64,000 nucleotides of DNA from an uncultured bacterium (lineage in GTDB: Bacteria; Hydrothermota; UBA3072). Shown here one piece after another: positions 1 through 64,000 of the stretch; the stretch's first letter is position 1; every line of letters starts with the position of its first letter. The position numbers were made by a program, and so were the translations under genes. Where the stretch lies: positions 29,237 through 93,236 of the forward strand of contig CAYQMH010000001.1 of assembly GCA_964418485.1 (NCBI GenBank), written 5' to 3'. Under the pieces are notes generated by a model. It was not told where the DNA came from and searched no databases. It saw nothing but the letters and a program-made list of their open reading frames with translations.

Positions 1-1685
1 CCAAATTTCATACCATCATACCTGTAGGCCCGAATAAACCAATCTCCGTCCCAGGCATGTTTATCAAGATTCTTATCCAGAGTCTCAAGATGAGGTTTTG
101 CCCAAGCGACTTCGTCGCTTCTCTTTAACATCTCACAAATATCAATATAAGTTTTAAGTGCGTAACGGAGTTGAAACGCGACAAATACTGTTTCTCCTTC
201 GTAACCGAGTTCGAGACAGTCATTCCAATCCGCGTACAAACCACATGGAAGACCATGCGCGCCCATGTGATCCAGACTGAACTTTATGGCTCGCTTCATA
301 TGTCCAAGCACAGTGTCTTCACCTTTATCTGCATAGGGAAGTACTTTATCGTAAAATGAAATATCGCCCGTTTCTTTTACATACGCTGGAATGGTGTTAA
401 AAAGCCACATACAATCATCCGAGCGAAAATCTTCCCCTTCGGGAGGTTCTTCTTTTCCGTGATTATGAGCCCAGGGGCGAACCACCGGCATTGCTCCGCC
501 TGAAGAAACCTGACCTGTTATCATAAGCTCAAGACGCCTGCCTGCCTCTTCGGGGATTAAATGCAGCACACCTAAAATATCTTGCACCGTATCCCTATAA
601 CCCAAGCCGTCACGTTCTCCGCTGTAAACGAGGCTTGCAGCGCGCGACCACGTATAAGTCATAAGACAATTAAAAGGATTCCACATATTCATCATACTAT
701 CGAATTCTGGATCGGGTGTTTTAACCATCATTCCTTCCAAACGGTCATGCCAATATTCTTTGACTTTATTGAATTCATCATGAACCTTATCGATATTTCC
801 AAATTCCCGGATTGCTTTCTTCCCTTCGATAGCTGCTTTACCTATACCCATAATAACGACCATTTCTTTTGACTCTCCGCCCTTCAAATCAACATCTATT
901 TGCAAAGTACCACAGCCATTATCGCCTTTGGCGAGGGAATTTTTACATTCACCTTCTTCTACTACCAGCGGATTGTGATAGGAACGATAAGGTCCCAGAA
1001 AAACTTCACGGTCTGTATCATATCCCGTAATTTCGCCGCCGGCAACACCGAGAAATGTATGCCTGTTCCCGTCGTGATTTTCGAAATCACTGCTTGAATC
1101 ATCCGGAAGCAGCACATTTATTCCATGGTCGATTATGTTGTCCACAACCTCCATACCGAGAATAGCCTGAGTGTATTGAAGATTAACCGTATCTTGCCAC
1201 ATAAACCAGTTGTTGGCATATTCCAAGAAAGTAAACAACCTCAAGGAACGCCTTTTTGAATCCTCATTGGTTATTTTAAAATTCCAGCATTCAAAATAAC
1301 GGTTTAATGGAACAAAATACTTGGTCTCAGTTTTAATTTTTGAATATTCTGAGGATATAATTGTATAGGCGGTTCCGTGGCGACATTCCGATTTATATTT
1401 ATCGAGAGGCTTACCCACAGGCTGCCAGGAAGCAGACCAGAAATCTTTGTTATCCCGGTCATGAATATAAATATAACGTCCTGGCTGATCCATAGGAATA
1501 GAGTTGAAGCGAAGACGCATGAATCGCCCTTGCGCAGAAGATTTAAGAAAACTGTAACCGCCGGCGTTATTCGTAATAATTGCACCATATTCAGTAGAAC
1601 CAAGGTAATTGCTCCATGATTTCGGTGTATCCGGTCGCTCTATAACATATTCTTTATTCTTATCATCAAAATAACCAAATTGCAT
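1..1685 (-). CDS. GH94 glycoside phosphorylase (cellobiose/cellodextrin/chitobiose phosphorylase family), 3' end truncated by window edge
   Basis: Reverse-strand translation from the ATG at 1685 gives MQFGYFDDKNKEYVIERPDTPKSWSNYLGSTEYGAIITNNAGGYSF, a GH94 N-terminus paralogous to the 6047..8482 gene. The read-through shows no stops and only short plus-strand shadow ORFs overlap it. It starts 12 nt after the GH130 stop, consistent with an operon. Confidence 0.75.
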   Translation of the reverse strand, partial: MQFGYFDDKNKEYVIERPDTPKSWSNYLGSTEYGAIITNNAGGYSFLKSSAQGRFMRLRFNSIPMDQPGRYIYIHDRDNKDFWSASWQPVGKPLDKYKSECRHGTAYTIISSEYSKIKTETKYFVPLNRYFECWNFKITNEDSKRRSLRLFTFLEYANNWFMWQDTVNLQYTQAILGMEVVDNIIDHGINVLLPDDSSSDFENHDGNRHTFLGVAGGEITGYDTDREVFLGPYRSYHNPLVVEEGECKNSLAKGDNGCGTLQIDVDLKGGESKEMVVIMGIGKAAIEGKKAIREFGNIDKVHDEFNKVKEYWHDRLEGMMVKTPDPEFDSMMNMWNPFNCLMTYTWSRAASLVYSGERDGLGYRDTVQDILGVLHLIPEEAGRRLELMITGQVSSGGAMPVVRPWAHNHGKEEPPEGEDFRSDDCMWLFNTIPAYVKETGDISFYDKVLPYADKGEDTVLGHMKRAIKFSLDHMGAHGLPCGLYADWNDCLELGYEGETVFVAFQLRYALKTYIDICEMLKRSDEVAWAKPHLETLDKNLDKHAWDGDWFIRAYRYDGMKF

Positions 1686-1697
1686 TTTTTCCCTCTC

Positions 1698-2690
1698 TTA
1701 AATCTGCTTATTTGGGTTCGCTTTAATATAATTGATTAATTCATCTACCTGTGCAAAAGCAAGAGAACAAGTTGTATCAGCCGAGCCATAAAAGATTGCT
1801 ATTCTTCCTTTTTTCGCACAATGAAGTGTTGCGCAGGGGAAGATAACATTGTCGACAAACCCGGTTCTTTCGTAAGGAGCTTCAGGAGTCAAAATATAAT
1901 TCTCACAATCGACAATAACTTTTGAAGGATCATCGATGTCCAACAATGCTGCTCCCATACTGTATATGAATCCGCTGCAGCTCTGACAAACACCATGGTA
2001 TATCAAGAGCCAGCCCTCTGTTGTTTCTATTGGAATAGGTCCTGCTCCAAGCTTTACGTTTTTCCACCAGTAATGAGTAGTTTCCATAACTAATCTATGT
2101 TTACCCCAATAAGTCATATCAGGACTCTTACTCAGATAAATATCTCCAAAAGGAGTGTGTCCATTATCGCTCGGGCGGTTAAGCAAAACAAAATTGCCGT
2201 TTATCTTTCTTGGAAATAAAACTCCGTTACGGTTAAATGGCACATAAGCGTTTTCAAGTTGGATAAAAGTTTTAAAGTCTTTGGTTTTAGCGATTCCAAT
2301 CGTTGGACCATTAAAAAAATTACACCAGGTAATATAATAAGTCCCTTCTATCTCGACTAATCTCGGGTCATAACCGTACAGAATCGGTTCCGCAGGAGAA
2401 CCGTCCTCATTTTGAAACTTAATTATTTTTTCTTCGATATCCCAGTGGATTGCGTCTTTACTTCTTCCCAGATGCAAATTCGGATATCCGTTCTTGTGGT
2501 CAGCTCGAAAGACTCCGATGAACTCTCCTTTATAAGGAATTACAGCACTGTTAAAAACTCTCAAACCCTTAAGAGCATCTGTTCCAACCACAGGATTTTT
2601 ATCATATCTCCATACAATATCCGTACACCCCTCGGGTCTGTCCTGCCAGGGAATATTAGGTAGCGGATCGCCAATAATTGTACTTCCCAT
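1698..2690 (-). CDS. GH130 glycoside phosphorylase (beta-mannoside / mannosyl-glucose phosphorylase family)
   Basis: The 330-aa ORF has length and motifs typical of GH130 (5-bladed propeller phosphorylase), e.g. ...YITWCNFFNGPTIGIAKTKDF...GWLLIYHGV.... A GPH symporter gene is adjacent, as in known GH130 loci. Confidence 0.75.
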   Translation of the reverse strand: MGSTIIGDPLPNIPWQDRPEGCTDIVWRYDKNPVVGTDALKGLRVFNSAVIPYKGEFIGVFRADHKNGYPNLHLGRSKDAIHWDIEEKIIKFQNEDGSPAEPILYGYDPRLVEIEGTYYITWCNFFNGPTIGIAKTKDFKTFIQLENAYVPFNRNGVLFPRKINGNFVLLNRPSDNGHTPFGDIYLSKSPDMTYWGKHRLVMETTHYWWKNVKLGAGPIPIETTEGWLLIYHGVCQSCSGFIYSMGAALLDIDDPSKVIVDCENYILTPEAPYERTGFVDNVIFPCATLHCAKKGRIAIFYGSADTTCSLAFAQVDELINYIKANPNKQI

Positions 2691-2712
2691 CTTCTCCTCC
2701 TTTAGTTTACAA

Positions 2713-4137
2713 TCAAGCAGTTACAGCAGCATTTTCACCGCTTTTTTTTCTTCTCTCTTTCAATTCTGCTTCTATCTCTTCTACATGTTTTTCGTCTAAG
2801 GGATATAGGAACGATAAGATAAGCAAAGATAAAACACCGAGTCCAGCGGGGATCAAACTAAACAGCATAATCAAACTTTTTAGGCTCTCCTGAGACTGTG
2901 CCTGATTTGGCTGGAATCCAACCTGTGACATAAGCATAAGCGCGATATAAGCTCCTATAGCCCATCCCATTTTCTGTGACATGGTGGAAGCGGAAAAGAC
3001 TAAACCCGTTGCCCTGCGTTTGTTTTTCCACTCGGCGTAGTCGGCTGTATCAGCGTACATTGCCCACAGTAATACACTGAGCGGCCCGCCGGTTATTGAA
3101 CCTGTGAATTGCAAGACAAAAATCCAGCCGATTTGTTCGGCGCTCATCAAATAAAAAGCAGCTGTGCTTGTTATTGCAATAATAAAAAGGACTATAAAGG
3201 TCCTTTTTTTACCGAATTTTTTCGCAACCAGGCTTACGAGCAATGCTCCAACGAGGGACGCGATTTGCCCTGTCCCATTAAACAAAGAGGTTATCGTGTT
3301 AAAATCATAGATATGTTTTCCAAAAAACGGAAAAGAGAGCTCCCGGGAGCCGATAACATATTTAAAGTAGTGTACTGTAACACTGCTCCTGACAGCTACG
3401 AAAAGGATAAAAGTAATAGTGGTTGCGAGAAGAATGAGCCAGGGGCGGTTAGTTACTAATTCGTGTAGATCTTTCTTAATAGATGATTTTTGTGTTGGGG
3501 GTGGTTGAACCCGCTCGCGCGTACCTTTAAAAGCAATCAGGAAGAAAATAACGGCTGCTATACCATAGATTATGAAAGATAATTGCCAGCCACGCGCGTC
3601 ATTACCCCCGCCAAGTTTCTTGGTCATAGGCAACAGGGAGAATGAAACGATAGTGCCTGCCAGAAACGCAAAAATAAATTTAATCGAGGAAACGGCGGTA
3701 CGTTCGTTCGAATCCGGCGAGATAACACCAAGCATTGCAGTATAAGGAATATTGATAGCCGTATAAAGCATCATAATAAGGTTAAACGTAACATAAGCCC
3801 AGATAATTTTTCCCGTCGGTCCAAAGTTCGGAACGGTAAAAGTAAAAACTCCGACGATTGCGAATGGCACACAAAGCCAGAGTAGATAGGGGCGAAATTT
3901 CCCCCATCGGGTTTTTGTACGGTCAGCCAGCATACCCATCACAGGGTCGTTTACACCATCCCAGACACGACTCATAAGAAATAGGGTAGCCGCTGCAGCA
4001 GCCGGAATAACAAATACGTCTGTGTAGAAATAAGTGAAGTATAACATGAAAGTCTGCCAGTAAAGCACCGAAGCGAGGTCCCCGAAACCATAACTTATTT
4101 TTTCGCTCATCAATAGTTTGTTATTATCTGAACTCAT
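2713..4137 (-). CDS. GPH-family glycoside:cation symporter (MelB/BT1032-like MFS sugar transporter)
   Basis: The 474-aa ORF has an N-terminal YGFGDLA...YFYTDV signature of the glycoside-pentoside-hexuronide family and about 12 predicted TM segments. Confidence 0.8.
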   Translation of the reverse strand: MSSDNNKLLMSEKISYGFGDLASVLYWQTFMLYFTYFYTDVFVIPAAAAATLFLMSRVWDGVNDPVMGMLADRTKTRWGKFRPYLLWLCVPFAIVGVFTFTVPNFGPTGKIIWAYVTFNLIMMLYTAINIPYTAMLGVISPDSNERTAVSSIKFIFAFLAGTIVSFSLLPMTKKLGGGNDARGWQLSFIIYGIAAVIFFLIAFKGTRERVQPPPTQKSSIKKDLHELVTNRPWLILLATTITFILFVAVRSSVTVHYFKYVIGSRELSFPFFGKHIYDFNTITSLFNGTGQIASLVGALLVSLVAKKFGKKRTFIVLFIIAITSTAAFYLMSAEQIGWIFVLQFTGSITGGPLSVLLWAMYADTADYAEWKNKRRATGLVFSASTMSQKMGWAIGAYIALMLMSQVGFQPNQAQSQESLKSLIMLFSLIPAGLGVLSLLILSFLYPLDEKHVEEIEAELKERRKKSGENAAVTA

Positions 4138-4188
4138 ATATTTCTCCTTGTTTTCTTTGTTATTTTAAATTTTATGGAGCCTATCATA

Positions 4189-6000
4189 TCAGGCTTTCTC
4201 CAGTTTATCATACCAGTTAAATTTCAGGAATATCGAAGTTATCGCAAGAACACCAATACCTATATACATTCCCGTAAATTGTCTTATAACAAGATAGATA
4301 GGTATTAAGACAAAAGTCATCTGCCAGATGGTACCTACGATTACGTTTACCATATCACGTGAAAAATCTTTATTTCTCTGGAAATCTGGGTTTTCTTTTT
4401 TAACCTTTTCATAGATGGGTTTCCACAATCCCCATGGACGCACCTTCTTGTAAAAATCTATCAAAAGCTCGTCTTTCTCCGGAGCTGTTAGCAATGTACC
4501 TAAAATAGAGGCAGCAGTACTTATCAACAGTACTACCGGGAAAAGAGCAAGATTTGCTTGAATTCCGAATAAAACATCAGGGTTTCCGATAGCAAGAGGT
4601 AATATTATAGCCGCCGCCATACCGGAAATCATGCCATAGAAAAATCCATATCCGTTAAACCTCCACCAGTACCACTTAAGAACATTGGGCGCAACATATC
4701 CTCCCCAGAGCCCTGAAACAATCCACATCGTTATTTGATGTATCGATTTTCCCAACATTCCGAAAACGAGACCTAAAATAATAAGCAAAAAAGTGCTAAT
4801 ATAACTTATAGTAACATATCTCTTTTCTGAAGCTTCTTTATTTATATATCTTTTATAAATATCATTAACAATATAAGAAGCGCCGCAATTAAGTGTTCCG
4901 TCGTAAGTACTCATAAAAGCGGAAATAAGTCCCGCCAGAATTAGACCTACGAGGCCCACAGGCACGAAATTATGCACAACATAGGGAAAAATTTGTTCGA
5001 AGTCTACACCTGCGCCCATCGCGCTAAGCTGGGGGCTGAAGAAAACCAGTCCCAAAACACAGATACCCGTTACAAGAAGATATCGGGGGAAAAATAATAC
5101 AACAGTAACAAAAAAACTCATAAGGGAAGCTTCTCTTGGATTCTTGGTCGCGAGTATTTTCTGCATGTCATAATTCGGAGCCGGTCCCGCTCCGCTCACC
5201 AATACACCTTTAAAAAGCATCATCATAAGGACAATACCTGCTAGTGAAAAACCATCACTGGCTATTCTGTCATTTATAGCAGGCATCAAATTTACCCAGT
5301 CCATACTAAGACTGCTCCATCCAAACCGAAGGCTGTCCCAGCCCGCCGGTATCGCTGCCTGTATAGCATCGAAAGAAGTATGTGTAAACGCGATATAACC
5401 AATAAATACGGACACAACTGTAAGTATGGAAAACTGAAAAGCGTCGGTAACCAAAACCGCGAACAAACCACCCATAATAGTGTAAATACTCGCGATACTC
5501 ATTATAATTATTCCGTATGTATTAGCGGAAAGGTCCCATGGGAGAAATATCTGAGAAAATTTACCTATTCCCTGGAAAGCGTATGCGAGAAACCCTGTCG
5601 TACTTATAATAGCAAAAACAACAACACTGATATCCGAAAGCTGCGCTCCGCGGTCATGCCCAAACCTGGTTTTTATCCACTCGGCACCGGTTATAGCATT
5701 AGAACGTCTAAGCCACTTAGCAAGATATACCATCAGAAAAACCTGGTTGAACACGGGCCACACCCAGGGTAAGAAAGCTCCTTTTATTCCGTAAATAAAA
5801 AGCCATGTAACCAACATCATGGTACCTGTTACATCGAACATACCGGAAGCATTCGCCAGACCTAAAATATAAAAAGGAACTTTGTTTCCGCCCAAGAAGT
5901 AAGCTCTGATATCTTTAGCTGCCCATTTTTTTACGACTATACCTATAGCGACTACGATTACAAAATAGGCTATTATAATGCCTATATCGATTTTGTTCAT
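4189..6000 (-). CDS. Sodium:solute symporter (SSS/SLC5 family) sugar transporter
   Basis: The 603-aa polytopic membrane protein has an N-terminal IIIAYFVIVVAIG...YFLGG pattern typical of the SSS family. It is co-operonic with the phosphorylases. Confidence 0.75.
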   Translation of the reverse strand: MNKIDIGIIIAYFVIVVAIGIVVKKWAAKDIRAYFLGGNKVPFYILGLANASGMFDVTGTMMLVTWLFIYGIKGAFLPWVWPVFNQVFLMVYLAKWLRRSNAITGAEWIKTRFGHDRGAQLSDISVVVFAIISTTGFLAYAFQGIGKFSQIFLPWDLSANTYGIIIMSIASIYTIMGGLFAVLVTDAFQFSILTVVSVFIGYIAFTHTSFDAIQAAIPAGWDSLRFGWSSLSMDWVNLMPAINDRIASDGFSLAGIVLMMMLFKGVLVSGAGPAPNYDMQKILATKNPREASLMSFFVTVVLFFPRYLLVTGICVLGLVFFSPQLSAMGAGVDFEQIFPYVVHNFVPVGLVGLILAGLISAFMSTYDGTLNCGASYIVNDIYKRYINKEASEKRYVTISYISTFLLIILGLVFGMLGKSIHQITMWIVSGLWGGYVAPNVLKWYWWRFNGYGFFYGMISGMAAAIILPLAIGNPDVLFGIQANLALFPVVLLISTAASILGTLLTAPEKDELLIDFYKKVRPWGLWKPIYEKVKKENPDFQRNKDFSRDMVNVIVGTIWQMTFVLIPIYLVIRQFTGMYIGIGVLAITSIFLKFNWYDKLEKA

Positions 6001-6046
6001 AATACCTCCCTTCCGAAAATAATATTTTCTCGTTCAATCAAGAAGA

Positions 6047-8482
6047 TTATCCTAGAATAACTTCAACTTCGTGAGATTTTCCGTCAGTGAATATCGGAAC
6101 TTTATTTCCTTCTATTATTTTACCATCTACTTTTAAATTTTTTATTCCTTTGCTTTTCTTATTTGGATTACCGACTTTTATATCATAAACCGCACCCCTG
6201 AATTTTCTCCTGATTTTAAACCCATCCCAATCAGATGGAATACAGGGATCGATAATAAGGCCGTCGTAATCCGGTCTTATTCCGAGAATATACTGCGTAA
6301 TTGCCACGTAATTCCAAGCTGCCGTCCCTGTAAGCCAGGAGTTTTTGGCTTCGCCGCTTACGCAAGCATCTTTACCCGACACCATCTGAGAATAGACGTA
6401 AGGTTCGGTCCTGTGAATTTCGCCTATATCTTCAAGATACGCAGGGGCTATCCTTTTGTAATAATCAAAGGCATTATCGCCTCTGCCTATAACGGTCTCC
6501 GCAATCATAATCCAGGGATTATTATGACAAAAAACCCCTGCATTCTCCTTATATCCCGGAGGATAACTGGATATTTCCCCCAGATTAAGACAATATTTCG
6601 AATAAGCGGGATTCTGGAGAACTATACCGTACTTACATAAAAGTCTTTCTTTTACCGAATCGAGCGCCTTTTTCGCCTTACCGTCACGGAGTCCGATACC
6701 TGCCATAATACAGAACCCTTGAGATTCTATAAATATCTGCCCTTCTTCATTTTCGCTGCTTCCGACTTTCTCTCCATTATTATCATAAGCTCGGAGGAAC
6801 CATTCTCCGTCCCACCCATGTTCATTTATAACCTCTATCATATTCTTCACATGTCTGTTTGCTTCTTTTGCCTCTTCTTCCTCTCCTATCTTTTTGCATA
6901 TTTCTTCGAATTCTCTTCCGTAACAGACAAACATACCTGCAATCAGAACGGATTCGGCGACTCTCCCCTCCTTATTCTCCGTTGTCTGAAAAGATTCATC
7001 GGGATCTTCGGAAAAACAGTTTAGATTAAGACAGTCATTCCAGTCGGCTCTACCTATCAAAGGCAAATTATGAGGTCCAAGATTATTGATAACATGATAA
7101 AACGACCTTTTCAAATGTTCGAAAAGGCTTTCAGCTTTACCTTCGTCGTTATCAAAAGGAACCGATTCATCTAGTATGGAATAATCTCCGGTTTCCTTAA
7201 GGTACGCAGAAACCGATGCTATTAACCAGATAGGATCGTCATTAAAGTTACCACCTATCTCATCATTTCCTCTTTTTGTAAGAGGCTGGTACTGATGATA
7301 CGCGCTTCCGTCTTCCATCTGGGTAGCAGCAAGGTCAAGAATTCTTTGTTTTGATTGCTCGGGTATTTGATGTGTACACCCTAACTGATCCTGATTCGAA
7401 TCACGGAAACCTACTCCTCTTCCTATACCCGATTCAAAATATGACGCGCTTCTTGTCATATGGTAAGTAATTATACACTGATAGGGATTCCAAATGTTTA
7501 CCATCCTGGATAATTTCTCGTCCGAATGCTCGAGTTGGTAAACGGAAAGAAGATTATCCCAGTATTCACTTATAGAAGCCAATTCTCTATCCACATCTTC
7601 AGAATTTTTTATTTTGACTATCATTTCTTCCGCTTTTGTCTTATTTATAATTCCTGGACCTTCCCATTTATTTTTTACGTCGTTCTCTACATAGCCAAGA
7701 ATAAATACATAATCTTTTACTTCTCCTGCTTTCAGCTCGACTTCTATACAATGCGAACCTATAGGCTGCCATCCATGAGCTTCCGAATTCCTAGATTTTC
7801 CTTGAAAGACTACAGAAGGAGAAGAAAAATCATTGTAAAGCCCAAGAAAATCCTCCATCCGAGTGTCGTAGCCTTCTATTTCCGCATTCACAGAGTAAAA
7901 AGCAAAATGGTTTCTTCTTTCTCTGTATTCTGTTTTATGGTATATAACAGAATTTTTAATCTCTATCTCTCCTGTGGAAAAATTTCTCTGAAAATTTGTC
8001 ATATCATCGAGAGCATTCCATAGGCAGAATTCGACAAATGAAAAAAGTTTGAATTTTTTCGTAGAATTGGATTTATTTGCGAGGCGAACCCTCTCTACTT
8101 CACCGCTGTACCCAAGAGGAACAAAATAGAGAACTTCTGCTCCAATATTATTTCTTACTCCAGTAATTTTTGTATAACCGAGACCATGCCGGCATTCATA
8201 TTTATCCAATTCCGCCTTTACAGGCTTCCAGCCAGGTGACCATACGTCACCGTTATCGTTGATGTAGAAGTATTTTCCGCCGTCATCAACCGGAATATTG
8301 TTGTAACGATATCGGGTTATCCTCCTCAGCCTGGCATCTTTATAGAAACTGTAACCACCGGCAGTATTGGAGATCAGAGAAAAAAAACCGTCATAACCAA
8401 GATAATTGATCCATGGGTAGGGAACTCTGGGCGAGGTAATTACGTACTCTCTCTCTTTGTCATCAAAATATCCGAATTTCAA
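6047..8482 (-). CDS. GH94 cellobiose/cellodextrin phosphorylase
   Basis: The 811-aa ORF starts [29 protein letters not shown]...[26 protein letters not shown], a classic GH94 N-terminus, and its length matches cellobiose phosphorylase. Confidence 0.85.
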
Positions 8483-8559
8483 TTAAAACCCCTCTCTATA
8501 TTTACGCATAAAATGTAAAAAGCCTTCATTAAAGTATTATTCGAATGAGTTAAGCAGTC

Positions 8560-8611
8560 AATAATAATAAGCTTTAACGAATTGTCAAGAGCAGGTAAGT
8601 AACTTACTTAC
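8560..8611 (-). promoter_or_regulatory. Candidate sigma70-type promoter (TTGACA-16-TATTAT) plus 17-bp perfect palindrome GTAAGTAACTTACTTAC upstream of the phosphorylase operon
   Basis: On the minus strand, ttgaca lies at 8588-8583 and a -10-like tattat about 16 nt downstream. The palindrome at 8595-8611 sits immediately upstream of the -35 box and is a candidate operator or activator site. Confidence 0.35.
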
Positions 8612-8740
8612 ATGGCCTTATAGTAAGGGGACTAATACAAAACCTTAAATTGGGGTAAGGAAAGGGTATATAGATTCTTCGAAATTAAGTCCGGTAGTAA
8701 ATAAAAACTATAGTAAAAATTTTTATAAAAAAAGAGGGCT

Positions 8741-8772
8741 GTTAAAACAGCCCTCTTTTTATTTTTTGACTA
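8741..8772. terminator. Bidirectional rho-independent terminator
   Basis: aaaaagagggctgttaaaacagccctcttttt is a GC stem flanked by A-run and T-run. It lies between the convergent ends of hsp20 and the upstream region of the GH94 operon. Confidence 0.6.
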
Positions 8773-8777
8773 TTTCT

Positions 8778-9227
8778 TTACTTGACTTTTACTTCGATCT
8801 CTTTAGGTTTTTCTTTCTCCGATTTTGGCAGAGTGATGATCAGGACACCGTCTTTAAATTCGGCATTCACTTTCTTTTCGTCTAAGGCGGATGAAAAACT
8901 AAAGGCTCTCCGGAAATTCCCGTAGGACCGCTCAACTCTGAGATAAGATTCGCCTTCTTCTTTAGTCTCTTCCTTCTTTTCGCCTTCTATTAGAAGGCTG
9001 TTTTCCTTTATCTTTATTTTCAGGTCCTTTTTATCTATTCCCGGGACTTCCAAAGTAATCGTATACTTATCTCCATCCTCCTTAACATCCGCTACCGGAA
9101 ATACTTCCCTGCTTGACAGCGAACTGCCAAAACCCCGCAAAAAGTCTCTCATTACATTGTCGAAGTCCTCCCTGATGTCAAAAAACCTGTCCAAAGGATC
9201 GTAATTAACCAAATCTTTCTTAATCAT
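8778..9227 (-). CDS. Hsp20/alpha-crystallin small heat-shock protein
   Basis: The 149-aa ORF has an alpha-crystallin domain (...ITLEVPGIDKKDLKIKIKENSLLIEGEKK...GVLIITLPK). Confidence 0.9.
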   Translation of the reverse strand: MIKKDLVNYDPLDRFFDIREDFDNVMRDFLRGFGSSLSSREVFPVADVKEDGDKYTITLEVPGIDKKDLKIKIKENSLLIEGEKKEETKEEGESYLRVERSYGNFRRAFSFSSALDEKKVNAEFKDGVLIITLPKSEKEKPKEIEVKVK

Positions 9228-9327
9228 AAAAGCACCTCCTGTTTTTAAGATTCTTTACTTAACTTTCATATCAATAGACGAATATGACGCCTTAAAAGTT
9301 CCGTCCCAAGTACCTTATTTTTTTAAT

Positions 9328-9470
9328 AGCAAATAGCGCAAATTTCGCAAATAATTTTTTAATTTGACCATTTTCTTTTCGTTTATTCGTGTAATTCATT
9401 GTTTCTCTTGGTTGTTTTGGTGTTGGGGCACTTGACTTGTTTCTGTTGTTTGATATGTTGTTGTACTGAT
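9328..9470. repeat. Copy of dispersed composite intergenic repeat (TTCGTG heptads + G-rich tract + TTGACT box)
   Basis: aatagcgcaaatttc...ttattcgtgtaattcattgtttct...ggtgttggggcacttgac is closely similar to 24100-24170 (reverse orientation), 33290-33330 and 34490-34560. Confidence 0.6.
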
Positions 9471-9500
9471 AAATATAATTTTTATAAAATGGAGGCATAA

Positions 9501-9902
9501 ATGATAGGTGATTTGACCGGCGAGGTCCTGCAGGCGCTTTTGGAAACGGTGCCCTTCGAATTCTCTGTGTTAGATGAGAACGATAAAGTTCTTGCCTGGA
9601 ACAAACATAAAACGAGAATATTTAAAAGATCTGTTGGCGTCATTGGCAGGGATGTTCGCGATTGTCATCCAAAGAAAAGCCTGGACAAAGTAGAAAAACT
9701 ACTTCTTGAGATGAAGGAAGAAAAGAGAGAAAAGGCAAGATTTTGGATTGATCTTCCTTTAGGGGAAAAGGGCAAGCAAAAGATTCTCATCGAGTATTAT
9801 GCTCTTAGAGGTAAATCGGGTAAGTATATAGGCTGCCTCGAGGTTACTCAAAACATAACCGATATTCAGTCACTGGAAGGAGAAAAGCGTCTTCTCGATT
9901 GA
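9501..9902 (+). CDS. Small PAS-fold domain protein (DUF438-like), function unknown
   Basis: The 133-aa ORF is divergent from hsp20. Its beta/alpha pattern and the RDVRDCHP motif are compatible with a PAS-like sensor domain. The product call is weak. Confidence 0.4.
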   Translation: MIGDLTGEVLQALLETVPFEFSVLDENDKVLAWNKHKTRIFKRSVGVIGRDVRDCHPKKSLDKVEKLLLEMKEEKREKARFWIDLPLGEKGKQKILIEYYALRGKSGKYIGCLEVTQNITDIQSLEGEKRLLD

Positions 9903-10050
9903 CTTTCTGGATTAAAGCTGATCTTTTGATTGTTACAGAATAAAGCTTTTAGACTTTTGCCTTTCGCTGTTAGCAAGAATTTTTTACCAATTAACCAATC
10001 AACCAATTCACTAATTTACCATTTTTGCTTTTGCGGCAAAAATTCACCCC

Positions 10051-10078
10051 TTGACAAAAATAAAATAAGGAATATATT
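10051..10078 (+). promoter_or_regulatory. Candidate sigma70 promoter TTGACA-16-TATATT for the tusA-dsrE-iscS operon
   Basis: ccccTTGACAaaaataaaataaggaaTATATTa lies about 65 nt upstream of the tusA ATG. Confidence 0.4.
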
Positions 10079-10142
10079 ATTAGTAGCTCTACTAATTCGA
10101 TAGAATTAGTAGAATAAGAAAAATTTAAAATTGGGGGTAAAA

Positions 10143-10364
10143 ATGTCTGAAATAAAAGTTGATTGTATAAATGAAACGTGTCCCGTTCCTCTTGTGGAAA
10201 CGAGGAAAGCTTTACGTAAAGTTTCTAAGGGTGATGTGGTTGAGGTTAGGGGAACGCATCAATCTTCCAAAAAGGAGATACCTATGGCAGTAAAATCGAT
10301 GGGATTGGAGCTTTTGGGGGTTGAGGAGAAAGATGGGGTGTGGTCGATAAGGATTCGTAAATAG
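10143..10364 (+). CDS. tusA: TusA-like sulfurtransferase (sulfur carrier)
   Basis: The 74-aa protein has a CPVP (CPxP) motif near the N-terminus. The start at 10143 is preceded by a GGGGG RBS. Confidence 0.8.
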   Translation: MSEIKVDCINETCPVPLVETRKALRKVSKGDVVEVRGTHQSSKKEIPMAVKSMGLELLGVEEKDGVWSIRIRK

Positions 10365-10372
10365 GAGGAGAT

Positions 10373-10792
10373 ATGAATAAAAAAGCGACTTTGATTGTTC
10401 ATAGCGGAGATTTAGATAAGGTTTATAGCGCTTTTATTATTGGTCTGGGTGCTCTTTCTATGGGTATGGATGTTTCCATGTATTTTACTTTCTGGGGTCT
10501 CGAACGCCTTAAAAAGGGAAATCTGGATAAAGCTCCGCTTTCAAGAATGAATATGTTTGGACTCGGCAGATGGATGATAAGGCGAAAGATGAGGCGGGCA
10601 GGCGTGGCTTCTCTTGATGAAATGCTCAAAGACTTTGTTGAGCTCGGAGGAAAAATACTTGCCTGTGATATGACAATGGAGATAATGGGCGTAAACAAGG
10701 AAAATTTAAGGGATGATGTAATAAGTAATTATTGCGGTGTGGGAACTTATATAAAAGAAGCAATGGAGTCCGATGTAACTTTGTTTATTTAG
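10373..10792 (+). CDS. DsrE/DsrF-like sulfur-relay family protein
   Basis: The 139-aa ORF lies immediately downstream of tusA. It has the size and hydrophobic core pattern of the DsrE/DsrF-like family, and the TusA-DsrE pairing is common. Confidence 0.55.
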   Translation: MNKKATLIVHSGDLDKVYSAFIIGLGALSMGMDVSMYFTFWGLERLKKGNLDKAPLSRMNMFGLGRWMIRRKMRRAGVASLDEMLKDFVELGGKILACDMTMEIMGVNKENLRDDVISNYCGVGTYIKEAMESDVTLFI

Positions 10793-10806
10793 AGAGGTGA
10801 TTAAAT

Positions 10807-11982
10807 ATGGATAAAAAGACGATATATTTCGACAATGCCGCATCCAGCAGGATGGATGAAAGAGTACTGGAAGCAATGAAGCCATATTTTTTTGATGTTT
10901 ATGCTGTCGCAACTTCCGAATTCGGATATTCTCTTGGAATTGAGGCAAGGGAAGCTTTAGATTCCGCGAGATTAAAAATACTTTCAGCTCTGGGGAATCC
11001 CGAAGGAAAGTTGATTTTTACTTCAGGGAGTACGGAATCGAGTAATATTGCTATTAAAGGAGTAGTCAGGAAGCTGTCAGGTAAAAAAGGAAAACACATA
11101 ATTGTATCTAAAATCGAGGATTTTCCCGTTTTGAATAGCGCAAAGTCTCTCGAAAGGGAAGGATTTAAAGTTACTTATCTAGCTGTAGACAAGTATGGCC
11201 TTGTTGATCCAGAAGAGCTTAAAGATTTGATAACAGAGGATACTATATTGGTCTCGATTCAGCACGCGAATCAGGAAATAGGAACGATTCAGGATATAAA
11301 AACAATTGGTGAAATATGCAGCAAAAATAATGTAATTTTTCATTCTGACGCTACACATTCTTTTATGAGAGTTCCTCTCGATTTGAACAAGTTAGGTGTG
11401 GATTTGCTGACGATATCCGCTCATACAATACATGGCCCCAAGGGTATTGGCGCTCTTTACGTAAGAGAAGGAGTTCCAGTAGCGAAATGGATCGACGGTG
11501 GATTTCAGGAGTTTGATTTGAGGGCCGGCGTTGAGAACATTCCCGGAGCAGTTGGTTTCGCTAAAGCAGTCGAGCTGGTAGTAGAAGAAGAAAACGAAAC
11601 ACTTAAAAATTTGCGGGACTATCTTATAGAAAAAGTCCAAAAAGAGATACCCGATACTATCTTAAATGGTCATCCTGAGAAAAGAATTCCCCATAATGCC
11701 AATATAACTTTTCACTATGTCGAAGGAGAATCCATTACACTTCATCTCGATATGAAGGGTTTTGCCGTTAGTACAGGTTCTGCATGTTTCAGTAAGTCTC
11801 TCGAGGCAAGCTATGTTATATTGGGTATAGGAGGCGACCATGAGAGAGCCCACGGCTCTGTTCGCTTTAGTTTCGGAAGATATAATAAAAAAGAAGATGT
11901 AGATGATATAGTAGAGGCTCTTAAGAATATAGTAAAACAGTTGAGAGTAATTAGCCCTCTTAAAGGAGAGAAAGTGAGGTAA
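10807..11982 (+). CDS. IscS/NifS-like class V aminotransferase (cysteine desulfurase homologue) lacking the PLP-binding lysine (HTIHGPKG instead of HKIYGPKG)
   Basis: The 391-aa ORF has an IscS fold throughout. The active-site Cys loop is present (STGSACFS). The Schiff-base Lys position is encoded by the codon aca (Thr) at 11425-11427. Confidence 0.85.
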   Translation: MDKKTIYFDNAASSRMDERVLEAMKPYFFDVYAVATSEFGYSLGIEAREALDSARLKILSALGNPEGKLIFTSGSTESSNIAIKGVVRKLSGKKGKHIIVSKIEDFPVLNSAKSLEREGFKVTYLAVDKYGLVDPEELKDLITEDTILVSIQHANQEIGTIQDIKTIGEICSKNNVIFHSDATHSFMRVPLDLNKLGVDLLTISAHTIHGPKGIGALYVREGVPVAKWIDGGFQEFDLRAGVENIPGAVGFAKAVELVVEEENETLKNLRDYLIEKVQKEIPDTILNGHPEKRIPHNANITFHYVEGESITLHLDMKGFAVSTGSACFSKSLEASYVILGIGGDHERAHGSVRFSFGRYNKKEDVDDIVEALKNIVKQLRVISPLKGEKVR

Positions 11983-11984
11983 AG

Positions 11985-12620
11985 ATGAAATTCCCATACA
12001 GTGAAAAAGTTCTTGAGCATTTTAGAAACCCAAGAAATGTTGGGAACATTGAGAACGCGGACGGAAAATCCACCGAAGGCAGTCCCGCGTGCGGGGATAT
12101 GGTTTCCGTTTATATCAAAGTGGATGAAGAAACAAAAAAGATAGAAGATATAAAATTTGAATCGTACGGTTGTGCTTCAAATATAGCTACCGGATCTATA
12201 ATAACGGAATTGGCAAAAGGTAAAACTCTCGAAGAAGCTAAAAAAATAGACTGGAAAGAGGCTTCGGATGCTCTTGGGGGACTGCCAAAAATAAAAACTC
12301 ATTGCTCCGTGCTCGCAGTAGATGGTCTGCGGGCTGCGATTACCAATTACGAGGAAAAACACGGTCTTGTTAAAGAAAAAGTCCCAACGACGAAAGAGAT
12401 CGTGCTGAAGAGACTAAGACACGTTATGAATCCCCTGGCAGGGCTCGACCTCGTAAGAACTAATTTGATAGATAGCGTTAAGGTGGAAAATGGAACTATA
12501 GAGGTATCGGTAAGTCTTCCCGAGGATCATCAATTTGCGAATAACATCAGGGAAGAAATATTAGAAAAACTTGAAAATCTTTGGGATGTTGATAAAGTTG
12601 TTGTTATATTTACTGTTTAG
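11985..12620 (+). CDS. IscU/NifU-type Fe-S scaffold fused to a C-terminal DUF59 (MIP18/SufT-like) domain
   Basis: The N-terminal ~125 aa carry IscU motifs (PACGD...YGCASN...HCS). The C-terminal ~80 aa are DUF59-like (RHVMNPLAGLDLVRTNLI). Confidence 0.8.
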   Translation: MKFPYSEKVLEHFRNPRNVGNIENADGKSTEGSPACGDMVSVYIKVDEETKKIEDIKFESYGCASNIATGSIITELAKGKTLEEAKKIDWKEASDALGGLPKIKTHCSVLAVDGLRAAITNYEEKHGLVKEKVPTTKEIVLKRLRHVMNPLAGLDLVRTNLIDSVKVENGTIEVSVSLPEDHQFANNIREEILEKLENLWDVDKVVVIFTV

Positions 12621-12641
12621 AAAAACAAAAAAGGAGTAAAA

Positions 12642-12890
12642 ATGTTGAAAGAGAAAAAAGAAAGTAAAATGAAAGAAAAAGTTGAAGAAGCTATAAAAGA
12701 TATTAAGCCATCTTTACGGGCTGACGGAGGAGATGTTGAACTCCTCGAAGTCACAGAGGAAGGAATAGTGAAGGTCAGGCTGATGGGAGCTTGCTCGGGA
12801 TGTATGATGTCTCAAGTAACTTTGAAGTCCGGGATAGAAAATTACCTGAAGCAGCAAGTTCCTGAAGTTAAAGAAGTGGTTGCTGTTTGA
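12642..12890 (+). CDS. Nfu/NifU C-terminal-domain Fe-S carrier protein
   Basis: The 82-aa ORF carries GACSGC (CxxC) in a NifU_C-like context. Confidence 0.7.
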   Translation: MLKEKKESKMKEKVEEAIKDIKPSLRADGGDVELLEVTEEGIVKVRLMGACSGCMMSQVTLKSGIENYLKQQVPEVKEVVAV

Positions 12891-12949
12891 TAGTAGCGGG
12901 TAATGGTTAGGATTAAAAGAGTAAATAAGAAAACGGAGGTTTTTAGGTG

Positions 12950-13360
12950 ATGAAATTTTCAACGAAAACGAGATATGGGATGAGGGCGATGATCGAACTT
13001 GCTAATTGTTATAAAGATAAACCGATTCTTTTAAAGGAAATTGCCGAACGGTTAGAAGTTTCCATGAAATATCTTGACCATATTGTTTCTTCTTTGAAAG
13101 CAAGAGGTTTAATAGTCAGAGTGAAAGAGGGTTATATCCTTGGCAGAGCTCCCGAAGAGATAAATTGTGGTGAGATAGTGGATGTGCTCGAGGGTTCTTT
13201 AAATCCCGTAGTTTGTATAGATTCACCGTCGTTTTGTGAGAAGTACAGGGAATGTAAAGCAAAAAAGGTGTGGGGAAAAGTCGGGGCTTCTATAAAGGAA
13301 ACATTAGAATCCTTTACACTAGATAATTTAATAAATTATAAGGCGGCAAAGCCGCTGTAA
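12950..13360 (+). CDS. Rrf2-family transcriptional regulator (IscR-like)
   Basis: It begins KFSTKTRYGMRAMIELA with an HTH region, as in Rrf2/IscR proteins. C-terminal Cys residues are available for a cluster. Confidence 0.8.
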   Translation: MKFSTKTRYGMRAMIELANCYKDKPILLKEIAERLEVSMKYLDHIVSSLKARGLIVRVKEGYILGRAPEEINCGEIVDVLEGSLNPVVCIDSPSFCEKYRECKAKKVWGKVGASIKETLESFTLDNLINYKAAKPL

Positions 13361-13363
13361 GGA

Positions 13364-13654
13364 GTGAAAATGGATGTAAAGCATGTCGAAGGAGAAAAAA
13401 AGGGTAAAATAATGCTCTATGCGATATCCACCTGTGTCTGGTGTAAGAAAACGAAAAAACTACTTAATAGCCTCAATGTAGATTATTACTATGTAGATGT
13501 CGACCTTCTGGAAGAAACTGAAAGGGAAGAGGTTGAGAAAGAAGTTATGAAGTGGAATCCTTCATGTTCTTTTCCTACTCTTGTTATAAATGATAGAGAA
13601 TCGGTAAGTGGTTATGACGAGGAAGAAATAAGGAGTAAAATTAAAAATGAATGA
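13364..13654 (+). CDS. Glutaredoxin-like / thioredoxin-fold protein (CVWC active site)
   Basis: The 96-aa ORF has a CxxC motif (STCVWCKK) in a Trx fold. Confidence 0.6.
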
Positions 13655-14165
13655 AAGTGATATTCCATCAGAGCAAATAGACAATCTATATAAAAAACTC
13701 GATTCTGAAGCAGAAAGTTCAGGATACCACCTTAATCCAGATGAGGAATTCACAAAAGAACTGGTGGAGGGTTTGCTTATAAACGAAAAGAGATACGGAT
13801 ACTGGGCATGCCCGTGCAGACTTGCATCTATGGTAAAGGAAAAAGATCTCGATATAATATGCCCCTGCGATTACAGGGATCCGGATTTAAATGATTATGA
13901 TACATGTTATTGCGGGCTTTACGTCTCTCAGGCGGTTGTAGACGGAGAAAGAGAGGTAAAGAAAATACCGGAGAGAAGGCTTCCGAAAGAGGAAAGAGAA
14001 AAAATGAAGAAGGAATCCGGAAATAAATCAGTTGGAATATCGAAGCTGTCGAAACCAGTATGGCGTTGTAAAGTGTGCGGATATCTTTGCGGACGGGACG
14101 AGCCTCCGGGAGTATGTCCTATATGTAAAGCTAAAAAAGAACGTTTCGAGAAATTTTTGGAATGA
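13647..14165 (+). CDS. Ferredoxin:thioredoxin reductase catalytic-subunit-like protein fused to a C-terminal rubredoxin-like domain
   Basis: SSGYHLNPD...CPCR...CPC...CYC matches the FtrC signature. The C-terminal CKVCGY...CPICK is rubredoxin-like. Confidence 0.7.
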
Positions 14166-14251
14166 AAAAGCAGATTGGACGCAGATGAACGCAGATAAAA
14201 AAGTAAAAAAGCAAATGAATTTTTTATAGAGGTTTGAGAAGGAAGGGAAAA

Positions 14252-15961
14252 ATGAAAATCTTAAAAGGCATAAGCGCAAACACCGGTTTAGCTAAAGGTG
14301 TTGCTGCTGTTTACAGTGAGGAAGTAGAAGAAAATATTCCTCATTATATGATCGAAGAAGAAACAATAGACAGGGAAATTACCCGTCTAAAAGAAGCTTA
14401 CGGTAAGACTAAAGAGGCAATAGAACAGATGTTGAAAGTTTCCGAGGAAATATTCGGTAAAACGGGTGAAGATATATTCGCAGCGCATAGTACTATTTTG
14501 GAAGATGAAGCATTGTTCGAGGAAATTGTTTCTCTTATAAAGAAGAGACTTATTAACGCGGAGCATGCTGTCAATGATGTTTTTGATGCTTACCGGGAGA
14601 AATTCAAACAAAAGAATTTCCAACTTTCGGAATTGACCCATGATATTATGGATGTTAGAAATAGGATTCTTTCATCTTTCGATGGTCTTACAGGGCGTTT
14701 CGAATGTAGTTTAAATGAGAGGCAACCTGTGATTGTTGTTTCCAGATCTTTAAGTCCTTCAATGGTCCTAAATATAGCCCGGAGTGATATGCTTGCTTTT
14801 GTGAGCGAAGAAGGAGGTTTTACATCACACGCGACTATACTGGCTCAGAATTTTGGCGTACCTATTGTGTTTGGAGTAGATGCCTTAGAAAATATCGAGT
14901 GCGGTGACAAAGTTATTGTAGATGCTTCGCTTGGGAAAGTCATAGTAAACCCGGATAAGGAAACAGAAAAATATTATGATAAAAAGATAAAAGAAGCAGA
15001 GAAACGTAAGCGGTTTTGTATTGTTAAAGAAGGAGAACCTACCCGGACAAAAAGGGGTCTGCGGCTTAATTTAAAAGCCAACATTAGCCTTCAAGCGGAA
15101 ATAAAATTGCTTGAGGGGCTGAATTATGATGGAGTTGGACTCCTTAGGTCGGAATTTCTCTTTGCAAACCGACATAGAGCGCCGTCCGAAGAAGATTGGT
15201 TCAGGGTTTATAAAAATATTGCTGAAACTGCAAAAGATAAGAGTGTTAATATAAGGTTGTTGGATATTAGTACAGATAAGATGCCGACATATTTACATCT
15301 GCCTCCTGGAGAAAATTTTGATCTTGGAATACGCGGAGCAAGAGCTATAGATGTTTTCTATTATGCCTATTTAGATCAGATAAAAGCAATACTTCGAGCA
15401 TCGGTTTACGGAAATTTAAGATTCCTGTATCCTATGATATCCGATATATCCGATATAGAATCATTCAGAGAGATAAGAAAAAAAGCAGAAGCTATTTTGC
15501 AGGAAGAGAAAAAGAAATATGGTAAATATATAAAGGAAGGAATAATGATAGAGACTCCTGCAGCGGCAGTTATGTCGGGGACTCTTATGGAATACGTCGA
15601 TTTCGCAAATATTGGTTCTAATGATCTGCTCCAATATACACTTGCTGCATCGAGGGGAAATCAAATAATTGAAAAAAAATATCATATTCTTCATCCTTCT
15701 CTTGTTCGTCTTATGGAGATCATTGTTAAAGAAACCCGAAAATACAAAAAAGAGATATGCCTATGCGGAGAAATTGCCAGTTTTGAAGAATTCTATCCTC
15801 TGTTTTTAAGCATCGGCATTAACAGTTTCAGCGTGGAAGCGTCGAAGCTTAGCGATATAAAATGTAACTTATTACACCTTGAGAAACCCGATAAATCATA
15901 CCTGGAGAAATTTTACGAAAATCTTGAGAAAGATGATATCGAGAAGTTTCTCAGAGGTTAA
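14252..15961 (+). CDS. ptsI: Phosphoenolpyruvate-protein phosphotransferase (PTS enzyme I)
   Basis: The 570-aa ORF has the EI N-terminus MKILKGISANTGLAKG, phosphohistidine region GGFTSHATILAQNFGVPIV, and C-terminal IGSNDLLQYTLAASRGN. RBS aggaaggg precedes the ATG at 14252. Confidence 0.85.
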   Translation: MKILKGISANTGLAKGVAAVYSEEVEENIPHYMIEEETIDREITRLKEAYGKTKEAIEQMLKVSEEIFGKTGEDIFAAHSTILEDEALFEEIVSLIKKRLINAEHAVNDVFDAYREKFKQKNFQLSELTHDIMDVRNRILSSFDGLTGRFECSLNERQPVIVVSRSLSPSMVLNIARSDMLAFVSEEGGFTSHATILAQNFGVPIVFGVDALENIECGDKVIVDASLGKVIVNPDKETEKYYDKKIKEAEKRKRFCIVKEGEPTRTKRGLRLNLKANISLQAEIKLLEGLNYDGVGLLRSEFLFANRHRAPSEEDWFRVYKNIAETAKDKSVNIRLLDISTDKMPTYLHLPPGENFDLGIRGARAIDVFYYAYLDQIKAILRASVYGNLRFLYPMISDISDIESFREIRKKAEAILQEEKKKYGKYIKEGIMIETPAAAVMSGTLMEYVDFANIGSNDLLQYTLAASRGNQIIEKKYHILHPSLVRLMEIIVKETRKYKKEICLCGEIASFEEFYPLFLSIGINSFSVEASKLSDIKCNLLHLEKPDKSYLEKFYENLEKDDIEKFLRG

Positions 15962-16019
15962 ATTCATACATTGGCTATTTAAGATGTAGTGGGGTTTTGT
16001 TGTTCGATTTTTTTTGCGA

Positions 16020-16052
16020 AAAAAAAGCGGAGAAATTCTCCGCTTTTTTTAT
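16020..16052. terminator. Bidirectional rho-independent terminator
   Basis: aaaaaaaagcggagaaattctccgcttttttt lies between convergent ptsI and the 16079..18055 gene. Confidence 0.7.
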
Positions 16053-16078
16053 TCGAAAGTCGTTATTTCTCTTTTTCT

Positions 16079-18055
16079 TTAGTTTATCAAGATTATCTTT
16101 ATCTTTTCGTCGATTTCCTGTCCTTGCATTACAACAAAGTAGATATCGCTCGCGAGTTTCAAATTCTTCAGCGACAAAGGATGGTACCCGCGTTCCACGA
16201 TTCCGTTAAGAAGTGTTCCCGCTTCCCTTCCTAATTTGTCGTATACCTTTACCGTTATTTCGCCTTTTTTTGCCACCTCGCAAAGAATCTCTCCGCTTCC
16301 GAAGCTCGCGCTTATACCGGAAACAGAAGGGGCTTCCGCGATGCCTCCTTCTGCTACGACTTCGATGTCAACCGTAGCGCTAAGTGTATCGACGAGATTT
16401 TCGGATACCCACATTACCTCTACCGTAACGGTTTCCTCGGTACTTCCCGCGGTAAACTCTGTGTACACTTCACCTTCACTGTCTGTTACACCGCTTGTGG
16501 GATTTACCGAACCATCTCCGATTATAACATCAAAGCTAAGCTCTTCGCCCGCGAGACCAGCCCCTTCTTTTTCAAGATATGCTCTCAATTCTAAAGTCTC
16601 ACCGAAGCTGATTGTGTCACTATCGGAAAATAAGGAAAGTCCGTCGGCGCTTATCCAGTTGCTTCTGTCGAACCATGCCATCTGTTCGGGCCAGTTGACG
16701 TATAGTATGCCGTATATTCCGTCCGCTATCCTTTCGATGCAGGGCTTTACGTTCGCGCGCGGGACGTTATCGGCAAAAGAATCCGGCGTAGTCCATGAGC
16801 TTAAATTATAACTTCTATGCCTGTAAATACCTTCGGCGAATGTACCTGTCGTTTGATATACTGCTCCGAATCCGTCTCCTCCTCTTGCCGTGACGTCATT
16901 TACTAAGCTCTGAATATCGGACCCAGACAATATAGTTCCCACGGCCCAATTGGTTCCACTGTTACTGGTAATATAATATCTTACATCATAGGTGGGTGAA
17001 TTATAGAAGGGATAAACGATCATGACGGTATCCCCGTAGGCACCTATGGATGTCACATAGTCGGCGTTAGTGCCGAGAACCGAACTAGTCGGATAAACGG
17101 TCCAACTTGACCAACCGCCAATAAAATAAAGCTCGTTGTCTGTTCCGATATACGAAGCCCACATTTTGTTTGGATATGCGCAGCAGGCGTCGAGTCCTCT
17201 ATCCGCGTCTGCCACAGGAGGATTGAAAGCAGTCCAGGATACTGCCAATGTGTCGTCATTATTATAATATAGTCTCAGAGAATCGTTTTGCATAATGGCG
17301 AAGTAAAACAGATATTGGGGAGTAGGATGGGCGTCATTGCTGGTCAGCGATATCTCTCTTAAGCCGGATGTTTCGTTGATTATCGTTTGATAGCTATATA
17401 CCCCATCGCTGCTGCCGTCGCTTGTGAAAAATCTTCTTATGCGGCCGACATTATTAGGTGTGTTATATGTATAAGCCAGGTAAAAGCGGTTTTTTAAAAC
17501 GGCACCGTCTATATCTATCAAATAATTGGGATTCGTAGTCCAAACATATGTCTCTGCCCAGGTTTTTCCCGTGTCGAGTGATATGTTCACAGTGAATTTA
17601 TAATTTGACGGTCCATTCCTGTGAAGAAGAGCGGCAAGCAGATGTCCGTTGGAATTGTCCACGTCGAAATCAATATCCACGATCGAGTCTACAGTACCGA
17701 CTCGAGCATCCCCCGCCCACCTTAAGGATATTTTTACCGGGTTTTTCCATTGTATGCCTATAGCTGCGTTGTCTAATTCGGGTGAAGTTTTCAGCAACTC
17801 TATCGCTTCCTCGTGGTTTCCACTGTTCCATGTTTCTTCTATGCGGTTGGCTTGTAACAGGTTTTCTCCGTCGCATTCGATATCAATAATGGCGTTTGAT
17901 TTTTCGTAAGTGGTTAAATTTTCGAGTGTTAGTGAGAGGGGCGAACTTTCAGTTGGAATTATAGCCGGAATGTCATAATTTCCTTGGTTATCAGTTGATG
18001 CCAATACTGCAAAGGAGAACAGCAAACATGCAAAAAAAACCGGTAACTTTTTCAT
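16079..18055 (-). CDS. Secreted BNR/Asp-box repeat protein with Ig-like (Big) domain and T9SS-type C-terminal sorting domain
   Basis: It has a signal peptide MKKLPVFFACLLFSFAVLAS and Asp-box motifs (SLDTGKTW, NSGTNWAV). A Big-like segment precedes a C-terminal ~80-aa Por-secretion-tail-like end (...SDIYFVVMQGQEIDEKIKIILIN). Confidence 0.6.
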   Translation of the reverse strand: MKKLPVFFACLLFSFAVLASTDNQGNYDIPAIIPTESSPLSLTLENLTTYEKSNAIIDIECDGENLLQANRIEETWNSGNHEEAIELLKTSPELDNAAIGIQWKNPVKISLRWAGDARVGTVDSIVDIDFDVDNSNGHLLAALLHRNGPSNYKFTVNISLDTGKTWAETYVWTTNPNYLIDIDGAVLKNRFYLAYTYNTPNNVGRIRRFFTSDGSSDGVYSYQTIINETSGLREISLTSNDAHPTPQYLFYFAIMQNDSLRLYYNNDDTLAVSWTAFNPPVADADRGLDACCAYPNKMWASYIGTDNELYFIGGWSSWTVYPTSSVLGTNADYVTSIGAYGDTVMIVYPFYNSPTYDVRYYITSNSGTNWAVGTILSGSDIQSLVNDVTARGGDGFGAVYQTTGTFAEGIYRHRSYNLSSWTTPDSFADNVPRANVKPCIERIADGIYGILYVNWPEQMAWFDRSNWISADGLSLFSDSDTISFGETLELRAYLEKEGAGLAGEELSFDVIIGDGSVNPTSGVTDSEGEVYTEFTAGSTEETVTVEVMWVSENLVDTLSATVDIEVVAEGGIAEAPSVSGISASFGSGEILCEVAKKGEITVKVYDKLGREAGTLLNGIVERGYHPLSLKNLKLASDIYFVVMQGQEIDEKIKIILIN

Positions 18056-18257
18056 AACGAACCTCCTTAACTGTTTATATTAAACAAATATAATTAAGAA
18101 GACATAGATGTCAAGGCAAACGTGTGTATTTCTAAATTTTAATTGACTGCCCTCCCAAAATTTTTTCGACAACACATTGAACCTTATTTGTTACAAGCAT
18201 TATAAAAGTTTTTTACGTGATATTACTGTTCGCCAGTATTTGTAGAGTCAGAGGGAT

Positions 18258-18462
18258 TACTGTTCGAGAAAGACGTGGTCAATTTCCAAAAGTAGAGGAA
18301 ATTGCCACTCGGCTCTCGGGCTTGTCCCGTGGAATAGAAAAACTATTCGTGAGGTAAGCTATTCCACGGGATGAACTCCTTTTGAAATGCAAGCATTTCA
18401 AAAGACCATGCCCGCTCACCCTCCGAGACGCTTTCCTGGACGGCAATCCCTCTGATTCTCGC
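18258..18462. repeat. Single copies of repeat units A (ctgttcgagaaagacgtggtcaatttcc) and B (ccatgcccgctc...cgagac...tcc) also found in tandem at 28018-28440
   Basis: There is a direct sequence match to the 28.0-28.4 kb array. The region also contains palindromes cccgtggaatag...ctattccacggg and ttttgaaatgcaagcatttcaaaa. Confidence 0.6.
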
Positions 18463-18600
18463 CGACTTAATTAATAAAAAAAATGGGGGGCAGGCAAATA
18501 AATTTTAAGTCTTGACAAGCTCGGGTTGATGTCTACACTTTATAATAGTTAAAGAAAGATTATTTTCGTTGCTTGTGCTTCGGATTTTAAAGGAGTGAAA

Positions 18601-20304
18601 ATGAAAGATATTTCAATTGTTTTGTGCGGTGAAGCCGGTCAGGGTATTCAAACTGTAGAGAAGATACTCGTTTCTGTACTTAAACGTTCAGGTTATTTTG
18701 TTTTTGCCGCGAGAGAGTTTATGTCCAGAATAAGAGGAGGAAGTAACTCTACCGAGATTAGAGTATCCGATAAGCCCGTTAATTCCTTTGTTGAAAAAAT
18801 AGATGTTTTGATTCCGCTGGACGGGAAAGCGGTCGACCATGTAAAGTGGAGAATAGGCGAGAATACGATAATACTCGGTAAAAAGGAATTTATACAAGGT
18901 AAATCTGGAAAGACATTTGAGGTTCCTTTTATCGAGTTGGCAAAAGAAGCAGGTAATAAGCTTTACGCGAATACCGTCACGGTGGGACTTCTTTCCGGTA
19001 TGCTCAGCGTAGATTTCTCGCATACGAAAGATTTTATAAGCGATTTTTTCAAGAAAAAGGGCAAGGAAATCATTAAGGGGAATGTCGAAGCTGCTAAAAA
19101 AGGCTATGAAATAGCAGAAAAACTGGTTAAAGAGAATAAGATTGACTTCAAGATAAAAAAGAATGAAAAGGCAAAGGATAATTCGCTTGTAAGCGGTACC
19201 GATCTGGTCTCCTTAGGGGCAATAGCTGGGGGGTGCAATTTTATTTCTTCCTATCCGATGTCTCCTTCGACCGGAGTCCTCACCTTTCTTTCATCCAAGC
19301 AGGAAGAGTTTGGGATAATAGCCGAACAGGCGGAAAGCGAGATATCCGCTATTAATATGGTGCTGGGAGCAAGTTACGCGGGAGCAAGAGGAATGGTAAC
19401 TACCTCAGGAGGCGGTTTTGCTTTGATGGTCGAGGGATTAAGTCTTGCCGGGATACTTGAAACTCCGGTAGTGATACATCTTGCGCAGAGACCGGGTCCG
19501 GCGACCGGTCTTCCTACGAGGAGTGAACAGGGTGATTTGCTTTTTGCCCTTTTTTCCGGGCATGGAGAATTTCCGAGGATAATTTTTGCTCCCGGCAAAA
19601 CGGAAGACATTTTTAATCTCAGCAGGATAGCTTTTGACCTGGCGGATAAGTTTCAAGTTCCGGTTATTATAATGACCGACCAGTATCTCCTTGATTCTTC
19701 TTTTTTAACTCCTTCGATCGATGTATCGAAGTATAAGAATAAAAAATACATAGTTAAAACGTATAAAGGTTATAAACGTTATAAGTTAACAAAGAACGGA
19801 ATAAGCCCCAGAGGTATTCCGGGTTACGGTAGGGGATTAGTGGTTGTGGATAGCGACGAGCACGACGAAGAAGGACATATAACCGAAGACCTCGATTTTA
19901 GAATAAAAATAGTGGATAAGAGACTTAAAAAAATGGATTTAATTAAGAAAGAGATAGAATCTCCGGAGTTAATCGGGAATAAAAATTATAAAACACTTGT
20001 GATAGGATGGGGCTCCACGTATTACGGAATAAGTGAAGCTTTAAAACGACTCGACGACAGAGATATCGCACTCCTGCATTACAGGCAGGTTTATCCCCTG
20101 CATCCTGATACTGAAAAATATCTTGCCAAGGCGAAAAAAACGATTATTGTCGAAAACAATGCCACCTCTCAGTTTGCCAGACTAATTAAGATGGAAACCG
20201 GAATACATATAGATAAATCGATATTAAAGTACAACGGGCTGCCTTTTGGTGTGGAGGAAATCGTGAAGGAAGTTCGAAAAATCGAGAAAAAGGAGGTTGG
20301 ATGA
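18601..20304 (+). CDS. 2-oxoacid:ferredoxin oxidoreductase, fused gamma-alpha subunit (two-subunit OFOR type)
   Basis: The N-terminus is gamma-domain-like ([15 protein letters not shown]), followed by an alpha domain ([16 protein letters not shown]). RBS aaaggag precedes the ATG at 18601. Confidence 0.85.
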
Positions 20305-21167
20305 TGGACACGAAAATCTTTGACATGGGTAAGATAGATATAGCATGGTGTCCCGGCTGCGGGAATTTCAGCATCCTTAAGATATTAAAAGATACGTTAT
20401 CGGACCTGGATATAAAACCTGAAGGACTGGTTATGGTTTCGGGGATAGGCCAGGCGGCAAAAATACCTCATTACTTAAAAGCGAATGCATTCAACGGTTT
20501 ACATGGCAGGGCTCTTCCTCCTGCAACCGCGATAAAGGCTGTAAACAGGAAGTTGGTTGTAATCGCGGAGAGCGGTGACGGCGATATGTACGGCGAAGGC
20601 GGCAATCATTTCCTGCACACAATAAGAAGGAACCCGGATATTACGAATATCGTTCACAACAATATGGTATACGGACTTACCAAAGGCCAGGCGTCTCCTA
20701 CAAGCATGCAGGGTTTTAAAACACCGGTTCAGCCGGGCGGAGTCATTCTTGAACCTTTTAATCCGCTGGCTGTCGCGATCGGTCTGGGTGCTTCTTTTGT
20801 ATCGCGCGCCTATTCGGATGATATCAAAGAGACTAAGGAGATAATAAAAAAAGCAATAAAGCATAAGGGATATGCGCTTGTCGATTTACTTCATCCCTGC
20901 GTAACGTTTAACAAGTTTAATAACAGAAAATGGTTTAAAGAACATACTTATTATTTGAAAGAAGAGCATGACCCAACCGACAGGAATAAAGCTTTCAAGA
21001 AGGCAACGGAAATTGATAAACTTGCCCTTGGTGTGTTTTATATAAATAAAGCCAATAAGCCTTTCGAAGAAAAGCTGGTTGCTTATAGAAAGAATAAGAA
21101 ACCTATGTTTGAAAGAGAAGTAGATTTTGAGAAATTGGAAAATTTGATAGAATCAAAAAAGGGTTAA
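20301..21167 (+). CDS. 2-oxoacid:ferredoxin oxidoreductase beta subunit (TPP-binding)
   Basis: CPGCG near the N-terminus and the SGDGD TPP motif are present. It overlaps the alpha gene by 4 nt. Confidence 0.85.
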
Positions 21168-21180
21168 ACATTAAGAATAT

Positions 21181-22242
21181 ATGAAAAAGTTAAAAATAGC
21201 TTTTTTCGATGCAAAGCCATACGATATAAATTTCTTTAACGAAGCGAACAAGAAATTCCGCTTTGATATTAAGTATTTTCAAAGTCATCTTTCCGAAAAC
21301 AATATTGTTGTTACTAAAGGCGCTGATGCCATCTGCATTTTTGTTAATGATAGGATTAATAGAAAAATCGCGGATGAATTGTACAATAACGGCATAACTC
21401 TTATAGCTCTTCGTTCCGCGGGTTACAATAATGTAAACTTAAAAGCTGTTTTCGGAAGAATTCATGTGGTCAGGGTTCCCGACTATTCTCCTAACGCGGT
21501 TGCCGAACATACGGTTGGTCTGATATTGTCTTTGAACAGAAAAATTCATAAAGCATATTACAGGACCCGGGACAGTAATTTCAATATAAACGGTCTTTTA
21601 GGTTTTGATATGGCCGGGAAAACGGCCGGAATTATAGGAACCGGCAAGATAGGAATTGTTGTTTGTAAGATTCTAAAAGGCTTCGATATGAAAGTAATCG
21701 CCTACGACAAGTTTCCTGATAAAAAGAATGAAAAGAAATACGGTTTTTCTTATGTGAGTTTGAATACGCTATATAAACAATCGGACATTATAACCCTGCA
21801 TTGCCCCCTCACACCAGAGACAATGCATATAATCGATAAAAAGAGTATTGAAAAAATGAAGGACGGAGTTATGATAATAAATACAGGCAGGGGAAAGCTT
21901 ATAAATACGGTAGATCTAATAGCAGCTTTAAAGAAGGAAAAAATAGGCAGCGCGGGGCTGGACGTTTATGAAGAAGAATCGGAATATTTCTTCGAAGATT
22001 ATTCAAGTACTATAATTGGTGATGATGTGTTAGCAAGACTGCTTACTTTTCCTAATGTGTTAATAACTTCTCATCAGGGATTTTTTACGAAAGAAGCGCT
22101 ACAGAATATAGCTAAAACTACTCTTACAAACATTAAGCTTTATTTCGAGGAGAATAAACTGCCAAATGAAATTTGTTATCGTTGCTCGGAATTCGGCTCT
22201 GGTAAACCCTGCAGGAAAGATAAAACCGGAAGTTGTTTTTAG
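21181..22242 (+). CDS. ldhA: D-lactate dehydrogenase (D-isomer-specific 2-hydroxyacid dehydrogenase) with Cys-rich C-terminal tail
   Basis: It is closely similar to E. coli LdhA along its length (VVRVPDYSPNAVAEHTVGL...GKTAGIIGTGKIG...TLHCPLTPET). An extra CYRCSEFGSGKPCRKDKTGSCF tail follows. Confidence 0.85.
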   Translation: MKKLKIAFFDAKPYDINFFNEANKKFRFDIKYFQSHLSENNIVVTKGADAICIFVNDRINRKIADELYNNGITLIALRSAGYNNVNLKAVFGRIHVVRVPDYSPNAVAEHTVGLILSLNRKIHKAYYRTRDSNFNINGLLGFDMAGKTAGIIGTGKIGIVVCKILKGFDMKVIAYDKFPDKKNEKKYGFSYVSLNTLYKQSDIITLHCPLTPETMHIIDKKSIEKMKDGVMIINTGRGKLINTVDLIAALKKEKIGSAGLDVYEEESEYFFEDYSSTIIGDDVLARLLTFPNVLITSHQGFFTKEALQNIAKTTLTNIKLYFEENKLPNEICYRCSEFGSGKPCRKDKTGSCF

Positions 22243-22292
22243 TTTTTGGGGACAGGGATGGGGTTCTAGCTTCTAGCTTCTGAATTCTTCTA

Positions 22293-23180
22293 TTATATTT
22301 CCACCCCCAAAGTCACTCTTATAATTATCCCTATTACAAAAGAAAGGGCGGCAACTCCGAGGCTTAAAAATGTCATCTCAAGAAAACGTTTTCTGAAAGG
22401 TAAATCCTTTGCAATTGAAACGTAGTAGTTGAAGAAGAATATAATGAATACTCCGATACCCAGAGTTGCCGTCAGGGCTAAGATATAATTGTTAAAAATA
22501 AAATATGGCAAAACCAGCAATAAAACAGTAACAATATAAGCTGTTCCAGTATAGAGTGAAGACTTGAGCGCTGTTTCAGTATTTCCTTCCGCTTTTGTAG
22601 AGAGGTATTCTGAAGCACCCATAGAAAGAGAAGCAGCAATTCCTGTTATGATTCCTACCGCCGCTATGAGACTTGTTTTTTGAAGGGCAAAAGAAAGGCC
22701 GGCAAGACTCCCGGTTAATTCAACAAGAGCATCATTTAAACCCAGAACAATTGAACCAACATAGTTGAGCTTTTCTTCGTCGAGTAAATCGATCAATTCT
22801 TTTTCGTGTTTTTCTTCATCTTCTGCGATTTGTTCCGCTTCCGGGATATATTCCGCGATTTCCATGTAATTAACCTGAGCCTGTTCTTCGCCTTTTTCCA
22901 TCAGTTTTACCGCAAAAGTGTACCCTAAGAATTTTGCGATTAAAGTAAATTTAAAAATTTTCCAGCGATTTGGCTTTAGATCTTTCTTCGTAATTGTTTG
23001 CCAGAATTTGGCATGCCTTAATTCTTCGTTTGCAATATCGAGCAAAACTTTTCTGTTCTTTTTGTCTTTTACTAATTTTGCAATATTGGAATATATATAG
23101 TATTCGGTAAGTTCACTCATTTGAGCAGTATAAATTTGTTTCATAATATGTTCAAGAGCTTCTAGTGACTTCCCCATCAA
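22293..23180 (-). CDS. Membrane-bound ferritin-like / VIT1-CCC1 family iron transporter (MbfA-like, erythrin-VIT fusion)
   Basis: An N-terminal ferritin-like four-helix region with E..H pairs (ANEELRHAKFW...EDEEKHEKEL) is followed by a C-terminal 5-TM VIT1 domain. Confidence 0.75.
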   Translation of the reverse strand: MMGKSLEALEHIMKQIYTAQMSELTEYYIYSNIAKLVKDKKNRKVLLDIANEELRHAKFWQTITKKDLKPNRWKIFKFTLIAKFLGYTFAVKLMEKGEEQAQVNYMEIAEYIPEAEQIAEDEEKHEKELIDLLDEEKLNYVGSIVLGLNDALVELTGSLAGLSFALQKTSLIAAVGIITGIAASLSMGASEYLSTKAEGNTETALKSSLYTGTAYIVTVLLLVLPYFIFNNYILALTATLGIGVFIIFFFNYYVSIAKDLPFRKRFLEMTFLSLGVAALSFVIGIIIRVTLGVEI

Positions 23181-23319
23181 ACCTCCTTATAGTAGCAGAA
23201 GATTGTTAAAGTTTAACCCCTGCATCAATAAAAACTTTTCTTCTTTTAAATTTTATGAATTTTTTGCCGTTTTGTCAACCGTTTTTTCTATAGACTGTTT
23301 TTAAATTCTTTGCAATATG

Positions 23320-23973
23320 TTATTTGAATACTTCACCCGTTTCTTTTGCCCAGAAAACGAGGTCCAGGGTATCCATCGGTATATTTAAATTTTTTGATAA
23401 CTTTTTCATTTTTTCTTCTATTTCTATATACTTTTTTTCTGATAAATTTTTTGGGTATTCTCCTAAGACCCCAAGTTCTATTAGATTTCTTATAATATGT
23501 CTATCAAGTATAGCTATATCTGCGCCAAGCCCAATATTTCGGAGGAAATGACTCGCTTCCTTCCATCCTATACCTTTCAGGTTTTTCACCAGATATTCTC
23601 TTAAGGTTATAGGAGATTTAGATTTTTTTATGATACTATATATTGAATCGCCACCCTTGAAAAATTTATTTCTGGCTTCGAGAAGATATTCTGTTTTTTT
23701 ATTTTTAAATCTGACCTTTTGCAGCTCTTTATTTATAGCTTTCTTTGTTCCGTTAAGAAGAATACTCTTTTTTCGCATCGATAGGATCGCCTCCCAGCAC
23801 AATCTTGCTTTCGATTGAGGAGTCAATATGCAGAAGGCTAATTCGGCAAACACCTCTTCGGGACTTGCGTTTTCGCCTATTTGCTTGAATTCGTCGAGCC
23901 GGCGTTCAATTTCTTTCTTGAATTTCGAATATACTTGTTTTATTTCGGGGATATTTTTTTTATTAATTTCCAA
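23320..23973 (-). CDS. ogg: 8-oxoguanine DNA glycosylase / N-glycosylase-DNA lyase (archaeal-type Ogg2, HhH-GPD)
   Basis: The 217-aa ORF has the HhH-GPD motif LKGIGWKEASHFLRNIGLGADIAILDRHI with catalytic Lys and Asp. Confidence 0.75.
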   Translation of the reverse strand: MEINKKNIPEIKQVYSKFKKEIERRLDEFKQIGENASPEEVFAELAFCILTPQSKARLCWEAILSMRKKSILLNGTKKAINKELQKVRFKNKKTEYLLEARNKFFKGGDSIYSIIKKSKSPITLREYLVKNLKGIGWKEASHFLRNIGLGADIAILDRHIIRNLIELGVLGEYPKNLSEKKYIEIEEKMKKLSKNLNIPMDTLDLVFWAKETGEVFK

Positions 23974-24039
23974 TTTTCCAAACTTACCATACTAAAGTGA
24001 TTGCCTATGTCAAGACGGCAACCCACCCCACACCAAATA

Positions 24040-24260
24040 TTAACCACAGAGGACACAGAGAAAAACAAACCCTCAGAGACCACAGAGAAAAACAACAAAT
24101 TATTTTTTTAATTAAAAACCCCAACCCCTCCAAAAAATAGAAACAACGAATTACACGAATAGCACGAATATCGAAAAGAAAAAAACTGATTTATTTGTGC
24201 AATTTGTTGTTAAAAAACGGGTGGTGCGGGTTCTTTATTTTTCCTATTCGACAATTTAAC
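24040..24260. repeat. Copy of dispersed composite intergenic repeat (CACAGAG heptads, C-rich complement of G tract, TTCGTG heptads)
   Basis: ccacagaggacacagagaaaaacaa...aaaccccaacccctcc...acgaattacacgaatagcacgaa is closely similar to 33228-33330. Its reverse complement is similar to 34490-34570. Confidence 0.65.
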
Positions 24261-24343
24261 CATTCAACTAATTTTCTGACGCCCTGATTCTTCTTGCTCC
24301 GCAAACCTGCTTTTCTTTTTCTCAATTAGAGAAAAACTACACC

Positions 24344-24371
24344 TTGACAAAAACAAGAAATCATATATAAT
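24344..24371 (+). promoter_or_regulatory. Sigma70-type promoter TTGACA-16-TATAAT for rubrerythrin-sor
   Basis: accTTGACAaaaacaagaaatcataTATAATga lies about 60 nt upstream of the rbr ATG. Confidence 0.5.
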
Positions 24372-24433
24372 GATTTGGAATAATTTTAAATTTGTAATGA
24401 TTACAAAAATAAAATGAAAGTTCAGGAGGTAAG

Positions 24434-24937
24434 ATGAAAGAGATGACGAAGAGAGCCTTAAGCGATGCGTTCGCCGGAGAATCTATGGCTCATATGAAAT
24501 ACATTATTTACAGCGATATTGCAAGAGAGGAAGGATATTCTAATGTGGCAAGGCTTTTTGAGGCTATCGCGTATGCCGAGAGAGTGCATGCCAGAAATCA
24601 TGCCAGGCTTTTAGGCTTATTGGGTAAGACGGTTGGCAATCTTCGGAAAAGCGTTGACGGAGAATCCTTTGAAATCGAGGAAATGTATCCTGTTTATAAA
24701 AACACTGCAAGTCTTCAAGGTGAGAAGGCGGCAGAGATTTCAAATAATTACGCTTTAGAAGCCGAAAAAATACATCAAACTATGTATGCAGAGTCAAAGA
24801 AAGATGTTGCAAAAGGTAAGGACATAAAATTAGCAGAAGTTTATGTTTGCCCCGTTTGCGGATATACGCACGAAGGAAATCCGCCGGATAAATGTCCGGT
24901 ATGTAACGCTTCTTCTAAAACATTTAAAAAATTTTAA
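24434..24937 (+). CDS. rbr: Rubrerythrin (ferritin-like di-iron domain + C-terminal rubredoxin domain)
   Basis: E..H di-iron ligands and a C-terminal CPVCGY...CPVC are present. Confidence 0.9.
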   Translation: MKEMTKRALSDAFAGESMAHMKYIIYSDIAREEGYSNVARLFEAIAYAERVHARNHARLLGLLGKTVGNLRKSVDGESFEIEEMYPVYKNTASLQGEKAAEISNNYALEAEKIHQTMYAESKKDVAKGKDIKLAEVYVCPVCGYTHEGNPPDKCPVCNASSKTFKKF

Positions 24938-24957
24938 CGAAAGGGAGGTATTGAATT

Positions 24958-25338
24958 ATGGGTTTTGCAGAACTTTTAAAAACGGCTGATTGGAAATCTG
25001 AAAAACATGTACCTGCAATAGAAGTATTGGAAAAAGATGAAAAGGTCAAGTTAAGAGTTTCCGTTGGTAAAGAAATTCCTCATCCAAACAAAACCGAACA
25101 TCATATAAGGTGGATCGAAGTTTACTTTAAGCCCGAAGGCAGTAAGTTTCCTTATATGATCGGAAAGGCTGATTTTGAAGCACACGGAGCTTCCACGGAA
25201 GGTCCCGATACAAGTACGGTTTATACTGAACCGGATGTTAATCTAACGTTTAAAACCGGAAAATCTGGCACTATCTATGCTTTCTCTTACTGTAACATCC
25301 ACGGCCTGTGGGTTAACGAAGAGGAGTTGGATATATAG
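24958..25338 (+). CDS. sor: Superoxide reductase (neelaredoxin/desulfoferrodoxin-type 1Fe-SOR)
   Basis: The 126-aa ORF has the SEKHVP motif and His/Cys ligands (HHIRW...YCNIHG). Confidence 0.85.
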   Translation: MGFAELLKTADWKSEKHVPAIEVLEKDEKVKLRVSVGKEIPHPNKTEHHIRWIEVYFKPEGSKFPYMIGKADFEAHGASTEGPDTSTVYTEPDVNLTFKTGKSGTIYAFSYCNIHGLWVNEEELDI

Positions 25339-25514
25339 ATATTAGTGAAGTAATAAATTAAATATTAAAAATTAAAAAGCAAAATTACAGATGAAAATGC
25401 AAAATTTTTTATATTGTTCAAATACATGTAGTTTTTTTATTTTTGAACTTTAATCTGTATTTTTGCATTTTGATTTTTGAATTTAGCGGCTTCGCCGCGC
25501 ATGGAATTTTCTAC

Positions 25515-25543
25515 TTGAAATCTACTTGGATTTCGCTATAATA
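25515..25543 (+). promoter_or_regulatory. Sigma70-type promoter TTGAAA-17-TATAAT for the GH3 gene
   Basis: acTTGAAAtctacttggatttcgcTATAATag lies about 90 nt upstream of the ATG at 25634. Confidence 0.45.
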
Positions 25544-25633
25544 GATTAATAGATATGAAAATAAATTATGAATCTTTATTCCGGATTTTTAGATTTCAAT
25601 TGTCTTGTGTATTCGCAGACGGGGGTTTTAAAA

Positions 25634-27949
25634 ATGAAAAATTCGAGAATTTTCAACGGGTTTTTTCTTTTGTTGGTTTTATGGTTGCCTGTAATATTGC
25701 AGGCAGAATTAAAAAAGGATTTAAGTTTACTTAGGCCTCCGATGGATGAGTTTATAGATTCTTTAATGGTGAAAATGACGCTTGAAGAAAAGTTGGGTCA
25801 GCTGGCTCAATATACAGGTGGCTTGCATAATGCGCTCAACTCCATGGTGGATGACAAGCTTAAAGATATGATAAGGAGGGGTAAGGTTAGTTCTTTATTG
25901 CATGTATTGGGTGCCGATTTTCTTGGTGGCTTGCAGAAAATAGCTGTCGAAGAATCGCGTCTTGGAATACCCTTAATATTTGGTCTCGATGTTGTTCACG
26001 GATTTAAAACAATTTTCCCCGTTCCTCTTGCGTCTGCCTGCAGTTTTGAACCGGAAGCTGTACAGCGAACAGCAAGAATTGCGGCAGTTGAAGCTGCGGC
26101 TTCGGGTGTACACTGGACTTTTGCTCCTATGGTCGATATTACTCTCGACCCAAGATGGGGAAGGATAGTGGAAGGAGTGGGGGAGGACCCTTATCTGGGT
26201 ACTGTTATGGCAAAGGCGCAGGTCGAGGGTTACCAGGGAGATGATTTGAGTTTTGCAAATACAATTCTTGCATGTCCGAAACATTATGTCGCCTATGGTG
26301 CGGCTTGTGGCGGAAGGGATTATGATAGTACAGAAGTTTCGCTGCGAACACTTAATGATGTGTATTTGCCGCCTTTTCTTGCAGCAATTAAGGCTGGAGC
26401 CGGGTCGATTATGAATGGATATAACGATATTAACGGAGAACCCATGTCTGCGAACAAAGAGCTTTTAACTGATGTGCTTAGAAAAAAATGGGGTTTTGGT
26501 GGTTTTGTTGTTAGTGATTGGGATTCAATCGGAGAATTGATAAATCATGGTGTTGCGAAGGATAGATTGGAGGCAGGTAAGAAGGCGTTATCTGCTGGGA
26601 TAGATATGGATATGAAGAGTGGAATATTTGGCGAAGATATGTTGGAGGCCGTAAAGAAAGGGGAGATACCGGAAGAATTAGTGGATAAAGCGGTCAGAAG
26701 AATTCTTGAGGCTAAATACAAATTGGGACTTTTCGATGACCCGTTTAAGTATTGTGATCCGGAGGTCGAAAAAGCTGAGATTTTAAAAGAAGAGCATATT
26801 AAGGCAGCAAGAGATATGGCATGCAAATCCATTGTATTATTAAAAAATGAAGATAATGTTCTTCCTTTGAAAAAGGATTTGAAAAAGATTGCTGTTATCG
26901 GGCCTCTTGCGGACGATTCGAGAGCGCCTCTTGGTTTGTGGAAAGCTGTTGGTGAAGAAAAGGATGTTGTGACCGTATTAGAAGGTATAAAAAATATAGT
27001 TTCTGAAGGGACAGAAATTCTTTATGCTAAAGGCTGTGAAGTAAATGGAGATGATGAAAGCTTATTTACGGAAGCTGTTTCTTTGGCTGTAAGGTCAGAT
27101 ATTGTTGTGCTGGTTCTGGGAGAATCCGCTAATATGAGCGGAGAAGCTAGAAGCCGCTCGGAAATCGATCTTCCAGGTGTTCAGAAGAAACTTGCTAAGG
27201 AAATTGTAAATACGGGAACTAAAGTGGTAGCTGTGCTTTTGAATGGAAGACCGCTTGCGACTTCCTTTTTGAGTGAAAATATTCCGGCGATTCTGGAAAC
27301 CTGGTTTTTAGGTATTCAGTCTGGTAACGCTATCGCCGATGTTTTGTTCGGCGATTATAATCCCGGAGGTAAACTTGCCGTAACTATACCGCGGAGCGTG
27401 GGTCGGATTCCCTCTTTTTATTATCACAGAAATACCGGTAAGCCGGCTTCTGAGGAAAATCTATTTACTTCCCGGTATATTGATTTACCTCTTACTCCTT
27501 TGTATCCATTCGGACATGGCTTAAGTTATACGGATTTCAAATACTCGAAATTAAAAATAAAAAATAAAAAAGTAGAAGCAGGTGACTCATTAGAGTTGAG
27601 TTTCTCTCTTAAGAACACGGGAAAAGTTTTTGGAAGCGAAGTTATTCAGTTGTATATCAAGGATGTGGTCGCAAGTGTAGCTCCGCCGGTTAAAAAATTG
27701 GTAGGCTTTAAGAGGATATATCTGGAAGGTGGGGAGGAAGTAAAAGTTAGTATGAAAATGCCCGTGAATCTTCTTGCTTTTTATAATAAAGATATGAAAA
27801 AAGTCGTGGAGCTGGGAGAGATTAAGTTAATGATTGGCAGTTCTTCCGAGGATATACGGCTCGACGGATCTTTCACGATTGCAGGGGAAGAAACCGAAGT
27901 AAGCGAGACAGAAGTTTACTATACTGAAGTCGAAGTAAACATGGATTAG
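25634..27949 (+). CDS. GH3 beta-glucosidase (BglX-like, secreted)
   Basis: A signal peptide (MKNSRIFNGFFLLLVLWLPVILQA) is followed by GH3 N- and C-terminal domains (...VSDWDSIGEL...). RBS ggggg precedes the ATG at 25634. Confidence 0.85.
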   Translation: MKNSRIFNGFFLLLVLWLPVILQAELKKDLSLLRPPMDEFIDSLMVKMTLEEKLGQLAQYTGGLHNALNSMVDDKLKDMIRRGKVSSLLHVLGADFLGGLQKIAVEESRLGIPLIFGLDVVHGFKTIFPVPLASACSFEPEAVQRTARIAAVEAAASGVHWTFAPMVDITLDPRWGRIVEGVGEDPYLGTVMAKAQVEGYQGDDLSFANTILACPKHYVAYGAACGGRDYDSTEVSLRTLNDVYLPPFLAAIKAGAGSIMNGYNDINGEPMSANKELLTDVLRKKWGFGGFVVSDWDSIGELINHGVAKDRLEAGKKALSAGIDMDMKSGIFGEDMLEAVKKGEIPEELVDKAVRRILEAKYKLGLFDDPFKYCDPEVEKAEILKEEHIKAARDMACKSIVLLKNEDNVLPLKKDLKKIAVIGPLADDSRAPLGLWKAVGEEKDVVTVLEGIKNIVSEGTEILYAKGCEVNGDDESLFTEAVSLAVRSDIVVLVLGESANMSGEARSRSEIDLPGVQKKLAKEIVNTGTKVVAVLLNGRPLATSFLSENIPAILETWFLGIQSGNAIADVLFGDYNPGGKLAVTIPRSVGRIPSFYYHRNTGKPASEENLFTSRYIDLPLTPLYPFGHGLSYTDFKYSKLKIKNKKVEAGDSLELSFSLKNTGKVFGSEVIQLYIKDVVASVAPPVKKLVGFKRIYLEGGEEVKVSMKMPVNLLAFYNKDMKKVVELGEIKLMIGSSSEDIRLDGSFTIAGEETEVSETEVYYTEVEVNMD

Positions 27950-28017
27950 CAGGTAGCTGGTTTCAGTTTTTGTTTTTTAAGTTTCGAGTTAATAACCTTT
28001 CCAGCTTTAGGCGTTTG

Positions 28018-28440
28018 GGATAACACTTTCGAAAAACCACAGTCAGTTTCCCCTGCGGTTTATTTCACAAGGAGTGCTGTTCGAGAAAGACGTGGTCAAT
28101 TTCCCCTGCGGTTTTATTCGCAAGGAGTACTGTTCGAGAAAACCAGAGTCAATTCTCCCAGCGAGAGAATTGCTCTTTACCTCTCGCTCTCACTCTTTTC
28201 GATTTTTGTAAAATCGAAAAACCGTGCCCGTTCGAGCTCCGAGATATTTTCCTGAACAGTACCCCTTACTCATTGGGCTGTTTTTGTCAAAAGTCCATGC
28301 CCGCTCGGTCTGCGAGACATTTTTTATGAAAGGCATCCCTGAACTTTTAATATTTTAAGAAAATAAAAAGGATAGTGTGCCCGCTCGGTCTGCGAGATAT
28401 TTTTCTTGAGCGGTATCCCTCACTCTTGGGTTTTAAACAA
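28018..28440. repeat. Tandem array: 3 copies of ~53-bp unit A then 3 copies of ~70-bp unit B
   Basis: Unit A is ctgttcgagaaa(g/a)ac..gtcaattt(c)ccc(tgcgg) x3 at about 28018-28180. Unit B is (c)gtgcccg(c/t)tcg...cgaga(t/c)attt...tccct x3 at about 28223-28440. Units are 70-85% identical, not CRISPR-like. Confidence 0.7.
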
Positions 28441-28530
28441 CAAAAAAATCTCTGTGCTCTCTGTGTGTTTGTTTTTTCTCTGTGTGCTCTGTGGTTTAAA
28501 AAATCGAGGTTGGGGTTGCCCTCTTGACAA
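28440..28530. repeat. Copy of composite repeat (CTCTGTG heptads + GGTTGGGGTTGCCCTCTTGACA end)
   Basis: aaatctctgtgctctctgtgtg...ctctgtgtgctctgtgg...gaggttggggttgccctcTTGACAaag, with the -35-like box at the 3' end. Confidence 0.6.
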
Positions 28531-28586
28531 AGTTGGTTTTAGTGTTACCTTTTATTAAAAAGTAACACTTGTTAAAGGGGGTATTA

Positions 28587-30374
28587 ATGGTTTTGTTTTT
28601 GGTGTATATTTTGGCGATTGTTGATTCTTCGGAATCTGTTATGGATACTTCGTATACTAAAATGTATTTTTCAGAAGGTGTAGTAGTTACCGCGAGCAGA
28701 TACGAGGATGAGGTTTCCGATATCTCAACGTCTGTTTCCGTAATTACCGAAAAGGATATAAAATTTGTAAATTCTTATATAGCTCCCGATTTGCTTTCTG
28801 ATGTTCCCGGTGTGGAAGTTATGAAAACGGGCAATTTTGGAAGAGCTGATGTAGTAATAAGAGGGATCGGAAATAATGGGAGGAAGCTTGGTTTCCTTGT
28901 CGACGGAAGACCGGAAAAGATGGCTATATATGGTTGTGCGGTAACCCATACGTTTCCTCTTCATAATGTAAAAAAAATAGAGGTTGTTAAGGGTCCCCTT
29001 TCTTCTTTGTACGGTTCCGGGGCTATGGGGGGTGTTGTCAATATTTTAACCAGGCAGCCCAGCGGTGGTGATAAGCTGAATTTCGAGTGTGATTACGGAA
29101 GTTACAATACTTACAATTTAACTGGTTCTTTCGAGGAATCTTTCTCTAAAATAGATTTTTTGGGTACAGTGCAAAAGAATTCATCCGATGGCTACCAGGA
29201 GAATTCGGCTTCGAGTACTGATGCTTATCAGGGTAATTTAGTATACAATATTAATGGAGATTGGAGAATTGAAAATTATGCCAAGTACGTGGAGGCATAT
29301 AAGCAGGATCCGGCAACCGTAGGAGATACCTCTACTCCTGAAGGCTATCAGAACTACGAAAGAGGAGCTTTTGATGTTTCTGTGTATGGGTATATGGATA
29401 AAATCGATTTTCAAACAAAAATCTACAGGACTTATGGTTATCATGAATTTTCTGACGGATGGGAGTCGAGGGATAGAACCGACGGTTTGAGTCCTTCGGT
29501 TAGATTATCTTTTTTAAAAGGAAATGAGACTCAAGGCGGCTTTGAATTTTATAAACAATACGGGAACTGGATTTCTACTGATAGAAAGTGGGATAGGGCA
29601 GTATATGAAGGATTTATTCATACGCAGCAGAAAACCTCGTTTGTTAATCTTTCGGGAGGGGTAAGATATACTTATGTAAGCGATTCGGAAGGGGTTTTTT
29701 CATACGATGGTGGAATTGTTATTAAATATAATAACACAAGGATTCGGGGTAGAATAGGCAAAGGCTTTAGACTCCCTTCTTTTAATGATCTCTATCTTTT
29801 TTCTTCCTCGAATCCTTCTCTCGTGGCGGAAGAACTGTGGGATTACGAAATCGGTTTAAGGCAAAAATTGTCTGATATCATGGACCTCGATTTTGCTCTA
29901 TACCGTATGAATACAAACAATTTCATCAGATTCTCTCCTACAAGTGGTCAATTTGAAAATATAGATACATTGATTGAGAAAGGGCTGGAAACTTCTATCG
30001 GTATATATCCCGTTGATTGGTTGAAGCTTAAAGTATTTTATTCTTATATCGACAGGGAGGATAGAACGCAAGGCGTTCCCGGTCAGAAGTTCAGCGGAAG
30101 TATTACTTTCGAGAGGGATATTTTAGAAGCAAGGTTGAGCGGAAGATATTTGACCGATTATTACGCTGCTGACAATCATTTAGAAGAAATCCCTTCCTAT
30201 TATGTTTTTGATTTCCGTTTAAATGTTAAACCTAAGGATTATGTGTCTTTGTCTTTAGGTATCGACAATATACTTGATGAGTACTATGAGCGGTATGTTG
30301 AAGTGCCTAATGCCACAGGTTTGTATAGCATGCCCGGTAGGACTTTTAAGATGGGAATTGCTCTGGAAAAATGA
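28587..30374 (+). CDS. TonB-dependent outer-membrane receptor (BtuB/CirA-like)
   Basis: A plug domain (VVTASRYEDEVSDISTSVSVITEKDI...VPGVEV...VVIRGIG) is followed by a ~500-aa beta-barrel region. RBS aagggggt precedes the ATG at 28587. Confidence 0.75.
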   Translation: MVLFLVYILAIVDSSESVMDTSYTKMYFSEGVVVTASRYEDEVSDISTSVSVITEKDIKFVNSYIAPDLLSDVPGVEVMKTGNFGRADVVIRGIGNNGRKLGFLVDGRPEKMAIYGCAVTHTFPLHNVKKIEVVKGPLSSLYGSGAMGGVVNILTRQPSGGDKLNFECDYGSYNTYNLTGSFEESFSKIDFLGTVQKNSSDGYQENSASSTDAYQGNLVYNINGDWRIENYAKYVEAYKQDPATVGDTSTPEGYQNYERGAFDVSVYGYMDKIDFQTKIYRTYGYHEFSDGWESRDRTDGLSPSVRLSFLKGNETQGGFEFYKQYGNWISTDRKWDRAVYEGFIHTQQKTSFVNLSGGVRYTYVSDSEGVFSYDGGIVIKYNNTRIRGRIGKGFRLPSFNDLYLFSSSNPSLVAEELWDYEIGLRQKLSDIMDLDFALYRMNTNNFIRFSPTSGQFENIDTLIEKGLETSIGIYPVDWLKLKVFYSYIDREDRTQGVPGQKFSGSITFERDILEARLSGRYLTDYYAADNHLEEIPSYYVFDFRLNVKPKDYVSLSLGIDNILDEYYERYVEVPNATGLYSMPGRTFKMGIALEK

Positions 30375-31141
30375 ATCTACTTTTTCTGATTTTAAGTATG
30401 GGAATAGTTACCTCGACAACCGATATATCTTCTGTTGTGGAGGCTATTGCTCCCGATGACGCTAAAGTGGTTAGCATTGTGTCCGGTGGAATGTGTCCCG
30501 GGCATTTTGATCTCTCTCCGGCTGAAGCTAATTTGATTTTTTTATCAGACTTAATTATTTATCACGGCTACGAATCATGGTTTGCGAAAGTGGAAAAATT
30601 AAAGCTCGATATCGATATAGTGGATTTAGAGACCGATGGTAGTTGGATGATTCCGGATATATATCTAAAAGGAGCTTTAGAGATTTACAATATTTTAAAA
30701 AAGGAATACGGTTCTGATAGTGTTAGTATCAGAAAAATCGATAAAAAGTACGAAAAATTTAAAATGAGTGTGGATACACTTTCTAATATAGTTGCAAAGA
30801 AGAAAGAATCGATTAAAGGAATTAAAGTTATTTGTAATGAACATCAGAAGGATTTTCTTCTTTTTCTCGGCGCGGAAGTTGTTGCCGTTTTTTCTCCGGG
30901 AGACGATATTTCTCTTAAAGAAATATCGGAGATAGTAAAAGTCGGAAAAGACGAAAACGTGCAGTTAGTTGTGGATAATCTTCAAAGCGGTAAAAAAGTC
31001 GGTAGCACGATAGCGGATGAATTAAAAAGTGCTTATATAATTTTTTCTAATTTTCCGGAAGAACAGGGATATAAGGTAACTCTTTTAAATAATATAGATC
31101 TCTTGCTGGAGATCATAAGTGATAAAAATACAAAAAGTTAG
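30371..31141 (+). CDS. Metal ABC transporter substrate-binding protein (TroA/ZnuA-like, cluster A-I), short form
   Basis: The 256-aa ORF has a signal/lipobox-like N-terminus and an HGYESW...LLFLGAEV pattern. It overlaps the upstream gene by 4 nt. Confidence 0.65.
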   Translation: MNLLFLILSMGIVTSTTDISSVVEAIAPDDAKVVSIVSGGMCPGHFDLSPAEANLIFLSDLIIYHGYESWFAKVEKLKLDIDIVDLETDGSWMIPDIYLKGALEIYNILKKEYGSDSVSIRKIDKKYEKFKMSVDTLSNIVAKKKESIKGIKVICNEHQKDFLLFLGAEVVAVFSPGDDISLKEISEIVKVGKDENVQLVVDNLQSGKKVGSTIADELKSAYIIFSNFPEEQGYKVTLLNNIDLLLEIISDKNTKS

Positions 31142-31874
31142 TAAATCCTTTAGTGGCAAAAAAGTTTTATCTGAGATTTCTCTCGATATAAAAAAGCAGG
31201 ATTTTGTTGCGATAATAGGTCCAAACGGAGCAGGAAAGACGTGCCTGCTTAGAATAATAAACGGGCTTTTTATTCCTGATGAGGGAAAAATTAGAGTATT
31301 TGACCTTGATCCGGTTAAAAATGGTCTATTTGTAAGAAAAAAAATTGGTTTTATTTTTCAAAATGAGTTTATAACCAGAGATGTGCCTCTTTCGGTTAAT
31401 GATGTTGTTTCTGTGGGGAGGGTAGGGGTAAAAGGGCTTTTTAAAAATCTTGATAAAGAAGATTTTGAATCCGTTCGAAATGCTATGGACGAGGTTGGAA
31501 TAAGCGATCTGGTGAATAGACCTGCGGGTTTTCTTTCGGGAGGAGAGCAGAGAAAGGTGTCGATTGCGCGAGAATTGGCAAGAGATGTCGAAATTCTTCT
31601 TCTTGATGAGATTTTAATGAATTTAGACCCTGCTTCACAAATGGAAATTAATAATTTAATTACTCGTATTTACGAAAAACATAAATTGACAGTTGTTTTC
31701 GTAACTCATCTTCTAAGGTATTTACCGGAAGGTATTAATAGAGTTGTGGCTCTTAAGAATGGAAAAGTGTTCAGTGATTTTTCGAACCAAGATTTTAATT
31801 CAAAGGATTTATCTCGACTTTATGATGTCGATGAGGAAAATTTGAAGAAATATGTGGGAAATTTTAAGTTATAG
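31119..31874 (+). CDS. Metal ABC transporter ATP-binding protein (ZnuC/MntB-like)
   Basis: It has Walker A GPNGAGKT, signature LSGGEQRK and Walker B LLLDE. Confidence 0.85.
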   Translation: MIKIQKVSKSFSGKKVLSEISLDIKKQDFVAIIGPNGAGKTCLLRIINGLFIPDEGKIRVFDLDPVKNGLFVRKKIGFIFQNEFITRDVPLSVNDVVSVGRVGVKGLFKNLDKEDFESVRNAMDEVGISDLVNRPAGFLSGGEQRKVSIARELARDVEILLLDEILMNLDPASQMEINNLITRIYEKHKLTVVFVTHLLRYLPEGINRVVALKNGKVFSDFSNQDFNSKDLSRLYDVDEENLKKYVGNFKL

Positions 31875-32658
31875 TTATTTTCAAAATGCGCTCTTGGGTT
31901 CTATTCTTGCCGGGATAGGTCTCGGTATTGTAGGTGTATGGGTAGTTCTCCTCCGGATTCCCTTTGTGGGAGTCGCCATATCTCATGCCGCTTTTGCCGG
32001 GTCCGTAATTGGACTTCTCTTTGGAGTAGATCCTGTTTTGATGGCAATAGTATTTTCTTTGCTTGCTTCGATTTTAATAGGGCCTATTGCGGAAAAATCC
32101 GGTCTCGAAGCAAACGTGATAATCGGTATTATTTTTTCTCTTGTTTTGGGAATCGCTTTTCTCGGACTTGGTTTGATAAAGGGTCCCAAAACAGAAGCAT
32201 TCAATCTTATCTGGGGAAGTATTCTTACTCTTTCAAGAGTAAATATATATTTGAACGCCGGAATAACTTTTTTTGTGATTCTTTTCCTGCTTTTTTTCGG
32301 AAAAGAAATAAAAGCGGTATTTTATAATAGAGAAGTCGCGGCTTCGTGCGGAATACCCGAGAAGTTTATTTTTTTTAGTCTGCTTTTCCTGTCCGGATTT
32401 GTAATTTGTCTTAATTTGAATACAATCGGAGGAATATTAATTTTCAGTCTTTTGATAAATCCTCCTTCGGCCGCGAGAATTCTGACTCACAGTCTTTCTA
32501 AAATGTATCTTCTATCGATTCTTTTTGGTATTATCGCCTGCCTATCGGGACTTTTCTTTTCTTATGTGTTTTCTGTCCCTGCCGGGGCCACAATAATAAT
32601 CGTTTCTTCGCTTATTTTTATAATTTCAATGGTTTTAAGAGGTGGAAATGGAAGTTGA
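31852..32658 (+). CDS. Metal ABC transporter permease (ABC-3 family, ZnuB-like)
   Basis: The 268-aa protein has about 8 TM segments with ABC-3 topology. It overlaps the ATPase gene. Confidence 0.8.
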   Translation: MWEILSYSYFQNALLGSILAGIGLGIVGVWVVLLRIPFVGVAISHAAFAGSVIGLLFGVDPVLMAIVFSLLASILIGPIAEKSGLEANVIIGIIFSLVLGIAFLGLGLIKGPKTEAFNLIWGSILTLSRVNIYLNAGITFFVILFLLFFGKEIKAVFYNREVAASCGIPEKFIFFSLLFLSGFVICLNLNTIGGILIFSLLINPPSAARILTHSLSKMYLLSILFGIIACLSGLFFSYVFSVPAGATIIIVSSLIFIISMVLRGGNGS

Positions 32659-33217
32659 TTGCTTTGAAAAGTGGGCGGAGAACTGGGAAGTTTCAGCGGA
32701 ATCCAAGGTAGTTGCGGGAATATTTGTTAAAGAGTTAATGAGTAATGATTCCGCATTCGTTCTGGATTTAGCTTGCGGTAAAGGAGTGTTACGGGATTAT
32801 TTAAATAAAAATATTCCCGGTTCAAAAATTGTTTATATCGATAAGGCTTTCGCGATGATTAAGGGCTTAAAGGAAACCTATCCCGATGAGTTTGCTATAA
32901 GGGGAGAAGGTGAGAATATTCCTCTGGATAGTAATAAATTCGATGCAGTTATAATTTACAATTCTTTTCCTCACTTCAAAGACAAGGAAAAAACTATTTC
33001 GGAATGTTACAGGGTATTAAAAAAAGGGGGGAGGTTAATAATAGGGCATTCCATGACTCCCGAAAAAATCAATCAATTGCATAAAGATGTCGGTGATCAG
33101 GTTGCCAATCACCGATTGCCGGAAGAGGAAATTTTTATAGAAATGTTTAAAAACTGCGGTTTTAAAGATATCGAATATTTTGTCGATAGTTATTTTTATG
33201 TGATGGGATTTAAATAG
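32642..33217 (+). CDS. Class I SAM-dependent methyltransferase
   Basis: It has motif I (VLDLACGKG) and a post-I acidic residue, and is Methyltransf_11-like. It overlaps the permease gene by 17 nt. Confidence 0.7.
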   Translation: MEMEVDCFEKWAENWEVSAESKVVAGIFVKELMSNDSAFVLDLACGKGVLRDYLNKNIPGSKIVYIDKAFAMIKGLKETYPDEFAIRGEGENIPLDSNKFDAVIIYNSFPHFKDKEKTISECYRVLKKGGRLIIGHSMTPEKINQLHKDVGDQVANHRLPEEEIFIEMFKNCGFKDIEYFVDSYFYVMGFK

Positions 33218-33224
33218 GATTAGC

Positions 33225-33465
33225 CACGAAGACACTAAGACACGAAGAAAAAACAACAAAATTAGTATTGTTGATTAAACCCCTCAACCCCACCAAAGAA
33301 TAGAAACAACGAATCACACGAATAGCGCAAATTTCTTTTAATTTAACTCGAAACACGAAACCCAAAACTCGAAACTTTATAATTTCACACAAAGTCACAA
33401 AGGACACAAAGTTTTTATTTATTTTTTTTGACTAGTGACCAGTGACTGGTGACTGATGACTACTT
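33225..33465. repeat. Copy of composite repeat (CACGAAG/CACAAAG heptads + C-rich tract) plus GTGACCAGTGACTGGTGAC motif
   Basis: gccacgaagacactaagacacgaag...aacccctcaaccccacc...cacacgaatagcgcaaat...cacaaagtcacaaaggacacaaag...gactagtgaccagtgactggtgactgatgact. Confidence 0.6.
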
Positions 33466-33467
33466 TT

Positions 33468-34265
33468 TCATTCCTGCGCTACGAATTTTTCTCTTTTTGC
33501 TTTTATATTTATTTCCTGAACTCTGTCGGCTATATCTGCGTTTATATATGTATAACCATTAAAGGTTTTGGAAGATTCTCCTGAAATGTCCAGATTTTGC
33601 AAAACCTCATCCGCAATAATCGAACCTTCTTTATTCAAGAATTCTACTGTGGCTGTAAGATTTATTGATTCTTTTTCCTGATTGTAAACAGTAAATTCCC
33701 AGAAAAATTTCCATTTTTCACTGCCTCTTTCCGTAACTTTGGTGTTGGCTCCGAAAATATTCCATGTTGGTTCTTCCAGGTCTTTTCCTGACGCTACGAT
33801 TTTACCCGAGGTGGATTTTTCCTCTTTTATTTTTCCTTCAGTTGCGGTTTTAGGCTCTAAGGAGAGTTCGATTGCATCGTCAACACCATATCCTGTAATC
33901 CTGCAAACTTTGCCCAAAGAATCACTTTCGAATCCCACGATTCCGGGTTTGTCGGCTTCTCCGGACATGTATGCTTTGTTTTCTCCCGTTTTATAAGTGA
34001 TAGGATTCTCGAAAGCTATGCCCAATTCGCGCTTGATCCATGAAACGGAACTGTTTTTCGGATAATATCCGTTTTCCCAGGAGAATTTCTTTGCTGCTTT
34101 TTCCATTATTTTCATATTTTCTTTAACGGATACGATTGTGATTGCTTCGCTGACCTGTTCATAGGATTCACCGACGACAGAAATATACGGAGACATTAAG
34201 TGCCCAAGCGCAACACCCGCAATAAAAGCCACAATGATTAAGAATACAGCGCTTCTTTTTTTCAT
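33468..34265 (-). CDS. Hypothetical membrane-anchored (N-terminal TM) extracytoplasmic protein
   Basis: The 265-aa ORF has an N-terminal TM segment (AVFLIIVAFIAGVALG). No recognisable catalytic motif was found. Confidence 0.5.
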   Translation of the reverse strand: MKKRSAVFLIIVAFIAGVALGHLMSPYISVVGESYEQVSEAITIVSVKENMKIMEKAAKKFSWENGYYPKNSSVSWIKRELGIAFENPITYKTGENKAYMSGEADKPGIVGFESDSLGKVCRITGYGVDDAIELSLEPKTATEGKIKEEKSTSGKIVASGKDLEEPTWNIFGANTKVTERGSEKWKFFWEFTVYNQEKESINLTATVEFLNKEGSIIADEVLQNLDISGESSKTFNGYTYINADIADRVQEINIKAKREKFVAQE

Positions 34266-34299
34266 TACTTCCTCCTAAGTCCGATTTATATTTAAGTAT

Positions 34300-34640
34300 A
34301 ATGAATTCATTCTCTTAAGTCAATGGTATTTTTGGCTACGAATAGCCACGAAGGCACTAAGATACAAAGAAAGAAACAACAAGAAAATATTATTTTTTAT
34401 AATTTCCACACCCATCCCAAAAGAGAGTAACAACAAATAGCACAAATTACACAAATGTATTGATAATGAGCATTTTTTATATAAGAATGAATCTTTTTCG
34501 TTTTATTCGTGCTATTCGTGTAATTCGTTGTTTCTATTTTGGGGAAGGGTTGAGGGTTTTAATCGGAAATATAAATTTTGTTGTTTTTCTTTGCGTTCTT
34601 TGTGGGCTTTGTGGTTCAATGATTTTTTTATATTGCTTGA
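34300..34640. repeat. Two adjacent copies of composite repeat
   Basis: The first copy is 34325-34440 (cacgaaggcactaagatacaaag...cccatcccaaaag...). The second is 34490-34625 (ttcgtgctattcgtgtaattcgttg...ggggaagggttgagggttttaa...ctttgtgggctttgtgg). Confidence 0.65.
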
Positions 34641-34720
34641 CATGGGATAAGCATAAGTTATATTTGTTTTGGAGTATTTAATTTATATTAATATGAAATT
34701 TAAGGAGGGGTATTTAAAGG

Positions 34721-35395
34721 ATGATTGATAAAGAGAAAGAGTTAGCAGGGGCGGCTGTTTCGGATTTCTTATCCGATGGCATGATTTTAGGTCTTGGTAC
34801 GGGTTCAACATTTTATTACGCTATAAAAAAGATAGGTGAGATGGTCAAAGAAGGTTTGAAAATAAAAGCAGTTTCCACTTCATCTTCCACGGATAAATTA
34901 GCGGAGTCTTTGAATATTCCTCTTTTGTCTATCGATGATGTCGAGGAAATCGATTTGACCATAGACGGCGCCGATGAGGTTGATCCTTTTTTCAACGGAA
35001 TAAAGGGAGGAGGGGGGGCTTTATTGTTCGAAAAAGTAGTGGCGAAATCTTCCAAGAAAAATCTATGGGTTGTTAATGCCGCAAAAATGGTTGATAAATT
35101 GGGCGCTTTTCCTTTACCTATCGAAGTTGTTCCTTACGCTTTTGGTAACGTCTTTAAGAAACTCGAAGCCAGAGGATATAATCCCAAGATTAGAATGAAG
35201 GAAGGGGAAAAATATCTCACAGATAGCGGTAATCATATAATAGATGCGGGTTTGGGAGCAATCGAAGATGCTTACAAATTGGAAATCGAATTAAACATGA
35301 TTCCCGGTGTCGTCGAAAACGGCCTATTCTTAGATGTTGCAGATATCGTTATTGTGGGAAAAGGGGATGTAGTGGAAATTATTCGAAAAGAATAA
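34721..35395 (+). CDS. rpiA: Ribose-5-phosphate isomerase A
   Basis: It has LGLGTGST...IDGADEVD...GKGGAL-like motifs (GIKGGGGALLFEK). The 224-aa length is typical. Confidence 0.9.
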   Translation: MIDKEKELAGAAVSDFLSDGMILGLGTGSTFYYAIKKIGEMVKEGLKIKAVSTSSSTDKLAESLNIPLLSIDDVEEIDLTIDGADEVDPFFNGIKGGGGALLFEKVVAKSSKKNLWVVNAAKMVDKLGAFPLPIEVVPYAFGNVFKKLEARGYNPKIRMKEGEKYLTDSGNHIIDAGLGAIEDAYKLEIELNMIPGVVENGLFLDVADIVIVGKGDVVEIIRKE

Positions 35396-35399
35396 TTTA

Positions 35400-35660
35400 G
35401 TTGAATCGTTAAATTGTTGAATAGTTAAAACAAACGAAATTTTTTATTCGTGTTATTTGTACTATTTGTTGTTCCTCATAATTTTGGGGTTATGGGTTTT
35501 TAAAAACGATAATTAAAATGGGTTGTGGGATGTGGACTTTGTGTTCTTTGTGGTTCAATTATAATTTGTTTTTTCGAGGTTGGGTGTTTTAAACAACGAA
35601 ACATCTTTTTTTGTTTTTTTTCTCTGTGTCTCTGTATGAGATATTGGTTTTTGTTTTCGA
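35400..35660. repeat. Copy of composite repeat (TTCGTG heptads, GGGGTTATGGGTTTTTAAAA, CTTTGTG / CTCTGTG heptads)
   Basis: ttattcgtgttatttgtactatttgttg...ggggttatgggtttttaaaaacg...gaggttgggtgttttaaacaacg...ctctgtgtctctgt. Confidence 0.6.
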
Positions 35661-35915
35661 CTAGAGACTAATGACAGGTGGGCGTGTTGCCCAAAACCAA
35701 TAGAATAAAATAACACAGTTCACATTGTTATTGCGAACTCTTCTTCACGCCTTTCCACCGTGACGCAATCTCCACGTATAGCTTGCAATTAAGCCCTTTA
35801 ATTTTATCACAAGAGATTACTTCGCGAAAGTCGAGCAAGAGGACAAATTCGCAAAGACATTACTTTGGATAGCGAAAAGCCTTTCGGCAACACGCCCAGG
35901 TGACTAATGACTATT
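35661..35915. other. ~255-bp GC-richer element bounded by imperfect terminal inverted repeats (aggtgggcgtgttgcc / ggcaacacgcccaggt) and 10-bp direct repeat gactaatgac
   Basis: The element is directly readable. The interior (35695-35880) has no ORF and a higher GC content than its surroundings. It may be a MITE-like insertion or a structured RNA. Confidence 0.4.
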
Positions 35916-35951
35916 TTGAACCTTCAAGGTTCAAAATCTACCATTGACATT
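35912..35951 (+). promoter_or_regulatory. 19-bp perfect palindrome TTGAACCTTCAAGGTTCAA followed by TTGACA -35 box, upstream of nfnAB
   Basis: The palindrome at 35912-35934 is followed by ttgaca at about 35946 and a tatatt-like -10 about 16 nt later. It is a candidate operator (Rex-like redox regulator?). Confidence 0.4.
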
Positions 35952-36051
35952 TTTATTTAATATTGTATATTTAAAATCTTAAAAAACTTTTATATCCCGT
36001 AATAACAAAATAATAAAGGAATATAAAGATAAGCGATTATAGGAGTTATGC

Positions 36052-36888
36052 ATGTATAAGATATTAAAGAAAGAAAAAATTGGGCCGAATTTAAATAAAT
36101 TCGTAATAGAAGCGCCGCTTGTACCAAGAAATTACCAGCCGGGTCAGTTTGTTATATTAAAGGTAAATGAGGTAGGTGAGCGAATTCCTATTACAATCGC
36201 AGAAGCGGATAAGGATAAAGGAACAATTACAGTATTCGTTCAGGAAGTGGGTAAGACTACTTATAAACTGGGAGAATTGAAGGCTGGAGATTCTATCTCG
36301 GATGTGGTCGGTCCACTCGGCCATCCGGCTAAAATAGACAAAGTTGGAACTGTCGTAACAATAGGCGGAGGAGTGGGTACTGCCATTGTTTATCCGGAAA
36401 CGAAAGCGTTCAAAGAAGCAGGGAATTATGTTATTTCCATAATAGGTTTCAGAAATAAAGAGCATGTCATATTAGAAGAAGAAATGAGAAAATATTCTGA
36501 TGAGCTTTATGTCCTGACCGACGACGGTTCTTACGGAAAAAAAGGATTTACAACCGATGAATTACAGGAGCTTGAAAGTGCAGGAAGAAAGATGGATCTT
36601 GTAATAGCTATTGGTCCCGCAATAATGATGAAGAAAATCTCGGAAATGACAAAAGGATATAATGTTAAAACGATTGTTTCTCTTAATTCTACAATGATGG
36701 ATGCCACCGGTATGTGTGGGGGTTGCAGGGTCGAAGTTGACGGGGAAACTAAGTTTGCATGTGTTGACGGGCCGGAATTCGATGGCCATAAAGTAAATTT
36801 CGATTTACTTATAAAACGCCTTTCTACTTACGAAAAACAGGAAAAAGAAGCTCTTGACAGGTATAAAGATTGTAAAATCGGAAAGTAA
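36052..36888 (+). CDS. nfnA: NfnA / sulfide dehydrogenase beta subunit (FAD + [2Fe-2S] ferredoxin-NADP reductase-like small subunit)
   Basis: The 278-aa ORF has an FNR-like fold with a C-terminal Cys cluster (GMCGGCRVEVDGETKFACVDGPEF). It is immediately followed by the GltD-like subunit. Confidence 0.8.
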   Translation: MYKILKKEKIGPNLNKFVIEAPLVPRNYQPGQFVILKVNEVGERIPITIAEADKDKGTITVFVQEVGKTTYKLGELKAGDSISDVVGPLGHPAKIDKVGTVVTIGGGVGTAIVYPETKAFKEAGNYVISIIGFRNKEHVILEEEMRKYSDELYVLTDDGSYGKKGFTTDELQELESAGRKMDLVIAIGPAIMMKKISEMTKGYNVKTIVSLNSTMMDATGMCGGCRVEVDGETKFACVDGPEFDGHKVNFDLLIKRLSTYEKQEKEALDRYKDCKIGK

Positions 36889-38295
<1,407 letters not shown>

Positions 38296-38366
38296 GAAAA
38301 AACACGGGGAAAGATTATTAAAGGATTTTTTGTTTAACTAAAGCTCAAACTCTAAAGTCCAAATAT

Positions 38367-38936
38367 TCACACCTGTTTTATATTTTTCTTTCTCTCGTTA
38401 CGTTCTTTTAAACTTAAGTTACAGCCGCAGTAATCCTGACGGGTAAGCCCAAGTTCCTTTGAAAGCTTAACACTATTTATAAAACCGTTATTCTTTTTAA
38501 AGTTAAACTTCTCATAAACAACTCCATATTCTTTTGAGCCAGTCTCTCCCGCCCTGTTCAACATGTCGATTTTTTTATGAGGGCTTATACTCATTACAGT
38601 AGTAAAAGACTCAAAACCAATAGAACTACAGAACTCAGCGCTTCTTCTTAAACGAAGCAAGAAACACTGAAAGCAGCGAGCTCCCCCTTCGGGAGTATCC
38701 TCGTATCCTTTAATAGCATTTTTCCAATCCCGGGGGACATAATCATCGGCAGTAAAAGGGATATCATATTTTTTTGCTACCCATTCGGCTTCCTTAAGTC
38801 TGATCTCGTATTCTGCGGGCGGATAAATATTCGGATTACAGAAAAAGGAGTGAATCTCATATTGTTCTTTTAGCAGCGATAACACCCATGCCTCATCGGA
38901 AGCGCAGCATATGTGGAGTAAAAGTTTTTTATTCAT
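38367..38936 (-). CDS. queH: Epoxyqueuosine reductase QueH (DUF208)
   Basis: N-terminal LLLHICCA, internal CFQC and C-terminal YCGC are arranged as in DUF208/QueH. Confidence 0.7.
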   Translation of the reverse strand: MNKKLLLHICCASDEAWVLSLLKEQYEIHSFFCNPNIYPPAEYEIRLKEAEWVAKKYDIPFTADDYVPRDWKNAIKGYEDTPEGGARCFQCFLLRLRRSAEFCSSIGFESFTTVMSISPHKKIDMLNRAGETGSKEYGVVYEKFNFKKNNGFINSVKLSKELGLTRQDYCGCNLSLKERNERKKNIKQV

Positions 38937-39059
38937 ATTAAGCTTTAAGTTAATTTAAGCCCGATATTCTGTCAAGTGTATTGGTGTGCCAAAATAAACC
39001 TTTTTAGCAGTACCCTCTGATTCTTACCGACGAAATTAATAAAAAAGATGATGGGGTAG

Positions 39060-39240
39060 GCAGTGTTTTGTGGATTTAGTAGTTTAATATATTTTTCTCT
39101 GTGTCTTAGTGATCTTTGTGTGAAAATAATTTGGTGGGGTGGGTTGGGTTTTAAACTTCGTATAAAAATCCTTTTTAATCTGTGTTTATCTGCGTCCTAT
39201 TCTTTCCGTGTCTTAGTGCCTTTGTGGCTGACAATACTAG
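39060..39240. repeat. Copy of composite repeat (CTCTGTG/CTTTGTG heptads + GGTGGGGTGGGTTGGGTTTTAAAC)
   Basis: ttctctgtgtcttagtgatctttgtgtg...ggtggggtgggttgggttttaaacttcg...ccgtgtcttagtgcctttgtggc. Confidence 0.6.
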
Positions 39241-39405
39241 AAAAAGGTGTTGACTTTTTTTAATTGTAATGTATTATAATTGTTAAATTATAAGCTAAAG
39301 TTTAAATAAAATAAGAAAATTAACAATCTTGAGAACCACTGAAAGTTAAAATTCGGAAAGTGGAGTAAAAGGAGATTATGCTTTTTAAGAAGCAGTAATT
39401 AAAGT

Positions 39406-40698
39406 ATGGAATATACGTGTATTGAAAAAATAGCGGATTTTGTTGATAAGCAGGTAGAAATTCGTGGATGGGTCTATAACAAGAGGTCCAGCGGAAAAAT
39501 ACAATTCCTGATGGTAAGAGACGGTACGGGAGTAATTCAAGGTGTTGCAACAGAAGAGGATACTGACCCTAAGAGTTTTTCTCTTATGGGTGATTTAGAT
39601 CAGGAAAGTTCAGTGATTGTCAGAGGCAAAGTCAGGGAAGATAAAAGAGCTCCGATTGGTTATGAGCTTTCGATAAGTTCGCTCCAAGTTGTTAGCGGAA
39701 GTAAAGATTATCCTATTACTCCTAAATCTCATGGTACCGATTTCTTACTTGGTAACAGACATATATGGATCCGTTCGAGTAAGCAGTGGGCTATTTTGCG
39801 TATACGGGCAGAAGTGGTAAAGGCTGTCGAAGATTATTTGTGGGAAAAGGGATTTTTGCGATTCGATGCTCCTATTTTTACGCCTTCTGCTTGTGAAGGA
39901 ACTACCACTCTTTTCGAAGTTGATTATTTTGGTGAGCCGGCTTATCTTTCCCAGAGCGGTCAGCTCTATTGCGAAGCAACTGCTGCTGCCTTTGGAAAAG
40001 TTTACTGTTTCGGTCCCGCTTTCAGGGCCGAAAAATCAAAAACCCGTCGGCATTTGACAGAGTTCTGGCAGGTGGAACCGGAAATAGCCTATGCTCATCT
40101 CGATGATTCTATTGAGCTTGCCAGCGGAATGATCGAATATTTGATAAAAAGAGTTTTAACTAATAGAAAAAGGGAATTGGAAGTTCTGGAGAGGGATATT
40201 TCTCTTCTGGAGCAGGTTAAAACACCTTTCCCTAGAATCAGGTATGAAGAAGCAGTAAAGAAAGTTAACGAGTTAGGCGAGTCAATGGAACTTGGTGAGG
40301 ATTTTGGAGCCCCCCAGGAAACTGTTCTTGGGAAAAGTTTCGGTTCTCCAGTTGTAGTAACTCATTTTCCCAGAGAAATCAAAGCTTTCTATATGAGGAA
40401 AGAGTCCGGAAACGAGAAGGTAACTCTTTCTTTCGATATACTCGCACCCGAAGGGTACGGGGAAATCGTGGGAGGCGGAGAGAGAGAATTCGAAGAAGAC
40501 AAGTTGAAGAAGGAGATAAAGGAAAGAAAACTCCCAGAAGATGCTTTTAAGTGGTATATTGATTTAAGGAAGTATGGTTCAGTTCCGCATGCGGGTTTTG
40601 GTCTTGGAATTGAGAGGACTGTTGCCTGGCTTTGTGGAATCGAGCATATCCGTCAAACTATACCTTTTCCCAGAACTCTGGGAAGAGCGTATCCTTAG
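39406..40698 (+). CDS. asnS: Asparagine--tRNA ligase (class IIb, archaeal/short type)
   Basis: The 430-aa ORF has an N-terminal OB domain and class II motifs. The C-terminal YIDLRKYGSVPHAGFGLGIERTVAWLCGIEHIRQTIPFPR closely matches AsnRS rather than AspRS. Confidence 0.8.
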   Translation: MEYTCIEKIADFVDKQVEIRGWVYNKRSSGKIQFLMVRDGTGVIQGVATEEDTDPKSFSLMGDLDQESSVIVRGKVREDKRAPIGYELSISSLQVVSGSKDYPITPKSHGTDFLLGNRHIWIRSSKQWAILRIRAEVVKAVEDYLWEKGFLRFDAPIFTPSACEGTTTLFEVDYFGEPAYLSQSGQLYCEATAAAFGKVYCFGPAFRAEKSKTRRHLTEFWQVEPEIAYAHLDDSIELASGMIEYLIKRVLTNRKRELEVLERDISLLEQVKTPFPRIRYEEAVKKVNELGESMELGEDFGAPQETVLGKSFGSPVVVTHFPREIKAFYMRKESGNEKVTLSFDILAPEGYGEIVGGGEREFEEDKLKKEIKERKLPEDAFKWYIDLRKYGSVPHAGFGLGIERTVAWLCGIEHIRQTIPFPRTLGRAYP

Positions 40699-40715
40699 TA
40701 TATTAAGGAGGGTTT

Positions 40716-42266
40716 ATGTTTTTTTTATCCTTTTTACTTGTTTCGGCTCTATACATCGATGGGGAAAATTATGTTAAGATATATAGAAGTTCCAATGAAA
40801 TAGATCTTTTCTTTGTTGAGCAGGGTTTTTTTAATCCTGCGCTCGGGTTTGGCATTGTAGGTGCCGATTTAAACCCTGCAGTTCTCGGTAAAACCGATGA
40901 CGTTGAATTTTTTACCGCTTTTTCTCTTCCGGGAGTAAGCTCGAACGATGTTAATTCCTTTACTTTTGAAGTTGAGGGAGACAATAGAGATATTACGAAT
41001 GATGTTTTTGTTAGAGATGATAGTCGATTGTACGGGCAATACAGTTCTTTAGGAGGTATAAATTTTATTGGTTTTTCGAAAAGATTTGGTATGTTCGGTG
41101 TAGGTATTTCTTACGGAAGTGGTTATAGATTGGGTGTTGAGGCTAGTTTGAGTGGTAGTGTTTACGGCAGCTTCAAGTCGGATGAGTCTTTTGATTTCAC
41201 TCACGATGATTTTTCTGAAATTCCTGTTGGCGATGTGGTAAGCGTAAGTCCGATAATTTCGGGTGGGATATCTTTTGATAATCCTTTACCTTTGAAGGTC
41301 GAATATACCGATTTTCCGATTTTTCTCGGAGGAGGTTTAAATTATGGGCCTCTGTCAGTTGGCGCGGGTCTTAAGTTCCAGAAATGCGGAATTATGGGAG
41401 AAGGAAGTTTTTCTGCTCGGATAGATAGTTTTATTCTTAGAGTGGAGGATACTATTGTTGTTGATGATAACGGTGATGATTGGATAATTCGAGACTTTTC
41501 GGCCGAGTTAGACCTGGATGAGGATCTTTTTAACGGTACAATCCAATCTACGGGTCTTTCGACTACGCATTCTGTCTTTACCTTTGGAACACTTTTTGAT
41601 TTTGCTGGCATGAAACTTTCCATGGGGTTTGACTTTGGCGCGAGTTATGAGCTTGTAGGAGGATACCAGTGGATGTTTTCTGCGGTATCGGATTTGCCCG
41701 AGGATTTTATGAATATTGATTCAACTAATCTTACTATCATTCAAGATTCTTTGATTACCGGTACGGCAATTATTAGAATTGATAGTATGATTCGGGATGA
41801 GGACTCGGAATATGTGGCTGACTCCACCTTTACTTTCAGCGGTTCCAGTTTCAATTTTAGTTTTTTGCTCGATTTGCCGCTAAAGATAGGCTTTAACGGA
41901 CGTTTTGGTTTTCCTTCTTCCGATTATAGCTTGAATAAGTTAGGGTTGTGTCTGTATTCCCGTTTGCCTGTTCCCGGCATTGGTGTGGATTTAGGTCTTG
42001 CTATGGATTGCGTTTTTCTCGGTGGTTCGGAAGTAGATGACTTTATATTTATTCCGTCTGCAACATTGGGTTTATCTTTTAGTTATGAAAGAGATTATCT
42101 TTGTTTTTATTTACCTGTTAAGTATGATGTTTCTCATATAGCTTCGGCGGTTCTTGGTAGCGTTTTGGAGGATAACGAAGACGAAGATGTAACTATTGAC
42201 ATGCGCAGCAGCGCAGGTATATGGGATAATTTGGCTTTTGGTTTAGGATTTAGAGTTAAAATGTAG
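40716..42266 (+). CDS. Hypothetical protein, probable outer-membrane beta-barrel
   Basis: The 516-aa ORF is Gly/Ser/Phe/Asp-rich with alternating amphipathic beta-strand-like segments and a hydrophobic N-terminus. No catalytic motif was recognised. Confidence 0.45.
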   Translation: MFFLSFLLVSALYIDGENYVKIYRSSNEIDLFFVEQGFFNPALGFGIVGADLNPAVLGKTDDVEFFTAFSLPGVSSNDVNSFTFEVEGDNRDITNDVFVRDDSRLYGQYSSLGGINFIGFSKRFGMFGVGISYGSGYRLGVEASLSGSVYGSFKSDESFDFTHDDFSEIPVGDVVSVSPIISGGISFDNPLPLKVEYTDFPIFLGGGLNYGPLSVGAGLKFQKCGIMGEGSFSARIDSFILRVEDTIVVDDNGDDWIIRDFSAELDLDEDLFNGTIQSTGLSTTHSVFTFGTLFDFAGMKLSMGFDFGASYELVGGYQWMFSAVSDLPEDFMNIDSTNLTIIQDSLITGTAIIRIDSMIRDEDSEYVADSTFTFSGSSFNFSFLLDLPLKIGFNGRFGFPSSDYSLNKLGLCLYSRLPVPGIGVDLGLAMDCVFLGGSEVDDFIFIPSATLGLSFSYERDYLCFYLPVKYDVSHIASAVLGSVLEDNEDEDVTIDMRSSAGIWDNLAFGLGFRVKM

Positions 42267-42290
42267 AATGTTTAAAAGGAGGTCTTGTAA

Positions 42291-43301
42291 ATGGCAGTTC
42301 GAGTTGGTGTAAATGGTTTTGGTAGAATAGGAAGATGTATTTTAAGAGAGGTTATAAAAAGAGACGATATAAAGATTGTTGGTATAAACGATATTGCTGA
42401 TCTTAATAATCTTGCCTATCTCTTTAAGTACGATTCTGTTCACAGAAGATTTAATGGTGACGTAAAGGTCGATGGTAATTCTCTTGTTATAAATGGTACG
42501 AAAGTTCCCTTTACGCAAGAGCGAGAGCCTGAAGAGCTTCCCTGGGGGAGTCTTGGCGCAGATATTGTTTTTGAAGCTACTGGTATTTTCAGAACAAGAG
42601 ATATGGCAGCTAAACACTTAAAAGCGGGAGCAAAAAAAGTTGTAGTCTCTGCGCCTTTTAAGGGAGACGATGGAGATTTTACGATTGTTTATGGGGTAAA
42701 TCACGATCAGTATGATCCGGCAAAACATGATATTATTTCTAATGCCTCGTGTACAACAAATTGTTTTGCTCCTGTAGTGAAAGTTATGAATGAAATGTTT
42801 GGTATAGAGCAGGGTTTAATGACTACGGCTCATGCTTATACTTCTTCTCAAAAAGTACTCGATTTACCGGCGAAGGATTGGAGGAGAGGCAGAGCGGCTT
42901 CGCTTTCCATTATTCCGACAACGACCGGTGCTGCGATTGCTACTACGAAAGTTTTTCCCGAATTAAAAGGGAAATTGGATGCGATTGCTCTTCGCGCACC
43001 CGTACCCGATGGCGCTGTGGTTGATTTTGTTTGTAAGGTTAAAAAGGAAGCTTCGGTTGATTCCGTAAATGCGGCTTTTAAGAAATATGCCGATGGTGAG
43101 CTTAAGGGAGTTCTCGAGTATTCAAAGGATCCTGTTGTATCTATGGATATTATAGGTAATCCTCATTCTTCGATTTTCGATCCTGAATTTACCAAAGTTA
43201 TCGGAGGATCATTAGTTAAGGTTCTTTCCTGGTATGACAATGAATGGGGCTTCTCTATGAGAATGATTGATGTAGCTATTATGATGGGGAAATCTCTATG
43301 A
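42291..43301 (+). CDS. gap: Glyceraldehyde-3-phosphate dehydrogenase (type I)
   Basis: NGFGRIGR and SCTTNC active-site motifs are present. Length is 336 aa. Confidence 0.95.
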   Translation: MAVRVGVNGFGRIGRCILREVIKRDDIKIVGINDIADLNNLAYLFKYDSVHRRFNGDVKVDGNSLVINGTKVPFTQEREPEELPWGSLGADIVFEATGIFRTRDMAAKHLKAGAKKVVVSAPFKGDDGDFTIVYGVNHDQYDPAKHDIISNASCTTNCFAPVVKVMNEMFGIEQGLMTTAHAYTSSQKVLDLPAKDWRRGRAASLSIIPTTTGAAIATTKVFPELKGKLDAIALRAPVPDGAVVDFVCKVKKEASVDSVNAAFKKYADGELKGVLEYSKDPVVSMDIIGNPHSSIFDPEFTKVIGGSLVKVLSWYDNEWGFSMRMIDVAIMMGKSL

Positions 43302-44488
43302 AGAAAGTTCCTTTTATCAAGGATCTTAACGTAAAAGATAAAAAGGTTCTTTGTCGTTTTGATTTTAATGTGCCTATTTCGAATGGAAAGATAGAGGATG
43401 ATAATAGGCTAAAGGCGAGTTTGCCTACCATTCGCTATTTGTTGGAACATGGTGCGACTGTGATTATGATGTCGCATCTGGGTAGGCCCGGTGGAGCGCC
43501 TGTTGAAAAATTCTCGCTTCGACCAGTAGCAGAGAGGCTTTCTGCTTTATTAGGTAAGGAAGTCCAGTTTATAGATAAGACTGTAGGAAGCAAAGTTGAG
43601 GAGAAGGTCAAATCTCTCGAGCGTGGAGATTTGTTGCTTTTGGAGAATACCAGATTTCATTCGGAAGAAGAGAATAACGATAAGGAGTTTTCCAGACTTC
43701 TTTCGAATCTTGGTGATGTTTACATAAATGATGCTTTTGCTACTGCTCATAGGGCTCATGCCTCTACTTATGGTGTCGCAGAGTTCATTCAAGATAAAGC
43801 TGTGGGCTTTTTGATGATGAAGGAAATAGAGCAGCTTTCAAAGCTTATAGAAAAGCCGGAATCACCATTTACCGTTGTTCTTGGCGGTTTAAAACTTAAG
43901 ACAAAGATACCTGTAATTAAGGGTCTTGCTCCTATTGCGGATGATATTTTGATTGGCGGAGCGATGTCTTTTAGCTTTATTCATGTAAAGGGTGGAAATG
44001 TAGGTGATTCTGTTCTTGAAGAAAGTATGTTTGATAAAGTCGAAGAGGCAATTTCGGAGCTTGAGCGACAGGGTAAGCATCTTCACTTACCGGATGATAT
44101 GGTGGTTATAGATCATATGGAAAAAATTGACGGTTCTGCCGAGTGGGAAGTTGTACCTGCTTTCGAGATTCCGAAAGGTAAAATGGGCGTTGATATTGGT
44201 CCTCGGACTATTGTTAAGTATAAAGAGATAATATCAAAATCGAAGACTCTATTTTGGAATGGTCCTGTAGGCGTTTTTGAGATACCTCCATTTGATAAAG
44301 GTACATGGGAAATCGCGAGAGAGATTGGCGCCTTAACGAAAAAAGGAGGCTTTACTGTTGTGGGTGGAGGAGATACGGATAAAGTTTTTGAAGATTCTGA
44401 TATTTCCGTGAACCATATCTCGACCGGGGGTGGTGCTTCTCTTGAGTTTGTTTCTGGTAAAGAATTAGCGGCTTTCAAGGTAATGTAA
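43298..44488 (+). CDS. pgk: Phosphoglycerate kinase
   Basis: The 396-aa ORF has a canonical PGK N-terminus (RFDFNVP) and C-terminal GGGD...STGGGA. Confidence 0.95.
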   Translation: MKKVPFIKDLNVKDKKVLCRFDFNVPISNGKIEDDNRLKASLPTIRYLLEHGATVIMMSHLGRPGGAPVEKFSLRPVAERLSALLGKEVQFIDKTVGSKVEEKVKSLERGDLLLLENTRFHSEEENNDKEFSRLLSNLGDVYINDAFATAHRAHASTYGVAEFIQDKAVGFLMMKEIEQLSKLIEKPESPFTVVLGGLKLKTKIPVIKGLAPIADDILIGGAMSFSFIHVKGGNVGDSVLEESMFDKVEEAISELERQGKHLHLPDDMVVIDHMEKIDGSAEWEVVPAFEIPKGKMGVDIGPRTIVKYKEIISKSKTLFWNGPVGVFEIPPFDKGTWEIAREIGALTKKGGFTVVGGGDTDKVFEDSDISVNHISTGGGASLEFVSGKELAAFKVM

Positions 44489-44498
44489 GGGAGGTTTT

Positions 44499-45251
44499 TT
44501 GATGAGGAAGTTACTAATTGGCGGTAACTGGAAAATGAATAAGGGTATCGCGGATACGATTAAATTCGCAGAGCTTATTAAAGAGAAAAAAGTGTCTACG
44601 GAGGATGTTGATGTATTCGTTGCACCTCCTTTTACTTCTCTTGTTGATGCCGTAAGGGGCTTTAAAGGAAGCGGAATTCGGGTTGGGGCTCAAAATCTTT
44701 TTTGGGAAGAACAAGGCGCATATACAGGTGAGATTTCTTCGGTTTTTCTTAAAGAAATCGGCGTAGAGTGGGTTATAATAGGTCATTCCGAGAGGAGAAC
44801 TTATTTTGGGGAAACTAATGCCGGAGTCAAAAAGAAAGTAGAAAAAGCCTTGCAAAAACAACTAAAAGTTGTTATATGTGTTGGTGAAACTGAAGAAGAG
44901 AGAGAAGAAGGCAAGGCAAAGGAAGTAGTGGATAAGCAAATAGAAGAGGGGCTCTTAGGTGTTGAATATGGACCTGACAATCTTGCCGTGGCCTACGAGC
45001 CGGTATGGGCAATCGGGACAGGTAAGACGCCTCATCCGGAAGATGCCGAGGAGATGCATTCTATAATTAGAGAAAAATTAGGTGATAAAGGTGAAGAAAT
45101 AAGAATAATGTATGGCGGATCTGTTAAAACACATAACATTAAGGATTTTATTTGCCAGGAAGACATAGACGGTGCTTTGATTGGAGGAGCATCTCTTGAT
45201 GTTGATGGTTTTGCAGATATGATAAACATAGCAAAGGAGATCAAATGTTAG
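44499..45251 (+). CDS. tpiA: Triosephosphate isomerase
   Basis: GGNWKMN...IIGHSERR...YEPVWAIGTGK motifs are present. Confidence 0.95.
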   Translation: MMRKLLIGGNWKMNKGIADTIKFAELIKEKKVSTEDVDVFVAPPFTSLVDAVRGFKGSGIRVGAQNLFWEEQGAYTGEISSVFLKEIGVEWVIIGHSERRTYFGETNAGVKKKVEKALQKQLKVVICVGETEEEREEGKAKEVVDKQIEEGLLGVEYGPDNLAVAYEPVWAIGTGKTPHPEDAEEMHSIIREKLGDKGEEIRIMYGGSVKTHNIKDFICQEDIDGALIGGASLDVDGFADMINIAKEIKC

Positions 45252-45664
45252 GATTTTTGGTTGCACTACATGTATTTTTTGCAGTTCTTTTAATTCTTGT
45301 CATTCTTATGCAGCAATCTCAGGGTGCGGGTATGAGTTCTGTTTTTGGAGGAACTGGCGGCGGATCTTTCTTTGGAGGAAGGGGCGCTTCGGTGCTTTTG
45401 CGGAAGGTGACCGTAGTACTTGCCGTTCTCTTTTTTCTTACCTCGACGACTATAGCGATTAGAATACCTCATTCGGTTGCCGGTGGGAAAGCAAGTATAG
45501 AGGATAGACTAAGAGAAAACTTGCCTGAGAGAGTTGGGGTACCTTTTGAGAAAGGCGGTTCAGAGGAGAATGTTCCAGAGGGTTTAATTCCAGAAGAGGG
45601 TAGTATGGTTCCGGAGGAAGGCGCAATTCCGGAGGGAAGCGCAGTTCCGAAGGGAAGCAACTGA
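45245..45664 (+). CDS. secG: Preprotein translocase subunit SecG (with extended Pro/Glu-rich C-terminus)
   Basis: An N-terminal TM helix is followed by Gly-rich GGTGGGSFFGG and a second TM. Its position after tpiA is the conserved context. Confidence 0.75.
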   Translation: MLGFLVALHVFFAVLLILVILMQQSQGAGMSSVFGGTGGGSFFGGRGASVLLRKVTVVLAVLFFLTSTTIAIRIPHSVAGGKASIEDRLRENLPERVGVPFEKGGSEENVPEGLIPEEGSMVPEEGAIPEGSAVPKGSN

Positions 45665-45686
45665 TACAACTTGAAGGAGGATTGTA

Positions 45687-46343
45687 ATGTTTGCAGTTTT
45701 TGAGGCTAAAGGATTCCAGTATCTTGGAAGTCCAGGAGAAAAGTTGAAAATACCAAGGTTGGATCGTGAGATTGGGCAGAAAGTTACTTTTGACAAAGTT
45801 TTACTTGTTAAGAATGGAGATACCAAAATAGGCCGACCTTATATTGAAGGGGCTTCTATTACGGCGAAAATTATCGACCACGGACGATATAAGAAAATAA
45901 TTGTTTTTAAGTTCAAAAAAAGAAACCGATATAAAAGAACGAGAGGACATCGCCAGGCCTATACCGAGATAGAAATTAAAGATATTATACTCGGTAGTAA
46001 GACAACTACTACAAAGAAGACTCAAGAAGAAACAGAAAAAGTTGAGAAAGATATGATAACTAAGGAAGAAACCAGGAAAATTAAAGCGGAAGCAAAGAAA
46101 AAGACAGCAACCAGGGAAGCTAAAAAGGCTAAGAAACCCACAGCTAAAAAGAAGAAATCTAGTGAAACCACAACTAAGGCAAGGAAAAAGGCTGACGAAC
46201 CTAAGAAAAAAACAAAAAAGACCGTAAAGAAGAAAGAGGCAACTGCTAAGAAAAAGAAATCCACTGCGAAATCGAAGAAAGCTTCCGATAAATCAAAGAA
46301 GACAGAGAAATCGACAGATAAACTTAAGAAAAAGAAGAAATAA
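45687..46343 (+). CDS. rplU: Ribosomal protein L21 with ~115-aa Lys/Ala/Thr-rich histone-H1-like C-terminal extension
   Basis: The first ~103 aa match L21 (MFAVFEAKGFQY...GHRQ.YTEIEI). The rest is a low-complexity KKK/AKK/TTK tail. Confidence 0.85.
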   Translation: MFAVFEAKGFQYLGSPGEKLKIPRLDREIGQKVTFDKVLLVKNGDTKIGRPYIEGASITAKIIDHGRYKKIIVFKFKKRNRYKRTRGHRQAYTEIEIKDIILGSKTTTTKKTQEETEKVEKDMITKEETRKIKAEAKKKTATREAKKAKKPTAKKKKSSETTTKARKKADEPKKKTKKTVKKKEATAKKKKSTAKSKKASDKSKKTEKSTDKLKKKKK

Positions 46344-46370
46344 AACTAATAATTTAAAGGAGGATTAGAG

Positions 46371-46622
46371 ATGGCACATAAAAAAGGTGTTGGTTCTTCA
46401 CGGAATGGCCGGGATTCGAATCCCAAATATCTTGGAGTTAAAAGGTTTGGGGGAGAAGAAGTTCAGGCGGGAACTATACTGATACGTCAGAGAGGTACCA
46501 AGTATTACCCCGGTTGGAATGTTGGTAGGGGCGGAGATGATACGCTTTTCGCTTTAAAATCCGGCAAGGTGGAGTTTGGTAGTAGGCACGGTAAAAAAGT
46601 TATAAACGTAATCTCCGGATGA
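46371..46622 (+). CDS. rpmA: Ribosomal protein L27
   Basis: [16 protein letters not shown]...LGVKRFGG is the canonical L27 start. Confidence 0.95.
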
Positions 46623-46639
46623 TCAGGGTAAATATTACC

Positions 46640-46700
46640 ACAAAGATCACAAAGGACACAAAGAAATAAAATGAGATGTTGTGTTTTCTGTGATCTTTAT
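46640..46700. terminator. Hairpin + T-run formed by a repeat-family fragment (aaagatcacaaaggacacaaag...ctgtgatctttattttttt)
   Basis: An inverted repeat aaagatcaca / tgtgatcttt is followed by atttttttt. It probably terminates the rplU-rpmA transcript. Confidence 0.45.
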
Positions 46701-46751
46701 TTTTTTAAGAGTATTACATATAATTGTATTTTACTCTTTTAGAGGTTTGAT

Positions 46752-48356
46752 ATGTTGATGCTCTCGTTTATGTTTTTTCAAATTTTTTGCGCATCCAGCT
46801 TTATAAACCCTCATTCTGTAGAAAAAGGGATGCAGGGTATAGCGTTAAGTACTTTTGAAGGAACTAGAATAGATACCATCGAGGTTGAAATTTTGGGAAG
46901 AATGCCGGATTATCAATTCGGTAAAGATGTTATAATTGCGAAATTGAAAGGGGCAATTATTGACAAGACAGGTGTTATTGCCGGTATGAGCGGAAGTCCT
47001 GTTTATATAGAAGGTAAACTATTAGGTGCGATTGCCTATGGATGGTCTTTTTCAAAAGAACCCATTTGTGGTATTACTCCTTTCGCCGATATGAAAGAAA
47101 TGAGTGAGAAAGAGTCGGTTGGTTCTTCGAATTTTACGCCAATAAAGCCTCTTCTTACCGTTGCGGGTTTTCCTACTTCTTCGGTTTCTCATTTGGATTC
47201 TCTCCCTTTCGATTTTGCGTTTAGTGAGACTGTTCTTGGAGGAAAAACCGAAGATGTTACTGAGTTGGTACCCGGTGGAGTTTGCGGTGTGACCCTTGTT
47301 TCCGGTGATGGTAATATTTCTGCTATGGGTACGATAACCGAAGTGGTCGGGGACACCATATTTGCTTTCGGGCACTCTGCTTACGCTACAGGTACTTCAG
47401 TGTTGCCGTTTTGTGGGGGAAGTGTTTTGACTTGTTTTCCTTCTCTTTTTAAATCGTTCAAATTCGCCATGCCGGGAGATATAGTCGGAAAAGTAGTGTT
47501 TGACGGAGGTGCAGGAATAAGGGCTGTAATTGGTGACGAACCTCCTATGGTTGATTGCAGAATAAAGATTGGAACACTCGAGAAAAGATACAAGGTAACT
47601 GCCGAAAGGAGTGTTTTTAACATTCTTCCTTCCTTTCTTGTGTTTTCGAATTGGGTCGAAGAGATGGGTGAATACGAAAAGGTCACCGTAAGCGGGGAAT
47701 TAAATATTTGGACGGATGAAGGTAATATTTTGGTTCCTCTTGCTCTAAGCGGTGAGGGAATTCAGAGAGGTTTATATCAGTGGGTAAGGGAGCCTCTTAT
47801 GGCAATTCAGGAAAATAGATTCGAGGGAGTAAATATTGATTCTATCTCTGTAGATTTATCGACAGAACCGGAAGTAAGAGAATATTTTATAAAGAATTTA
47901 AGTGTTGAAAAAAACAAATTTGGGCCGGAAGAAATGATTAATATTAATGTTGTGTTGAGTAGATACCGTGATAGAGATACAACTATTACCTTTAAGTTTA
48001 AAGCACCGCAGAGTCCCTGTGATTTGCTTTTCAGGGTCGCAGGTGGGAATGAATACACAAGCTTTGAACTTGGTCGGGCACCGCTTAAATTTGAGTTTGA
48101 TTATTTCGATGAATGGAAAGATTTTTTGAACTCCTTACCGCCTCCCAATATGCTTATCTTTTCAGTTTATAAAAAAGAGCCTTCGTTGATTACAGATGCC
48201 GGAGAAATCAAGAATCCTCCACCCAGTCTTGGAATGATTTTAGAAAAAGGAGAAAGGAAGATATTTAGAGATTTATATCCTCTCTTTGAGGAGAAAATAG
48301 AATTTGATGGTCCCCTTGGTGGTGAGAGTTCTTCCCTTGTGGAAGTTAGGAGATAA
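46752..48356 (+). CDS. Hypothetical secreted protein with SpoIVB-like (peptidase S55) GMSGSP serine motif
   Basis: It has a signal-like N-terminus. TGVIAGMSGSPVYIEGKLLGAIAYGW resembles the SpoIVB catalytic-Ser region. The rest is unassigned. Confidence 0.4.
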   Translation: MLMLSFMFFQIFCASSFINPHSVEKGMQGIALSTFEGTRIDTIEVEILGRMPDYQFGKDVIIAKLKGAIIDKTGVIAGMSGSPVYIEGKLLGAIAYGWSFSKEPICGITPFADMKEMSEKESVGSSNFTPIKPLLTVAGFPTSSVSHLDSLPFDFAFSETVLGGKTEDVTELVPGGVCGVTLVSGDGNISAMGTITEVVGDTIFAFGHSAYATGTSVLPFCGGSVLTCFPSLFKSFKFAMPGDIVGKVVFDGGAGIRAVIGDEPPMVDCRIKIGTLEKRYKVTAERSVFNILPSFLVFSNWVEEMGEYEKVTVSGELNIWTDEGNILVPLALSGEGIQRGLYQWVREPLMAIQENRFEGVNIDSISVDLSTEPEVREYFIKNLSVEKNKFGPEEMININVVLSRYRDRDTTITFKFKAPQSPCDLLFRVAGGNEYTSFELGRAPLKFEFDYFDEWKDFLNSLPPPNMLIFSVYKKEPSLITDAGEIKNPPPSLGMILEKGERKIFRDLYPLFEEKIEFDGPLGGESSSLVEVRR

Positions 48357-48357
48357 A

Positions 48358-50256
48358 ATGCTTTTATTTGTGCTTTCGTTTGCTTATTTATGGATATATG
48401 AAGGAGATTCTCTTTTTAATGGTCTTTCGGAAGGAACTGTGATCACGAGAGATTCGGTTTTTGTGGGGAATGAGATAGAGGAATTTTCGTGGGAAAGCAG
48501 CGGTTTTGTTTCCGATATAGTCAGGGTAGGTGATGATATATATTTTAGCGTATCCGATGCTGGCATAATTGTAAGAATGCGAGATGACGGAAAAACAGAT
48601 ACAGTTTTGACTCGTGAAGGAAATTTGGTTTCTCTGGGAAAAAAGGGGAACGTTCTTCTGGCAGGGTTATCTCCCGCAGGGAAACTTTTTTTCATAAAAG
48701 ATTCAAAAATTGTGGACTCTTTGGATGCTCCTTCAGATAATGTTTACTGTATGTTCGAATTCGCAGGGCTTTTCTTAATCGGTACCGGTCCCGAAGGCAA
48801 AGTTTATAAGCTTGCCGGAGACAAAGAGTTTGAAGAATATTTTAAAACACAAGCGGCTTCTGTTACCAGATGGCTGGTGAAGGATAAGAACCTCTTTTTG
48901 GGAACAAGTAATCCCGGACTTATATACAGGATAGATAAAAATAATGAGGGGAAAATTTATTATGATCCCGGGTTCGAGGAGGTAAACGGCCTCGGTTACT
49001 GTGGAGATACTTTATGCATTTCCGGATTGTTGCCCGGGCAGGGTGAGTCCGTAGGGGGTATTAAGTTTTATCTGAAGAATAGAGAATATGAAGTTTATAT
49101 GGGTACTCCTATATTATGTGGAGAGGTGGCTAATCTGAAGTTTTATGCCGGAGAATCTGAAGATGGTCAGTTAGGAGAGTTTCACCGCAGTGGTTTTAAT
49201 ATAGTTGCCGATCTGGACGAACCAAAAGTGACTGCACTTCAAGAGATTGATAATGATATTTGGATTGGTTCCGGTTATCCTGCCAAGGTTTATAAATTAA
49301 CCGGGAAAAGATTGAAAGAAGGAGAATATATTTCTTCTGTATTTAAGGGAGGCGTTTCTGTTATATGGGGGAATCTCGACTACGAAGGTAAGGGAGATAT
49401 AGATTTTTTTATAAGAGGAGGAAAGAAAGAAGAAGTGGATTCTTCATGGAGTAAATGGGAAAGCATCGATAAGCATATAGAATTGGAAGAGCCTTTCATA
49501 CAGTGGAAAGCAGTTTTAAAACAAGATAAAGCTTATCTGAAAGGGGTTCGTGTTTCCTATGGAAAACAAAATTCTCCTCCGAGTATACGGGAGATTAAGG
49601 TTTTGCCCCCAAAGATAGGTGCTGGTAAGATGGATGAAGGTTCTACTATTATGGGTCCTATTCCACCGGAGGATAAGGAGCGACTTAGAAGTATGGGATT
49701 CTATATTCCGGAAGATGCCTATGTTATTGGAGAAGGTCTTCGCTGTATATACTGGCAGGCAGATGATCCCGATAATGATCAACTGGTCTTCGATGTTTAT
49801 GTTTCTCGAGATTCGAAAAGTTGGGATGAAATGGAACTTGGTTTATCCGGAAACAGCTATTTTATTAATACTTCTGCCTATCCTGACGGTTATTATTATA
49901 TTAAGTTGATTGCGAGGGACGACCTGGATCAGCCAAATTCTCTTAAGACGGAAAAGAAAGTTTCTTTTTTGGTCGATCATACCCCTCCGACTTTTAAGGA
50001 AATAGAAAAAAAATCCATTCGAGACAGCGTTCTTGTGAGTGGGACTGTAACGGATGAACTTTCATCTATTATCAGTGTTATGTATAGTACTGCGGAGACG
50101 CAGAAAACGCTTTGGAAGAGAGCACGGGCGGAAGATGAACTATTTGATGAGAAAGAAGAAAAGTTTTCCTTTAAGGTTGATAAAAAAGAAAAGTACGGTG
50201 CTATAAGAGTCGTTGATAGAAATGATAATAGCAGAGTTGTAAGAATCGAATTTTAG
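48358..50256 (+). CDS. Hypothetical large exported protein (beta-propeller-like repeats + C-terminal beta-sandwich region)
   Basis: The start at 48358 follows the RBS aggagataaa and is translationally coupled to the upstream gene. It has a hydrophobic N-terminus. No catalytic motifs were found. Confidence 0.5.
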   Translation: MLLFVLSFAYLWIYEGDSLFNGLSEGTVITRDSVFVGNEIEEFSWESSGFVSDIVRVGDDIYFSVSDAGIIVRMRDDGKTDTVLTREGNLVSLGKKGNVLLAGLSPAGKLFFIKDSKIVDSLDAPSDNVYCMFEFAGLFLIGTGPEGKVYKLAGDKEFEEYFKTQAASVTRWLVKDKNLFLGTSNPGLIYRIDKNNEGKIYYDPGFEEVNGLGYCGDTLCISGLLPGQGESVGGIKFYLKNREYEVYMGTPILCGEVANLKFYAGESEDGQLGEFHRSGFNIVADLDEPKVTALQEIDNDIWIGSGYPAKVYKLTGKRLKEGEYISSVFKGGVSVIWGNLDYEGKGDIDFFIRGGKKEEVDSSWSKWESIDKHIELEEPFIQWKAVLKQDKAYLKGVRVSYGKQNSPPSIREIKVLPPKIGAGKMDEGSTIMGPIPPEDKERLRSMGFYIPEDAYVIGEGLRCIYWQADDPDNDQLVFDVYVSRDSKSWDEMELGLSGNSYFINTSAYPDGYYYIKLIARDDLDQPNSLKTEKKVSFLVDHTPPTFKEIEKKSIRDSVLVSGTVTDELSSIISVMYSTAETQKTLWKRARAEDELFDEKEEKFSFKVDKKEKYGAIRVVDRNDNSRVVRIEF

Positions 50257-50261
50257 AAAAA

Positions 50262-50586
50262 ATTAAAAAACATTAAACACAGAGGACACAAAGAAATAAT
50301 TGTGTTAAAAAAGAAAAAAACACTGAGACCACAGAGAAAAAAAGAAATAAAAAATCTATGTTCTCTGTGGTGAAATATTATGGTGGGGTGTTGTGTGAGC
50401 TCTGTGCTCTCTGTATTTTGATTTGGGTGAGGAGTGGTGGGTTAAACAAAATAAAACTCTGTGTTCTCTGTGGTAAAATATTATGGTGGGGGGTTGGGTG
50501 GGCTCTGTGCTCTCCGTGTTTTCGTCGGGGTGGTGTGTGTTTTGGAAAAACAAAACAAAAATCTCTGTGTGCTCTGTGGTAAAAAA
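50262..50586. repeat. Largest composite-repeat array: ~3 tandem ~90-bp units (CTCTGTG(T)TCTCTGTGGTAAAATATTATGGTGGGGGGTTGGGTGGG...)
   Basis: Units at about 50340-50420, 50420-50500 and 50500-50586 are 80-90% identical to each other and to 61795-61890. Confidence 0.7.
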
Positions 50587-50587
50587 T

Positions 50588-51145
50588 ATGGGGAAATTTC
50601 TTTTTAAATATAGATCCTTTTTTCCGGTTCCGTATTTTTTGTTTTTATTAATTGTTATAGAATTCAGATCCTTGAGTTTCTTTCTGGGTAGTTTTATAGT
50701 TCTTTTAGGCCTTCTAATACGTTTCTTTTCGCAAGGATTCGCGGGTGATTGGATGAGAGGAAGTGAAGTTGGGGCTTTCTATATGCTTGATGAGGGAGTC
50801 TATAGTATTATGCGCAATCCTTTATACGTGGGTAATTTTTTTATCGGGTTTGGTTTTACTTTAGCTTCTAATTTTTTTCTTATTTTTCTTTTTCCTTTTT
50901 ATTCGCTTATATTCTCAATATACTATTATTTGATTATCAAAGAGGAAGAAAGTTATCTTGAGAGGAAATTCGGAGAAGAGTTTATTCAGTATCGCAAAAG
51001 CACACCTGCTTTCCTTCCGAATTTTCGCAAATGGAAAACAGGGCAATTTTTGAGTAGAAATGCCCTGCGTATGGAGAGTAGTACTTACCTTACGGTTGGT
51101 TTTATTTTTGTTTTGTTTTTGATTAAAGTTTATATTTTTGATTGA
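50588..51145 (+). CDS. Isoprenylcysteine carboxyl methyltransferase (ICMT)/phospholipid methyltransferase-family membrane protein
   Basis: The 185-aa polytopic protein has the RNPLY motif and C-terminal EE..L...FG.EF..Y pattern of the ICMT/PEMT family. The ORF-track N-terminal extension (GTG at 50483) reads through the repeat. Confidence 0.6.
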   Translation: MGKFLFKYRSFFPVPYFLFLLIVIEFRSLSFFLGSFIVLLGLLIRFFSQGFAGDWMRGSEVGAFYMLDEGVYSIMRNPLYVGNFFIGFGFTLASNFFLIFLFPFYSLIFSIYYYLIIKEEESYLERKFGEEFIQYRKSTPAFLPNFRKWKTGQFLSRNALRMESSTYLTVGFIFVLFLIKVYIFD

Positions 51146-51179
51146 AGACAGCTTTTGAACTTTTTGCATGACGACTCAA

Positions 51180-52601
51180 TCACTGAAGAATGATAGCTTT
51201 CTTCCTGTATATATTATCTCCTATCTCTACTCTGACAAAGTAAATGCCGTTCTTTCCATTCCACTGGAGATTATAGCTGCCGGAAGGTCTGACTTCATTC
51301 ATTATCTTTTCCATTCTCTGCCCAAGAATGTTAAATATTTCCACCTTTACTCTTTTTTCTTCCAGAAGAGAAAAATTAATATTAATTCCGGAATTTATGT
51401 TAATAAGGGAAACTCCTTCCTCTAAAATTTCATTTTCATCATCTTCTGAACTACCGGTATATTTGATGATATAAAGACCATCGTCCCTATCCGCAACGTA
51501 GGCGAGGCTGTCGACAACGTAGGCACCGGAGGCCTCACTCCCCGTATCATAATACCCAATCTCGACCGGGCTTGTCGGGTCACTCACGTCAATGATACGT
51601 AAACCATTGAAACCGGCTGCAACGTAGGCGAGGCTGTCGACAACATAAACACCTGAGGCTTCAATCTCTGTATCATAGATACCAATCCAAAACGGGCTTG
51701 TTGGGTCACTCACGTCTATGATATGTAGACCATTGGAAGAAGCTGCAACGTAGGCGAGACTGTCGACAACGTAAACACCCTTGGCCCAAATTCCCGGATC
51801 ATAGTACCCAATTTCAACCGGATTTGAAGGGTCACTCACGTTTATGATACGTAGACCATCTGAGTTATCCGCAACGTAGGCGAGGCTGTCGACAACGTAA
51901 ACATCTTGGGCCCAACTCTCCGTATCATAATACCCAATCTCAACGGGGCTTGTCGGGTCACTTACGTCTATGATACGCAGACCATCTAAACCGGCTGCAA
52001 CGTAGGCGAGGCTGTCGATAACGTAAACGTCGGAGGTGGTGCTTCCCGTATAATAGTGGCTAATCTCAATTGGGCTTGTAGGGTCACTTACGTCTATGAT
52101 ATAAAGACCATCCCGGAAATCAGCAACATAGGCGAGACTGTCGACAGCGTAAACACCGTAGGACCAATACCCAATATCATAGTAGCCAATCTCGACCGGA
52201 CTTGTCGGATTACTCACGTCAATGATACGTAGACCATCCCAGTAACTCGCAACATAGGCGAGGCTGTCGATGACGTAGATATCCATAACTTGAGATGGAC
52301 ATCTAATTTTACCAATAGTGGTGGGATTTGAAGGGTTAGTTACGTTAAGTATCCTCAGATAGCCTCCATCTCCTATGAACACAAGACTGTCAATTGTAAA
52401 TACAGCTTCAGATGGACCGCTGAACCATCCACCTACAAGAGTACAGTCCAATGAATCACCCCTGAAGTTTTCACGGGTCCAATTCTCATTCACAGGTCTT
52501 CTATCTAACTCAATCTTTCTGTGAGATGTTTGGGCAAATAAACTGACAGTCCCGAAAAATATTAATAATACAACAATTGTATTTTGAATTAAGCGTCTCA
52601 T
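51180..52601 (-). CDS. LVIVD-repeat beta-propeller protein with T9SS C-terminal sorting domain
   Basis: It has a signal peptide and about 9 tandem ~40-aa repeats (DSLAYVA...DGLRIIDVSDPTSPVEIGYYDT). The C-terminal tail is Por-secretion-like (...GIYFVRVEIGDNIYRKKAIILQ). Confidence 0.75.
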   Translation of the reverse strand: MRRLIQNTIVVLLIFFGTVSLFAQTSHRKIELDRRPVNENWTRENFRGDSLDCTLVGGWFSGPSEAVFTIDSLVFIGDGGYLRILNVTNPSNPTTIGKIRCPSQVMDIYVIDSLAYVASYWDGLRIIDVSNPTSPVEIGYYDIGYWSYGVYAVDSLAYVADFRDGLYIIDVSDPTSPIEISHYYTGSTTSDVYVIDSLAYVAAGLDGLRIIDVSDPTSPVEIGYYDTESWAQDVYVVDSLAYVADNSDGLRIINVSDPSNPVEIGYYDPGIWAKGVYVVDSLAYVAASSNGLHIIDVSDPTSPFWIGIYDTEIEASGVYVVDSLAYVAAGFNGLRIIDVSDPTSPVEIGYYDTGSEASGAYVVDSLAYVADRDDGLYIIKYTGSSEDDENEILEEGVSLININSGININFSLLEEKRVKVEIFNILGQRMEKIMNEVRPSGSYNLQWNGKNGIYFVRVEIGDNIYRKKAIILQ

Positions 52602-52894
52602 ACCCCCTCCTTTGTTATTGAAATTAAGTTATCTTCATTTATATAAATTATTTATTTAATTTAAAACGTCAACCCTGGTTAGCCAGAAAGACACTAAGAC
52701 ACGAAGATCAAAAAATTTTAAGTTGACAATGATGTGATTTTTTTTATAATATTTTTGTATATGGAATTAACCAGAAATATTGAAATCAGTTTTTATTGCC
52801 TGACGATGGAGTGTTTATGATTAATATTAGTACATATAAACTATGTTAGCCATACGAGTAGAAACAGTAAAGTAAAAATAAACTGGAGATTTAG

Positions 52895-53395
52895 ATGATC
52901 ATAAGAGAAGAAACTACATCAGACATTGAGGCAATCACCCAGGTCACAATAGCTGCCTTCAGGGCGCTCCCAATAAGCAATCACACTGAGCAATTCATAA
53001 TCAAGGCATTACGCGCCGCAGGCGCACTTACTTTATCGCTTGTGGCAGAAATTGATGGGCGTGTTGTCGGACATGTTGCTTTTTCACCTGTAATAATTTC
53101 TGACGGCACAAAAGACTGGTACGGCCTAGGACCTGTTTCAGTGTTGCCGGAGTACCAGCGGAAGGGTATTGGTAAAGCCCTGATACGGGAAGGACTATCA
53201 CGATTGAAAGCCCTGGACGCCAGAGGCTGCTGTCTGGTCGGGCATCCGGAGTACTACAGGAAATTTGGATTTGAGAATGTTGCCGGACTTGTTGTCGAGG
53301 GTGTTCCACAAGAGGTGTTTTTCGCTCTTTTGTTTGATGAGCATATTCCGCATGGTAATGTCATATTCCATGAAGGATTCAAAGCAAATAGTTAA
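52895..53395 (+). CDS. GNAT-family N-acetyltransferase (YhbS-like), anomalously GC-rich
   Basis: It is similar along its length to E. coli YhbS (VAFSPV...LPEYQRKGIGKALIREGL). GC is visibly about 47-50% against 35-40% for its neighbours. Confidence 0.8.
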   Translation: MIIREETTSDIEAITQVTIAAFRALPISNHTEQFIIKALRAAGALTLSLVAEIDGRVVGHVAFSPVIISDGTKDWYGLGPVSVLPEYQRKGIGKALIREGLSRLKALDARGCCLVGHPEYYRKFGFENVAGLVVEGVPQEVFFALLFDEHIPHGNVIFHEGFKANS

Positions 53396-53747
53396 CAACC
53401 GCATCAACTCAGGATAACAATTCCGCTGTGCTTCATTGCCAACTGGTTATGCGGAACGTTAAGGTTCAAAGAACCTTTTACCGATAAAGAAAACAACATT
53501 AATTGCTTGGATAAGTATACTTGACAGAGTGAAAACTTAAATTATCATGTTAAAGTAATTGTTTTGATAATATGAATAAGAATTATTATGAAATTTTTGA
53601 AAATCCTAAAGGAATTCTACAGCCGACTGAGACCGCATCGTTATAAATATAATGCTGTTTTGTGGCAAAGTTTCGGCAGTTGAAACTTAATGTTGTGTAA
53701 GATGTAAAATTTTAAGAAAAATAGTCGAAAATGGGGGATATATTACG

Positions 53748-55703
53748 ATGCGTAGAACTTTATTAATGTTAAGTATTTTGATGATAATTTTATTTAGTTA
53801 TCAATTCGTCTATGGTCAATGTGATTTCCCAGATTATTTGGAATCTGAAAGTTGGGATGATGTTTCTTTATGGGAGTCAATCCCTAAGCAAGGTTGTACA
53901 ATAGAAGTGCTACCTTATTCAGGATGTAATGAAGATGGGATAGAAATTTATTATTCTTTACTTCCCGATACTGGATGGGTTATTATGAGGAAAGATTCAA
54001 TTTCAGGATATAGCGAAGACAATCCCATTGTTTTACTAATTAAAGCAAAAGCATATAGCGATATGGAATTAAAGTTTGTTGATGAGGATGGTACCGTCTT
54101 CGGTAAAAGATATTCCATCGAAGATAGGTATGATGATTGGACGAGTATTGTTATTTATTTAGATGATACGAAATATTGGTGGGGTGGCGATTCTACTTTT
54201 CATAATTTAGAGAGTTTTGAGATTGCATTTTCAGCAGGTGACTCCGGTCATGTTTGGATTGATGAAATAGGTATTGGTAAACAAGGATTACTAACAGGGT
54301 TGTTTTTAGATCCATACAGAATTTTAGAAGGGATTGGGTTCAAACAGCGTCGACATGAATATATGATACAAGAAGATTCTTTAGTAATTGAATACCTTAA
54401 AGCAATGCAGGATGCGTCTCCTAATGATAGTACGGTTGGTTCATACTATGGTGATGATAGTTTTCATACATTCGATAACAGTCTGGTTGCGATAGCGTTT
54501 ATATTAAAAAAGGAAATGACTCGAGCAAAAAGGATTCTTGATTTTTATGCTAATGCGATTGATACTAATAACACGGAAATAAGAAAGCAAAATTTTTATT
54601 ATAGACCGACTCTTAGTGACACAGTTATGATGAGAGGATTCTATCAACGTACACTTTTTGAAAATTATTTTGCTAAAGATTCCTGTGATAGATGGATTGG
54701 GGACATGGCGTGGTTGTATTTGGCATTTAAGCTTTATGATAATGAATCTGATTCGGACATGTATCTTAATATTAGATCGCTGATAGTGGATCTTTTTTTG
54801 CGTTTCTATAAAGATGAAGGTGATTGTGGCTATATAATGACTGGTTGGCAAAAACTTGACAGCGAATTCGATAGCACTGGGCATTATGAAGGAAACATTG
54901 ATTGTTATGCGGTATTGAAAGACTATGAGGAGGAAGAGAAAGCACAAGAGATAAAAAAATGGTTAGATAAAGAATTAGATGGAAAAAATGATTTACCTTT
55001 AGACCTGTATAGTTGGCGTGTGTTGGCTTATGGTAAAGGTTATGAAAGTATCCTTAATATTCCTGAATATGATTTTAGATATAGAAAGATTATGGAAATA
55101 AATAGTGATAGTTTAATGGGTTTTTTTACCGGGCCTAACATAGAGGTTGATAATATCTGGGTGGAAGGGACTGCTCATATGGCTTGTGCTTTTTTGGTTT
55201 ATGGCGATACACAGCGGGGATATTTTTATGCTAATCAATTAGATTTATTGTTGATTGAGAATATTATTGATGGTAAACTAACGCATACATTGCCTTATGT
55301 CGTCAACAGAACAGGTGGTTTTTCTGGAGTTGATACGGCTAAGGGAAGTGTATCTGCCGCTGCTTGGTATATTATTGCCAAAAATGAGCTAAATCCAATG
55401 GATCCTCCTGATCCTTCGGGTACCCTCCAGATTCCAAGAGTTCTTACGCTCTATCAAAATTGCCTTAATCCATTCAATCTATTCACTAAAATATCCTATT
55501 CAATACCAAATTCAGATTTTGTGACGTTGAAAGTTTATGATATTATTGGAAGGGAAATTAAAACTTTAGTCAATGAAGTTCAAAAATCGGGAGAATATTC
55601 CATTAATTTTGATGCAAGTGGTTTATCAAGTGGTATCTATTTTTACAGATTACAAGTAGGAAAGAATTTCACAGATACAAAAAAGATGTTACTGTTGCGG
55701 TAG
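53748..55703 (+). CDS. Secreted protein of unknown function with canonical T9SS (Por) C-terminal sorting domain; AT-rich
   Basis: It has a signal peptide MRRTLLMLSILMIILFS and a C-terminal ~80-aa CTD (...LYQNCLNPFN...LKVYDIIGREIKTLVNE...SGIYFYRLQVGKNFTDTKKMLLLR). Confidence 0.65.
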   Translation: MRRTLLMLSILMIILFSYQFVYGQCDFPDYLESESWDDVSLWESIPKQGCTIEVLPYSGCNEDGIEIYYSLLPDTGWVIMRKDSISGYSEDNPIVLLIKAKAYSDMELKFVDEDGTVFGKRYSIEDRYDDWTSIVIYLDDTKYWWGGDSTFHNLESFEIAFSAGDSGHVWIDEIGIGKQGLLTGLFLDPYRILEGIGFKQRRHEYMIQEDSLVIEYLKAMQDASPNDSTVGSYYGDDSFHTFDNSLVAIAFILKKEMTRAKRILDFYANAIDTNNTEIRKQNFYYRPTLSDTVMMRGFYQRTLFENYFAKDSCDRWIGDMAWLYLAFKLYDNESDSDMYLNIRSLIVDLFLRFYKDEGDCGYIMTGWQKLDSEFDSTGHYEGNIDCYAVLKDYEEEEKAQEIKKWLDKELDGKNDLPLDLYSWRVLAYGKGYESILNIPEYDFRYRKIMEINSDSLMGFFTGPNIEVDNIWVEGTAHMACAFLVYGDTQRGYFYANQLDLLLIENIIDGKLTHTLPYVVNRTGGFSGVDTAKGSVSAAAWYIIAKNELNPMDPPDPSGTLQIPRVLTLYQNCLNPFNLFTKISYSIPNSDFVTLKVYDIIGREIKTLVNEVQKSGEYSINFDASGLSSGIYFYRLQVGKNFTDTKKMLLLR

Positions 55704-55704
55704 T

Positions 55705-56060
55705 ATTAACAGCGTCAGATATTGAAATGTGAAAAGGAAACGTAGTCTCTAGTCTTCAGTCACCAGTCATTAGTCAAAGAAAACAAACAAAAAATCTTGT
55801 GATAATCTGTGTCAACAGGGTCAGACATTGAAATGTGAAAAGCTTTTGTGGATTCTTCGAATCCAAGTTAAATGGTTGAATAAAAAAACAGTTAAATTGT
55901 AACAACAAAATTACAATAACTACATGTCCTACATGTGAAAAAATTGGGTAGGGTTGGGTAAAATAACCTAATATTTCTTTTTTTCTCCGTGTTTCTGTGT
56001 CTCCGTGTGATGATTTTTTTGGTGGTGGGTGGTGGTGGCTTGACAAGCATTGAAAATGTA
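55705..56060. repeat. Intergenic repeat block: 29-bp direct repeat aacag(c/g)gtcaga(t/c)attgaaatgtgaaaag x2, GTCACCAGTCATTAGTC motif, composite-repeat fragment with GGTGGTGGCTTGACA
   Basis: The direct-repeat copies are at 55708-55736 and 55814-55842. ctccgtgtttctgtgtctccgtgtg...ggtgggtggtggtggcTTGACAagc lies at about 55985-56046. Confidence 0.6.
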
Positions 56061-56120
56061 TTACATATAACGGAAAATTTGTCGTTTATCAATCCAATAA
56101 TTCTAAAGGAGGGAAATGTT

Positions 56121-58268
56121 ATGGAAAATGTTTTCTGGTTAGTGCCCGGTATTTCGGTAATCGCACTGCTTTTCGCATGGTTCTTTTATTCGCAGATGAT
56201 GAAGAAAGAAGAAGGAACTCCGAGGATGATCGAAATCGCTAATGCCGTAAGGGAGGGCGCTCTCAGTTATTTAAAAGTCCAGGACAGCGTTGTGGCGATT
56301 TTCCTTGTTGTAATGGCTATTCTTTTTGCTGTTCTTGCTTTCGGGCTTGGAGTACAATCTAAGTGGATTCCACTCGTTTTCTTACTTGGTGGTTTTCTTT
56401 CGGGGCTTTCGGGATTCCTGGGAATGAAAACCGCGACGAAGGCTGCAGTCAGAGTAACAAACGCTGCCAGGGATTCTCTGGGTTCCGCCTTAAGTATTGC
56501 TTTCAGGAGCGGTTCAGTTATGGGTCTTTCAGTTGTCGGTTCGTCTCTTCTCGGTATATCTATATTGTTCGCGATATTTTATTTTGGGTTGGGGTTGCCT
56601 CTTGTTGAGGTTACAAGTATTATGCTCGGATTCGGTATTGGCGCGAGTTTTGTTGCTCTTTTTGCCAGAGTGGGAGGAGGAATTTATACCAAAGCCGCCG
56701 ATGTCGGAGCTGACCTGGTAGGTAAGGTTGAGGCTGGGATTCCCGAAGATGATCCCAGAAATCCGGCGACTATCGCAGATAACGTCGGAGATAATGTCGG
56801 AGATGTTGCAGGCATGGGAGCTGATTTATATGAATCTTATTCCGACGCGGTTGTAGCTACTATGGCTCTCGGGGTCGCGGCGGGTCTTGGAATAAATGGA
56901 GTTCTTGAGCCTCTGCTCATTGCCGGCGCGGGCATATTGTTTTCCATATTGGGAATTTTTCTCGTCCGGGCCGGAAAAGAAGCCACCCAGCACAGTCTTA
57001 TTCAATCTCTTTCAAGAGGTATAAACTTTGCTATGATTGCGACGGGAATCCTTGCGATATTTGTAGTGAATTTTATTACACCGGATAAGATGGGGGTAAT
57101 TGGTTCGATATTGGTGGGACTTGTAGCGGGTACGATTATAGGAAAAGCAACGGAGTTTTACACATCTTCCGCTTTTTCTCCCGTTCGTAAGCTTTCTGCT
57201 TCGGCAAAGTCAGGACCTGCGACTTTGATAATCGACGGTTTAGCCCTGGGTCTCAATTCTACGGTTATTCCTGTTGTAACAGTAGCTGTATCTATAATAC
57301 TCGCGTTTGCCTTCGCGGGAGGATTTAATAGTTTTATAATGGGTTTGTACGGCGTTGGTCTCGCGGCTGTCGGTATGTTGTCGACTCTTGGTATTACTCT
57401 TGCTTCGGACGCGTATGGTCCGATTGCCGATAACGCGGGCGGGATAGCGGAGATGAGTGAATTAGGTAAGGAAGTCAGAATAAAAACAGATCAGCTTGAC
57501 GCGCTCGGTAATACAACTGCCGCAACAGGTAAAGGTTTCGCGATAGGTTCTGCTGCTTTTACGGCGCTGGCTTTGATTGCGGCATATTTAACAGAAATTA
57601 AAATGGCTTTGACACGGCTTGGAGTAGAGGTTATTAATATTGGGGAACGAGTTGTAAGTGTCAGTAGTGTTACTTTTCTGGAGCTCTCAGACTATTACAA
57701 TTTAAGTCTTCTCAATCCGACTCTTCTTGCGAGTCTTTTGATTGGCGCGGTTATTACTTTTCTTTTCTGCGGTATGACTATGAGTTCCGTAGGGAAAACA
57801 GCCCAGTCGGTAATAGGTGAAGTTAGAGAGCAATTTAAGGATAAAGATATACTTGCCGGTAAGAAAAAACCCGATTATGCGCGAACGGTCGCCATCGTTA
57901 CAAAGGCAGCACAGAAGCAGATGATAATTCCTTCGTTGATAGCGATAATCTCTCCGATACTTATAGGTTGGGTTTTCGGAGTTTCGGGTGTTATTGGTTT
58001 TCTTGTGGGAGCTCTTGCCTCCGGATTCTCTATGGCTGTGTTTATGGCTAACGCGGGCGGAGCTTTTGATAACGCGAAGAAATATATAGAAGAAGGAGCG
58101 CACGGCGGAAAGGGTTCTGACACTCATAAGGCAGCGGTTACGGGAGATACTTTAGGTGATCCGATGAAGGATACTTCCGGACCTTCACTTAATATTCTGA
58201 TAAAACTGATGAGTATTCTTTCGGTAATCACAGCCGGTTTTGTTGTGGCCTTTAGCCTTTTTAAATAA
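56121..58268 (+). CDS. hppA: Membrane-bound K+-dependent H+/Na+-translocating pyrophosphatase
   Basis: The 715-aa polytopic protein is full-length similar to V-type PPase. GNTTAA (Ala) indicates the K+-dependent type. RBS aaggaggg precedes the ATG at 56121. The ORF-track N-terminal extension was rejected. Confidence 0.9.
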   Translation: MENVFWLVPGISVIALLFAWFFYSQMMKKEEGTPRMIEIANAVREGALSYLKVQDSVVAIFLVVMAILFAVLAFGLGVQSKWIPLVFLLGGFLSGLSGFLGMKTATKAAVRVTNAARDSLGSALSIAFRSGSVMGLSVVGSSLLGISILFAIFYFGLGLPLVEVTSIMLGFGIGASFVALFARVGGGIYTKAADVGADLVGKVEAGIPEDDPRNPATIADNVGDNVGDVAGMGADLYESYSDAVVATMALGVAAGLGINGVLEPLLIAGAGILFSILGIFLVRAGKEATQHSLIQSLSRGINFAMIATGILAIFVVNFITPDKMGVIGSILVGLVAGTIIGKATEFYTSSAFSPVRKLSASAKSGPATLIIDGLALGLNSTVIPVVTVAVSIILAFAFAGGFNSFIMGLYGVGLAAVGMLSTLGITLASDAYGPIADNAGGIAEMSELGKEVRIKTDQLDALGNTTAATGKGFAIGSAAFTALALIAAYLTEIKMALTRLGVEVINIGERVVSVSSVTFLELSDYYNLSLLNPTLLASLLIGAVITFLFCGMTMSSVGKTAQSVIGEVREQFKDKDILAGKKKPDYARTVAIVTKAAQKQMIIPSLIAIISPILIGWVFGVSGVIGFLVGALASGFSMAVFMANAGGAFDNAKKYIEEGAHGGKGSDTHKAAVTGDTLGDPMKDTSGPSLNILIKLMSILSVITAGFVVAFSLFK

Positions 58269-58299
58269 TTAGGAAGATAAGCCGGAAGAAATTCTGCTA

Positions 58300-58433
58300 T
58301 CCGCTAACCGCCGAGGCTGTGCCAAAACCCCCCTTTTCGCAAGTTGCAGAAAACTAAGTTCCTGTTTTTCAAAGGCTTATTTTTTAGAAATCCGTTAAAT
58401 TTGGACTTTTGGCACAGCCTCAGCTGTCAGCGG
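58300..58433. other. Large imperfect hairpin: 27-bp stem (ccgctaaccgccgaggctgtgccaaaa / ttttggcacagcctcagctgtcagcgg) with ~80-nt loop, downstream of hppA
   Basis: The inverted repeat is readable directly, with 23 of 27 positions complementary. GC is higher than in the flanks. Confidence 0.5.
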
Positions 58434-58566
58434 TCGTTTCTTAGTGCATTCGTGGCGAAGTTAAGATTTGGAGTTTTTTGGGTGGAAATTAGTTAAAAAA
58501 ACAAAATAAAAATTGGTGTTTGTGTGGGGGGCTCTGCGTTCTTTGCGTCTTTGTGTGATAATTGTT

Positions 58567-59031
58567 ATGGATTGGAAAAAAGAATTAAAGGAATTTATAG
58601 ATAATAAAACCGTAATTATGGGTATCGGCTCAACCTTAAGGTCCGATGACGGTGTGGGTGTTTTTATCGCAGAAAAACTTAAAAGTATAGGTGTTAGTAA
58701 TGTGATTATCGCTCACCAGACCCCGGAACACTGGCTTGGATTTCTAAGTAAACAGAGTTGCGAGAAGCTTTTAATAATAGATAGCGTTTTATTCGGAGGA
58801 AGAAAAGGAGAAATAAAAATTTTTGGTATTGAGGAAATAAGTGAACGATTCGGTCTTACTCATTCTTCGTCTCTACATCTTTTTTCTGATTTTGTCTCTC
58901 AGGAAGGCTCTGTGAAAGAAATAAGAATTCTTGCTATTATGCCCGAAACTGTCGAGATAGGAGAGTCTTTATCTAAGGTAGTCGCGAGAAGTGCCGGGGA
59001 GATTATCAGTTTCTTTAAGAATCTTCAATAA
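58567..59031 (+). CDS. Hydrogenase maturation endopeptidase-like protein (HycI/HybD family, peptidase A31)
   Basis: GIGSTLRSDDGVGVFIAEKL matches the GxGNxxxxDDGxG motif family. Length is about 154 aa from the ATG at 58567. The upstream TTG extension reads into the repeat. Confidence 0.55.
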   Translation: MDWKKELKEFIDNKTVIMGIGSTLRSDDGVGVFIAEKLKSIGVSNVIIAHQTPEHWLGFLSKQSCEKLLIIDSVLFGGRKGEIKIFGIEEISERFGLTHSSSLHLFSDFVSQEGSVKEIRILAIMPETVEIGESLSKVVARSAGEIISFFKNLQ

Positions 59032-59637
59032 ATCTTTCATTTTGTGTATATTGTAGGTAGCTATCCCTATTTTTGAACTGTTAGGATCGAAGAAACAAGA
59101 TTTTATACCTGATGCGTGAGCGGCTTCTATATCAAGGATTCTATCTCCGACACCCAGAGTTTCTTCTTTTTTTAATTTGTATTTATCGATAATGTAGTTG
59201 AAGCTTGTTGGGTCAGGTTTAAGAGGGAAATTTGCGTCGAAAGTAACAATTTCAATAAAATATTTATTGAAGTCATTTCTCGTTAGAAATTCATTTAAAC
59301 TTTCATATCCCCGGTGAGTTATAAGAAAATTTTCTCCACGTGCCGAAACATATTCAAGTACTTCTTCTACTCCTTCGAATGGTTTGTCTTTAAAAGTCAA
59401 TTCTCCGAAATATCTTTCTTTGTATTTTTCGGAAAATTCTTCCCTATCGATGTTAAACTCATCGGCGAGATTTTCTATACAAAAACTTATGGAAGCTTTC
59501 GCGAGGGAAAAAGCTTTTTCATAATCGTATTCAACCCCATAGTCTTTCTTTAGAACATCGATAAAAGCCCGGGTTATATCGGGGTAAGTATCGAAAAGCG
59601 TTCCGTCGAAATCCCAGATGAGGTTTCTAAAACCCAT
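58969..59637 (-). CDS. HAD-superfamily hydrolase (beta-phosphoglucomutase/phosphatase-like subfamily IA)
   Basis: It has motif I DFDGTLFDT near the N-terminus (start at 59637) and motifs III/IV GVGDRILDIEAAHASG. The ORF-track extension to 59700 is repeat read-through. Confidence 0.75.
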   Translation of the reverse strand: MGFRNLIWDFDGTLFDTYPDITRAFIDVLKKDYGVEYDYEKAFSLAKASISFCIENLADEFNIDREEFSEKYKERYFGELTFKDKPFEGVEEVLEYVSARGENFLITHRGYESLNEFLTRNDFNKYFIEIVTFDANFPLKPDPTSFNYIIDKYKLKKEETLGVGDRILDIEAAHASGIKSCFFDPNSSKIGIATYNIHKMKDLLKILKETDNLPGTSRDYLR

Positions 59638-59639
59638 GC

Positions 59640-59800
59640 CACATCTCACCAAAACCAAATGAACCACAAAGACCGCAGAGAACACAAAGTAAAACAACAA
59701 AAATCATTTTTTTGTTTAGCCCCTCCCCTAAATAGAAATAACGAATTACACAAATAGCACAAATTGTTTTAAAAACAACACCGCAAAGAACGCAGATTTT
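59640..59800. repeat. Copy of composite repeat (CACAAAG/CAGAGAACACAAAG heptads, CCCTCCCC tract, CACAAATAGCACAAA heptads)
   Basis: aaccacaaagaccgcagagaacacaaag...gcccctcccctaaatagaaataacgaattacacaaatagcacaaattg. Confidence 0.6.
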
Positions 59801-59855
59801 GTAAAGTTGAATTTTCGTATAAAGAAAAGTTTTAATAGAATTTTTAACTGCTAAA

Positions 59856-61580
59856 TTAGTTATCTGCATTTTGTATCTCATCTAATTCTTTTAGCAGTGA
59901 TTCCAATTCTTTGTTTACTTCATTAAGTAGTTTTTTTAGCATTTTTTCTGAAAAATCAAATTTTATGCCTATTGCTTCGTAAAGTTCAGGTAGTGGTTTT
60001 GATCCGCCGAGAGATAGACCTTTTATATATTCATTAATTGTTCGCTGCGGATCTTTTTTGTAGTTTACCCATAACTGCAGTGCCCCAAGCTGTGCGAGGG
60101 CGTATTCAATATAATAAAAGGGATATCTAAATATATGTATTATTCTAATCCAGCTGTATGAATTAGAAAAATCACTTCCGGTGTAATCTATATGTGGCAG
60201 GAATGTTTTAACCAAATCTTCCCATTTCTTGATTAGGGATACTCTATTAACATTCTTTTCGGTGTAAAGCCAGTGCTGGAAAAGATCTACAATAGATATC
60301 CAGGAGAAAAGCGATAATATTCGCTCCAGATGACGGATTTTAGCACGCAGTATATCTTCTTTTTTCTCGTAAAATATATTCCAGTGATTCATTGTGATAA
60401 GTTCCATCGACATAGAAGCAACTTCGCAGATTTCAAGTGGAGGATGGTGGTATTCTTCTAAAGGTTGTTCGTTATAGGCGAACAGATGAAATGCGTGGCC
60501 GGACTCATGAAGTAAGGTCATAACGTCTTCATGTATACCTACTGAATTCATAAATATGAAGGGGAGTTCTGTCTCGGGAAGGTCTGACATATACCCTCCG
60601 GGAGCTTTCCCTTTACGGCTTTCGAGATCCATCATTTTGTTTTTTTTCATTAAGCTAACTTTTTCCCCCAGTTCCGGATGAATTCTTTTAAAAACTTCTA
60701 TAGTTTTATTAAGAAGTTCTTTAGAGTTGGAAAAAGGCTGTAAGGTTTTTTTGCCGTAAATATCTGCGTATATATCCCAGGGTTTTACGCTGTTAATTCC
60801 TAATATCTTTTTCCGTCTTTCTATTATCGTATTTGCAAAGGGGATGATGGTTTTTTTAATGTTTTCATGGAATAAAAAACAATCATCAGGTGTATAATAA
60901 AAGCGTTCAAATTCTTCAAATTTATAATCTCTGTAGTTTTTGAAATTAGCGTTTTTGGAAATCTTGTTCCTGATTTTTATCTGTTTTTGAAAAATATTAT
61001 AAATTTTGGCTACATCTTTTTTTCTCTCTTTCCAAAGAACATTGTAAGCTTCTTTCCTTGTTTTTCTTTCCTGCTCTTCCATAAATTTAAACATTTGCTC
61101 GGAGGTATAATTTTTACCTCTGAAAGAAAACGTCATATTACCCATTATTTCCGAATATTTATTTGCGAGTTCTTCCTCTTGTTTTTCCAATTCCACGTTT
61201 TCTTTTCTGAATAATTTATGATGATTTTTTAAATGCCGTATATAAATTTTGTATTTGGGAGAGGAAAGAGGAAATTTCTTATTATTTTCCAGAATCTTTT
61301 CATGAATTTTAAATATGTATTCCTTAGATTTAGGTTCGATTTTTGTTATGAAATTTATATATTCTTCCTGCATCTTTTTATTATTGGTATGACAGGTCGA
61401 ATTGATGAATGCCCTGCTGCTTTTTTCAGAAAGTACTATTTTCATTTCGTTTAAGTCGGCAATAAGTTTCTCTAGTTTCTTACGAGAGTCTATCTCTCTA
61501 TCCAGAAGAGATTTGAACAGTTTCTCTAAGTTATCAAAAGATTGCCAGGATATACTCTCTGGAACAAATTTTCTTTTCAT
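59856..61580 (-). CDS. pepF: Oligoendopeptidase F (M3B family zinc metallopeptidase)
   Basis: The 574-aa ORF has HESGHAFH (HExxH) and a downstream Glu. Its length and architecture match PepF. Confidence 0.85.
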   Translation of the reverse strand: MKRKFVPESISWQSFDNLEKLFKSLLDREIDSRKKLEKLIADLNEMKIVLSEKSSRAFINSTCHTNNKKMQEEYINFITKIEPKSKEYIFKIHEKILENNKKFPLSSPKYKIYIRHLKNHHKLFRKENVELEKQEEELANKYSEIMGNMTFSFRGKNYTSEQMFKFMEEQERKTRKEAYNVLWKERKKDVAKIYNIFQKQIKIRNKISKNANFKNYRDYKFEEFERFYYTPDDCFLFHENIKKTIIPFANTIIERRKKILGINSVKPWDIYADIYGKKTLQPFSNSKELLNKTIEVFKRIHPELGEKVSLMKKNKMMDLESRKGKAPGGYMSDLPETELPFIFMNSVGIHEDVMTLLHESGHAFHLFAYNEQPLEEYHHPPLEICEVASMSMELITMNHWNIFYEKKEDILRAKIRHLERILSLFSWISIVDLFQHWLYTEKNVNRVSLIKKWEDLVKTFLPHIDYTGSDFSNSYSWIRIIHIFRYPFYYIEYALAQLGALQLWVNYKKDPQRTINEYIKGLSLGGSKPLPELYEAIGIKFDFSEKMLKKLLNEVNKELESLLKELDEIQNADN

Positions 61581-61734
61581 TGTTTTATATTCGATTTCTT
61601 TTTTTTCATTTACCCTTTTTGTAATTTATTCGTTTATATGTTTTGTCAATGCTTTTTTGTTTCAAAGACTTTGAAACAAGTTGAATGGTTGAGATAAAAA
61701 AAATAATGCGCTCAATTTGTGTTCTCATGTGTAT

Positions 61735-61930
61735 TATGGTTTCGGGTTTTGAGTTTCGTGTTTCGAGTTGAAAAATAAACAAAAAGGAGGGGTTGTGGGG
61801 TGTAGCTCTGTGCTCTCTGTATTTAAATTGGGGTAATGGGGTTGTGAGTAAACAAAATAAAAATCTCTGTGTCCTCTGTGGTTAATTGTTTTTGTTCTTT
61901 GTGCCTTTGTGTCTTTGTGGTTAAATACAC
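61735..61930. repeat. Copy of composite repeat, ~85% identical over ~85 bp to 50400-50485
   Basis: tagctctgtgctctctgtatttaaattggggtaatggggttgtgagtaaacaaaataaaaatctctgtgtcctctgtggttaa...ctttgtgcctttgtgtctttgtgg. Confidence 0.7.
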
Positions 61931-61984
61931 TTGAAAAGTATCGGCAATAAGTTAAATTTAACAAAAGGAACAAAAGGAGGGAAA

Positions 61985-63760
61985 ATGTACAGAACAATTA
62001 TAATATTTTTAATATCCTTTGTTTTATTCGCAGAAGAGCCGGCTGTTTCTCCGCCTGTTTTATTGCAAGTCGAGGATTTTGGGGCTGTTAGCGATGATAA
62101 AATTTTGGATACAGAAGCTGTAAATAAGGCAATCGATTCCTGTTCTGCTCTTATTAACGGAACAGTTGTTTTTTCTAAGGGAACGTATCTATGCGGATCC
62201 ATTCGTTTGAAAAGCAATGTGGCGCTTCAAGTCGAAAAAGAAGCGAAAATACAGGCTGCCCCAAAGGGCATTGGGGCTTTCGATCCTCCTGGAGATAATT
62301 TATGGTATAAGTATCAGGATTTCGGGCAGAGTCATTTCCATAACGCTCTTGTTTGGGGAGATAGTGTTGAAAATATAACTATAAAAGGAGAAGGTGTAAT
62401 AAGCGGAACCGCATCTCTTTATAGGAACTCCGGAACCGGAGAAGGCGATAAGGCTATTTCGCTTAAGTTATGCAAAAATGTTGAAATAAAGGATATACTT
62501 ATCACCGACGGTGGATATTTGGCCATTCTGGCTACGAGATGTGATAGTATAAATATACATGATGTGAAAGTAAAAACCGGGATGAATGGTATAAGCCTTG
62601 TAGGTAGTAATAATGTTGAGTTGAAAAATTGTGAAGTGGAAGCTGGCAATGATGGAATTTCACTTAAATCAGATTATTCTTTAGGTCGCAAGCTAAATAG
62701 TAAAGATATTGAAATAAATAGTTGTGTAATTTCCGCGGGTGGTAATGCCTTGCAGCTTGGTCCGGAAACGGTCGGTGATTTTAAAAATGTGCAGATTTTA
62801 AATATCACAATAGAAAGAGCTGGTAATGTGGGTATAAGTGTTACTTCAAGTCATGGGGCTGTAGTTGACGGGGTTAATATTCAAAATGTTACTATGGAGA
62901 GTGTTGCTGTTCCTTTCTTTATTAATCTATCTAAAATTACAGGTGGATCTACTGATTCTCCCACCTTTGGTGATATTAGAAATCTCAGAATAAGTAATGT
63001 TGTTGTTAGAGATGCTTATGGCTACGGCAGTGGATGGGATTTTGCCAGTACAATTATGGGGAAATCCGGCAGGATGCTTGAGAATATTGTTCTCGAAAAC
63101 ATGAGAATGACTTACAAAGGAGGAGATTTGTCTTACCTTGGATTACAGGAAGATCCTGCTAAAATAAATCTTCCTGAAATAGAAGATTACAGGGCGGAGA
63201 GATATGGTCTCAGGCCGGCTTACGGCCTCTATTGCCGCCATATAAAGGACTTGAAAATACGAAATGTTTCCGTCGATTTCGAAGAAGAACACTCCAGACC
63301 GGCGATGATTTTGTCGGATATCGAAGGGGCGGTGATAAATCGATTTTATGCGGAAAGGTCGGCTATCAGAAATTATGATATAATCTTAGATAATGTTAGT
63401 GATTTTATGATAACCGGAAGTCCCGGGGTAGTGTACATAGAGAAAGAGGATTTTGTTCCTTTAGATAGTTTTAATGTTTCCGCTTTGCCTAATCCTAATT
63501 CGCAAGAAGTAGCCGCAAAACTTGGGGCTGGTATCCCGCCGACTTTGCTTTCGGATTTACCTATTGAGGTGATTGAAAAAATAAAGAAAGAGCTTGGAAT
63601 ACCTCCTACGATGCTAAGGGTTTTAGTGGGCGGGCAGATTGAAAAGGAAGAGAAAGGCGGAAAAGTTGTATATAATATCGAGGCCGAAAATACAAAAGGC
63701 GAAAAATACAGACTTAAAATTCAGAAAGACGGGAGCTTGTTGAGTAAGGAAAAAATTTAA
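61985..63760 (+). CDS. GH28-like (polygalacturonase/rhamnogalacturonase-type) parallel beta-helix glycoside hydrolase with extra C-terminal domain
   Basis: It has a signal peptide and a QVEDFGAVSDDKILDTEAVNKAID N-terminus typical of GH28. Beta-helix repeat motifs (NCEVEAGNDGISLKS, GGNALQLG) are present. RBS aaaggaggg precedes the ATG at 61985. Confidence 0.6.
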   Translation: MYRTIIIFLISFVLFAEEPAVSPPVLLQVEDFGAVSDDKILDTEAVNKAIDSCSALINGTVVFSKGTYLCGSIRLKSNVALQVEKEAKIQAAPKGIGAFDPPGDNLWYKYQDFGQSHFHNALVWGDSVENITIKGEGVISGTASLYRNSGTGEGDKAISLKLCKNVEIKDILITDGGYLAILATRCDSINIHDVKVKTGMNGISLVGSNNVELKNCEVEAGNDGISLKSDYSLGRKLNSKDIEINSCVISAGGNALQLGPETVGDFKNVQILNITIERAGNVGISVTSSHGAVVDGVNIQNVTMESVAVPFFINLSKITGGSTDSPTFGDIRNLRISNVVVRDAYGYGSGWDFASTIMGKSGRMLENIVLENMRMTYKGGDLSYLGLQEDPAKINLPEIEDYRAERYGLRPAYGLYCRHIKDLKIRNVSVDFEEEHSRPAMILSDIEGAVINRFYAERSAIRNYDIILDNVSDFMITGSPGVVYIEKEDFVPLDSFNVSALPNPNSQEVAAKLGAGIPPTLLSDLPIEVIEKIKKELGIPPTMLRVLVGGQIEKEEKGGKVVYNIEAENTKGEKYRLKIQKDGSLLSKEKI

Positions 63761-63764
63761 AAAA

Positions 63765-64000
63765 ATTACTAACCACAGAGACCACAGAGATTTTATTTTG
63801 TTAATACCTCCCGACTACCTCCCCGATTAAAACACGGAGAGCACAGAGTTTACACAACCCCACACTATAGTATTTTATCACAAAGAACACAGAGTTTTCA
63901 TTTCTTTTTTTTCTCTTTGTTTTATTAATTGAGTGCGGTGATTGGGTTTTAAACAACAAAATTTATTTTTTCTCTGTGGTCTCTGTGTGTTTGTTCTTTT
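63765..64000. repeat. Copy of composite repeat (reverse-orientation CACAGAG heptads, then forward GGTGATTGGGTTTTAAACAACAAAA...CTCTGTGGTCTCTGTG)
   Basis: aaccacagagaccacagagattttattttgtt...cacggagagcacagag...gagtgcggtgattgggttttaaacaacaaaatttattttttctctgtggtctctgtgtg. Confidence 0.65.

What the first reader, a model, noticed from the sequence alone, without database searches (positions are those of the whole stretch)
9328..64000. Pervasive composite intergenic repeat family carrying heptad pairs, a G-quadruplex-prone tract and a terminal -35-like TTGACA box
At least 15 intergenic regions contain recognisably related 100-330-bp elements in both orientations, several about 85% identical to one another. 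They lie at about 9.33-9.47, 24.04-24.26, 28.44-28.53, 33.23-33.47, 34.30-34.64, 35.40-35.66, 39.06-39.24, 46.64-46.70, 50.26-50.59, 52.68-52.72, 55.98-56.06, 58.49-58.56, 59.64-59.80, 61.74-61.93 and 63.77-64.00 kb.

The elements share three kinds of module. One is a pair of heptads (CTCTGTG-n2-CTCTGTGG, CTTTGTG.., TTCGTGCTATTCGTG and their complements). One is a G-rich tract (GGGGTTGGGTTTTAAAC, GGTGGGGTGGGTTGGG), and one is an A-rich spacer (AAAATAAAAATC). Several copies end in GGTTGCC(C/G)TCTTGACA immediately upstream of a gene (28.52, 24.00 reversed, 56.04, 9.46 kb). These elements therefore seem to supply or sit in promoters.

One copy forms a terminator-like hairpin after rpmA. No coding capacity is present. 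The pattern resembles promoter-carrying MITEs such as the Correia/REP/BIME classes. I cannot assign it to a known family.
Basis: seen in the sequence. Interest (0 to 1): 0.75.

Follow-up and report, generated by a model that had tools for sequence, protein, structure and literature searches.

The report
Mosaic heptad-repeat filler between genes
The spaces between genes in this uncultured WOR-3 bacterium are packed with a real, fast-changing family of non-coding repeats built from short 7-9-base units; they sit next to promoters rather than supplying them, and one building block (CTCTGTG arrays) turns up in more than 20 bacterial phyla and in phage contigs.

Summary
The repeats are real. CTYTGTG-NN-CTYTGTG occurs 25 times against 0.03 expected, and 42 of 43 heptad pairs lie in the 7.4 kb of intergenic DNA. 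All 15 listed regions hold them.

They are mosaics, not one element. Heptad arrays of period 7-9 (CTCTGTG, ATTCGTG, GTTTCGN, GACTNNT) combine with G-rich and A/T-rich blocks. These form ~115-nt arms and ~103-nt units found singly, in tandem or head-to-head.

The promoter-carrying-MITE reading fails where I could test it.
- In five related WOR-3 genomes the flanking promoters are conserved, including the TTGACA at 28.52 kb.
- The DNA between them is non-homologous in every species. One orthologous spacer is 74 nt (promoter only) in one species and 474 and 543 nt of modules in two others.
- No target-site duplications and no transposase were found.
- No canonical G4 motif lies inside the elements.
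- The rpmA copy is a convincing terminator hairpin.

The closest analogues are REP/BIME mosaics and cyanobacterial STRR heptamers.

Unexpectedly, the CTCTGTG-array/GGTWA module occurs in at least 120 loci from about 20 phyla and in at least 120 viral contigs. A permuted control gave 0 hits. I found no Rfam family or paper describing it. How it spreads and what it does remain inferred.

The parts
9328..9432 (.). Partial head-to-head pair in a divergent spacer. It has a reversed CAAAT-type heptads array (9328-9352), forward ATTCGTG/ATTCATT heptads (9386-9410), then a G-rich block directly before TTGACT (9433).
   Evidence: Sequence; inverted repeat I21 with 24131-24161.
24008..24172 (-). Type I arm, read on the - strand: ATTCGTG x3, TTGTTTCTATTTT, G block, A/T block, two CTCTGTG pairs, GGTTAA, G block, then GGTTGCCGTCTTGACA. 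This is the only copy whose repeat-borne -35 has a usable -10 (TTGACA-16-TATGGT).
   Evidence: repeat families D3, D7, D8, I3. As a single arm it has no significant self-structure (z = 0.11).
24193..24240 (+). Short forward partner arm (ATTTGTG pair plus G-rich block), head-to-head with the previous arm. The native promoter at 24344 lies downstream of it.
25339..25567 (.). It consists of two inverted TTTTGAAYTTTGATTTGTAATTTTNCATTTTGAT-like arms. The same module follows ATTCGTG arrays in relatives.
   Evidence: Sequence compared by eye with L126, L129, L139, L155, L303/L305 and L307.
28426..28513 (+). G block/TTTTAAAC, A block, two CTCTGTG pairs, then a G block. It abuts the conserved native TTGACA (28524) of the TonB-dependent receptor gene.
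   Evidence: Relatives L302 and L305 keep the TTGACA and leader but lack these arrays.
33220..33462 (-). Convergent spacer holding a reversed type I arm (33220-33335), an NCGAAAC x4 array (33342-33385), CACAAAG x3 (33389-33411) and GACTAGT-type x4 (33431-33462) that abuts the stop codon of the - strand gene.
   Evidence: The orthologous spacer of L129 keeps a reversed arm and the CGAAAC array (about 80% identical by eye) but not the other modules.
34342..34627 (.). Two type I arms head-to-head (34342-34456 on -, 34505-34627 on +). They fill the spacer between two conserved divergent promoters (34323- and 34637+).
   Evidence: (I1, I3, I20). The region folds as one long imperfect hairpin (z = -6.2). 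Orthologous spacers in L302-L305 are non-homologous while both promoters are conserved.
35399..35679 (+). GTTGAATN x4 array after the RpiA stop codon (35399-35431), a type I arm (35446-35567), a G block plus CTCTGTG pair (35568-35640), and the start of a GACTAAT array (35658-35679).
   Evidence: The GTTGAATN array is conserved with 4-5 units in L304 and L305.
39066..39233 (+). Mixed CTTAGTG/CTTTGTG/ATCTGYG heptads and the G block GGTGGGGTGGGTTGGGTTTTAAAC, upstream of the native promoter at 39250.
   Evidence: I25 with 33222-33251.
46637..46706 (+). CACAAAG x3 arm with a partial complementary arm and a U run. This is a terminator-like hairpin after rpmA (46371-46622).
   Evidence: -22.9 kcal/mol, z = -4.15.
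50258..50592 (+). Reversed CACAGAG pairs (50268-50339), then about 2.5 tandem type II units of ~103 nt. Each unit is A block, CTCTGTG pair-GGT, G block, CTCTGTG pair, G block.
   Evidence: D4, D10 at 78%, I2 at 84%, I4.
52679..52710 (-). TTAGCC-(CACNAAGA)x3 array (period 8), upstream of the native 12/12 promoter at 52723.
   Evidence: D6, 86% to 33220-33256.
55746..56039 (.). AGTCNNN heptads (55746-55790), CTACATG pair plus G block (55920-55965), CTCCGTG/TCTGTG heptads and a G block (55986-56039) directly before TTGACA (56040). The true PPase start is the ATG at 56122.
   Evidence: the profile match starts at residue 47; I11.
58437..58557 (+). CTTAGTG/ATTCGTG pair, A block, G block and CTCTGCG/CTTTGCG/CTTTGTG heptads, ending 10 nt before the ATG at 58568.
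   Evidence: D14.
59651..59795 (-). Reversed type I arm (CACAAAG/CGCAGAG heptads, A/T block, G block, CACAAAT x2-3), then a CGCAAAG/CGCAGAT pair.
   Evidence: I5, I8 (89%) and D7 (87%).
61739..61925 (+). GTTTCGN x4 array (61739-61772), one type II unit (61790-61890) and CTTTGTG x3 of period 8 (61895-61919), upstream of the gene at 61931.
   Evidence: I14 at 91%, D16 at 78%, D4 at 84%.
63764..64000 (-). About 1.5 inverted type II units beginning right after the stop codon, plus a forward G block/A block/CTCTGTG pair. It runs off the window end.
   Evidence: I2 at 84%, I4, I7, I13, I17.

Best explanation
**What it is.** This is a REP/BIME-like, non-coding mosaic repeat system of a candidate-division WOR-3 bacterium. 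It is not a single transposon.

**Building blocks**
- Short-period arrays of 2-5 copies of a heptad, separated by 0-2 free bases. The heptads are CTYNGYG (often ending ...GGTTAA), ATTYGTG, GTTTCGN and GACTNNT.
- G-rich blocks.
- A/T-rich blocks.

The modules are shuffled into ~115-nt arms and ~103-nt units that occur singly, in tandem, or as head-to-head pairs able to form long imperfect hairpins.

**Where it sits (shown).** The elements occupy the dispensable part of spacers: between a stop codon and the next -35, between convergent stops, and between two divergent -35 boxes. They turn over fast while the promoters and leaders beside them stay conserved.

**How it behaves (inferred).**
- They behave as tolerated or selfish filler DNA that is gained, lost, expanded and replaced. 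The mechanism leaves no target-site duplication.
- Most likely this is slipped-strand expansion plus template switching or ectopic gene conversion between arrays, or mobilisation by an unidentified trans-acting REP-type enzyme.
- Their cis effects are incidental. Hairpin-forming copies can serve as terminators (the rpmA copy), and arrays may buffer or insulate promoter-upstream DNA.
- They do not in general donate promoters.
For: - **Enrichment and intergenic restriction:**
- **Mosaic anatomy, both orientations, tandem 103-nt units, head-to-head arms:**
- **Single arms are unstructured** (z = 0.1 and 1.3), while paired arms and the rpmA copy fold strongly (z = -6.2 and -4.2).
- **Organism and synteny:** relatives at 76% and 51% identity are named WOR-3. 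Five orthologous loci keep gene order.
- **Turnover next to conserved promoters:** both divergent promoters are aligned and conserved, and homology stops just upstream of each -35. The spacer between them is a different set of modules in each species.
- **Presence/absence:** the methyltransferase-to-TonB_C spacer is 74 nt (promoter only) in L302, against 474 and 543 nt of modules with the same promoter in L303 and L304.
- **Native promoters:** the TTGACA at 28524 and the promoter of the 36.05 kb gene are conserved without the arrays.
- **In-situ array evolution:** GTTGAATN has 4 or 5 units at the same site in three species. The CGAAAC array is kept in L129. C-to-T changes at CpG convert ATTCGTG to ATTTGTG and CTTCGTG to CTTTGTG across units (sequence, D7).
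- **No TSD:**
- **Heptads conserved, spacers free:** spacer positions are complementary in only 48% of cases against 91% for heptad positions in 85 hairpins.
- **No orientation bias relative to genes in bacteria:** 24 against 25 between tandem genes. Convergent spacers (23) outnumber divergent ones (12).
- **Same modules outside the window in the same genome:**
Against: - The mechanism of spread is not shown. No donor/recipient event, enzyme or excision footprint was seen.
- Some arrays are conserved at orthologous sites across species whose genes are only about 76% identical at the DNA level. Examples are the CGAAAC array, GTTGAATN and the CGGTCTT array in L303/L304. This hints at function or at homogenisation rather than neutral filler.
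- The heptads are sequence-specific. A permuted control gave 0 hits against at least 120. They are shared across phyla and their spacers are free. That pattern is typical of protein recognition and is not explained by slippage alone.
- Four G blocks sit directly against a -35-like box (9433, 24013-, 28524, 56040), so a promoter-proximal role is not excluded.
- Only one genome neighbourhood was compared across species.
Confidence: 0.55

Rival explanations
1. Protein-binding arrays with a host function. The heptads, spaced about 9 bp apart and often in inverted sets, would be multimeric binding sites for a nucleoid-associated protein, insulator or global regulator (or an RNA-binding protein if transcribed). 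The mosaics would then organise promoter-upstream and gene-end DNA.
For: - Heptad positions are conserved while the 2-nt spacers vary.
- Strict sequence specificity: a permuted control gave 0 hits against at least 120, and the related CTTTGCG version gave 23.
- The same heptad class occurs across about 20 phyla and in phage contigs.
- The GGT end of arrays lies close to gene boundaries.
- Some arrays are conserved at orthologous sites.
- G blocks abut -35 boxes at four genes.
Against: - Different arrays use different heptads (CTCTGTG, ATTCGTG, GTTTCGN, GACTNNT), with homogeneity within each array. One protein would not need that.
- Whole spacers are replaced between close species with no change to the adjacent promoters.
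- One species has an empty 74-nt spacer at a site that is filled in two others.
- No candidate protein was identified.
- There is no orientation preference relative to genes.
Confidence: 0.2
2. One reading: promoter-carrying MITEs of the Correia type. These would be cut-and-paste non-autonomous transposons with terminal inverted repeats whose outward-facing TTGACA ends create promoters for adjacent genes.
For: - Inverted heptad arrays act as TIR-like ends. 38% of CTCTGTG arrays in other genomes have an inverted partner 4-180 nt upstream with the GGTWA ends outermost. The window has head-to-head arms.
- Presence/absence at an orthologous spacer.
- GGTTGCCNTCTTGACA occurs twice, and the 24013(-) copy has a plausible -10.
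- A true TIR element exists nearby (35680-35897), so transposition does occur in this genome.
Against: - No target-site duplication. Of 84 elements, 4-nt flanks are direct-only in 3, and the 2-nt flanks merely extend the palindrome.
- Copies are 62-91% identical mosaics, not a sharp consensus.
- No transposase lies between inverted arrays in the loci examined.
- The promoters tested are native and conserved without the elements.
- Array orientation relative to promoters is inconsistent; for example 52679-52710 is reversed.
Confidence: 0.1
3. RNA-level cis elements. The arrays and their hairpins would act mainly in transcripts, as terminators, 3'-end stabilisers, processing sites or translation-initiation leaders.
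For: - The rpmA copy is a good intrinsic terminator.
- Hairpins elsewhere fold strongly (L008 z = -8.3, Pedobacter unit z = -4.7).
- Convergent spacers are over-represented.
- In viral contigs, arrays between tandem genes put CACAGAG in the mRNA 32 times against 11. In one group of related GC-rich contigs the array lies between a TAA stop and the next start codon.
Against: - There is no orientation bias in bacterial genomes (24 against 25).
- Most hairpins are followed by A runs rather than U runs.
- Single arms are unstructured.
- Many copies lie upstream of promoters and so are probably untranscribed.
- The phage bias comes largely from one group of related contigs.
Confidence: 0.1
4. Chance low-complexity similarity in AT-rich spacers.
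For: The spacers are A/T-rich, and some two-copy families from the repeat finder are weak.
Against: - 25 hits against 0.03 expected, and 12 against 0.11.
- 42 of 43 pairs are intergenic.
- Alignable 90-100-nt stretches at 79-84% identity.
- The permuted control gave 0 hits.
Confidence: 0.01

Closest known systems
REP / BIME (bacterial interspersed mosaic elements) and REPINs of Proteobacteria
   Same: - Extragenic, high density, both orientations.
- Mosaic combination of a few short motifs.
- Inverted pairs form hairpins.
- No target-site duplication.
- Some excess between convergent genes.
- Occasional terminator or stabiliser role.
   Different: - The unit is not a 20-40-nt imperfect palindrome with a 5' GTAG. 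It is a tandem array of heptads with free 2-nt spacers.
- No RAYT gene was seen, and this could not be tested genome-wide.
- The host is WOR-3, not Proteobacteria.
- The core heptad array is shared across phyla, whereas REP sequences are species-specific.
STRR (short tandemly repeated repetitive) heptamers of heterocystous cyanobacteria, and the GGGAATC / GGGGAYT heptamer repeats of Xanthomonas and Nostoc (PMC4692102)
   Same: - Intergenic tandem heptanucleotide arrays, often as inverted pairs between genes.
- Variable unit number between relatives.
- G-rich variants exist.
- Function unknown.
- Over-representation of heptameric repeats in bacteria is documented (PMC4692102, citing Mrazek 2007).
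   Different: - Most arrays here have period 8-9, with a conserved heptad plus a variable spacer, and only 2-5 units.
- The sequences differ.
- The arrays are embedded in larger mosaics with G and A/T blocks.
- The CTCTGTG type is not lineage-restricted.
Correia elements (CREE/NEMIS) of Neisseria and other promoter-bearing MITEs
   Same: Small, non-coding, inverted-repeat-ended intergenic elements that lie next to genes. A few copies place a -35-like box before a gene.
   Different: - No TA or other target-site duplication.
- No fixed length or consensus.
- The promoters tested are native.
- No IS630-like parent was found.
BOX elements of Streptococcus pneumoniae and MIRUs of mycobacteria (from my own knowledge)
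   Same: - Modular build with a variable number of an internal unit.
- Located in short spacers, often directly abutting stop or start codons.
- Copy-number variation between strains.
   Different: The unit sizes (45 nt and 40-100 nt) and sequences are unrelated. BOX and MIRU are confined to one genus.

Membership tests
MITE (Correia-type, DDE cut-and-paste) | Terminal inverted repeats | tested here: met
   Inverted heptad arrays are outermost. The window has head-to-head arms. 44 of 115 CTCTGTG arrays in other genomes have an inverted partner upstream. The arms are imperfect, and their 2-nt spacers are mostly non-complementary.
MITE (Correia-type, DDE cut-and-paste) | Target-site duplication flanking each copy (TA for Correia/IS630) | tested here: not met
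   In 84 hairpin elements, 4-nt flanks are direct-only in 3, palindromic-only in 10, both in 10 and neither in 61. At 2 nt, direct-only is 0 and a shared TA occurs in 4.
MITE (Correia-type, DDE cut-and-paste) | Defined length and many near-identical copies | tested here: not met
   Copies are 62-91% identical over 34-104 nt, and the modules are shuffled.
MITE (Correia-type, DDE cut-and-paste) | Cognate autonomous IS with the same ends | tested here: inconclusive
   The ORFs between distant inverted arrays in L081 and L189 are an OLD-family nuclease and unknown proteins, not transposases. Whole genomes could not be searched.
MITE (Correia-type, DDE cut-and-paste) | Presence/absence polymorphism at orthologous sites | tested here: met
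   A 74-nt empty spacer in L302 against 474 nt (L303) and 543 nt (L304) at the same site with the same promoter. This is also expected for non-transposon repeats.
Promoter-donating element | The -35/-10 of the adjacent gene lies inside the repeat and is absent where the repeat is absent | tested here: not met
   Promoters at 34323(-), 34637(+), 35944(+) and the TTGACA at 28524 are conserved in relatives without the window's elements. Only 24013(-) is a candidate.
REP/BIME-REPIN | Imperfect palindromic 20-40-nt unit with a conserved 5' GTAG-type tetranucleotide | tested here: not met
   The units are tandem heptads ending in GGT(T/A)A. There is no GTAG, and single arms are unstructured.
REP/BIME-REPIN | Extragenic, mosaic with other motifs, inverted doublets, no TSD | tested here: met
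REP/BIME-REPIN | Associated single-copy RAYT (Y1 transposase) gene | not testable with these tools
   None lies in the 64-kb window or the fetched flanks. The rest of the genome is not available.
STRR-type heptamer repeats | Tandem, head-to-tail heptanucleotide units in intergenic DNA | tested here: inconclusive
   Period-7 arrays exist (33345-33368, 33426-33446, 55756-55776, 61738-61758). The dominant arrays have period 8-9 with variable spacers and only 2-5 units.
G-quadruplex motif | Four runs of at least 3 G separated by 1-7 nt | tested here: not met
   The only such motif in the window is inside a gene (31415). The elements carry three-run tracts only. Two-tetrad or intermolecular G4 was not tested.
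Intrinsic terminator (rpmA copy only) | Stable stem-loop followed by a U run just after a stop codon | tested here: met
   46642-46698 stem, -22.9 kcal/mol, z = -4.15, followed by UUUAUUUUUUU. The simple consensus scan did not list it; I attribute this to the 17-nt loop seen exceeding the scan's 3-8-nt limit.
Any Rfam RNA family | Covariance-model match | tested here: not met
   0 matches at gathering thresholds. There are 3 unrelated weak matches at E up to 1, none in the elements.

The most novel reading that the evidence does not exclude
The CTCTGTG-type array is consensus T-rich, (CTCTGTG-NN)2-4, CTCTGTG-GT-(T/A)A. It is often paired with an inverted copy as TWACC(ACAGAG..)n, a loop, then (..CTCTGT)nGGTWA. 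The novel reading is that this is one sequence-specific element class shared by about 20 bacterial phyla and their phages, recognised or mobilised by a conserved and still unidentified trans-acting factor (a REP/RAYT-like enzyme or a DNA- or RNA-binding protein). It would have gone undescribed because it is too short and degenerate for standard repeat finders. The WOR-3 mosaics would be one lineage's elaboration of it.
Probability: 0.3. Interest if true: 0.85.

Novelty: new variant of a known kind. Interest (0 to 1): 0.6.

Why it matters
**For this genome.** It shows how an uncultured FCB-group bacterium (WOR-3) organises its intergenic DNA. Promoters and leaders are conserved islands, and the DNA around them is rapidly exchanged modular repeat filler. 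This matters for gene calling: several ORF starts here run into repeats. It also matters for promoter prediction and MAG assembly.

**More broadly.** A 21-nt heptad-array motif is present in many phyla and in phage contigs, with a zero-hit permuted control. Slippage or lineage-specific REP evolution would not predict that. If a common factor recognises it, this would be a pan-bacterial repeat system comparable in scope to REP/RAYT. It would also be directly testable in cultured carriers (Pedobacter rhizosphaerae DSM 18610, Labilibaculum euxinus A4, Microcoleus anatoxicus PTRS2).

Tried and rejected
- **Rfam.** No match at gathering thresholds or at E up to 1 in any element.
- **tRNA/tmRNA.** None found.
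- **Literature.** I searched for heptameric or STRR repeats and for the literal motifs. Only general background turned up (PMC4692102); nothing describes CTCTGTG arrays. The Elhai 2008 paper on small dispersed repeats is not held.
- **Transposase between distant inverted arrays.** None found.
- **Target-site duplications, including TA and TTAA.** Rejected. Without forcing the flank, the bases after the last heptad are GT in 56% of cases, followed by variable A-rich sequence, so TTAA is not obligatory.
- **Specific downstream gene.** Rejected. The genes next to arrays in other phyla are unrelated.
- **Orientation bias relative to genes in bacteria.** None.
- **Canonical G4.** None inside the elements.
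- **Generic tandem-repeat artefact as the cause of the cross-phylum hits.** Rejected by the permuted control.
- **Considered from memory only, not pursued.**
  - DnaA-box resemblance: TTAACCACA matches 8 of 9 positions but mismatches the conserved T4, and the 9-nt period does not fit.
  - Integron attC, dif/Xer sites, Chi, boxA and CtsR heptad boxes: partial letter resemblance only.
  - The GGTAAAAT ends as extended -10 promoters: possible for a minority, but half of the arrays face gene 3' ends.
- **Population variants of this genome.** The collection holds only about three near-identical contigs.
- **Organism name by cluster look-up.** No names returned.

Full report
**Setting**

The window is about 39% G+C with genes mostly on the + strand. 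Gene content points to the FCB group:
- a T9SS sorting domain;
- a TonB-dependent receptor;
- a Na+-pyrophosphatase;
- GH3, GH94 and GH130 enzymes.

The genes have sigma-70-type TTGACA/TATAAT promoter-like sites and AGGAGG ribosome sites. Homologues of the protein at 33468-34265(-) at 76% and 51% identity are named 'candidate division WOR-3 bacterium'. Near-identical contigs come from JGI metagenomes. The window has no tRNA and no Rfam family.

Yes.
- CTYTGTG-NN-CTYTGTG (up to 1 mismatch) occurs 25 times against 0.03 expected.
- ATTYGTG-NN-ATTYGTG occurs 12 times against 0.11 expected.
- 42 of 43 heptad-class pairs lie in the 7.4 kb (11.6%) of intergenic DNA, and 14 of 22 spacers carry at least one.
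- Alignable stretches reach 90-100 nt at 79-84% identity, and shorter ones reach 87-91%.
- The same modules occur in spacers of the same genome outside the window (L307, 100% identical in the overlap) and in related contigs.

Two sub-claims are weaker than stated.
- GGTTGCCNTCTTGACA is exact only twice.
- No canonical four-run G3 quadruplex motif lies inside an element.

**Anatomy**

The repeats are mosaics of a few module types.
- **Short-period arrays** of 2-5 copies of a heptad:
  - CTCTGTG/CTTTGTG/CTTCGTG/CTTAGTG (period 8-9, usually ending ...GTGGTTAA or ...GTGGCTAA);
  - ATTCGTG/ATTTGTG (period 9, ending ATTCGTTGTTTCTAT);
  - GTTTCGN (period 7, ending GTTAA);
  - GACTNNT and AGTCNNN (period 7).
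- **G-rich blocks**, such as GGGGTTGGGGTTTTTAA.
- **A-rich or T-rich blocks**, such as AAACAAAATAAAAAT and its complement.

These assemble in two main ways.
- A ~115-nt 'type I arm': ATTCGTG x3, G block, A/T block, CTCTGTG-type pair. Copies lie at 24172-24035(-), 33335-33220(-), 34456-34342(-), 34505-34627(+), 35446-35567(+) and 59764-59651(-).
- A ~103-nt 'type II unit'. It is tandem at 50341-50546, inverted at 63817-63911, and single at 61790-61890.

In all three divergent spacers that carry arms (9.3, 24.1 and 34.4 kb), two arms lie head-to-head.

Other points on the anatomy:
- Heptad variants differ mostly by C-to-T at CpG (ATTCGTG to ATTTGTG, CTTCGTG to CTTTGTG).
- The spacers between heptads vary freely.
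- Single arms have no significant fold (z = 0.1 and 1.3). The paired arms at 34335-34632 do fold (z = -6.2), and so does the rpmA copy (z = -4.2, followed by a U run).

**Do they carry promoters?**

Strong sigma-70-like sites lie between the arrays and the genes, at 24344, 34637, 35944, 39250, 52723 and 34323(-). Only 24013(-) uses a repeat-borne TTGACA.

The decisive test is comparative. Five related WOR-3 loci keep the gene order from BglX to GltD. They are L302, L303, L304, L305 and L129, with the reference protein 86, 80, 78, 76 and 66% identical.
- Both divergent promoters flanking the 34.3-34.7 kb spacer are conserved, and homology stops just upstream of each -35.
- The DNA between those promoters is different in every species:
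  - G-type arms in the window;
  - a GT/AC heptad hairpin in L302;
  - AT-type head-to-head arms in L303 and L305;
  - GTCAC heptads, a reversed G block and CACAAAG in L304.
- The TTGACA at 28524 and its leader are conserved in L302 and L305, which lack the CTCTGTG arrays there. The promoter of the 36.05 kb gene is conserved in L303-L305.
- The spacer between the methyltransferase and TonB_C genes is 74 nt in L302, holding only the promoter. It is 474 nt in L303 and 543 nt in L304, full of modules, with the same promoter.

So the elements occupy and expand the dispensable part of spacers. In the cases tested they do not supply the promoters.

**Are they MITEs?**

Inverted array pairs give TIR-like ends, and presence/absence polymorphism exists. 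Several defining features fail, however.
- In 84 hairpin-configured elements across all fetched loci there is no target-site duplication. The first two flanking bases simply extend the palindrome.
- Without forcing the flank, the last heptad is followed by GT in 56% of cases, then variable A-rich sequence.
- Copies are mosaic and 62-91% identical.
- No transposase lies between distant inverted arrays.

A genuine TIR element does exist at 35680-35897. It interrupts a GACTAAT array that is uninterrupted in L304. This shows what a real MITE insertion looks like in this lineage.

Some arrays persist in place and change by unit number. GTTGAATN has 4 or 5 units after the RpiA stop codon in three species. 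The CGAAAC array is kept in L129.

**The unexpected part**

The exact pattern TCTCTGTG-NN-CTCTGTGGTWA should occur about 9 times by chance in 596 Gb on both strands (my calculation). The hits come from about 20 phyla:
- Planctomycetota, Acidobacteriota, Chlamydiota, Verrucomicrobiota and Chloroflexota;
- Bacteroidota, including cultured Pedobacter and Labilibaculum;
- Cyanobacteria (Nostoc, Microcoleus);
- Nitrospirota, Cloacimonadota, WOR-3/Stahlbacteria, Omnitrophota, Elusimicrobiota, Armatimonadota and others.

Two further scans of the viral collection set this in context.

| Pattern scanned in viral contigs | Hits |
|---|---|
| Permuted heptad of the same composition | 0 |
| CTTTGCG relative | 23 |

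The flanks show that these are not chance matches.
- A third upstream heptad is present in about 60% of hits.
- The consensus is T-rich, (CTCTGTG-NN)x3, then GTTAAT.
- About 87-89% of hits lie outside long ORFs.
- 38% have an inverted partner 4-180 nt upstream, with the GGTWA ends outermost.
- These pairs fold strongly: L008 z = -8.3, and a ~104-nt unit repeated in tandem in Pedobacter z = -4.7.
- Heptad positions are complementary between arms (91%), but spacer positions are not (48%).
- There is no orientation bias relative to genes in bacteria (24 against 25). Convergent spacers (23) exceed divergent ones (12).
- The neighbouring genes are unrelated.

The ATTCGTG-NN-ATTCGTTGTTTCTAT module also occurs in 36 metagenome stretches, including G+C-rich organisms.

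**Interpretation**

The best-supported reading is a REP/BIME-like mosaic of STRR-like arrays. It behaves as fast-turnover filler in dispensable spacer DNA and has occasional cis uses, such as the terminator after rpmA.

Shown:
- enrichment and intergenic restriction;
- the modular anatomy;
- conserved native promoters next to the elements;
- spacer replacement and presence/absence between species;
- lack of target-site duplications;
- the cross-phylum distribution.

Inferred:
- the mode of spread (slippage plus template switching or gene conversion, or an unidentified REP-type enzyme);
- any function.

The sequence-specific, spacer-tolerant conservation of the heptads across phyla argues that a protein recognises them. 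That keeps alive both a host-function rival and the more novel reading of a pan-bacterial element class.

I found no description of CTCTGTG arrays in Rfam or in the paper library. Absence from that library is not proof of novelty.

Noticed in passing
window 18248-18490, 28042-28420, 39013-39055; L302 (reverse strand) about 6900-7250: A second, unrelated repeat family. Its units look like TCAAAAGNCCATGCCCGCTC..CGAGA..TTTC and ..CTGTTCGAGAAAGACGTGGTCAATTTCC. It lies upstream of the TonB-dependent receptor gene and of the gene at 18595, in 2-3 tandem copies. It is also present in the orthologous receptor-upstream spacer of L302 but not L305. It has no Rfam match.
   Followed up: partly
window 35680-35897: A genuine TIR element. 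It has 12-nt perfect inverted ends (GGGCGTGTTGCC...GGCAACACGCCC) flanked by AGGT on both sides. It is inserted in a GACTAAT heptad array that is uninterrupted at the orthologous site of L304. A related end occurs in L152/L154.
   Followed up: partly
window 25339-25567; also L126, L129, L139, L155, L303, L305, L307: An AT-rich module family (TTTTGAAYTTTGATTTGTAATTTTNCATTTTGATATTTGATTTTT, often ending TTAGCGGCTTYGCCGCG). It forms head-to-head arms and follows ATTCGTG arrays in relatives.
   Followed up: partly
window 51418-52359, inside ORF 51180-52601 (-): A 126-nt tandem repeat of 6-7 copies at 68-83% identity. It encodes LVIVD beta-propeller repeats of a T9SS-sorted protein, so it is explained as protein repeats.
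   Followed up: yes
window 58301-58433: A long imperfect hairpin (58-nt arms, 71% complementary, 17-nt gap) just after the pyrophosphatase gene. It is unrelated in sequence to the heptad family.
   Followed up: no
window 28542-28568 and the orthologous positions in L302, L303, L305: A conserved small hairpin, GTGTTACC...GTAACAC, between the TTGACA and the start codon of the TonB-dependent receptor gene. It is kept in all relatives, which suggests a leader or operator. No riboswitch match.
   Followed up: no
window 55989, 58513, 58969-59700, 28569, 50483: Several mechanical ORF starts run into repeat DNA. The likely true starts are ATG 56122 (pyrophosphatase), ATG 58568 and ATG 28587. The N-terminal parts of ORFs 58969-59700(-) and 50483-51145(+) overlap repeat units.
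   Followed up: partly
L074:1190-1950 (Pedobacter rhizosphaerae DSM 18610): At least six roughly tandem copies of a ~104-nt hairpin unit. The left arm carries CACCGAG/CACTAAG/CACGGAG/CACTGAG heptads, followed by a T run, and the right arm carries CTCTGTG/CTTTGTG heptads ending GGTAAAAT. This gives a cultured organism in which the element could be studied.
   Followed up: partly
viral loci, e.g. L162, L173, L192, L210, L269: One group of G+C-rich phage contigs has the same composite before at least three genes. After the TAA stop comes CC-(ACAGAGNNC)x3, then (CTTAAAA)x3-4, then ATG, always with CACAGAG in the mRNA sense. The number of heptad units varies between contigs.
   Followed up: partly
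metagenome loci L124, L128, L130, L133, L136, L144, L147, L150, L157, L158: In G+C-rich organisms the ATTCGTG-NC-ATTCGTTGTTTCTAT array is followed by a conserved ~110-nt sequence (..GTCCTTATCTGGTCCGGACTTGC...ATCTGGAAA.GATTTTCAGTTGTTGCGAGTTAGCA..GCAGAT). In other loci (L128, L132, L140, L151, L153) the same array is preceded by a GGTTGCGGCCGAAGGCCGCGCTGGG hairpin. Each may be a separate element or a structured RNA.
   Followed up: no
L304 (reverse strand) about 4920-4950, orthologous to window about 35.45 kb: A TGGGATT TGGGATA TGGGATT heptamer array. It resembles the GGGAATC/GGGGATT G-rich heptamers described in Xanthomonas and Nostoc (PMC4692102).
   Followed up: no

Follow-up and report, generated by a model that had tools for sequence, protein, structure and literature searches.

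A gene cluster with a lysine-less IscS homologue in a WOR-3 bacterium, proposed to encode a non-canonical Fe-S assembly line

Gene content and boundaries

The sequence analysed here, referred to as the window, is a stretch of 64,000 nucleotides from an anaerobic WOR-3 bacterium. Between positions 10131 and 14165, eight co-directional genes lie on the plus strand in the order TusA, DsrE2-like protein, IscS homologue, IscU::DUF59, Nfu, Rrf2 regulator, CVWC glutaredoxin-like (Grx-like) protein and FTR-catalytic::rubredoxin protein, the last of which is called ferredoxin:disulfide reductase (FDR) below (Table 1). The gaps between them range from -8 to +56 bp, the Grx-like gene overlapping the FDR gene by 8 nt. 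A first-pass annotation counted nine genes in this range, but its own list names eight. All of these were found on the plus strand where it had placed them, and HMM searches returned the predicted families for every one, small ORFs included, above the Pfam gathering thresholds.

A PtsI-like gene, which lies outside the range of that annotation, follows 68 bp downstream as a ninth co-directional gene, and no terminator-like site was found on the plus strand between 14165 and 14234. The gene is syntenic in the WOR-3-type loci (L001-L009 and L081-L083, some of them on contigs cut at one end), although its distance varies and other genes intervene in L004, L005, L006 and L009. That it is part of the unit is doubtful. 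Upstream of the cluster, a gene for a stand-alone PAS_10 domain protein has its own promoter and is syntenic in L001, L002, L008 and L081; in L009 the promoter and operator of TusA are duplicated in front of it, and it is possibly a member of the regulon. Elsewhere, the window encodes a 2-oxoacid:ferredoxin oxidoreductase and an NfnAB-like pair, from which a ferredoxin-based anaerobic metabolism is predicted.

Table 1. Positions of the genes and sequence features in and around the cluster.
Feature	Position	Strand	Evidence
Stand-alone PAS_10 domain protein	9501..9902	+	Pfam PAS_10 76.9 bits
Predicted sigma-70-like promoter, TTGACA, 16-18 nt, TATATT/TATTAT	10051..10080	+	11/12 consensus positions matched
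Perfect 26-bp palindrome, TCTACTAATTC-GATA-GAATTAGTAGA	10088..10113	.	directly 3′ of the -10 box
TusA-family sulfur carrier	10131..10364	+	Pfam TusA 79.9 bits (cutoff 28.6)
DsrE2-like sulfur-transferase homologue (DrsE_2 family)	10373..10792	+	Pfam DrsE_2 128.9 bits
IscS/NifS-fold protein, Thr207 in place of the PLP lysine	10807..11982	+	Aminotran_5 247.5 bits
IscU scaffold fused to C-terminal DUF59	11985..12620	+	NifU_N 151.8 bits; FeS_assembly_P 43.7 bits; one ORF
Nfu-type Fe-S carrier, CSGC motif	12642..12890	+	Pfam NifU 99.8 bits
Rrf2-family regulator, IscR/CymR-like; Cys90, Cys97, Cys103	12947..13360	+	Pfam Rrf2 93.8 bits
Glutaredoxin-like protein, CVWC active site	13364..13654	+	Pfam Glutaredoxin 51.9 bits
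FDR: FTR catalytic domain (CPC...CPC...CYC) and C-terminal rubredoxin domain (CxxC...CxxC)	13647..14165	+	FeThRed_B 75.5 bits; RUBY_RBDX 51.7 bits; one ORF
PtsI-like PEP-utilising enzyme	14234..15961	+	TIGR01417 398.9 bits

Promoter and candidate operator

The sigma-70-like sequence in front of TusA probably functions as a promoter. Both CCCTTGACAAAA and a block of TATATTAT are kept 5′ of TusA in L001-L005 and L007-L009, and the flanks diverge. The palindrome that follows, for which zero chance matches are expected in the window, also occupies this position in L001-L004, L008, L009 and L081, and it occurs only in loci that also encode an Rrf2 gene. It is a candidate operator, to which the Rrf2 repressor of the cluster would bind. 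This regulator falls below the NCBIfam equivalog cutoffs for both IscR and CymR, and in the PDB it matches 4CIC best (E = 5e-24), followed by CymR 2Y75.

Sulfur carriers, scaffold and reductase

TusA carries Cys17 within a CPVP motif; among 71 homologues, this residue is kept in 99% and His43 in 100%. Translation more likely starts at the ATG at 10143, which has a GGGGG ribosome-binding site in front, than at the TTG at 10131. Its best NCBIfam matches are YedF and TusA, all under cutoff. In the DsrE2-like protein, Cys98 of the ACDMT motif is invariant among 73 homologues. In the PDB, the protein is most similar to 3PNX and 2QS7, the latter a homotrimeric DsrE2B. Its score of 77 for the NCBIfam DsrE2 equivalog, where the cutoff is 210, shows that it is not one. 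No enzyme able to load TusA or DsrE2 (rhodanese, YeeE or sulfide:quinone reductase) is encoded in the cluster.

The IscU::DUF59 fusion (median length of 211 aa among 74 homologues) has the ligand residues C36, D38, C63, H106 and C107, conserved in 97-100%, and a DUF59 domain that contains no cysteine. Its best PDB match is A. fulgidus IscU (4EB5_C), and that of the IscS homologue is chain 4EB5_A (E = 6e-108); no solved structure is closer to either protein than this A. fulgidus IscS-IscU pair. Nfu accompanies them in most WOR-3-type loci and is missing in L003, L006 and L081.

The Grx-like protein matches PDB entries 5CAX (E = 4e-30), which we take to be methanoredoxin, and 3NZN (E = 2e-29), both with an identical 13-residue stretch. 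FDR aligns over residues 8-171 with the ferredoxin:disulfide reductase 4TPU (E = 4.5e-76, 67% identity), and its cysteine motifs are all invariant in alignment A1. A Grx gene lies directly 5′ of the FDR gene in 77 of 80 FDR loci, and PDB entry 7PWE is a natural Grx-FDR fusion.

An IscS homologue with a remodelled pocket

The motif SAHTIHGP of the IscS homologue aligns to SGHKIYGP of E. coli IscS, and the protein therefore has no PLP lysine. The loop STGSACFS with Cys327 is retained. Scores stay under the NCBIfam equivalog cutoffs for NifS (438 vs 530.75) and IscS (393.8 vs 548). By identity comparison and tree, the protein belongs to a tight clade of Thr-type IscS with at least 62% identity across Bacteria and Archaea, in which position 206 is Thr in 80 of 81 members and Ser in one. 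Members of this clade share an altered pocket: H104D, N155Q and Q183H occur in 81/81, and the full set with K206T and Y208H is carried by 80-81/81. Together with the lysine, the pocket has lost the stacking residue His104 and the two contacts to O3′, and no replacement lysine was seen near its position. Without the Schiff-base lysine and the contacts to the PLP ring, a standard PLP desulfurase cycle is impossible for this protein. On the other hand, T76, S203, H205, D180 and R354, which in E. coli IscS serve the PLP phosphate, ring nitrogen and substrate carboxylate, are retained in 67-81/81 members, and Cys328 is invariant. Positions R220, R237, M239 and R340 of the E. coli IscS surface, which are presumably partner contacts there, are not conserved in the clade.

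The first-pass annotation called the desulfurase "probably inactive". The loss of the lysine agrees with this, as does the precedent of A. fulgidus IscS, described as a desulfurase-inactive, cluster-ligating partner of IscU (Deere et al., 2020). However, the pocket is invariantly remodelled and not decayed, which plain inactivity or an "inert scaffold" would not explain; together with the retained D180, T76, S203, H205 and R354, this suggests that the pocket still binds some ligand. The literature search turned up no experiment on a member of the Thr-type clade.

Conservation across genomes

The whole gene order is repeated in 11 related WOR-3-type contigs, Nfu being absent in three. Its first four genes, TusA-DsrE2-IscS(Thr)-IscU::DUF59, are intact in 64 of 80 genomes and only cut by contig ends in 5 more. 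This core is shared by anaerobic bacteria and archaea of about 15 lineages, which range from Dehalococcoidia to Methanosarcinales and the Asgard group. Such recurrence in both domains shows that the arrangement is not due to chance. The neighbourhood is thus conserved, but as a single unit the eight-gene "supercluster" of the earlier reading is confined to the WOR-3 lineage. Two separate units are conserved, the core of four genes and the Grx-FDR gene pair, and they have been joined several times. The core matches the M. acetivorans MA0810-MA0807 cluster, which was already drawn, without characterisation, in the supplement of an earlier study; according to that study, detection of M. acetivorans IscS1 and IscU1 in proteomes was inconsistent (Deere et al., 2020).

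A separate, A. fulgidus-like lysine-less clade has Asp in place of the lysine (Q183A, H205N, K206D), and TusA and a DsrE-like gene lie upstream in four of its four loci. In two Dehalococcoidales loci (L038 and L069), a second, lysine-bearing IscS-IscU pair adjoins the module, which indicates that the two systems are not redundant copies. Depending on the lineage, the module is accompanied by DUF59, Nfu, genes of ferritin-like proteins or a regulator resembling IscR, and in five loci it adjoins a gene for the thiazole synthase Thi4.

Proposed function

Somewhat better than evenly supported, in our judgement, is a reading of the locus as an Rrf2-autoregulated operon for a non-canonical Fe-S assembly line of ISC/MIS type, fed by a sulfur relay and not from cysteine, and reduced by ferredoxin. 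TusA (Cys17) and the DsrE2-like protein (Cys98) would form a persulfide relay, supplied from outside the cluster, that donates sulfane sulfur either to the IscS-like protein, at Cys327, or straight to IscU. By homology to the A. fulgidus pair, the IscS-like dimer would hold IscU::DUF59 and give a cysteine ligand while the cluster forms on IscU. FDR would take electrons from reduced ferredoxin and pass them, by way of its rubredoxin centre and its [4Fe-4S]/disulfide site, to the Grx-like protein, which would reduce the scaffold persulfide or heterodisulfide to sulfide and reset the thiols. Nfu would take finished clusters to client proteins, and, as long as enough Fe-S is supplied, a cluster-binding Rrf2 would sit on the palindrome that covers the transcription start and repress the operon.

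As the first-pass annotation held, this layout is not canonical ISC, SUF or NIF: none of HscBA, Fdx, IscA, SufBCD and three-domain NifU is present. Reduction, supplied by Fdx in canonical ISC, is here assigned to FDR and the Grx-like protein. The IscS of the A. fulgidus pair is likewise lysine-less, of the Asp type. In E. coli, the only well-studied case, sulfur passes from IscS to TusA, the reverse of the proposed relay. This counts against the proposal, as do the missing loading enzymes, the unconserved surface positions of IscS and the inconsistent proteomic detection of M. acetivorans IscS1 and IscU1. The link of TusA/DsrE with lysine-less IscS itself is strong, being found in 64/80 Thr-type loci and independently in 4/4 Asp-type loci; the direction of flow suggested earlier is read from this gene linkage.

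The earlier proposal that the reductase serves the scaffold also draws on linkage. Nine full-length IscS proteins in the sample lie near Grx-FDR, and all are lysine-less (five Thr-type, one of them, L083, from a locus with shorter flank, and four Asp-type). They occur in four different gene orders, and in L100 and L146 compact operons join the genes, which overlap or abut. The pairing with scaffold genes thus has support, the role of the reductase being deduced from it. The reductase is, however, not an obligate part, since 69 of 80 Thr-type IscS loci have no Grx-FDR within 6 kb.

Alternative explanations

It is conceivable, if rather unlikely, that the locus is an oxidative-stress island and not one pathway. 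FDR and the Grx-like protein would then be a general ferredoxin-dependent disulfide reductase system with no specific scaffold substrate, and would share Rrf2 control with a module for the repair or assembly of Fe-S clusters. An Hsp20 gene lies divergently upstream, and rubrerythrin, superoxide reductase, Ogg and VIT1-rubrerythrin genes are nearby in the window; Asp-type clusters are adjoined by peroxiredoxins, rubrerythrin and desulfoferrodoxin. Of the FDR loci, 27 have 3.5 kb or more of sequence upstream; 9 of these carry IscS or IscU, and two thirds have neither nearby. The M. acetivorans FDR reportedly reduces thioredoxin as well as methanoredoxin. The restriction to rare lysine-less IscS in four independent gene orders nevertheless points to more than shared regulation.

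It is more improbable still that Thr-type IscS remains an enzyme that draws sulfur from cysteine or a similar compound with the help of PLP, PMP or another cofactor, bound non-covalently in the remodelled pocket. TusA and DsrE2 would then be downstream acceptors, and the module would feed both Fe-S assembly and thiolation. The retained cofactor and substrate residues, the fixed and not drifting pocket with its invariant Cys328, and the direction of transfer in E. coli would all fit. Against it, the lost lysine not only forms the Schiff base but also acts as catalytic base in enzymes of this class, and it has no nearby substitute, and the ring contacts are lost as well. The desulfurase cutoffs are not reached, and the closest solved lysine-less relative is reported to be inactive (Deere et al., 2020).

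Least probable, compared with a relay-fed Fe-S assembly line, is sulfur traffic for thiolation (of thiamine, tRNA or the molybdenum cofactor) or for sulfide/persulfide detoxification, with the IscU-like protein as a sulfur carrier: TusA and DsrE-type proteins do serve thiolation and dissimilatory sulfur pathways elsewhere, and the neighbouring Thi4 genes and the sub-cutoff YedF and TusA matches are in line with this, but the IscU cluster ligands (three Cys, Asp and His) are nearly invariant and the companions of the module all have Fe-S or iron functions.

Gene Content of the Operon

Eight forward-strand ORFs lie within positions 10131-14165, separated by gaps of -8 to +56 bp in the ORF scan of the window. 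All of them score above the Pfam gathering thresholds, and they are, in order, TusA, DrsE_2, Aminotran_5, NifU_N joined to FeS_assembly_P (DUF59) in one ORF, NifU (Nfu), Rrf2, Glutaredoxin, and FeThRed_B sharing one ORF with a rubredoxin-like domain. The first-pass annotation, which described a sulfur-trafficking, Fe-S and thiol-redox cluster, had listed these families correctly, since the Pfam search places each ORF in the predicted family. Its count of nine genes was wrong and holds only if the PtsI-like gene downstream, outside this range, is added. PtsI was rejected as a ninth operon member because its distance varies and other genes intervene in relatives. NCBIfam agrees with Pfam at the family level, and none of its NifS, IscS, IscU, IscR and DsrE2 equivalog cutoffs is reached by the operon proteins. 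The start of TusA is most likely the ATG at 10143, behind a GGGGG ribosome-binding site.

The layout had also been called different from the canonical ISC, SUF and NIF types, and this stands: HscBA, Fdx and IscA, SufBCD, and three-domain NifU are all missing among the annotated window ORFs of at least 120 aa. Neither SufBC nor a second desulfurase was found in the window, and no tRNA or Rfam element occurs anywhere in it, so that no RNA feature is involved. The nearest genome, a MAG of candidate division WOR-3, shares the gene order and has an IscS that is 90% identical; an exact-sequence look-up of the window IscS in an assembly index gave no match.

The window TusA scores 79.9 bits against PF01206 (cutoff 28.6) and has the active site C17-P-V-P, of which Cys17 is conserved in 99% of homologues; the TusA, YedF and YeeD equivalog models of NCBIfam all remain below cutoff. 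The DsrE2-like protein (DrsE_2, 128.9 bits; Cys98 conserved in 100%) matches 2QS7 (DsrE2B) with E = 2e-17. Scoring 77.1 bits against the DsrE2 equivalog cutoff of 210 in NCBIfam, it is a family member and not an equivalog of the DsrE2 of sulfur oxidisers. In the IscU protein (NifU_N, 151.8 bits), C36, C63 and C107 are conserved in 97-100%, and D38 and H106 are also conserved. Its fused DUF59/FeS_assembly_P domain (43.7 bits, cutoff 23.5) has no cysteine; a stand-alone DUF59 protein in L010, an Anaerolineae locus, has a Cys in an FCPLA stretch.

Positions of features in the window and in relative loci from other genomes or metagenomes (L handles)
Sequence	Positions	Strand	Feature
Window	8778-9227		Hsp20, divergent, upstream of the operon
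Window	9501-9902		Stand-alone PAS_10 gene, upstream of the operon
Window	10051-10080		Promoter-like site, TTGACA-16/18-TATATT
Window	10088-10113		Perfect 26-bp palindrome, 3' of the promoter-like site
Window	10131-14165	+	Eight-ORF operon
Window	11845; 12083	+	Terminator-like sites, disregarded
Window	14234-15961		PtsI-like gene
Window	16079-18055	-	Large secreted protein, 658 aa
Window	22293-25338		Oxidative-stress/iron cluster, including an Ogg glycosylase
Window	22293-23180	-	Rubrerythrin-VIT1 fusion
Window	24434-24937		Rubrerythrin
Window	24958-25338		Desulfoferrodoxin-type superoxide reductase
Window	33468-34265		ORF of 265 aa
Window	36052-38295		NfnAB/SudAB-like pair
Window	40716-42266		ORF of 516 aa
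Window	48304-50256		ORF of 650 aa
Window	51180-52601	-	Large secreted protein
Window	53748-55703	+	Large secreted protein
L009	958-983		Copy of TusA promoter and palindrome
L009	997-1407		PAS_10 gene
L010	7172-7612		Ferritin-like gene (Thr-type locus)
L038	9218-10832		Lysine-bearing IscS-IscU pair
L043	4803-5771		Thi4-family thiazole synthase gene
L069	8712-10321	-	Lysine-bearing IscS-IscU pair
L070	5542-5960		DsrE2 gene split into two ORFs
L084	3255-3677		Ferritin-like gene (Asp-type locus)
L100	5467-8495		Compact Asp-type operon

A Lysine-Less IscS with a Rebuilt Cofactor Pocket

The IscS homologue retains the fold type I aminotransferase class V domain (Aminotran_5, 247.5 bits, residues 6-367) and is 45% identical to E. 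coli IscS. In NCBIfam it falls below both the NifS equivalog (438 against a cutoff of 530.75) and the IscS equivalog (393.8 against 548). The Schiff-base lysine, K206 in E. coli, is Thr207 in the window protein, whose motif reads SAHTIHGP against SGHKIYGP in E. coli. For a comparison of the whole pocket, E. coli IscS (reference sequence identical to 1P3W at 404/404 residues) was aligned with 81 homologues from GTDB genomes, and E. coli numbering is used below. K206 is replaced by Thr in 80 of the 81 clade members and by Ser in the remaining one, and the substitutions H104D, N155Q, Q183H and Y208H are found in every member; T243 is replaced by a hydrophobic residue. C328, R354, G74, D180 and H205 are retained in all 81, T76 in 79 and S203 in 67. 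In IscS structures the changed positions contact the pyridine ring, O3' and C4' of PLP, H104, N155 and Q183 being ring contacts in E. coli IscS, and the kept positions contact the phosphate, the ring nitrogen and the substrate carboxylate. In window numbering, Asp105, Gln156, His184, Thr207 and His209 are thus invariant beside the retained Asp181, His206 and Arg355. The Thr-type pocket therefore appears to be a conserved functional state and not a product of decay.

Pairwise identity within this Thr-type clade has a minimum of 61.7% and a median of 69.8%, and its members are at most 48% identical to E. coli IscS, to A. fulgidus IscS2 and to the lysine-bearing second copies of L038 and L069. 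In a neighbour-joining tree the clade is monophyletic on a long stem, and within it taxonomically coherent bacterial and archaeal subclades interleave. The window IscS belongs here, with the type of M. acetivorans IscS1, by its SAHTIHGP and STGSACFS motifs, its identity of at least 62% and its tree position. In L038 and L069, both from Dehalococcoidales, a canonical IscS-IscU pair that has the lysine (SAHKLYGPK) lies no more than 3 kb from the Thr-type module, so the two systems coexist there.

The best solved match to the window IscS (E = 6e-108) and IscU (E = 4e-44) is the A. fulgidus IscS2-IscU complex (PDB 4EB5, 4EB7). The natural residue of IscS2 at the lysine site is Asp, and 4R5F is the same chain with Lys. 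This protein is 47.5% identical to the window IscS and lies outside the Thr clade, and its substitutions differ (K206D, H205N, Q183A and R354L, with H104 kept): at the sites of K206D, H205N, Q183A and the retained H104, the window IscS has T, H, H and D and is thus not Asp-type. That the Thr clade and A. fulgidus IscS2 form one lineage was rejected on identity, substitution pattern and tree position, and the lysine was lost separately in the two. A. fulgidus IscU has no DUF59, unlike the window IscU. The A. fulgidus IscS naturally without lysine is reported to be inactive as a desulfurase, and it contributes its Cys as a ligand to a [2Fe-2S] cluster held by IscU (PMC7585200, PMC13066941).

A Four-Gene Core and Its Spread

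The neighbourhood proposed from the window sequence was followed into relatives by labelling homologues of eight window proteins in 80 loci. The order TusA, DsrE2, IscS(Thr) and IscU::DUF59, the arrangement of the window, is intact in 64 of them. The other 16 consist of five cut only by contig ends, three without an adjacent IscU, five with IscS-IscU only and three rearranged. Bacterial hosts of Thr-type loci include WOR-3, Syntrophales, Dehalococcoidia, Anaerolineae, Nitrospirota, Atribacteria and Thermotogae, and further hosts are Methanosarcinales, Methanobacterium, Methanofastidiosum, Theionarchaea, Bathyarchaeia and Heimdallarchaeota. Clustering of the neighbouring genes found no further family tied to the core across phyla; IorA-like, PAS-kinase, P-type ATPase, MFS and phosphatase-like neighbours are lineage-specific.

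Some neighbours are nevertheless worth recording. A Thi4-family thiazole synthase gene adjoins the Thr-type module in five archaeal or Dehalococcoidales loci (L028, L031, L038, L043 and L069), which may point to a second client of the sulfur relay. A ferritin-like gene stands directly beside the lysine-less IscS in one Thr-type and one Asp-type locus, and its product might supply the scaffold with iron. L070, from a Methanolobus MAG, has a split DsrE2 gene and a shortened IscU of 161 aa, which reflects either a frameshift or assembly error or a decaying copy.

The Grx-FDR Pair and Lysine-Less IscS

The last protein of the operon (FDR) consists of an FTR catalytic domain with CPC, CPC and CYC motifs and a C-terminal rubredoxin with two CxxC motifs; the cysteines of all of these are present and invariant. 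It is 67% identical (E = 4.5e-76) to PDB 4TPU, which we take to be the ferredoxin:disulfide reductase of M. acetivorans. In the CYC motif, Tyr replaces the His of plant FTR, a change that is reportedly a signature of FDR, and FDR is said to reduce methanoredoxin (MRX). The Grx-like protein encoded upstream (Glutaredoxin, 51.9 bits) has a CVWC motif in common with 5CAX, presumably methanoredoxin, which it matches with E = 4e-30 and an identical active-site stretch. The names and activities of FDR and MRX are given in a review (PMC7278568). Unlike those of M. acetivorans, the window Grx and FDR genes overlap by 8 nt and lie inside an Fe-S assembly operon, and a bacterium is not expected to have coenzyme M, which is reported to reduce MRX. 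The window Grx-like protein also matches 7PWE in its N-terminal half, and the FTR domain of the window FDR matches the C-terminal half of that entry, so that 7PWE is a natural Grx::FTR fusion. Among 80 FDR loci sampled from metagenomes, the Grx-like gene is directly upstream of FDR in 77, and two of the other three are cut by a contig end. Only this adjacency and the 7PWE fusion bear on a predicted ferredoxin-dependent reduction of a Grx-like or Trx partner by FDR.

IscS or IscU is found in nine of the 27 FDR loci with at least 3.5 kb of upstream sequence. All full-length IscS proteins near Grx-FDR in the sampled FDR loci are lysine-less, five being Thr-type (L081, L082, L083 with a shorter upstream flank, L132 and L146) and four being of the A. 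fulgidus-like Asp-type (L084, L090, L100 and L147). The latter have K206D, H205N and Q183A, and all four of their loci also carry an upstream TusA and a 120-aa DsrE-like gene; that of L100 is a compact operon of TusA, DsrE, IscS(Asp), IscU, Grx and FDR. These metagenomic relatives of A. fulgidus IscS2 thus parallel the window architecture with different TusA, DsrE and IscS subfamilies. Two Anaerolineae loci, L010 and L032, have DUF59, IscS(Thr), a ferritin-like gene, Grx and FDR. Lysine-less IscS, in two of its clades, and Grx-FDR are therefore joined in four or more different gene orders, and it is this gene context that most strongly supports a putative functional link.

Regulation

Upstream of TusA, a promoter-like site is followed by a perfect palindrome, for which zero chance matches are expected. 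Both are kept in WOR-3-type relatives, in which the flanks diverge, and the palindrome is confined to loci with the Rrf2 gene. The Rrf2 protein has the winged-helix domain (93.8 bits) and three clustered Cys (C90-x6-C97-x5-C103). It scores 84.1 against the IscR equivalog cutoff of 207.55 in NCBIfam, and its best PDB match is 4CIC, which we take to be Thermincola potens IscR. The natural reading is that cluster-bound Rrf2 would repress its own operon at this candidate operator. No convincing terminator was found between the operon genes or between FDR and PtsI; two forward-strand terminator-like sites were disregarded, as they are inside coding regions and their count is not above the shuffled expectation.

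The stand-alone PAS_10 gene upstream of the operon is syntenic in relatives. In L009, a relative locus, a copy of the TusA promoter and palindrome precedes the PAS_10 gene, which suggests that this gene is in the same regulon. PAS_10 matches also occur near FDR in L100 and L131.

Relation to Known Systems

The four-gene core has been seen before in M. acetivorans. The supplement of Deere et al. (2020; PMC7585200), the only place where our literature search found this cluster shown, lists isc1 as MA0810 (SirA-like), MA0809 (DrsE superfamily), MA0808 (IscS1) and MA0807 (IscU1). Gene order and families are those of the window core, MA0810, MA0809 and MA0807 being the equivalents of TusA, DsrE2 and IscU::DUF59. 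IscS1 has the motifs MSAHTIHGPR and STGSACFS, as in the window, and the 24.2 kDa of IscU1 fits an IscU::DUF59 fusion; unlike in the window operon, no Nfu, Rrf2, Grx or FDR is listed in the cluster. Deere et al. (2020) described IscS1 as being without the lysine and other PLP residues. It was insoluble in E. coli and inconsistently detected in proteomes, and the cluster was left uncharacterised; the main text calls the flanking genes of unknown function and proposes no sulfur-relay role (PMC7585200). Our literature search found no paper connecting TusA/DsrE or FDR/Grx with lysine-less IscS or giving the core such a role.

The window shares with canonical ISC (iscRSUA-hscBA-fdx) an IscR-like Rrf2, an IscS-fold protein, and an IscU with the LPxxK-type and Cys/Asp/His motifs. 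It differs in three respects: the catalytic lysine is gone from IscS; there is no HscBA, Fdx, IscA or CyaY; and TusA, DsrE2, DUF59, Nfu, Grx and FDR come in addition. A further shared point is the minimal IscS-IscU pair in anaerobes, as described by the two-gene MIS class (PMC13066941). The pairing of TusA with a DsrE-family protein bearing an active-site Cys is also known from the Rhd-TusA-DsrE2/DsrEFH relay and the sHdr-associated TusA/DsrE3 cascade (PMC11094781), and the homotrimeric DsrE2B entry 2QS7 is among the nearest structures to the window protein. However, the window is without the rhodanese, Dsr or sHdr context of sulfur-oxidiser relays and belongs to a fermentative anaerobe, and the acceptor would be the IscS-like or IscU protein instead of DsrC or LbpA. 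Even in sulfur oxidisers the function of DsrE2 has been called unclear (PMC11094781).

A Possible Mechanism and Its Rivals

The mechanism that we consider most likely, and somewhat probable in itself, is a relay-fed, ferredoxin-reduced Fe-S assembly under Rrf2 feedback. The IscS-like protein cannot form persulfide from cysteine by the standard route; instead, TusA and DsrE2 would deliver sulfane sulfur, and the cluster would be built by the IscS-like dimer with IscU::DUF59, as in the A. fulgidus complex. Electrons derived from ferredoxin would pass through FDR and the Grx-like protein to reduce the persulfide and reset thiols, Nfu would distribute the clusters, and Rrf2 would close the feedback loop. 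Among its weak points, the cluster contains no sulfur-loading enzyme, the known transfer in E. coli runs in the opposite direction, and the model takes no account of the ligand or metal at which the invariant pocket hints.

A further weak point is that most Thr-type loci, 69 of the 80 that the IscS query recovered, have no FDR nearby. The operon might instead be a co-regulated stress island, in which the reductase has no specific substrate; against the recurrent joining of Grx-FDR with lysine-less IscS, we consider this unlikely. Another rival holds that IscS(Thr) is still an active enzyme with TusA as its acceptor. The E. coli direction of transfer would fit it, and the window IscS keeps the catalytic-loop C328 and the substrate-binding R354; the PLP-ring contact residues H104, N155 and Q183 are absent from it, and we regard this rival as quite unlikely. 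A sulfur pathway unrelated to Fe-S clusters, in a core that includes IscU::DUF59, is very unlikely.

The relay model can be extended to a wider and tentative proposal, to which we give limited credence. Lysine-less IscS proteins might be not degenerate desulfurases but the hub of a distinct, ancient and cysteine-independent Fe-S assembly pathway of anaerobes, with sulfane sulfur from a TusA-DsrE relay, ferredoxin electrons through FDR and the Grx-like protein, and the Thr-type PLP pocket rebuilt as a new functional site. Iron, a different metal or some other ligand could be bound there and passed on to the scaffold. If so, the TusA-DsrE-IscS-IscU-Grx-FDR logic of two separate lysine-less clades would be a general design and not a curiosity.

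Significance

The locus addresses an open question, the sulfur source for the very large Fe-S proteomes of strict anaerobes and methanogens, many of which use sulfide rather than cysteine or are without an active desulfurase. The electron donors of minimal systems have been described as unknown (PMC13066941). With its relatives, the locus supplies concrete components for testing: a relay of TusA and DsrE, an IscS that has no lysine and whose rebuilt pocket is invariant, the scaffold IscU::DUF59, and FDR together with the Grx-like protein that partners it. In the WOR-3 operon all of these stand behind one promoter, along with Nfu and a regulator, which makes it a natural construct with which to attempt reconstitution or heterologous complementation. 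The operon further points to a physiological substrate of FDR and methanoredoxin, for which the targets have yet to be settled. Every protein family and the Grx-FDR pair were already known, and the core had been seen but not studied. Four points are new: how widely the core is spread and how rigidly it is kept; the rebuilt pocket, with its invariant residues; the Asp-type clade, in which the architecture is paralleled; and the exclusive tie of Grx-FDR to lysine-less IscS in the sampled loci, an association which the WOR-3 operon shows most completely.

Other Features of the Window

The remaining content of the window fits a fermentative, ferredoxin-based anaerobe, with glycoside hydrolases, phosphorylases, a 2-oxoacid:ferredoxin oxidoreductase and an NfnAB-like pair; rubrerythrin, superoxide reductase and H+-pyrophosphatase are also encoded. 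The NfnAB/SudAB-like pair, an FAD/[2Fe-2S] subunit and a Fer4_20/Pyr_redox_2 subunit, could join NAD(P)H to the pool of ferredoxin on which FDR would draw. The 265-, 516- and 650-aa ORFs and the 658-aa secreted protein have no Pfam match at E <= 1e-5. Two of the three large secreted proteins have Por_Secre_tail (type IX secretion) sorting domains, one of them with LVIVD repeats, and the tail of the 658-aa protein looks similar to Por_Secre_tail proteins.

Follow-up and report, generated by a model that had tools for sequence, protein, structure and literature searches.

In E. coli, IscS binds TusA and passes on persulfide from its Cys328, and the contact between the two proteins is documented structurally (PMC2854127). 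H104, Q183 and K206 of this IscS are each indispensable by mutagenesis, among five such residues, and Gln183 hydrogen-bonds the O3' of PLP (PMC9978102). A. fulgidus possesses an IscS in which the lysine is changed to Asp; the protein is described as desulfurase-inactive, with its Cys ligating the IscU cluster (Marinoni 2012, Yamanaka 2013 and Pagnier 2014, cited in PMC7585200). The K-less iscS2-iscU2 pair of A. fulgidus did not complement E. coli, even in the presence of sulfide (bioRxiv 10.1101/2024.03.20.586028). This failure shows only that K-less IscS-IscU pairs are insufficient alone, and does not reveal what else they need.

In M. acetivorans, IscS2 is an active cysteine desulfurase, while IscS1 (MA0808) was reported to be without PLP-binding residues, was insoluble if expressed alone and was not characterised further (Deere et al. 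2020, PMC7585200). Its gene lies in a cluster with those for a SirA-like protein (MA0810), a DsrE-superfamily protein (MA0809) and IscU1 (MA0807; PMC7585200). MisS of the MIS system (Garcia et al. 2022) is described as a cysteine desulfurase (reviewed in PMC13066941). The SMS system provides a cysteine-independent sulfur supply in anaerobes by using sulfide directly (bioRxiv 10.1101/2024.03.20.586028).

Results

We analysed an IscS-like protein without the PLP lysine, designated IscS* here, that is encoded in an operon of the window, the whole 64-kb stretch of DNA under study (Table 1). The first-pass annotation of this DNA had described a full-length IscS/NifS homologue with a Lys-to-Thr change at the Schiff-base position and an intact Cys loop, encoded together with tusA, a dsrE-like gene, iscU-DUF59 and nfu. 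Each of these readings was confirmed, the operon content by the Pfam matches given in Table 1. Pfam Aminotran_5 (PF00266) covers residues 6-367 of IscS* (E=2.7e-73), and IscS/NFS1/NifS proteins in the PDB match residues 3-388 with E about 1e-108 to 1e-75. The best match among solved structures is A. fulgidus IscS2 (4EB5; E=6e-108, residues 6-385). Thr207 aligns with Lys206 of E. coli IscS and with the wild-type Asp199 of 4EB5; in the 4R5F variant a Lys stands opposite it. The ATG start codon is preceded by GAGAGGTG, which reads as a ribosome-binding site. IscS* scores below the curated equivalog cutoffs for NifS (TIGR03402, 438 bits vs 530.75) and for IscS (TIGR02006, 379.9 vs 643.2; NF010611, 393.8 vs 548). 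The closest relatives, 88-91% identical, carry the label candidate division WOR-3.

Table 1. Positions of the iscS* operon, its upstream elements and selected IscS* codons in the window
Feature	Position	Strand	Remarks
Promoter-like site, TTGACA, 16/18 nt spacer, TATATT/TATTAT	10051..10080	+	Putative; 11/12 consensus positions; ~60 nt upstream of tusA
ATTAGTAG x3, alternating orientation, two overlapping palindromes	10079..10113	.	Inverted repeats I1 and I3
tusA	10143..10364	+	73 aa from ATG 10143; Pfam TusA (PF01206), E=1.2e-22
dsrE2B-type soluble sulfurtransferase-like gene	10373..10792	+	139 aa; Pfam DrsE_2 (PF13686), E=2.1e-37
iscS* (IscS/NifS-fold, IscS1 type, without PLP lysine)	10807..11982	+	391 aa; ~67% identity to M. 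acetivorans IscS1
Asp105 codon GAT, in place of PLP-stacking acid/base His104	11119..11121	+	
Gln156 codon CAG, in place of Asn155	11272-11274	+	
His184 codon CAT, in place of Gln183	11356..11358	+	
Thr207 codon ACA, at PLP Schiff-base Lys position (E. coli K206)	11425..11427	+	Lies in DLLTISAHTIHGPKGIGALYVR
Cys327 codon TGT, persulfide/cluster-ligand cysteine, mobile loop STGSACFS	11785..11787	+	Invariant in 84 sequences
iscU::DUF59 fusion	11985..12620	+	211 aa; NifU_N E=1.3e-44 + FeS_assembly_P E=3.4e-11
nfu (NifU C-terminal-type cluster carrier, CxxC)	12642..12890	+	Pfam NifU, E=9.3e-29
Rrf2-family (IscR/CymR-like) regulator, C90-x6-C97-x5-C103	12947..13360	+	Pfam Rrf2 E=1.3e-26; NCBIfam rrf2_super above cutoff
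Glutaredoxin/NrdH-like redoxin, CVWC	13364..13654	+	Pfam Glutaredoxin, E=8.7e-14
FDR-type disulfide reductase-like: FTR-beta-like domain (CPC..CPC..CYC) + rubredoxin domain	13647..14165	+	FeThRed_B (PF02943) + RUBY_RBDX (PF21349)

The same substitution was found throughout the relatives of IscS*. Among the 120 best database matches (70-100% identity) the Schiff-base position is occupied by Thr in 117, by V, N or I in the others and by Lys in none. At the corresponding position of 83 related loci, the codon is ACG in 21, ACA in 15, ACT in 15 and ACC in 31, so that Thr is encoded in all but one, which has Ser. The base-call error that the first-pass annotation had been concerned about is refuted by these homologues without Lys and by the use of all four Thr codons. 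From this codon usage and the cross-domain conservation, the clade appears to be shaped by purifying selection and not by decay.

Loss of the lysine is accompanied by several further, coordinated replacements in the pocket, which goes beyond what had been noticed earlier. In E. coli numbering, the clade has His104→Asp, Asn155→Gln, Gln183→His and Asn35→Val (Val34), each 95-100% conserved; the position aligned with Thr243 is variable (Val/Ile/Leu). Asp105 is present in 100% of the clade, where Lys-bearing relatives have His in 99%. All 84 sequences of the locus set have His184; 7 of the 120 best database matches have Tyr instead, and the Lys-bearing relatives have Gln at this position in 97%. 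Of the five residues that E. coli IscS cannot do without, H104, Q183 and K206 are replaced in IscS*, and D180 is kept. The Cys loop, Asp180, His205 and Arg354 (E. coli numbering) are retained in the clade, and the invariant pocket residues are D181, S204, H206, T76 and R353 in IscS* numbering. Seven of the nine clade-discriminating positions are in or beside active-site motifs. The clade also retains the C-terminal LRxISPL segment, which we take to be part of the IscU-binding region by homology to E. coli IscS. An AlphaFold2 model of IscS*, with 18 clade members as input, had a mean pLDDT of 48 and was unusable.

By analogy with the mutagenesis of the E. coli enzyme and with A. fulgidus IscS, we infer that cysteine-desulfurase chemistry has been lost in the IscS* clade, where other invariant residues stand in place of the Schiff-base Lys, the stacking His and the Gln/Asn that bind O3'. 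The invariance of D181, S204, H206, T76 and R353 hints that the pocket may still hold something and that IscS* may do more than relay sulfur passively.

Bacterial (WOR-3) and archaeal members of the clade are ~69-70% identical, and identity to any Lys-bearing representative is at most 51%. The clade forms a single cluster at 50% identity and was matched in 532 species genomes. Lys is kept in 130 of the nearest 150 representatives of 50%-identity clusters. On a neighbour-joining tree the clade sits next to Lys-bearing proteins, and there are at least 8 changes between K and non-K. Against this background, the earlier statement that absence of the lysine marks the MIS systems does not stand, as most of the nearest representatives keep Lys, MisS is described as a desulfurase, and IscS2 of M. 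acetivorans is active.

The A. fulgidus precedent cited in the first-pass annotation is real: a K→D protein without desulfurase activity whose Cys is a cluster ligand (cited in PMC7585200 and bioRxiv 10.1101/2024.03.20.586028). Like IscS*, A. fulgidus IscS2 (in complex with IscU, 4EB5/4EB7) has an IscS fold without the PLP lysine, an IscU partner and a retained Cys loop, and both proteins are probably desulfurase-inactive, by analogy in the case of IscS*. However, His104 and Asn155 are still present in A. fulgidus IscS and its counterpart of Arg354 is gone, while the reverse is true for the IscS* clade; the residue signature is D-Q-H-T in IscS* (K→T) and H-N-A-D in A. fulgidus (K→D). As the two are 47% identical and A. 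fulgidus IscS is no closer to the clade than Lys-bearing relatives are, the lysine was lost independently, and the clade is discrete and of separate origin. Orthology of the two proteins was rejected on the basis of this identity, the Lys-bearing nearest relatives and the different residue signature. The A. fulgidus IscS-IscU work consulted makes no mention of TusA/DsrE2 partners or of a DUF59 fusion.

The clade and its neighbourhood are in part known already through M. acetivorans IscS1 (MA0807-MA0810). Judged by an OCR copy of its sequence in Fig. S2, this protein is ~67% identical to IscS* and has the motifs KIEDFPVL, SIQH(A/S)NQEIG, DATHSF, SAHTIHGP and STGSACFS in common with it, and its gene cluster has matching neighbours, including an IscU of ~24 kDa. 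Unlike in M. acetivorans, the host here is bacterial (candidate division WOR-3-like) and the operon continues with nfu, rrf2, grx-like and FDR-like genes. Deere et al. 2020 (PMC7585200) termed the neighbours 'genes of unknown function' and gave no distribution analysis. In the literature searched, which was mostly outside subscription journals, this 2020 paper was the only one found with the tusA+dsrE2+iscS+iscU cassette.

We then considered the conservation of this cassette. In 69 of 78 loci iscS* has the tusA-dsrE2 pair upstream, at gaps of ~16-20 nt, and iscU::DUF59 is downstream in 64 of 72 loci by script, or 65 counting one locus (L081) that was added to the script counts for its overlapping HSPs. 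The full order tusA-dsrE2-iscS*-iscU::DUF59 was present in 58 of 70 evaluable loci by script (59 with L081) from two domains, the median gaps between HSPs being 16-27 nt. The genes flanking the cassette vary by lineage, and outside the four core genes every neighbour was confined to 11 or fewer of the 80 loci. The pairwise distance matrices of the four proteins are correlated (r=0.60-0.77), and none of 300 permutations reached the observed value; the four cassette proteins co-evolve. The four genes are passed on together, by descent and by horizontal transfer, among strictly anaerobic bacteria and archaea.

In a few genomes the arrangement is incomplete. An iscS*-iscU pair without adjacent tusA/dsrE2 was observed in two Methanococcoides loci (L052, L068), a Halobacteriota MAG (L071) and a Thermotogae MAG (L054), and iscS* without adjacent iscU in three loci of Methanobacterium (L048, L066, L074) and three of Anaerolineae (L018, L019, L053). 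The same three Anaerolineae loci have the FDR/Grx-like pair after iscS*. In a Methanobacteriaceae genome, smsC and a SufBD-core gene are located directly upstream of the cassette.

The cysteines and other residues expected of sulfur carriers and scaffolds are conserved in the partner proteins. TusA has Cys17 in a C-P-x-P motif, invariant in 74 cassette copies (the numbering follows the mechanical ORF call, which starts at TTG 10131), and its PDB relatives are TM0983 and YeeD. Cys98 and His10 of the DsrE2-like protein are invariant in 76 copies; in the PDB it matches 3PNX and 2QS7 best, those of the soluble DsrE2B type. Neither carrier reaches the equivalog cutoff of its NCBIfam family (TusA, DsrE2). 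The fusion gene iscU::DUF59 starts 2 nt past the iscS* stop codon. Its IscU domain retains Cys36, Asp38, Cys63, His106 and Cys107, of which the three cysteines and the histidine are invariant in 73 copies, and the DUF59 half is cysteine-free.

The downstream part of the operon is less widespread, nfu being a lineage-specific accessory gene that lies beside the cassette in only 6 of 80 species loci. The FDR-like protein matches PDB 4TPU (E=4.5e-76), and its gene overlaps the grx-like gene by 8 nt. Upstream, TTAGTAG/CTACTAA motifs occur 34-57 nt before tusA in 8 of 10 distinct close WOR-3-type loci, and the ATTAGTAG repeats probably serve as an operator for the Rrf2 regulator encoded in the operon. 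No genes for HscAB, Fdx or IscA were found in the operon or the 64-kb window, the operon having TusA, DsrE2 and Nfu in addition, and no second desulfurase, SUF or SMS genes were found within the window. The window also encodes POR, rubrerythrin and desulfoferrodoxin.

Discussion

The reading that we favour, and to which we give an even chance, is that the cassette with IscS* constitutes a persulfide-relay-fed, cysteine-independent ISC-like Fe-S module from which desulfurase chemistry has been lost. Within this four-gene module IscS* keeps the dimer/IscU-binding scaffold and the mobile Cys loop. The DsrE2-like protein (Cys98) and TusA (Cys17) would take up sulfane sulfur, for which polysulfide, sulfide-derived persulfide and another desulfurase are candidate sources. 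The persulfide would then be handed to Cys327 in the loop of IscS*, opposite to the IscS→TusA direction of E. coli, because an IscS* unable to make persulfide implies that the flow is reversed or rerouted. From IscS* the sulfur would be delivered to the IscU domain, and IscS* may contribute a fourth ligand to the cluster, as A. fulgidus IscS does. In the WOR-3-type operon, the ferredoxin-dependent disulfide reductase and the Grx-like redoxin could give the electrons for reduction of S0 to S2-. The finished cluster would be carried by Nfu, and a cluster-sensing Rrf2 repressor could close the feedback loop. We infer both the direction of the sulfur flow and the electron donor. In the region YVREGVPVAKW of IscS*, the basic patch for TusA binding in E. 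coli (R220/R223/R225) is apparently not conserved, judged by eye; any contact between IscS* and TusA may therefore differ.

The first-pass annotation had pointed to a route other than cysteine desulfuration, fed by sulfide or persulfide. The former part is strengthened by the replacement of three residues that are indispensable in the E. coli enzyme and by the cassette order in ~59 of 70 loci; feeding by sulfide or persulfide would be its proposed mechanism. More tentatively, and somewhat short of even odds in our judgement, the cassette may be a distinct, widespread, cysteine-independent Fe-S route of about 500 or more species of anaerobic bacteria and archaea, with IscS*, a paralogue that has abandoned PLP chemistry, as a docking/hand-over subunit between the persulfide relay and the scaffold; its remodelled pocket (Asp105/Gln156/His184/Thr207) possibly binds a new ligand, e.g. 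iron. If so, it would account for the way in which many anaerobes obtain cluster sulfur with no desulfurase, and also for the failure of lone K-less IscS-IscU pairs in E. coli. This bears on the supply of sulfur, and possibly of iron, to Fe-S scaffolds in strict anaerobes without cysteine desulfurases, which has so far been addressed for SMS with its direct use of sulfide. This K-less lineage is not the oddity of one archaeon but a tightly conserved, horizontally mobile four-gene module with its own TusA/DsrE2-type carriers, and the loose notion that an inactive IscS may be a ligand gives way to a pathway that can be tested, in which the cysteines and partners are specified and a reductant is suggested.

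The proposed module has likenesses to several known systems. It has the IscS, TusA and DsrE-family folds, with persulfide on conserved cysteines, in common with the IscS-TusA-TusBCD (DsrEFH-like) relay of E. coli; there, however, the PLP-dependent IscS is the source, TusA the acceptor and tRNA thiolation the outcome, while the end point here would be the IscU scaffold. It may resemble MIS (MisS-MisU), an IscS-like and IscU-like pair of anaerobes without HscAB, Fdx or IscA, for which no genes were found in the window. It is not 'minimal' in the same sense, as it has two extra dedicated sulfur carriers and the DUF59 fusion. SMS (SmsCB) differs in consisting of unrelated proteins, an ABC ATPase and a SufB-like scaffold, and we know of no sulfur-carrier proteins in it. 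Side-by-side genes for TusA and a DsrE2-family protein, with cytoplasmic transfer of sulfane sulfur, are also a feature of the Rhd-TusA-DsrE2 relay of the sulfur oxidisers Allochromatium and Hyphomicrobium (PMC11094781). That relay feeds dissimilatory oxidation (rDsr/sHdr), whereas the partners in the cassette are IscS* and IscU, and no rhodanese, Dsr or sHdr genes were found near the cassette in the window.

Other explanations were weighed against this relay. IscS* might merely stabilise IscU and lend Cys327 as the fourth ligand, with free sulfide feeding the scaffold and TusA/DsrE2 acting elsewhere, e.g. in buffering or detoxification of sulfane sulfur. The structure and biochemistry of A. 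fulgidus IscS are a precedent for such a role, the hosts are sulfide-exposed anaerobes (the window carrying POR, rubrerythrin and desulfoferrodoxin), and several genomes have iscS*-iscU without adjacent tusA/dsrE2. We nevertheless regard it as rather unlikely, since tusA-dsrE2 is directly upstream in most loci (69/78) and co-evolves with IscS* and IscU, the clade is independent of the A. fulgidus type, and the remodelled pocket residues are invariant and not drifting. Another alternative is a new ligand in the pocket, either a metal held by Asp105, Asp181 and His184 (possibly also His206), which would make IscS* an iron or zinc site for the scaffold, or a non-covalent cofactor or substrate in a new catalysis. 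The replacements H→D and Q→H do introduce potential ligand residues, D105 and H184 being present in 100% of the 84 sequences; D181, S204, H206, T76 and R353 are retained, and the clade-discriminating positions cluster at or beside active-site motifs (7/9). All of this is read from sequence, PLP chemistry of a known kind is very unlikely without the Lys and the stacking His, and we know of no precedent for a new metal or ligand pocket in class V aminotransferase folds; we consider such a function improbable.

A Tus-like relay for thiolation of tRNA or of a cofactor, with IscS* as an adaptor from the TusA/DsrE-type carriers to another acceptor, is suggested by E. coli, where TusA and the DsrE-family TusBCD work with IscS in 2-thiouridine synthesis (PMC2854127). 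The nearly constant adjacency of a DUF59-fused IscU domain with all its cluster ligands, the Nfu and IscR-like Rrf2 genes in the operon of the window and the SmsCB genes adjoining the cassette in the Methanobacteriaceae locus argue against this, and MnmA, ThiI or TusE-like genes are not recurrent neighbours in the 80 loci, so that we hold it to be very improbable. An artefact (AAA misread as ACA, from which it differs by one nucleotide) or a pseudogenised desulfurase under relaxed selection has a practically negligible probability. Sequencing error and pseudogene are both ruled out by the homologue survey and the Thr codon usage; furthermore, the reading frame is intact, conservation is ~70% over two domains and the additional replacements are invariant.

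The IscS* clade also exposes an annotation problem. Public databases routinely name its members 'cysteine desulfurase', although the residues required for that reaction are absent from them.

Coordinated replacements in a lysine-less IscS homologue

The first-pass annotation had described the iscS* product (IscS*) as a full-length IscS/NifS homologue with Thr in place of the PLP-binding lysine (codon ACA, 11425-11427) and an intact Cys loop, and the homology analyses bore this out. Pfam Aminotran_5 covers the protein end to end (E=2.7e-73), and residues 3-388 match solved IscS/NFS1/NifS structures, A. fulgidus IscS2 (4EB5, E=6e-108) being the top match. The ACA triplet is codon 207. HMMER placed Thr207 opposite Asp199 of A. 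fulgidus IscS2 and opposite the Lys engineered into 4R5F, and MAFFT placed it in line with Lys206 of E. coli IscS. The Cys loop, STGSACFS, contains Cys327. The protein scored under the curated cutoffs of all NCBIfam desulfurase equivalogs (e.g. NifS, 438 versus 530.75 bits).

We then surveyed the 120 best matches among 5.8 billion proteins (70-100% identical to IscS*). None of them has Lys at the Thr207 position (Thr 117, Val 1, Asn 1, Ile 1). Four Thr codons were observed across 83 related genomic loci (ACG 21, ACA 15, ACT 15, ACC 31; Ser 1), the mark of purifying selection on Thr. These two results rule out a sequencing error from AAA to ACA.

The lysine loss is one among several coordinated replacements, not a single substitution. 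Common to the 120 matches (E. coli numbering) are His104→Asp, Asn155→Gln, Gln183→His (few Tyr) and Thr243→Val/Ile/Leu; Thr76, Asp180, Ser203, His205, Cys328 and Arg354 are retained. When 84 clade members were compared with 116 Lys-bearing relatives, only nine positions combined ≥95% fixation in the clade with ≥75% fixation on a different residue in the relatives (N35V, S37T, H104D, M151Q, N155Q, Q183H, K206T, I249A and A341G), and the majority of them line the cofactor/substrate pocket. In published mutagenesis, H104, D180, Q183, K206 and C328 of E. coli IscS each proved indispensable for desulfurase activity (PMC9978102). As three of these five are replaced in the clade, we strongly infer that cysteine-desulfurase chemistry has been lost. 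NCBI and JGI pipelines routinely label members P0002-P0120 'cysteine desulfurase' or 'Cysteine desulfurase IscS', although these proteins score under the curated cutoffs for the equivalogs and are missing catalytic residues. The naming is a systematic over-annotation.

Relation to the A. fulgidus and MIS types

IscS* shares 47% identity with A. fulgidus IscS2 and 44% with E. coli IscS. In a distance tree the sequences closest to IscS* carry Lys, and across the 149 nearest representatives parsimony called for at least eight switches between K and non-K. The A. fulgidus type retains His104 and Asn155 and no longer has an equivalent of Arg354, whereas the IscS* clade has the reverse pattern. Orthology to the A. 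fulgidus type was rejected on the identity, the Lys-bearing neighbours and the opposite residue pattern; by these comparisons the lysine loss in the clade is independent. The earlier suggestion that a lysine-less IscS is a hallmark of MIS systems did not hold, since Lys is kept in 130 of the 150 nearest representatives (the other 20 have L, T, D, M, S, P, Q, R or A) and MisS is described as a desulfurase in review literature (PMC13066941). M. acetivorans IscS2 is an active desulfurase (PMC7585200).

Distribution of the clade

Among 1.84 billion representatives clustered at 50% identity, the clade accounts for a single full-length sequence (P0121, 67% identical) and two fragments; the next full-length matches are at most 51% identical and Lys-bearing. 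Using clade-specific peptides as probes on one genome per species, we found a relative encoded in 532 genomes of 185,579 species scanned. The best 80 of the 532 comprise ∼55 bacteria (WOR-3-type, Dehalococcoidia, Syntrophales, Anaerolineae, Clostridia, Thermotogae) and ∼25 archaea (Methanosarcinales including cultured Methanococcoides and Methanohalophilus, Methanobacterium, Methanofastidiosa/Theionarchaea, Altiarchaeales, Bathyarchaeia and Heimdallarchaeota MAGs); all non-WOR-3 copies among these 80 are 67-71% identical to IscS*. The closest named relatives (88-91% identical) come from candidate division WOR-3, which makes this group the probable source of the window.

M. acetivorans IscS1 (MA0808) is a clade member, ∼67% identical, with the motifs KIEDFPVL, SIQHSNQEIG, DATHSF, SAHTIHGP and STGSACFS (sequence in Fig. 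S2, Deere et al. 2020, PMC7585200). The 2020 paper noted its lack of PLP-binding residues. It has the same neighbours as iscS*, MA0810 (SirA-like) and MA0809 (DsrE-superfamily), described there merely as genes of unknown function. No published interpretation of the tusA-dsrE2-iscS*-iscU::DUF59 cassette was found in a literature search with subscription journals largely outside its reach. IscS* is a new bacterial member of the IscS1 type, a kind already noticed and uncharacterised. This analysis adds the complete pocket-remodelling signature and the clade's breadth, separates the case from that of A. fulgidus as an independent one, and identifies a co-evolving module, whose mechanism is directly testable.

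A four-gene module

The operon with tusA, a dsrE-like gene, iscU-DUF59 and nfu reported at first pass is present in full (10143-12890), with genes packed head to tail from tusA through the FTR-beta/rubredoxin fusion.

Features of the iscS* operon and of the oxidative-stress/iron cluster
Feature	Position	Strand	Remarks
tusA	10143-10364
dsrE2B-like	10373-10792
iscS*	10807-11982	+	391 aa; good ribosome-binding site ahead
iscU::DUF59	11985-12620
nfu	12642-12890
rrf2	12947-13360
grx-like	13364-13654		Grx/NrdH-like redoxin, CVWC
FTR-beta/rubredoxin fusion	13647-14165		PDB 4TPU, E=4.5e-76; overlaps grx-like by 8 nt; operon end
VIT1 + rubrerythrin-like fusion	22293-23180	-	in cluster
Ogg-type glycosylase	within 22293-25338		in cluster
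Rubrerythrin with rubredoxin tail	24434-24937
Desulfoferrodoxin	24958-25338

Over 80 species loci, counting evaluable cases, tusA-dsrE2 lies directly upstream of iscS* in 69/78 and iscU::DUF59 directly downstream in 64/72 by script (65 with L081, a locus with overlapping HSPs); the four-gene order is complete in 58/70 (59 with L081). Median HSP gaps between cassette genes are 16-27 nt. The flanks vary by lineage, and no fifth neighbour recurs in more than 11 of the 80 loci. Median identity between WOR-3 and other phyla is ∼69-73% for each of the four proteins, and their pairwise distance matrices are correlated (r=0.60-0.77; 0/300 permutations reach the observed value). The conserved order and correlated distances indicate that the cassette travels and evolves as a unit. 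Invariant residues are TusA Cys17 (C-P-x-P), DsrE2-like Cys98, IscS* Cys327 and IscU Cys36/Cys63/His106/Cys107. The DUF59/FeS_assembly_P half of the IscU fusion (12396-12620) has no cysteine, and 73 copies show 99% conservation of its His182; the HscA-binding motif of IscU reads LPKIK instead of LPPVK.

A possible sulfur relay and its alternatives

The first-pass functional reading, in which a sulfide- or persulfide-relay feeds Fe-S assembly, is reasonable. DsrE2-like Cys98 and TusA Cys17 would carry sulfane sulfur to the mobile Cys327 of IscS*, the reverse of the IscS→TusA transfer documented in E. coli (PMC2854127), and IscS* would hand it over to the IscU domain. As in A. fulgidus, IscS* may also contribute a ligand to the cluster. 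For the WOR-3 form of the operon, electrons could come via ferredoxin, FDR (ferredoxin:disulfide reductase type, FTR-beta plus rubredoxin) and the Grx-like redoxin, with Nfu for export and Rrf2 for feedback. Beyond residue presence and co-inheritance, we infer every step, and we regard this relay as a whole as evenly poised between right and wrong.

It is rather unlikely that IscS* serves as a ligand only, with sulfur drawn from free sulfide. A new ligand or metal in the remodelled pocket is suggested by the invariance, in place of drift, of the retained D181/S204/H206/R353 and of the residues that were replaced; we consider it improbable. A still fainter prospect is a relay for thiolation that has nothing to do with Fe-S assembly, and artefact or decay of iscS* is negligible given the uniform lack of Lys and the varied Thr codons.

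Regulation and neighbouring loci

A near-consensus sigma-70-like promoter lies at 10051-10080 (TTGACA, 16/18 nt spacer, TATATT/TATTAT). Directly after it, at 10079-10113, ATTAGTAG occurs three times in alternating orientation, forming two overlapping palindromes; most WOR-3-type relatives have the motif ahead of tusA as well, at a distance of 34-57 nt. These repeats are a plausible operator for the operon's Cys-rich Rrf2 regulator. A stand-alone PAS_10 protein (9501-9902) is encoded upstream of the operon, as in WOR-3-type relatives, and a Syntrophaceae MAG has a 69% identical copy directly downstream of its cassette (L058:4255-4656); the protein may be an accessory sensor.

In a Methanobacteriaceae MAG (L025, 876-2860), an ABC ATPase and a SufBD-core gene (SmsCB-like) lie directly upstream of the cassette. 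Three Anaerolineae loci (L018, L019, L053) have iscS* without tusA, dsrE2 or iscU nearby, and directly after it the same Grx-like and FDR-like pair that ends the window's operon.

No second desulfurase or SUF genes were found elsewhere in the 64-kb window. Its remaining content (POR, rubrerythrin, desulfoferrodoxin, an NfnAB-like pair, GH94/GH130/GH3 enzymes and H+-PPase) fits a saccharolytic, oxygen-sensitive anaerobe. The oxidative-stress/iron cluster spans 22293-25338. A metal-uptake operon (28569-32658) encodes a TonB-dependent receptor, then a ZnuA-like binding protein, ABC ATPase and ABC-3 permease. The NfnAB/SudAB-like pair (36052-38295) comprises a DHODB-type Fe-S/FAD subunit and a Fer4_20/Pyr_redox_2 subunit, with homologues labelled NADH-dependent ferredoxin:NADP oxidoreductase or sulfide dehydrogenase. 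Four ORFs had no Pfam match at E≤1e-5: 16079-18055 (-; 658 aa), 33468-34265 (-; 265 aa), 40716-42266 (+; 516 aa) and 48304-50256 (+; 650 aa). Por_Secre_tail (T9SS) sorting domains occur in two further secreted proteins close by (51180-52601 and 53748-55703).
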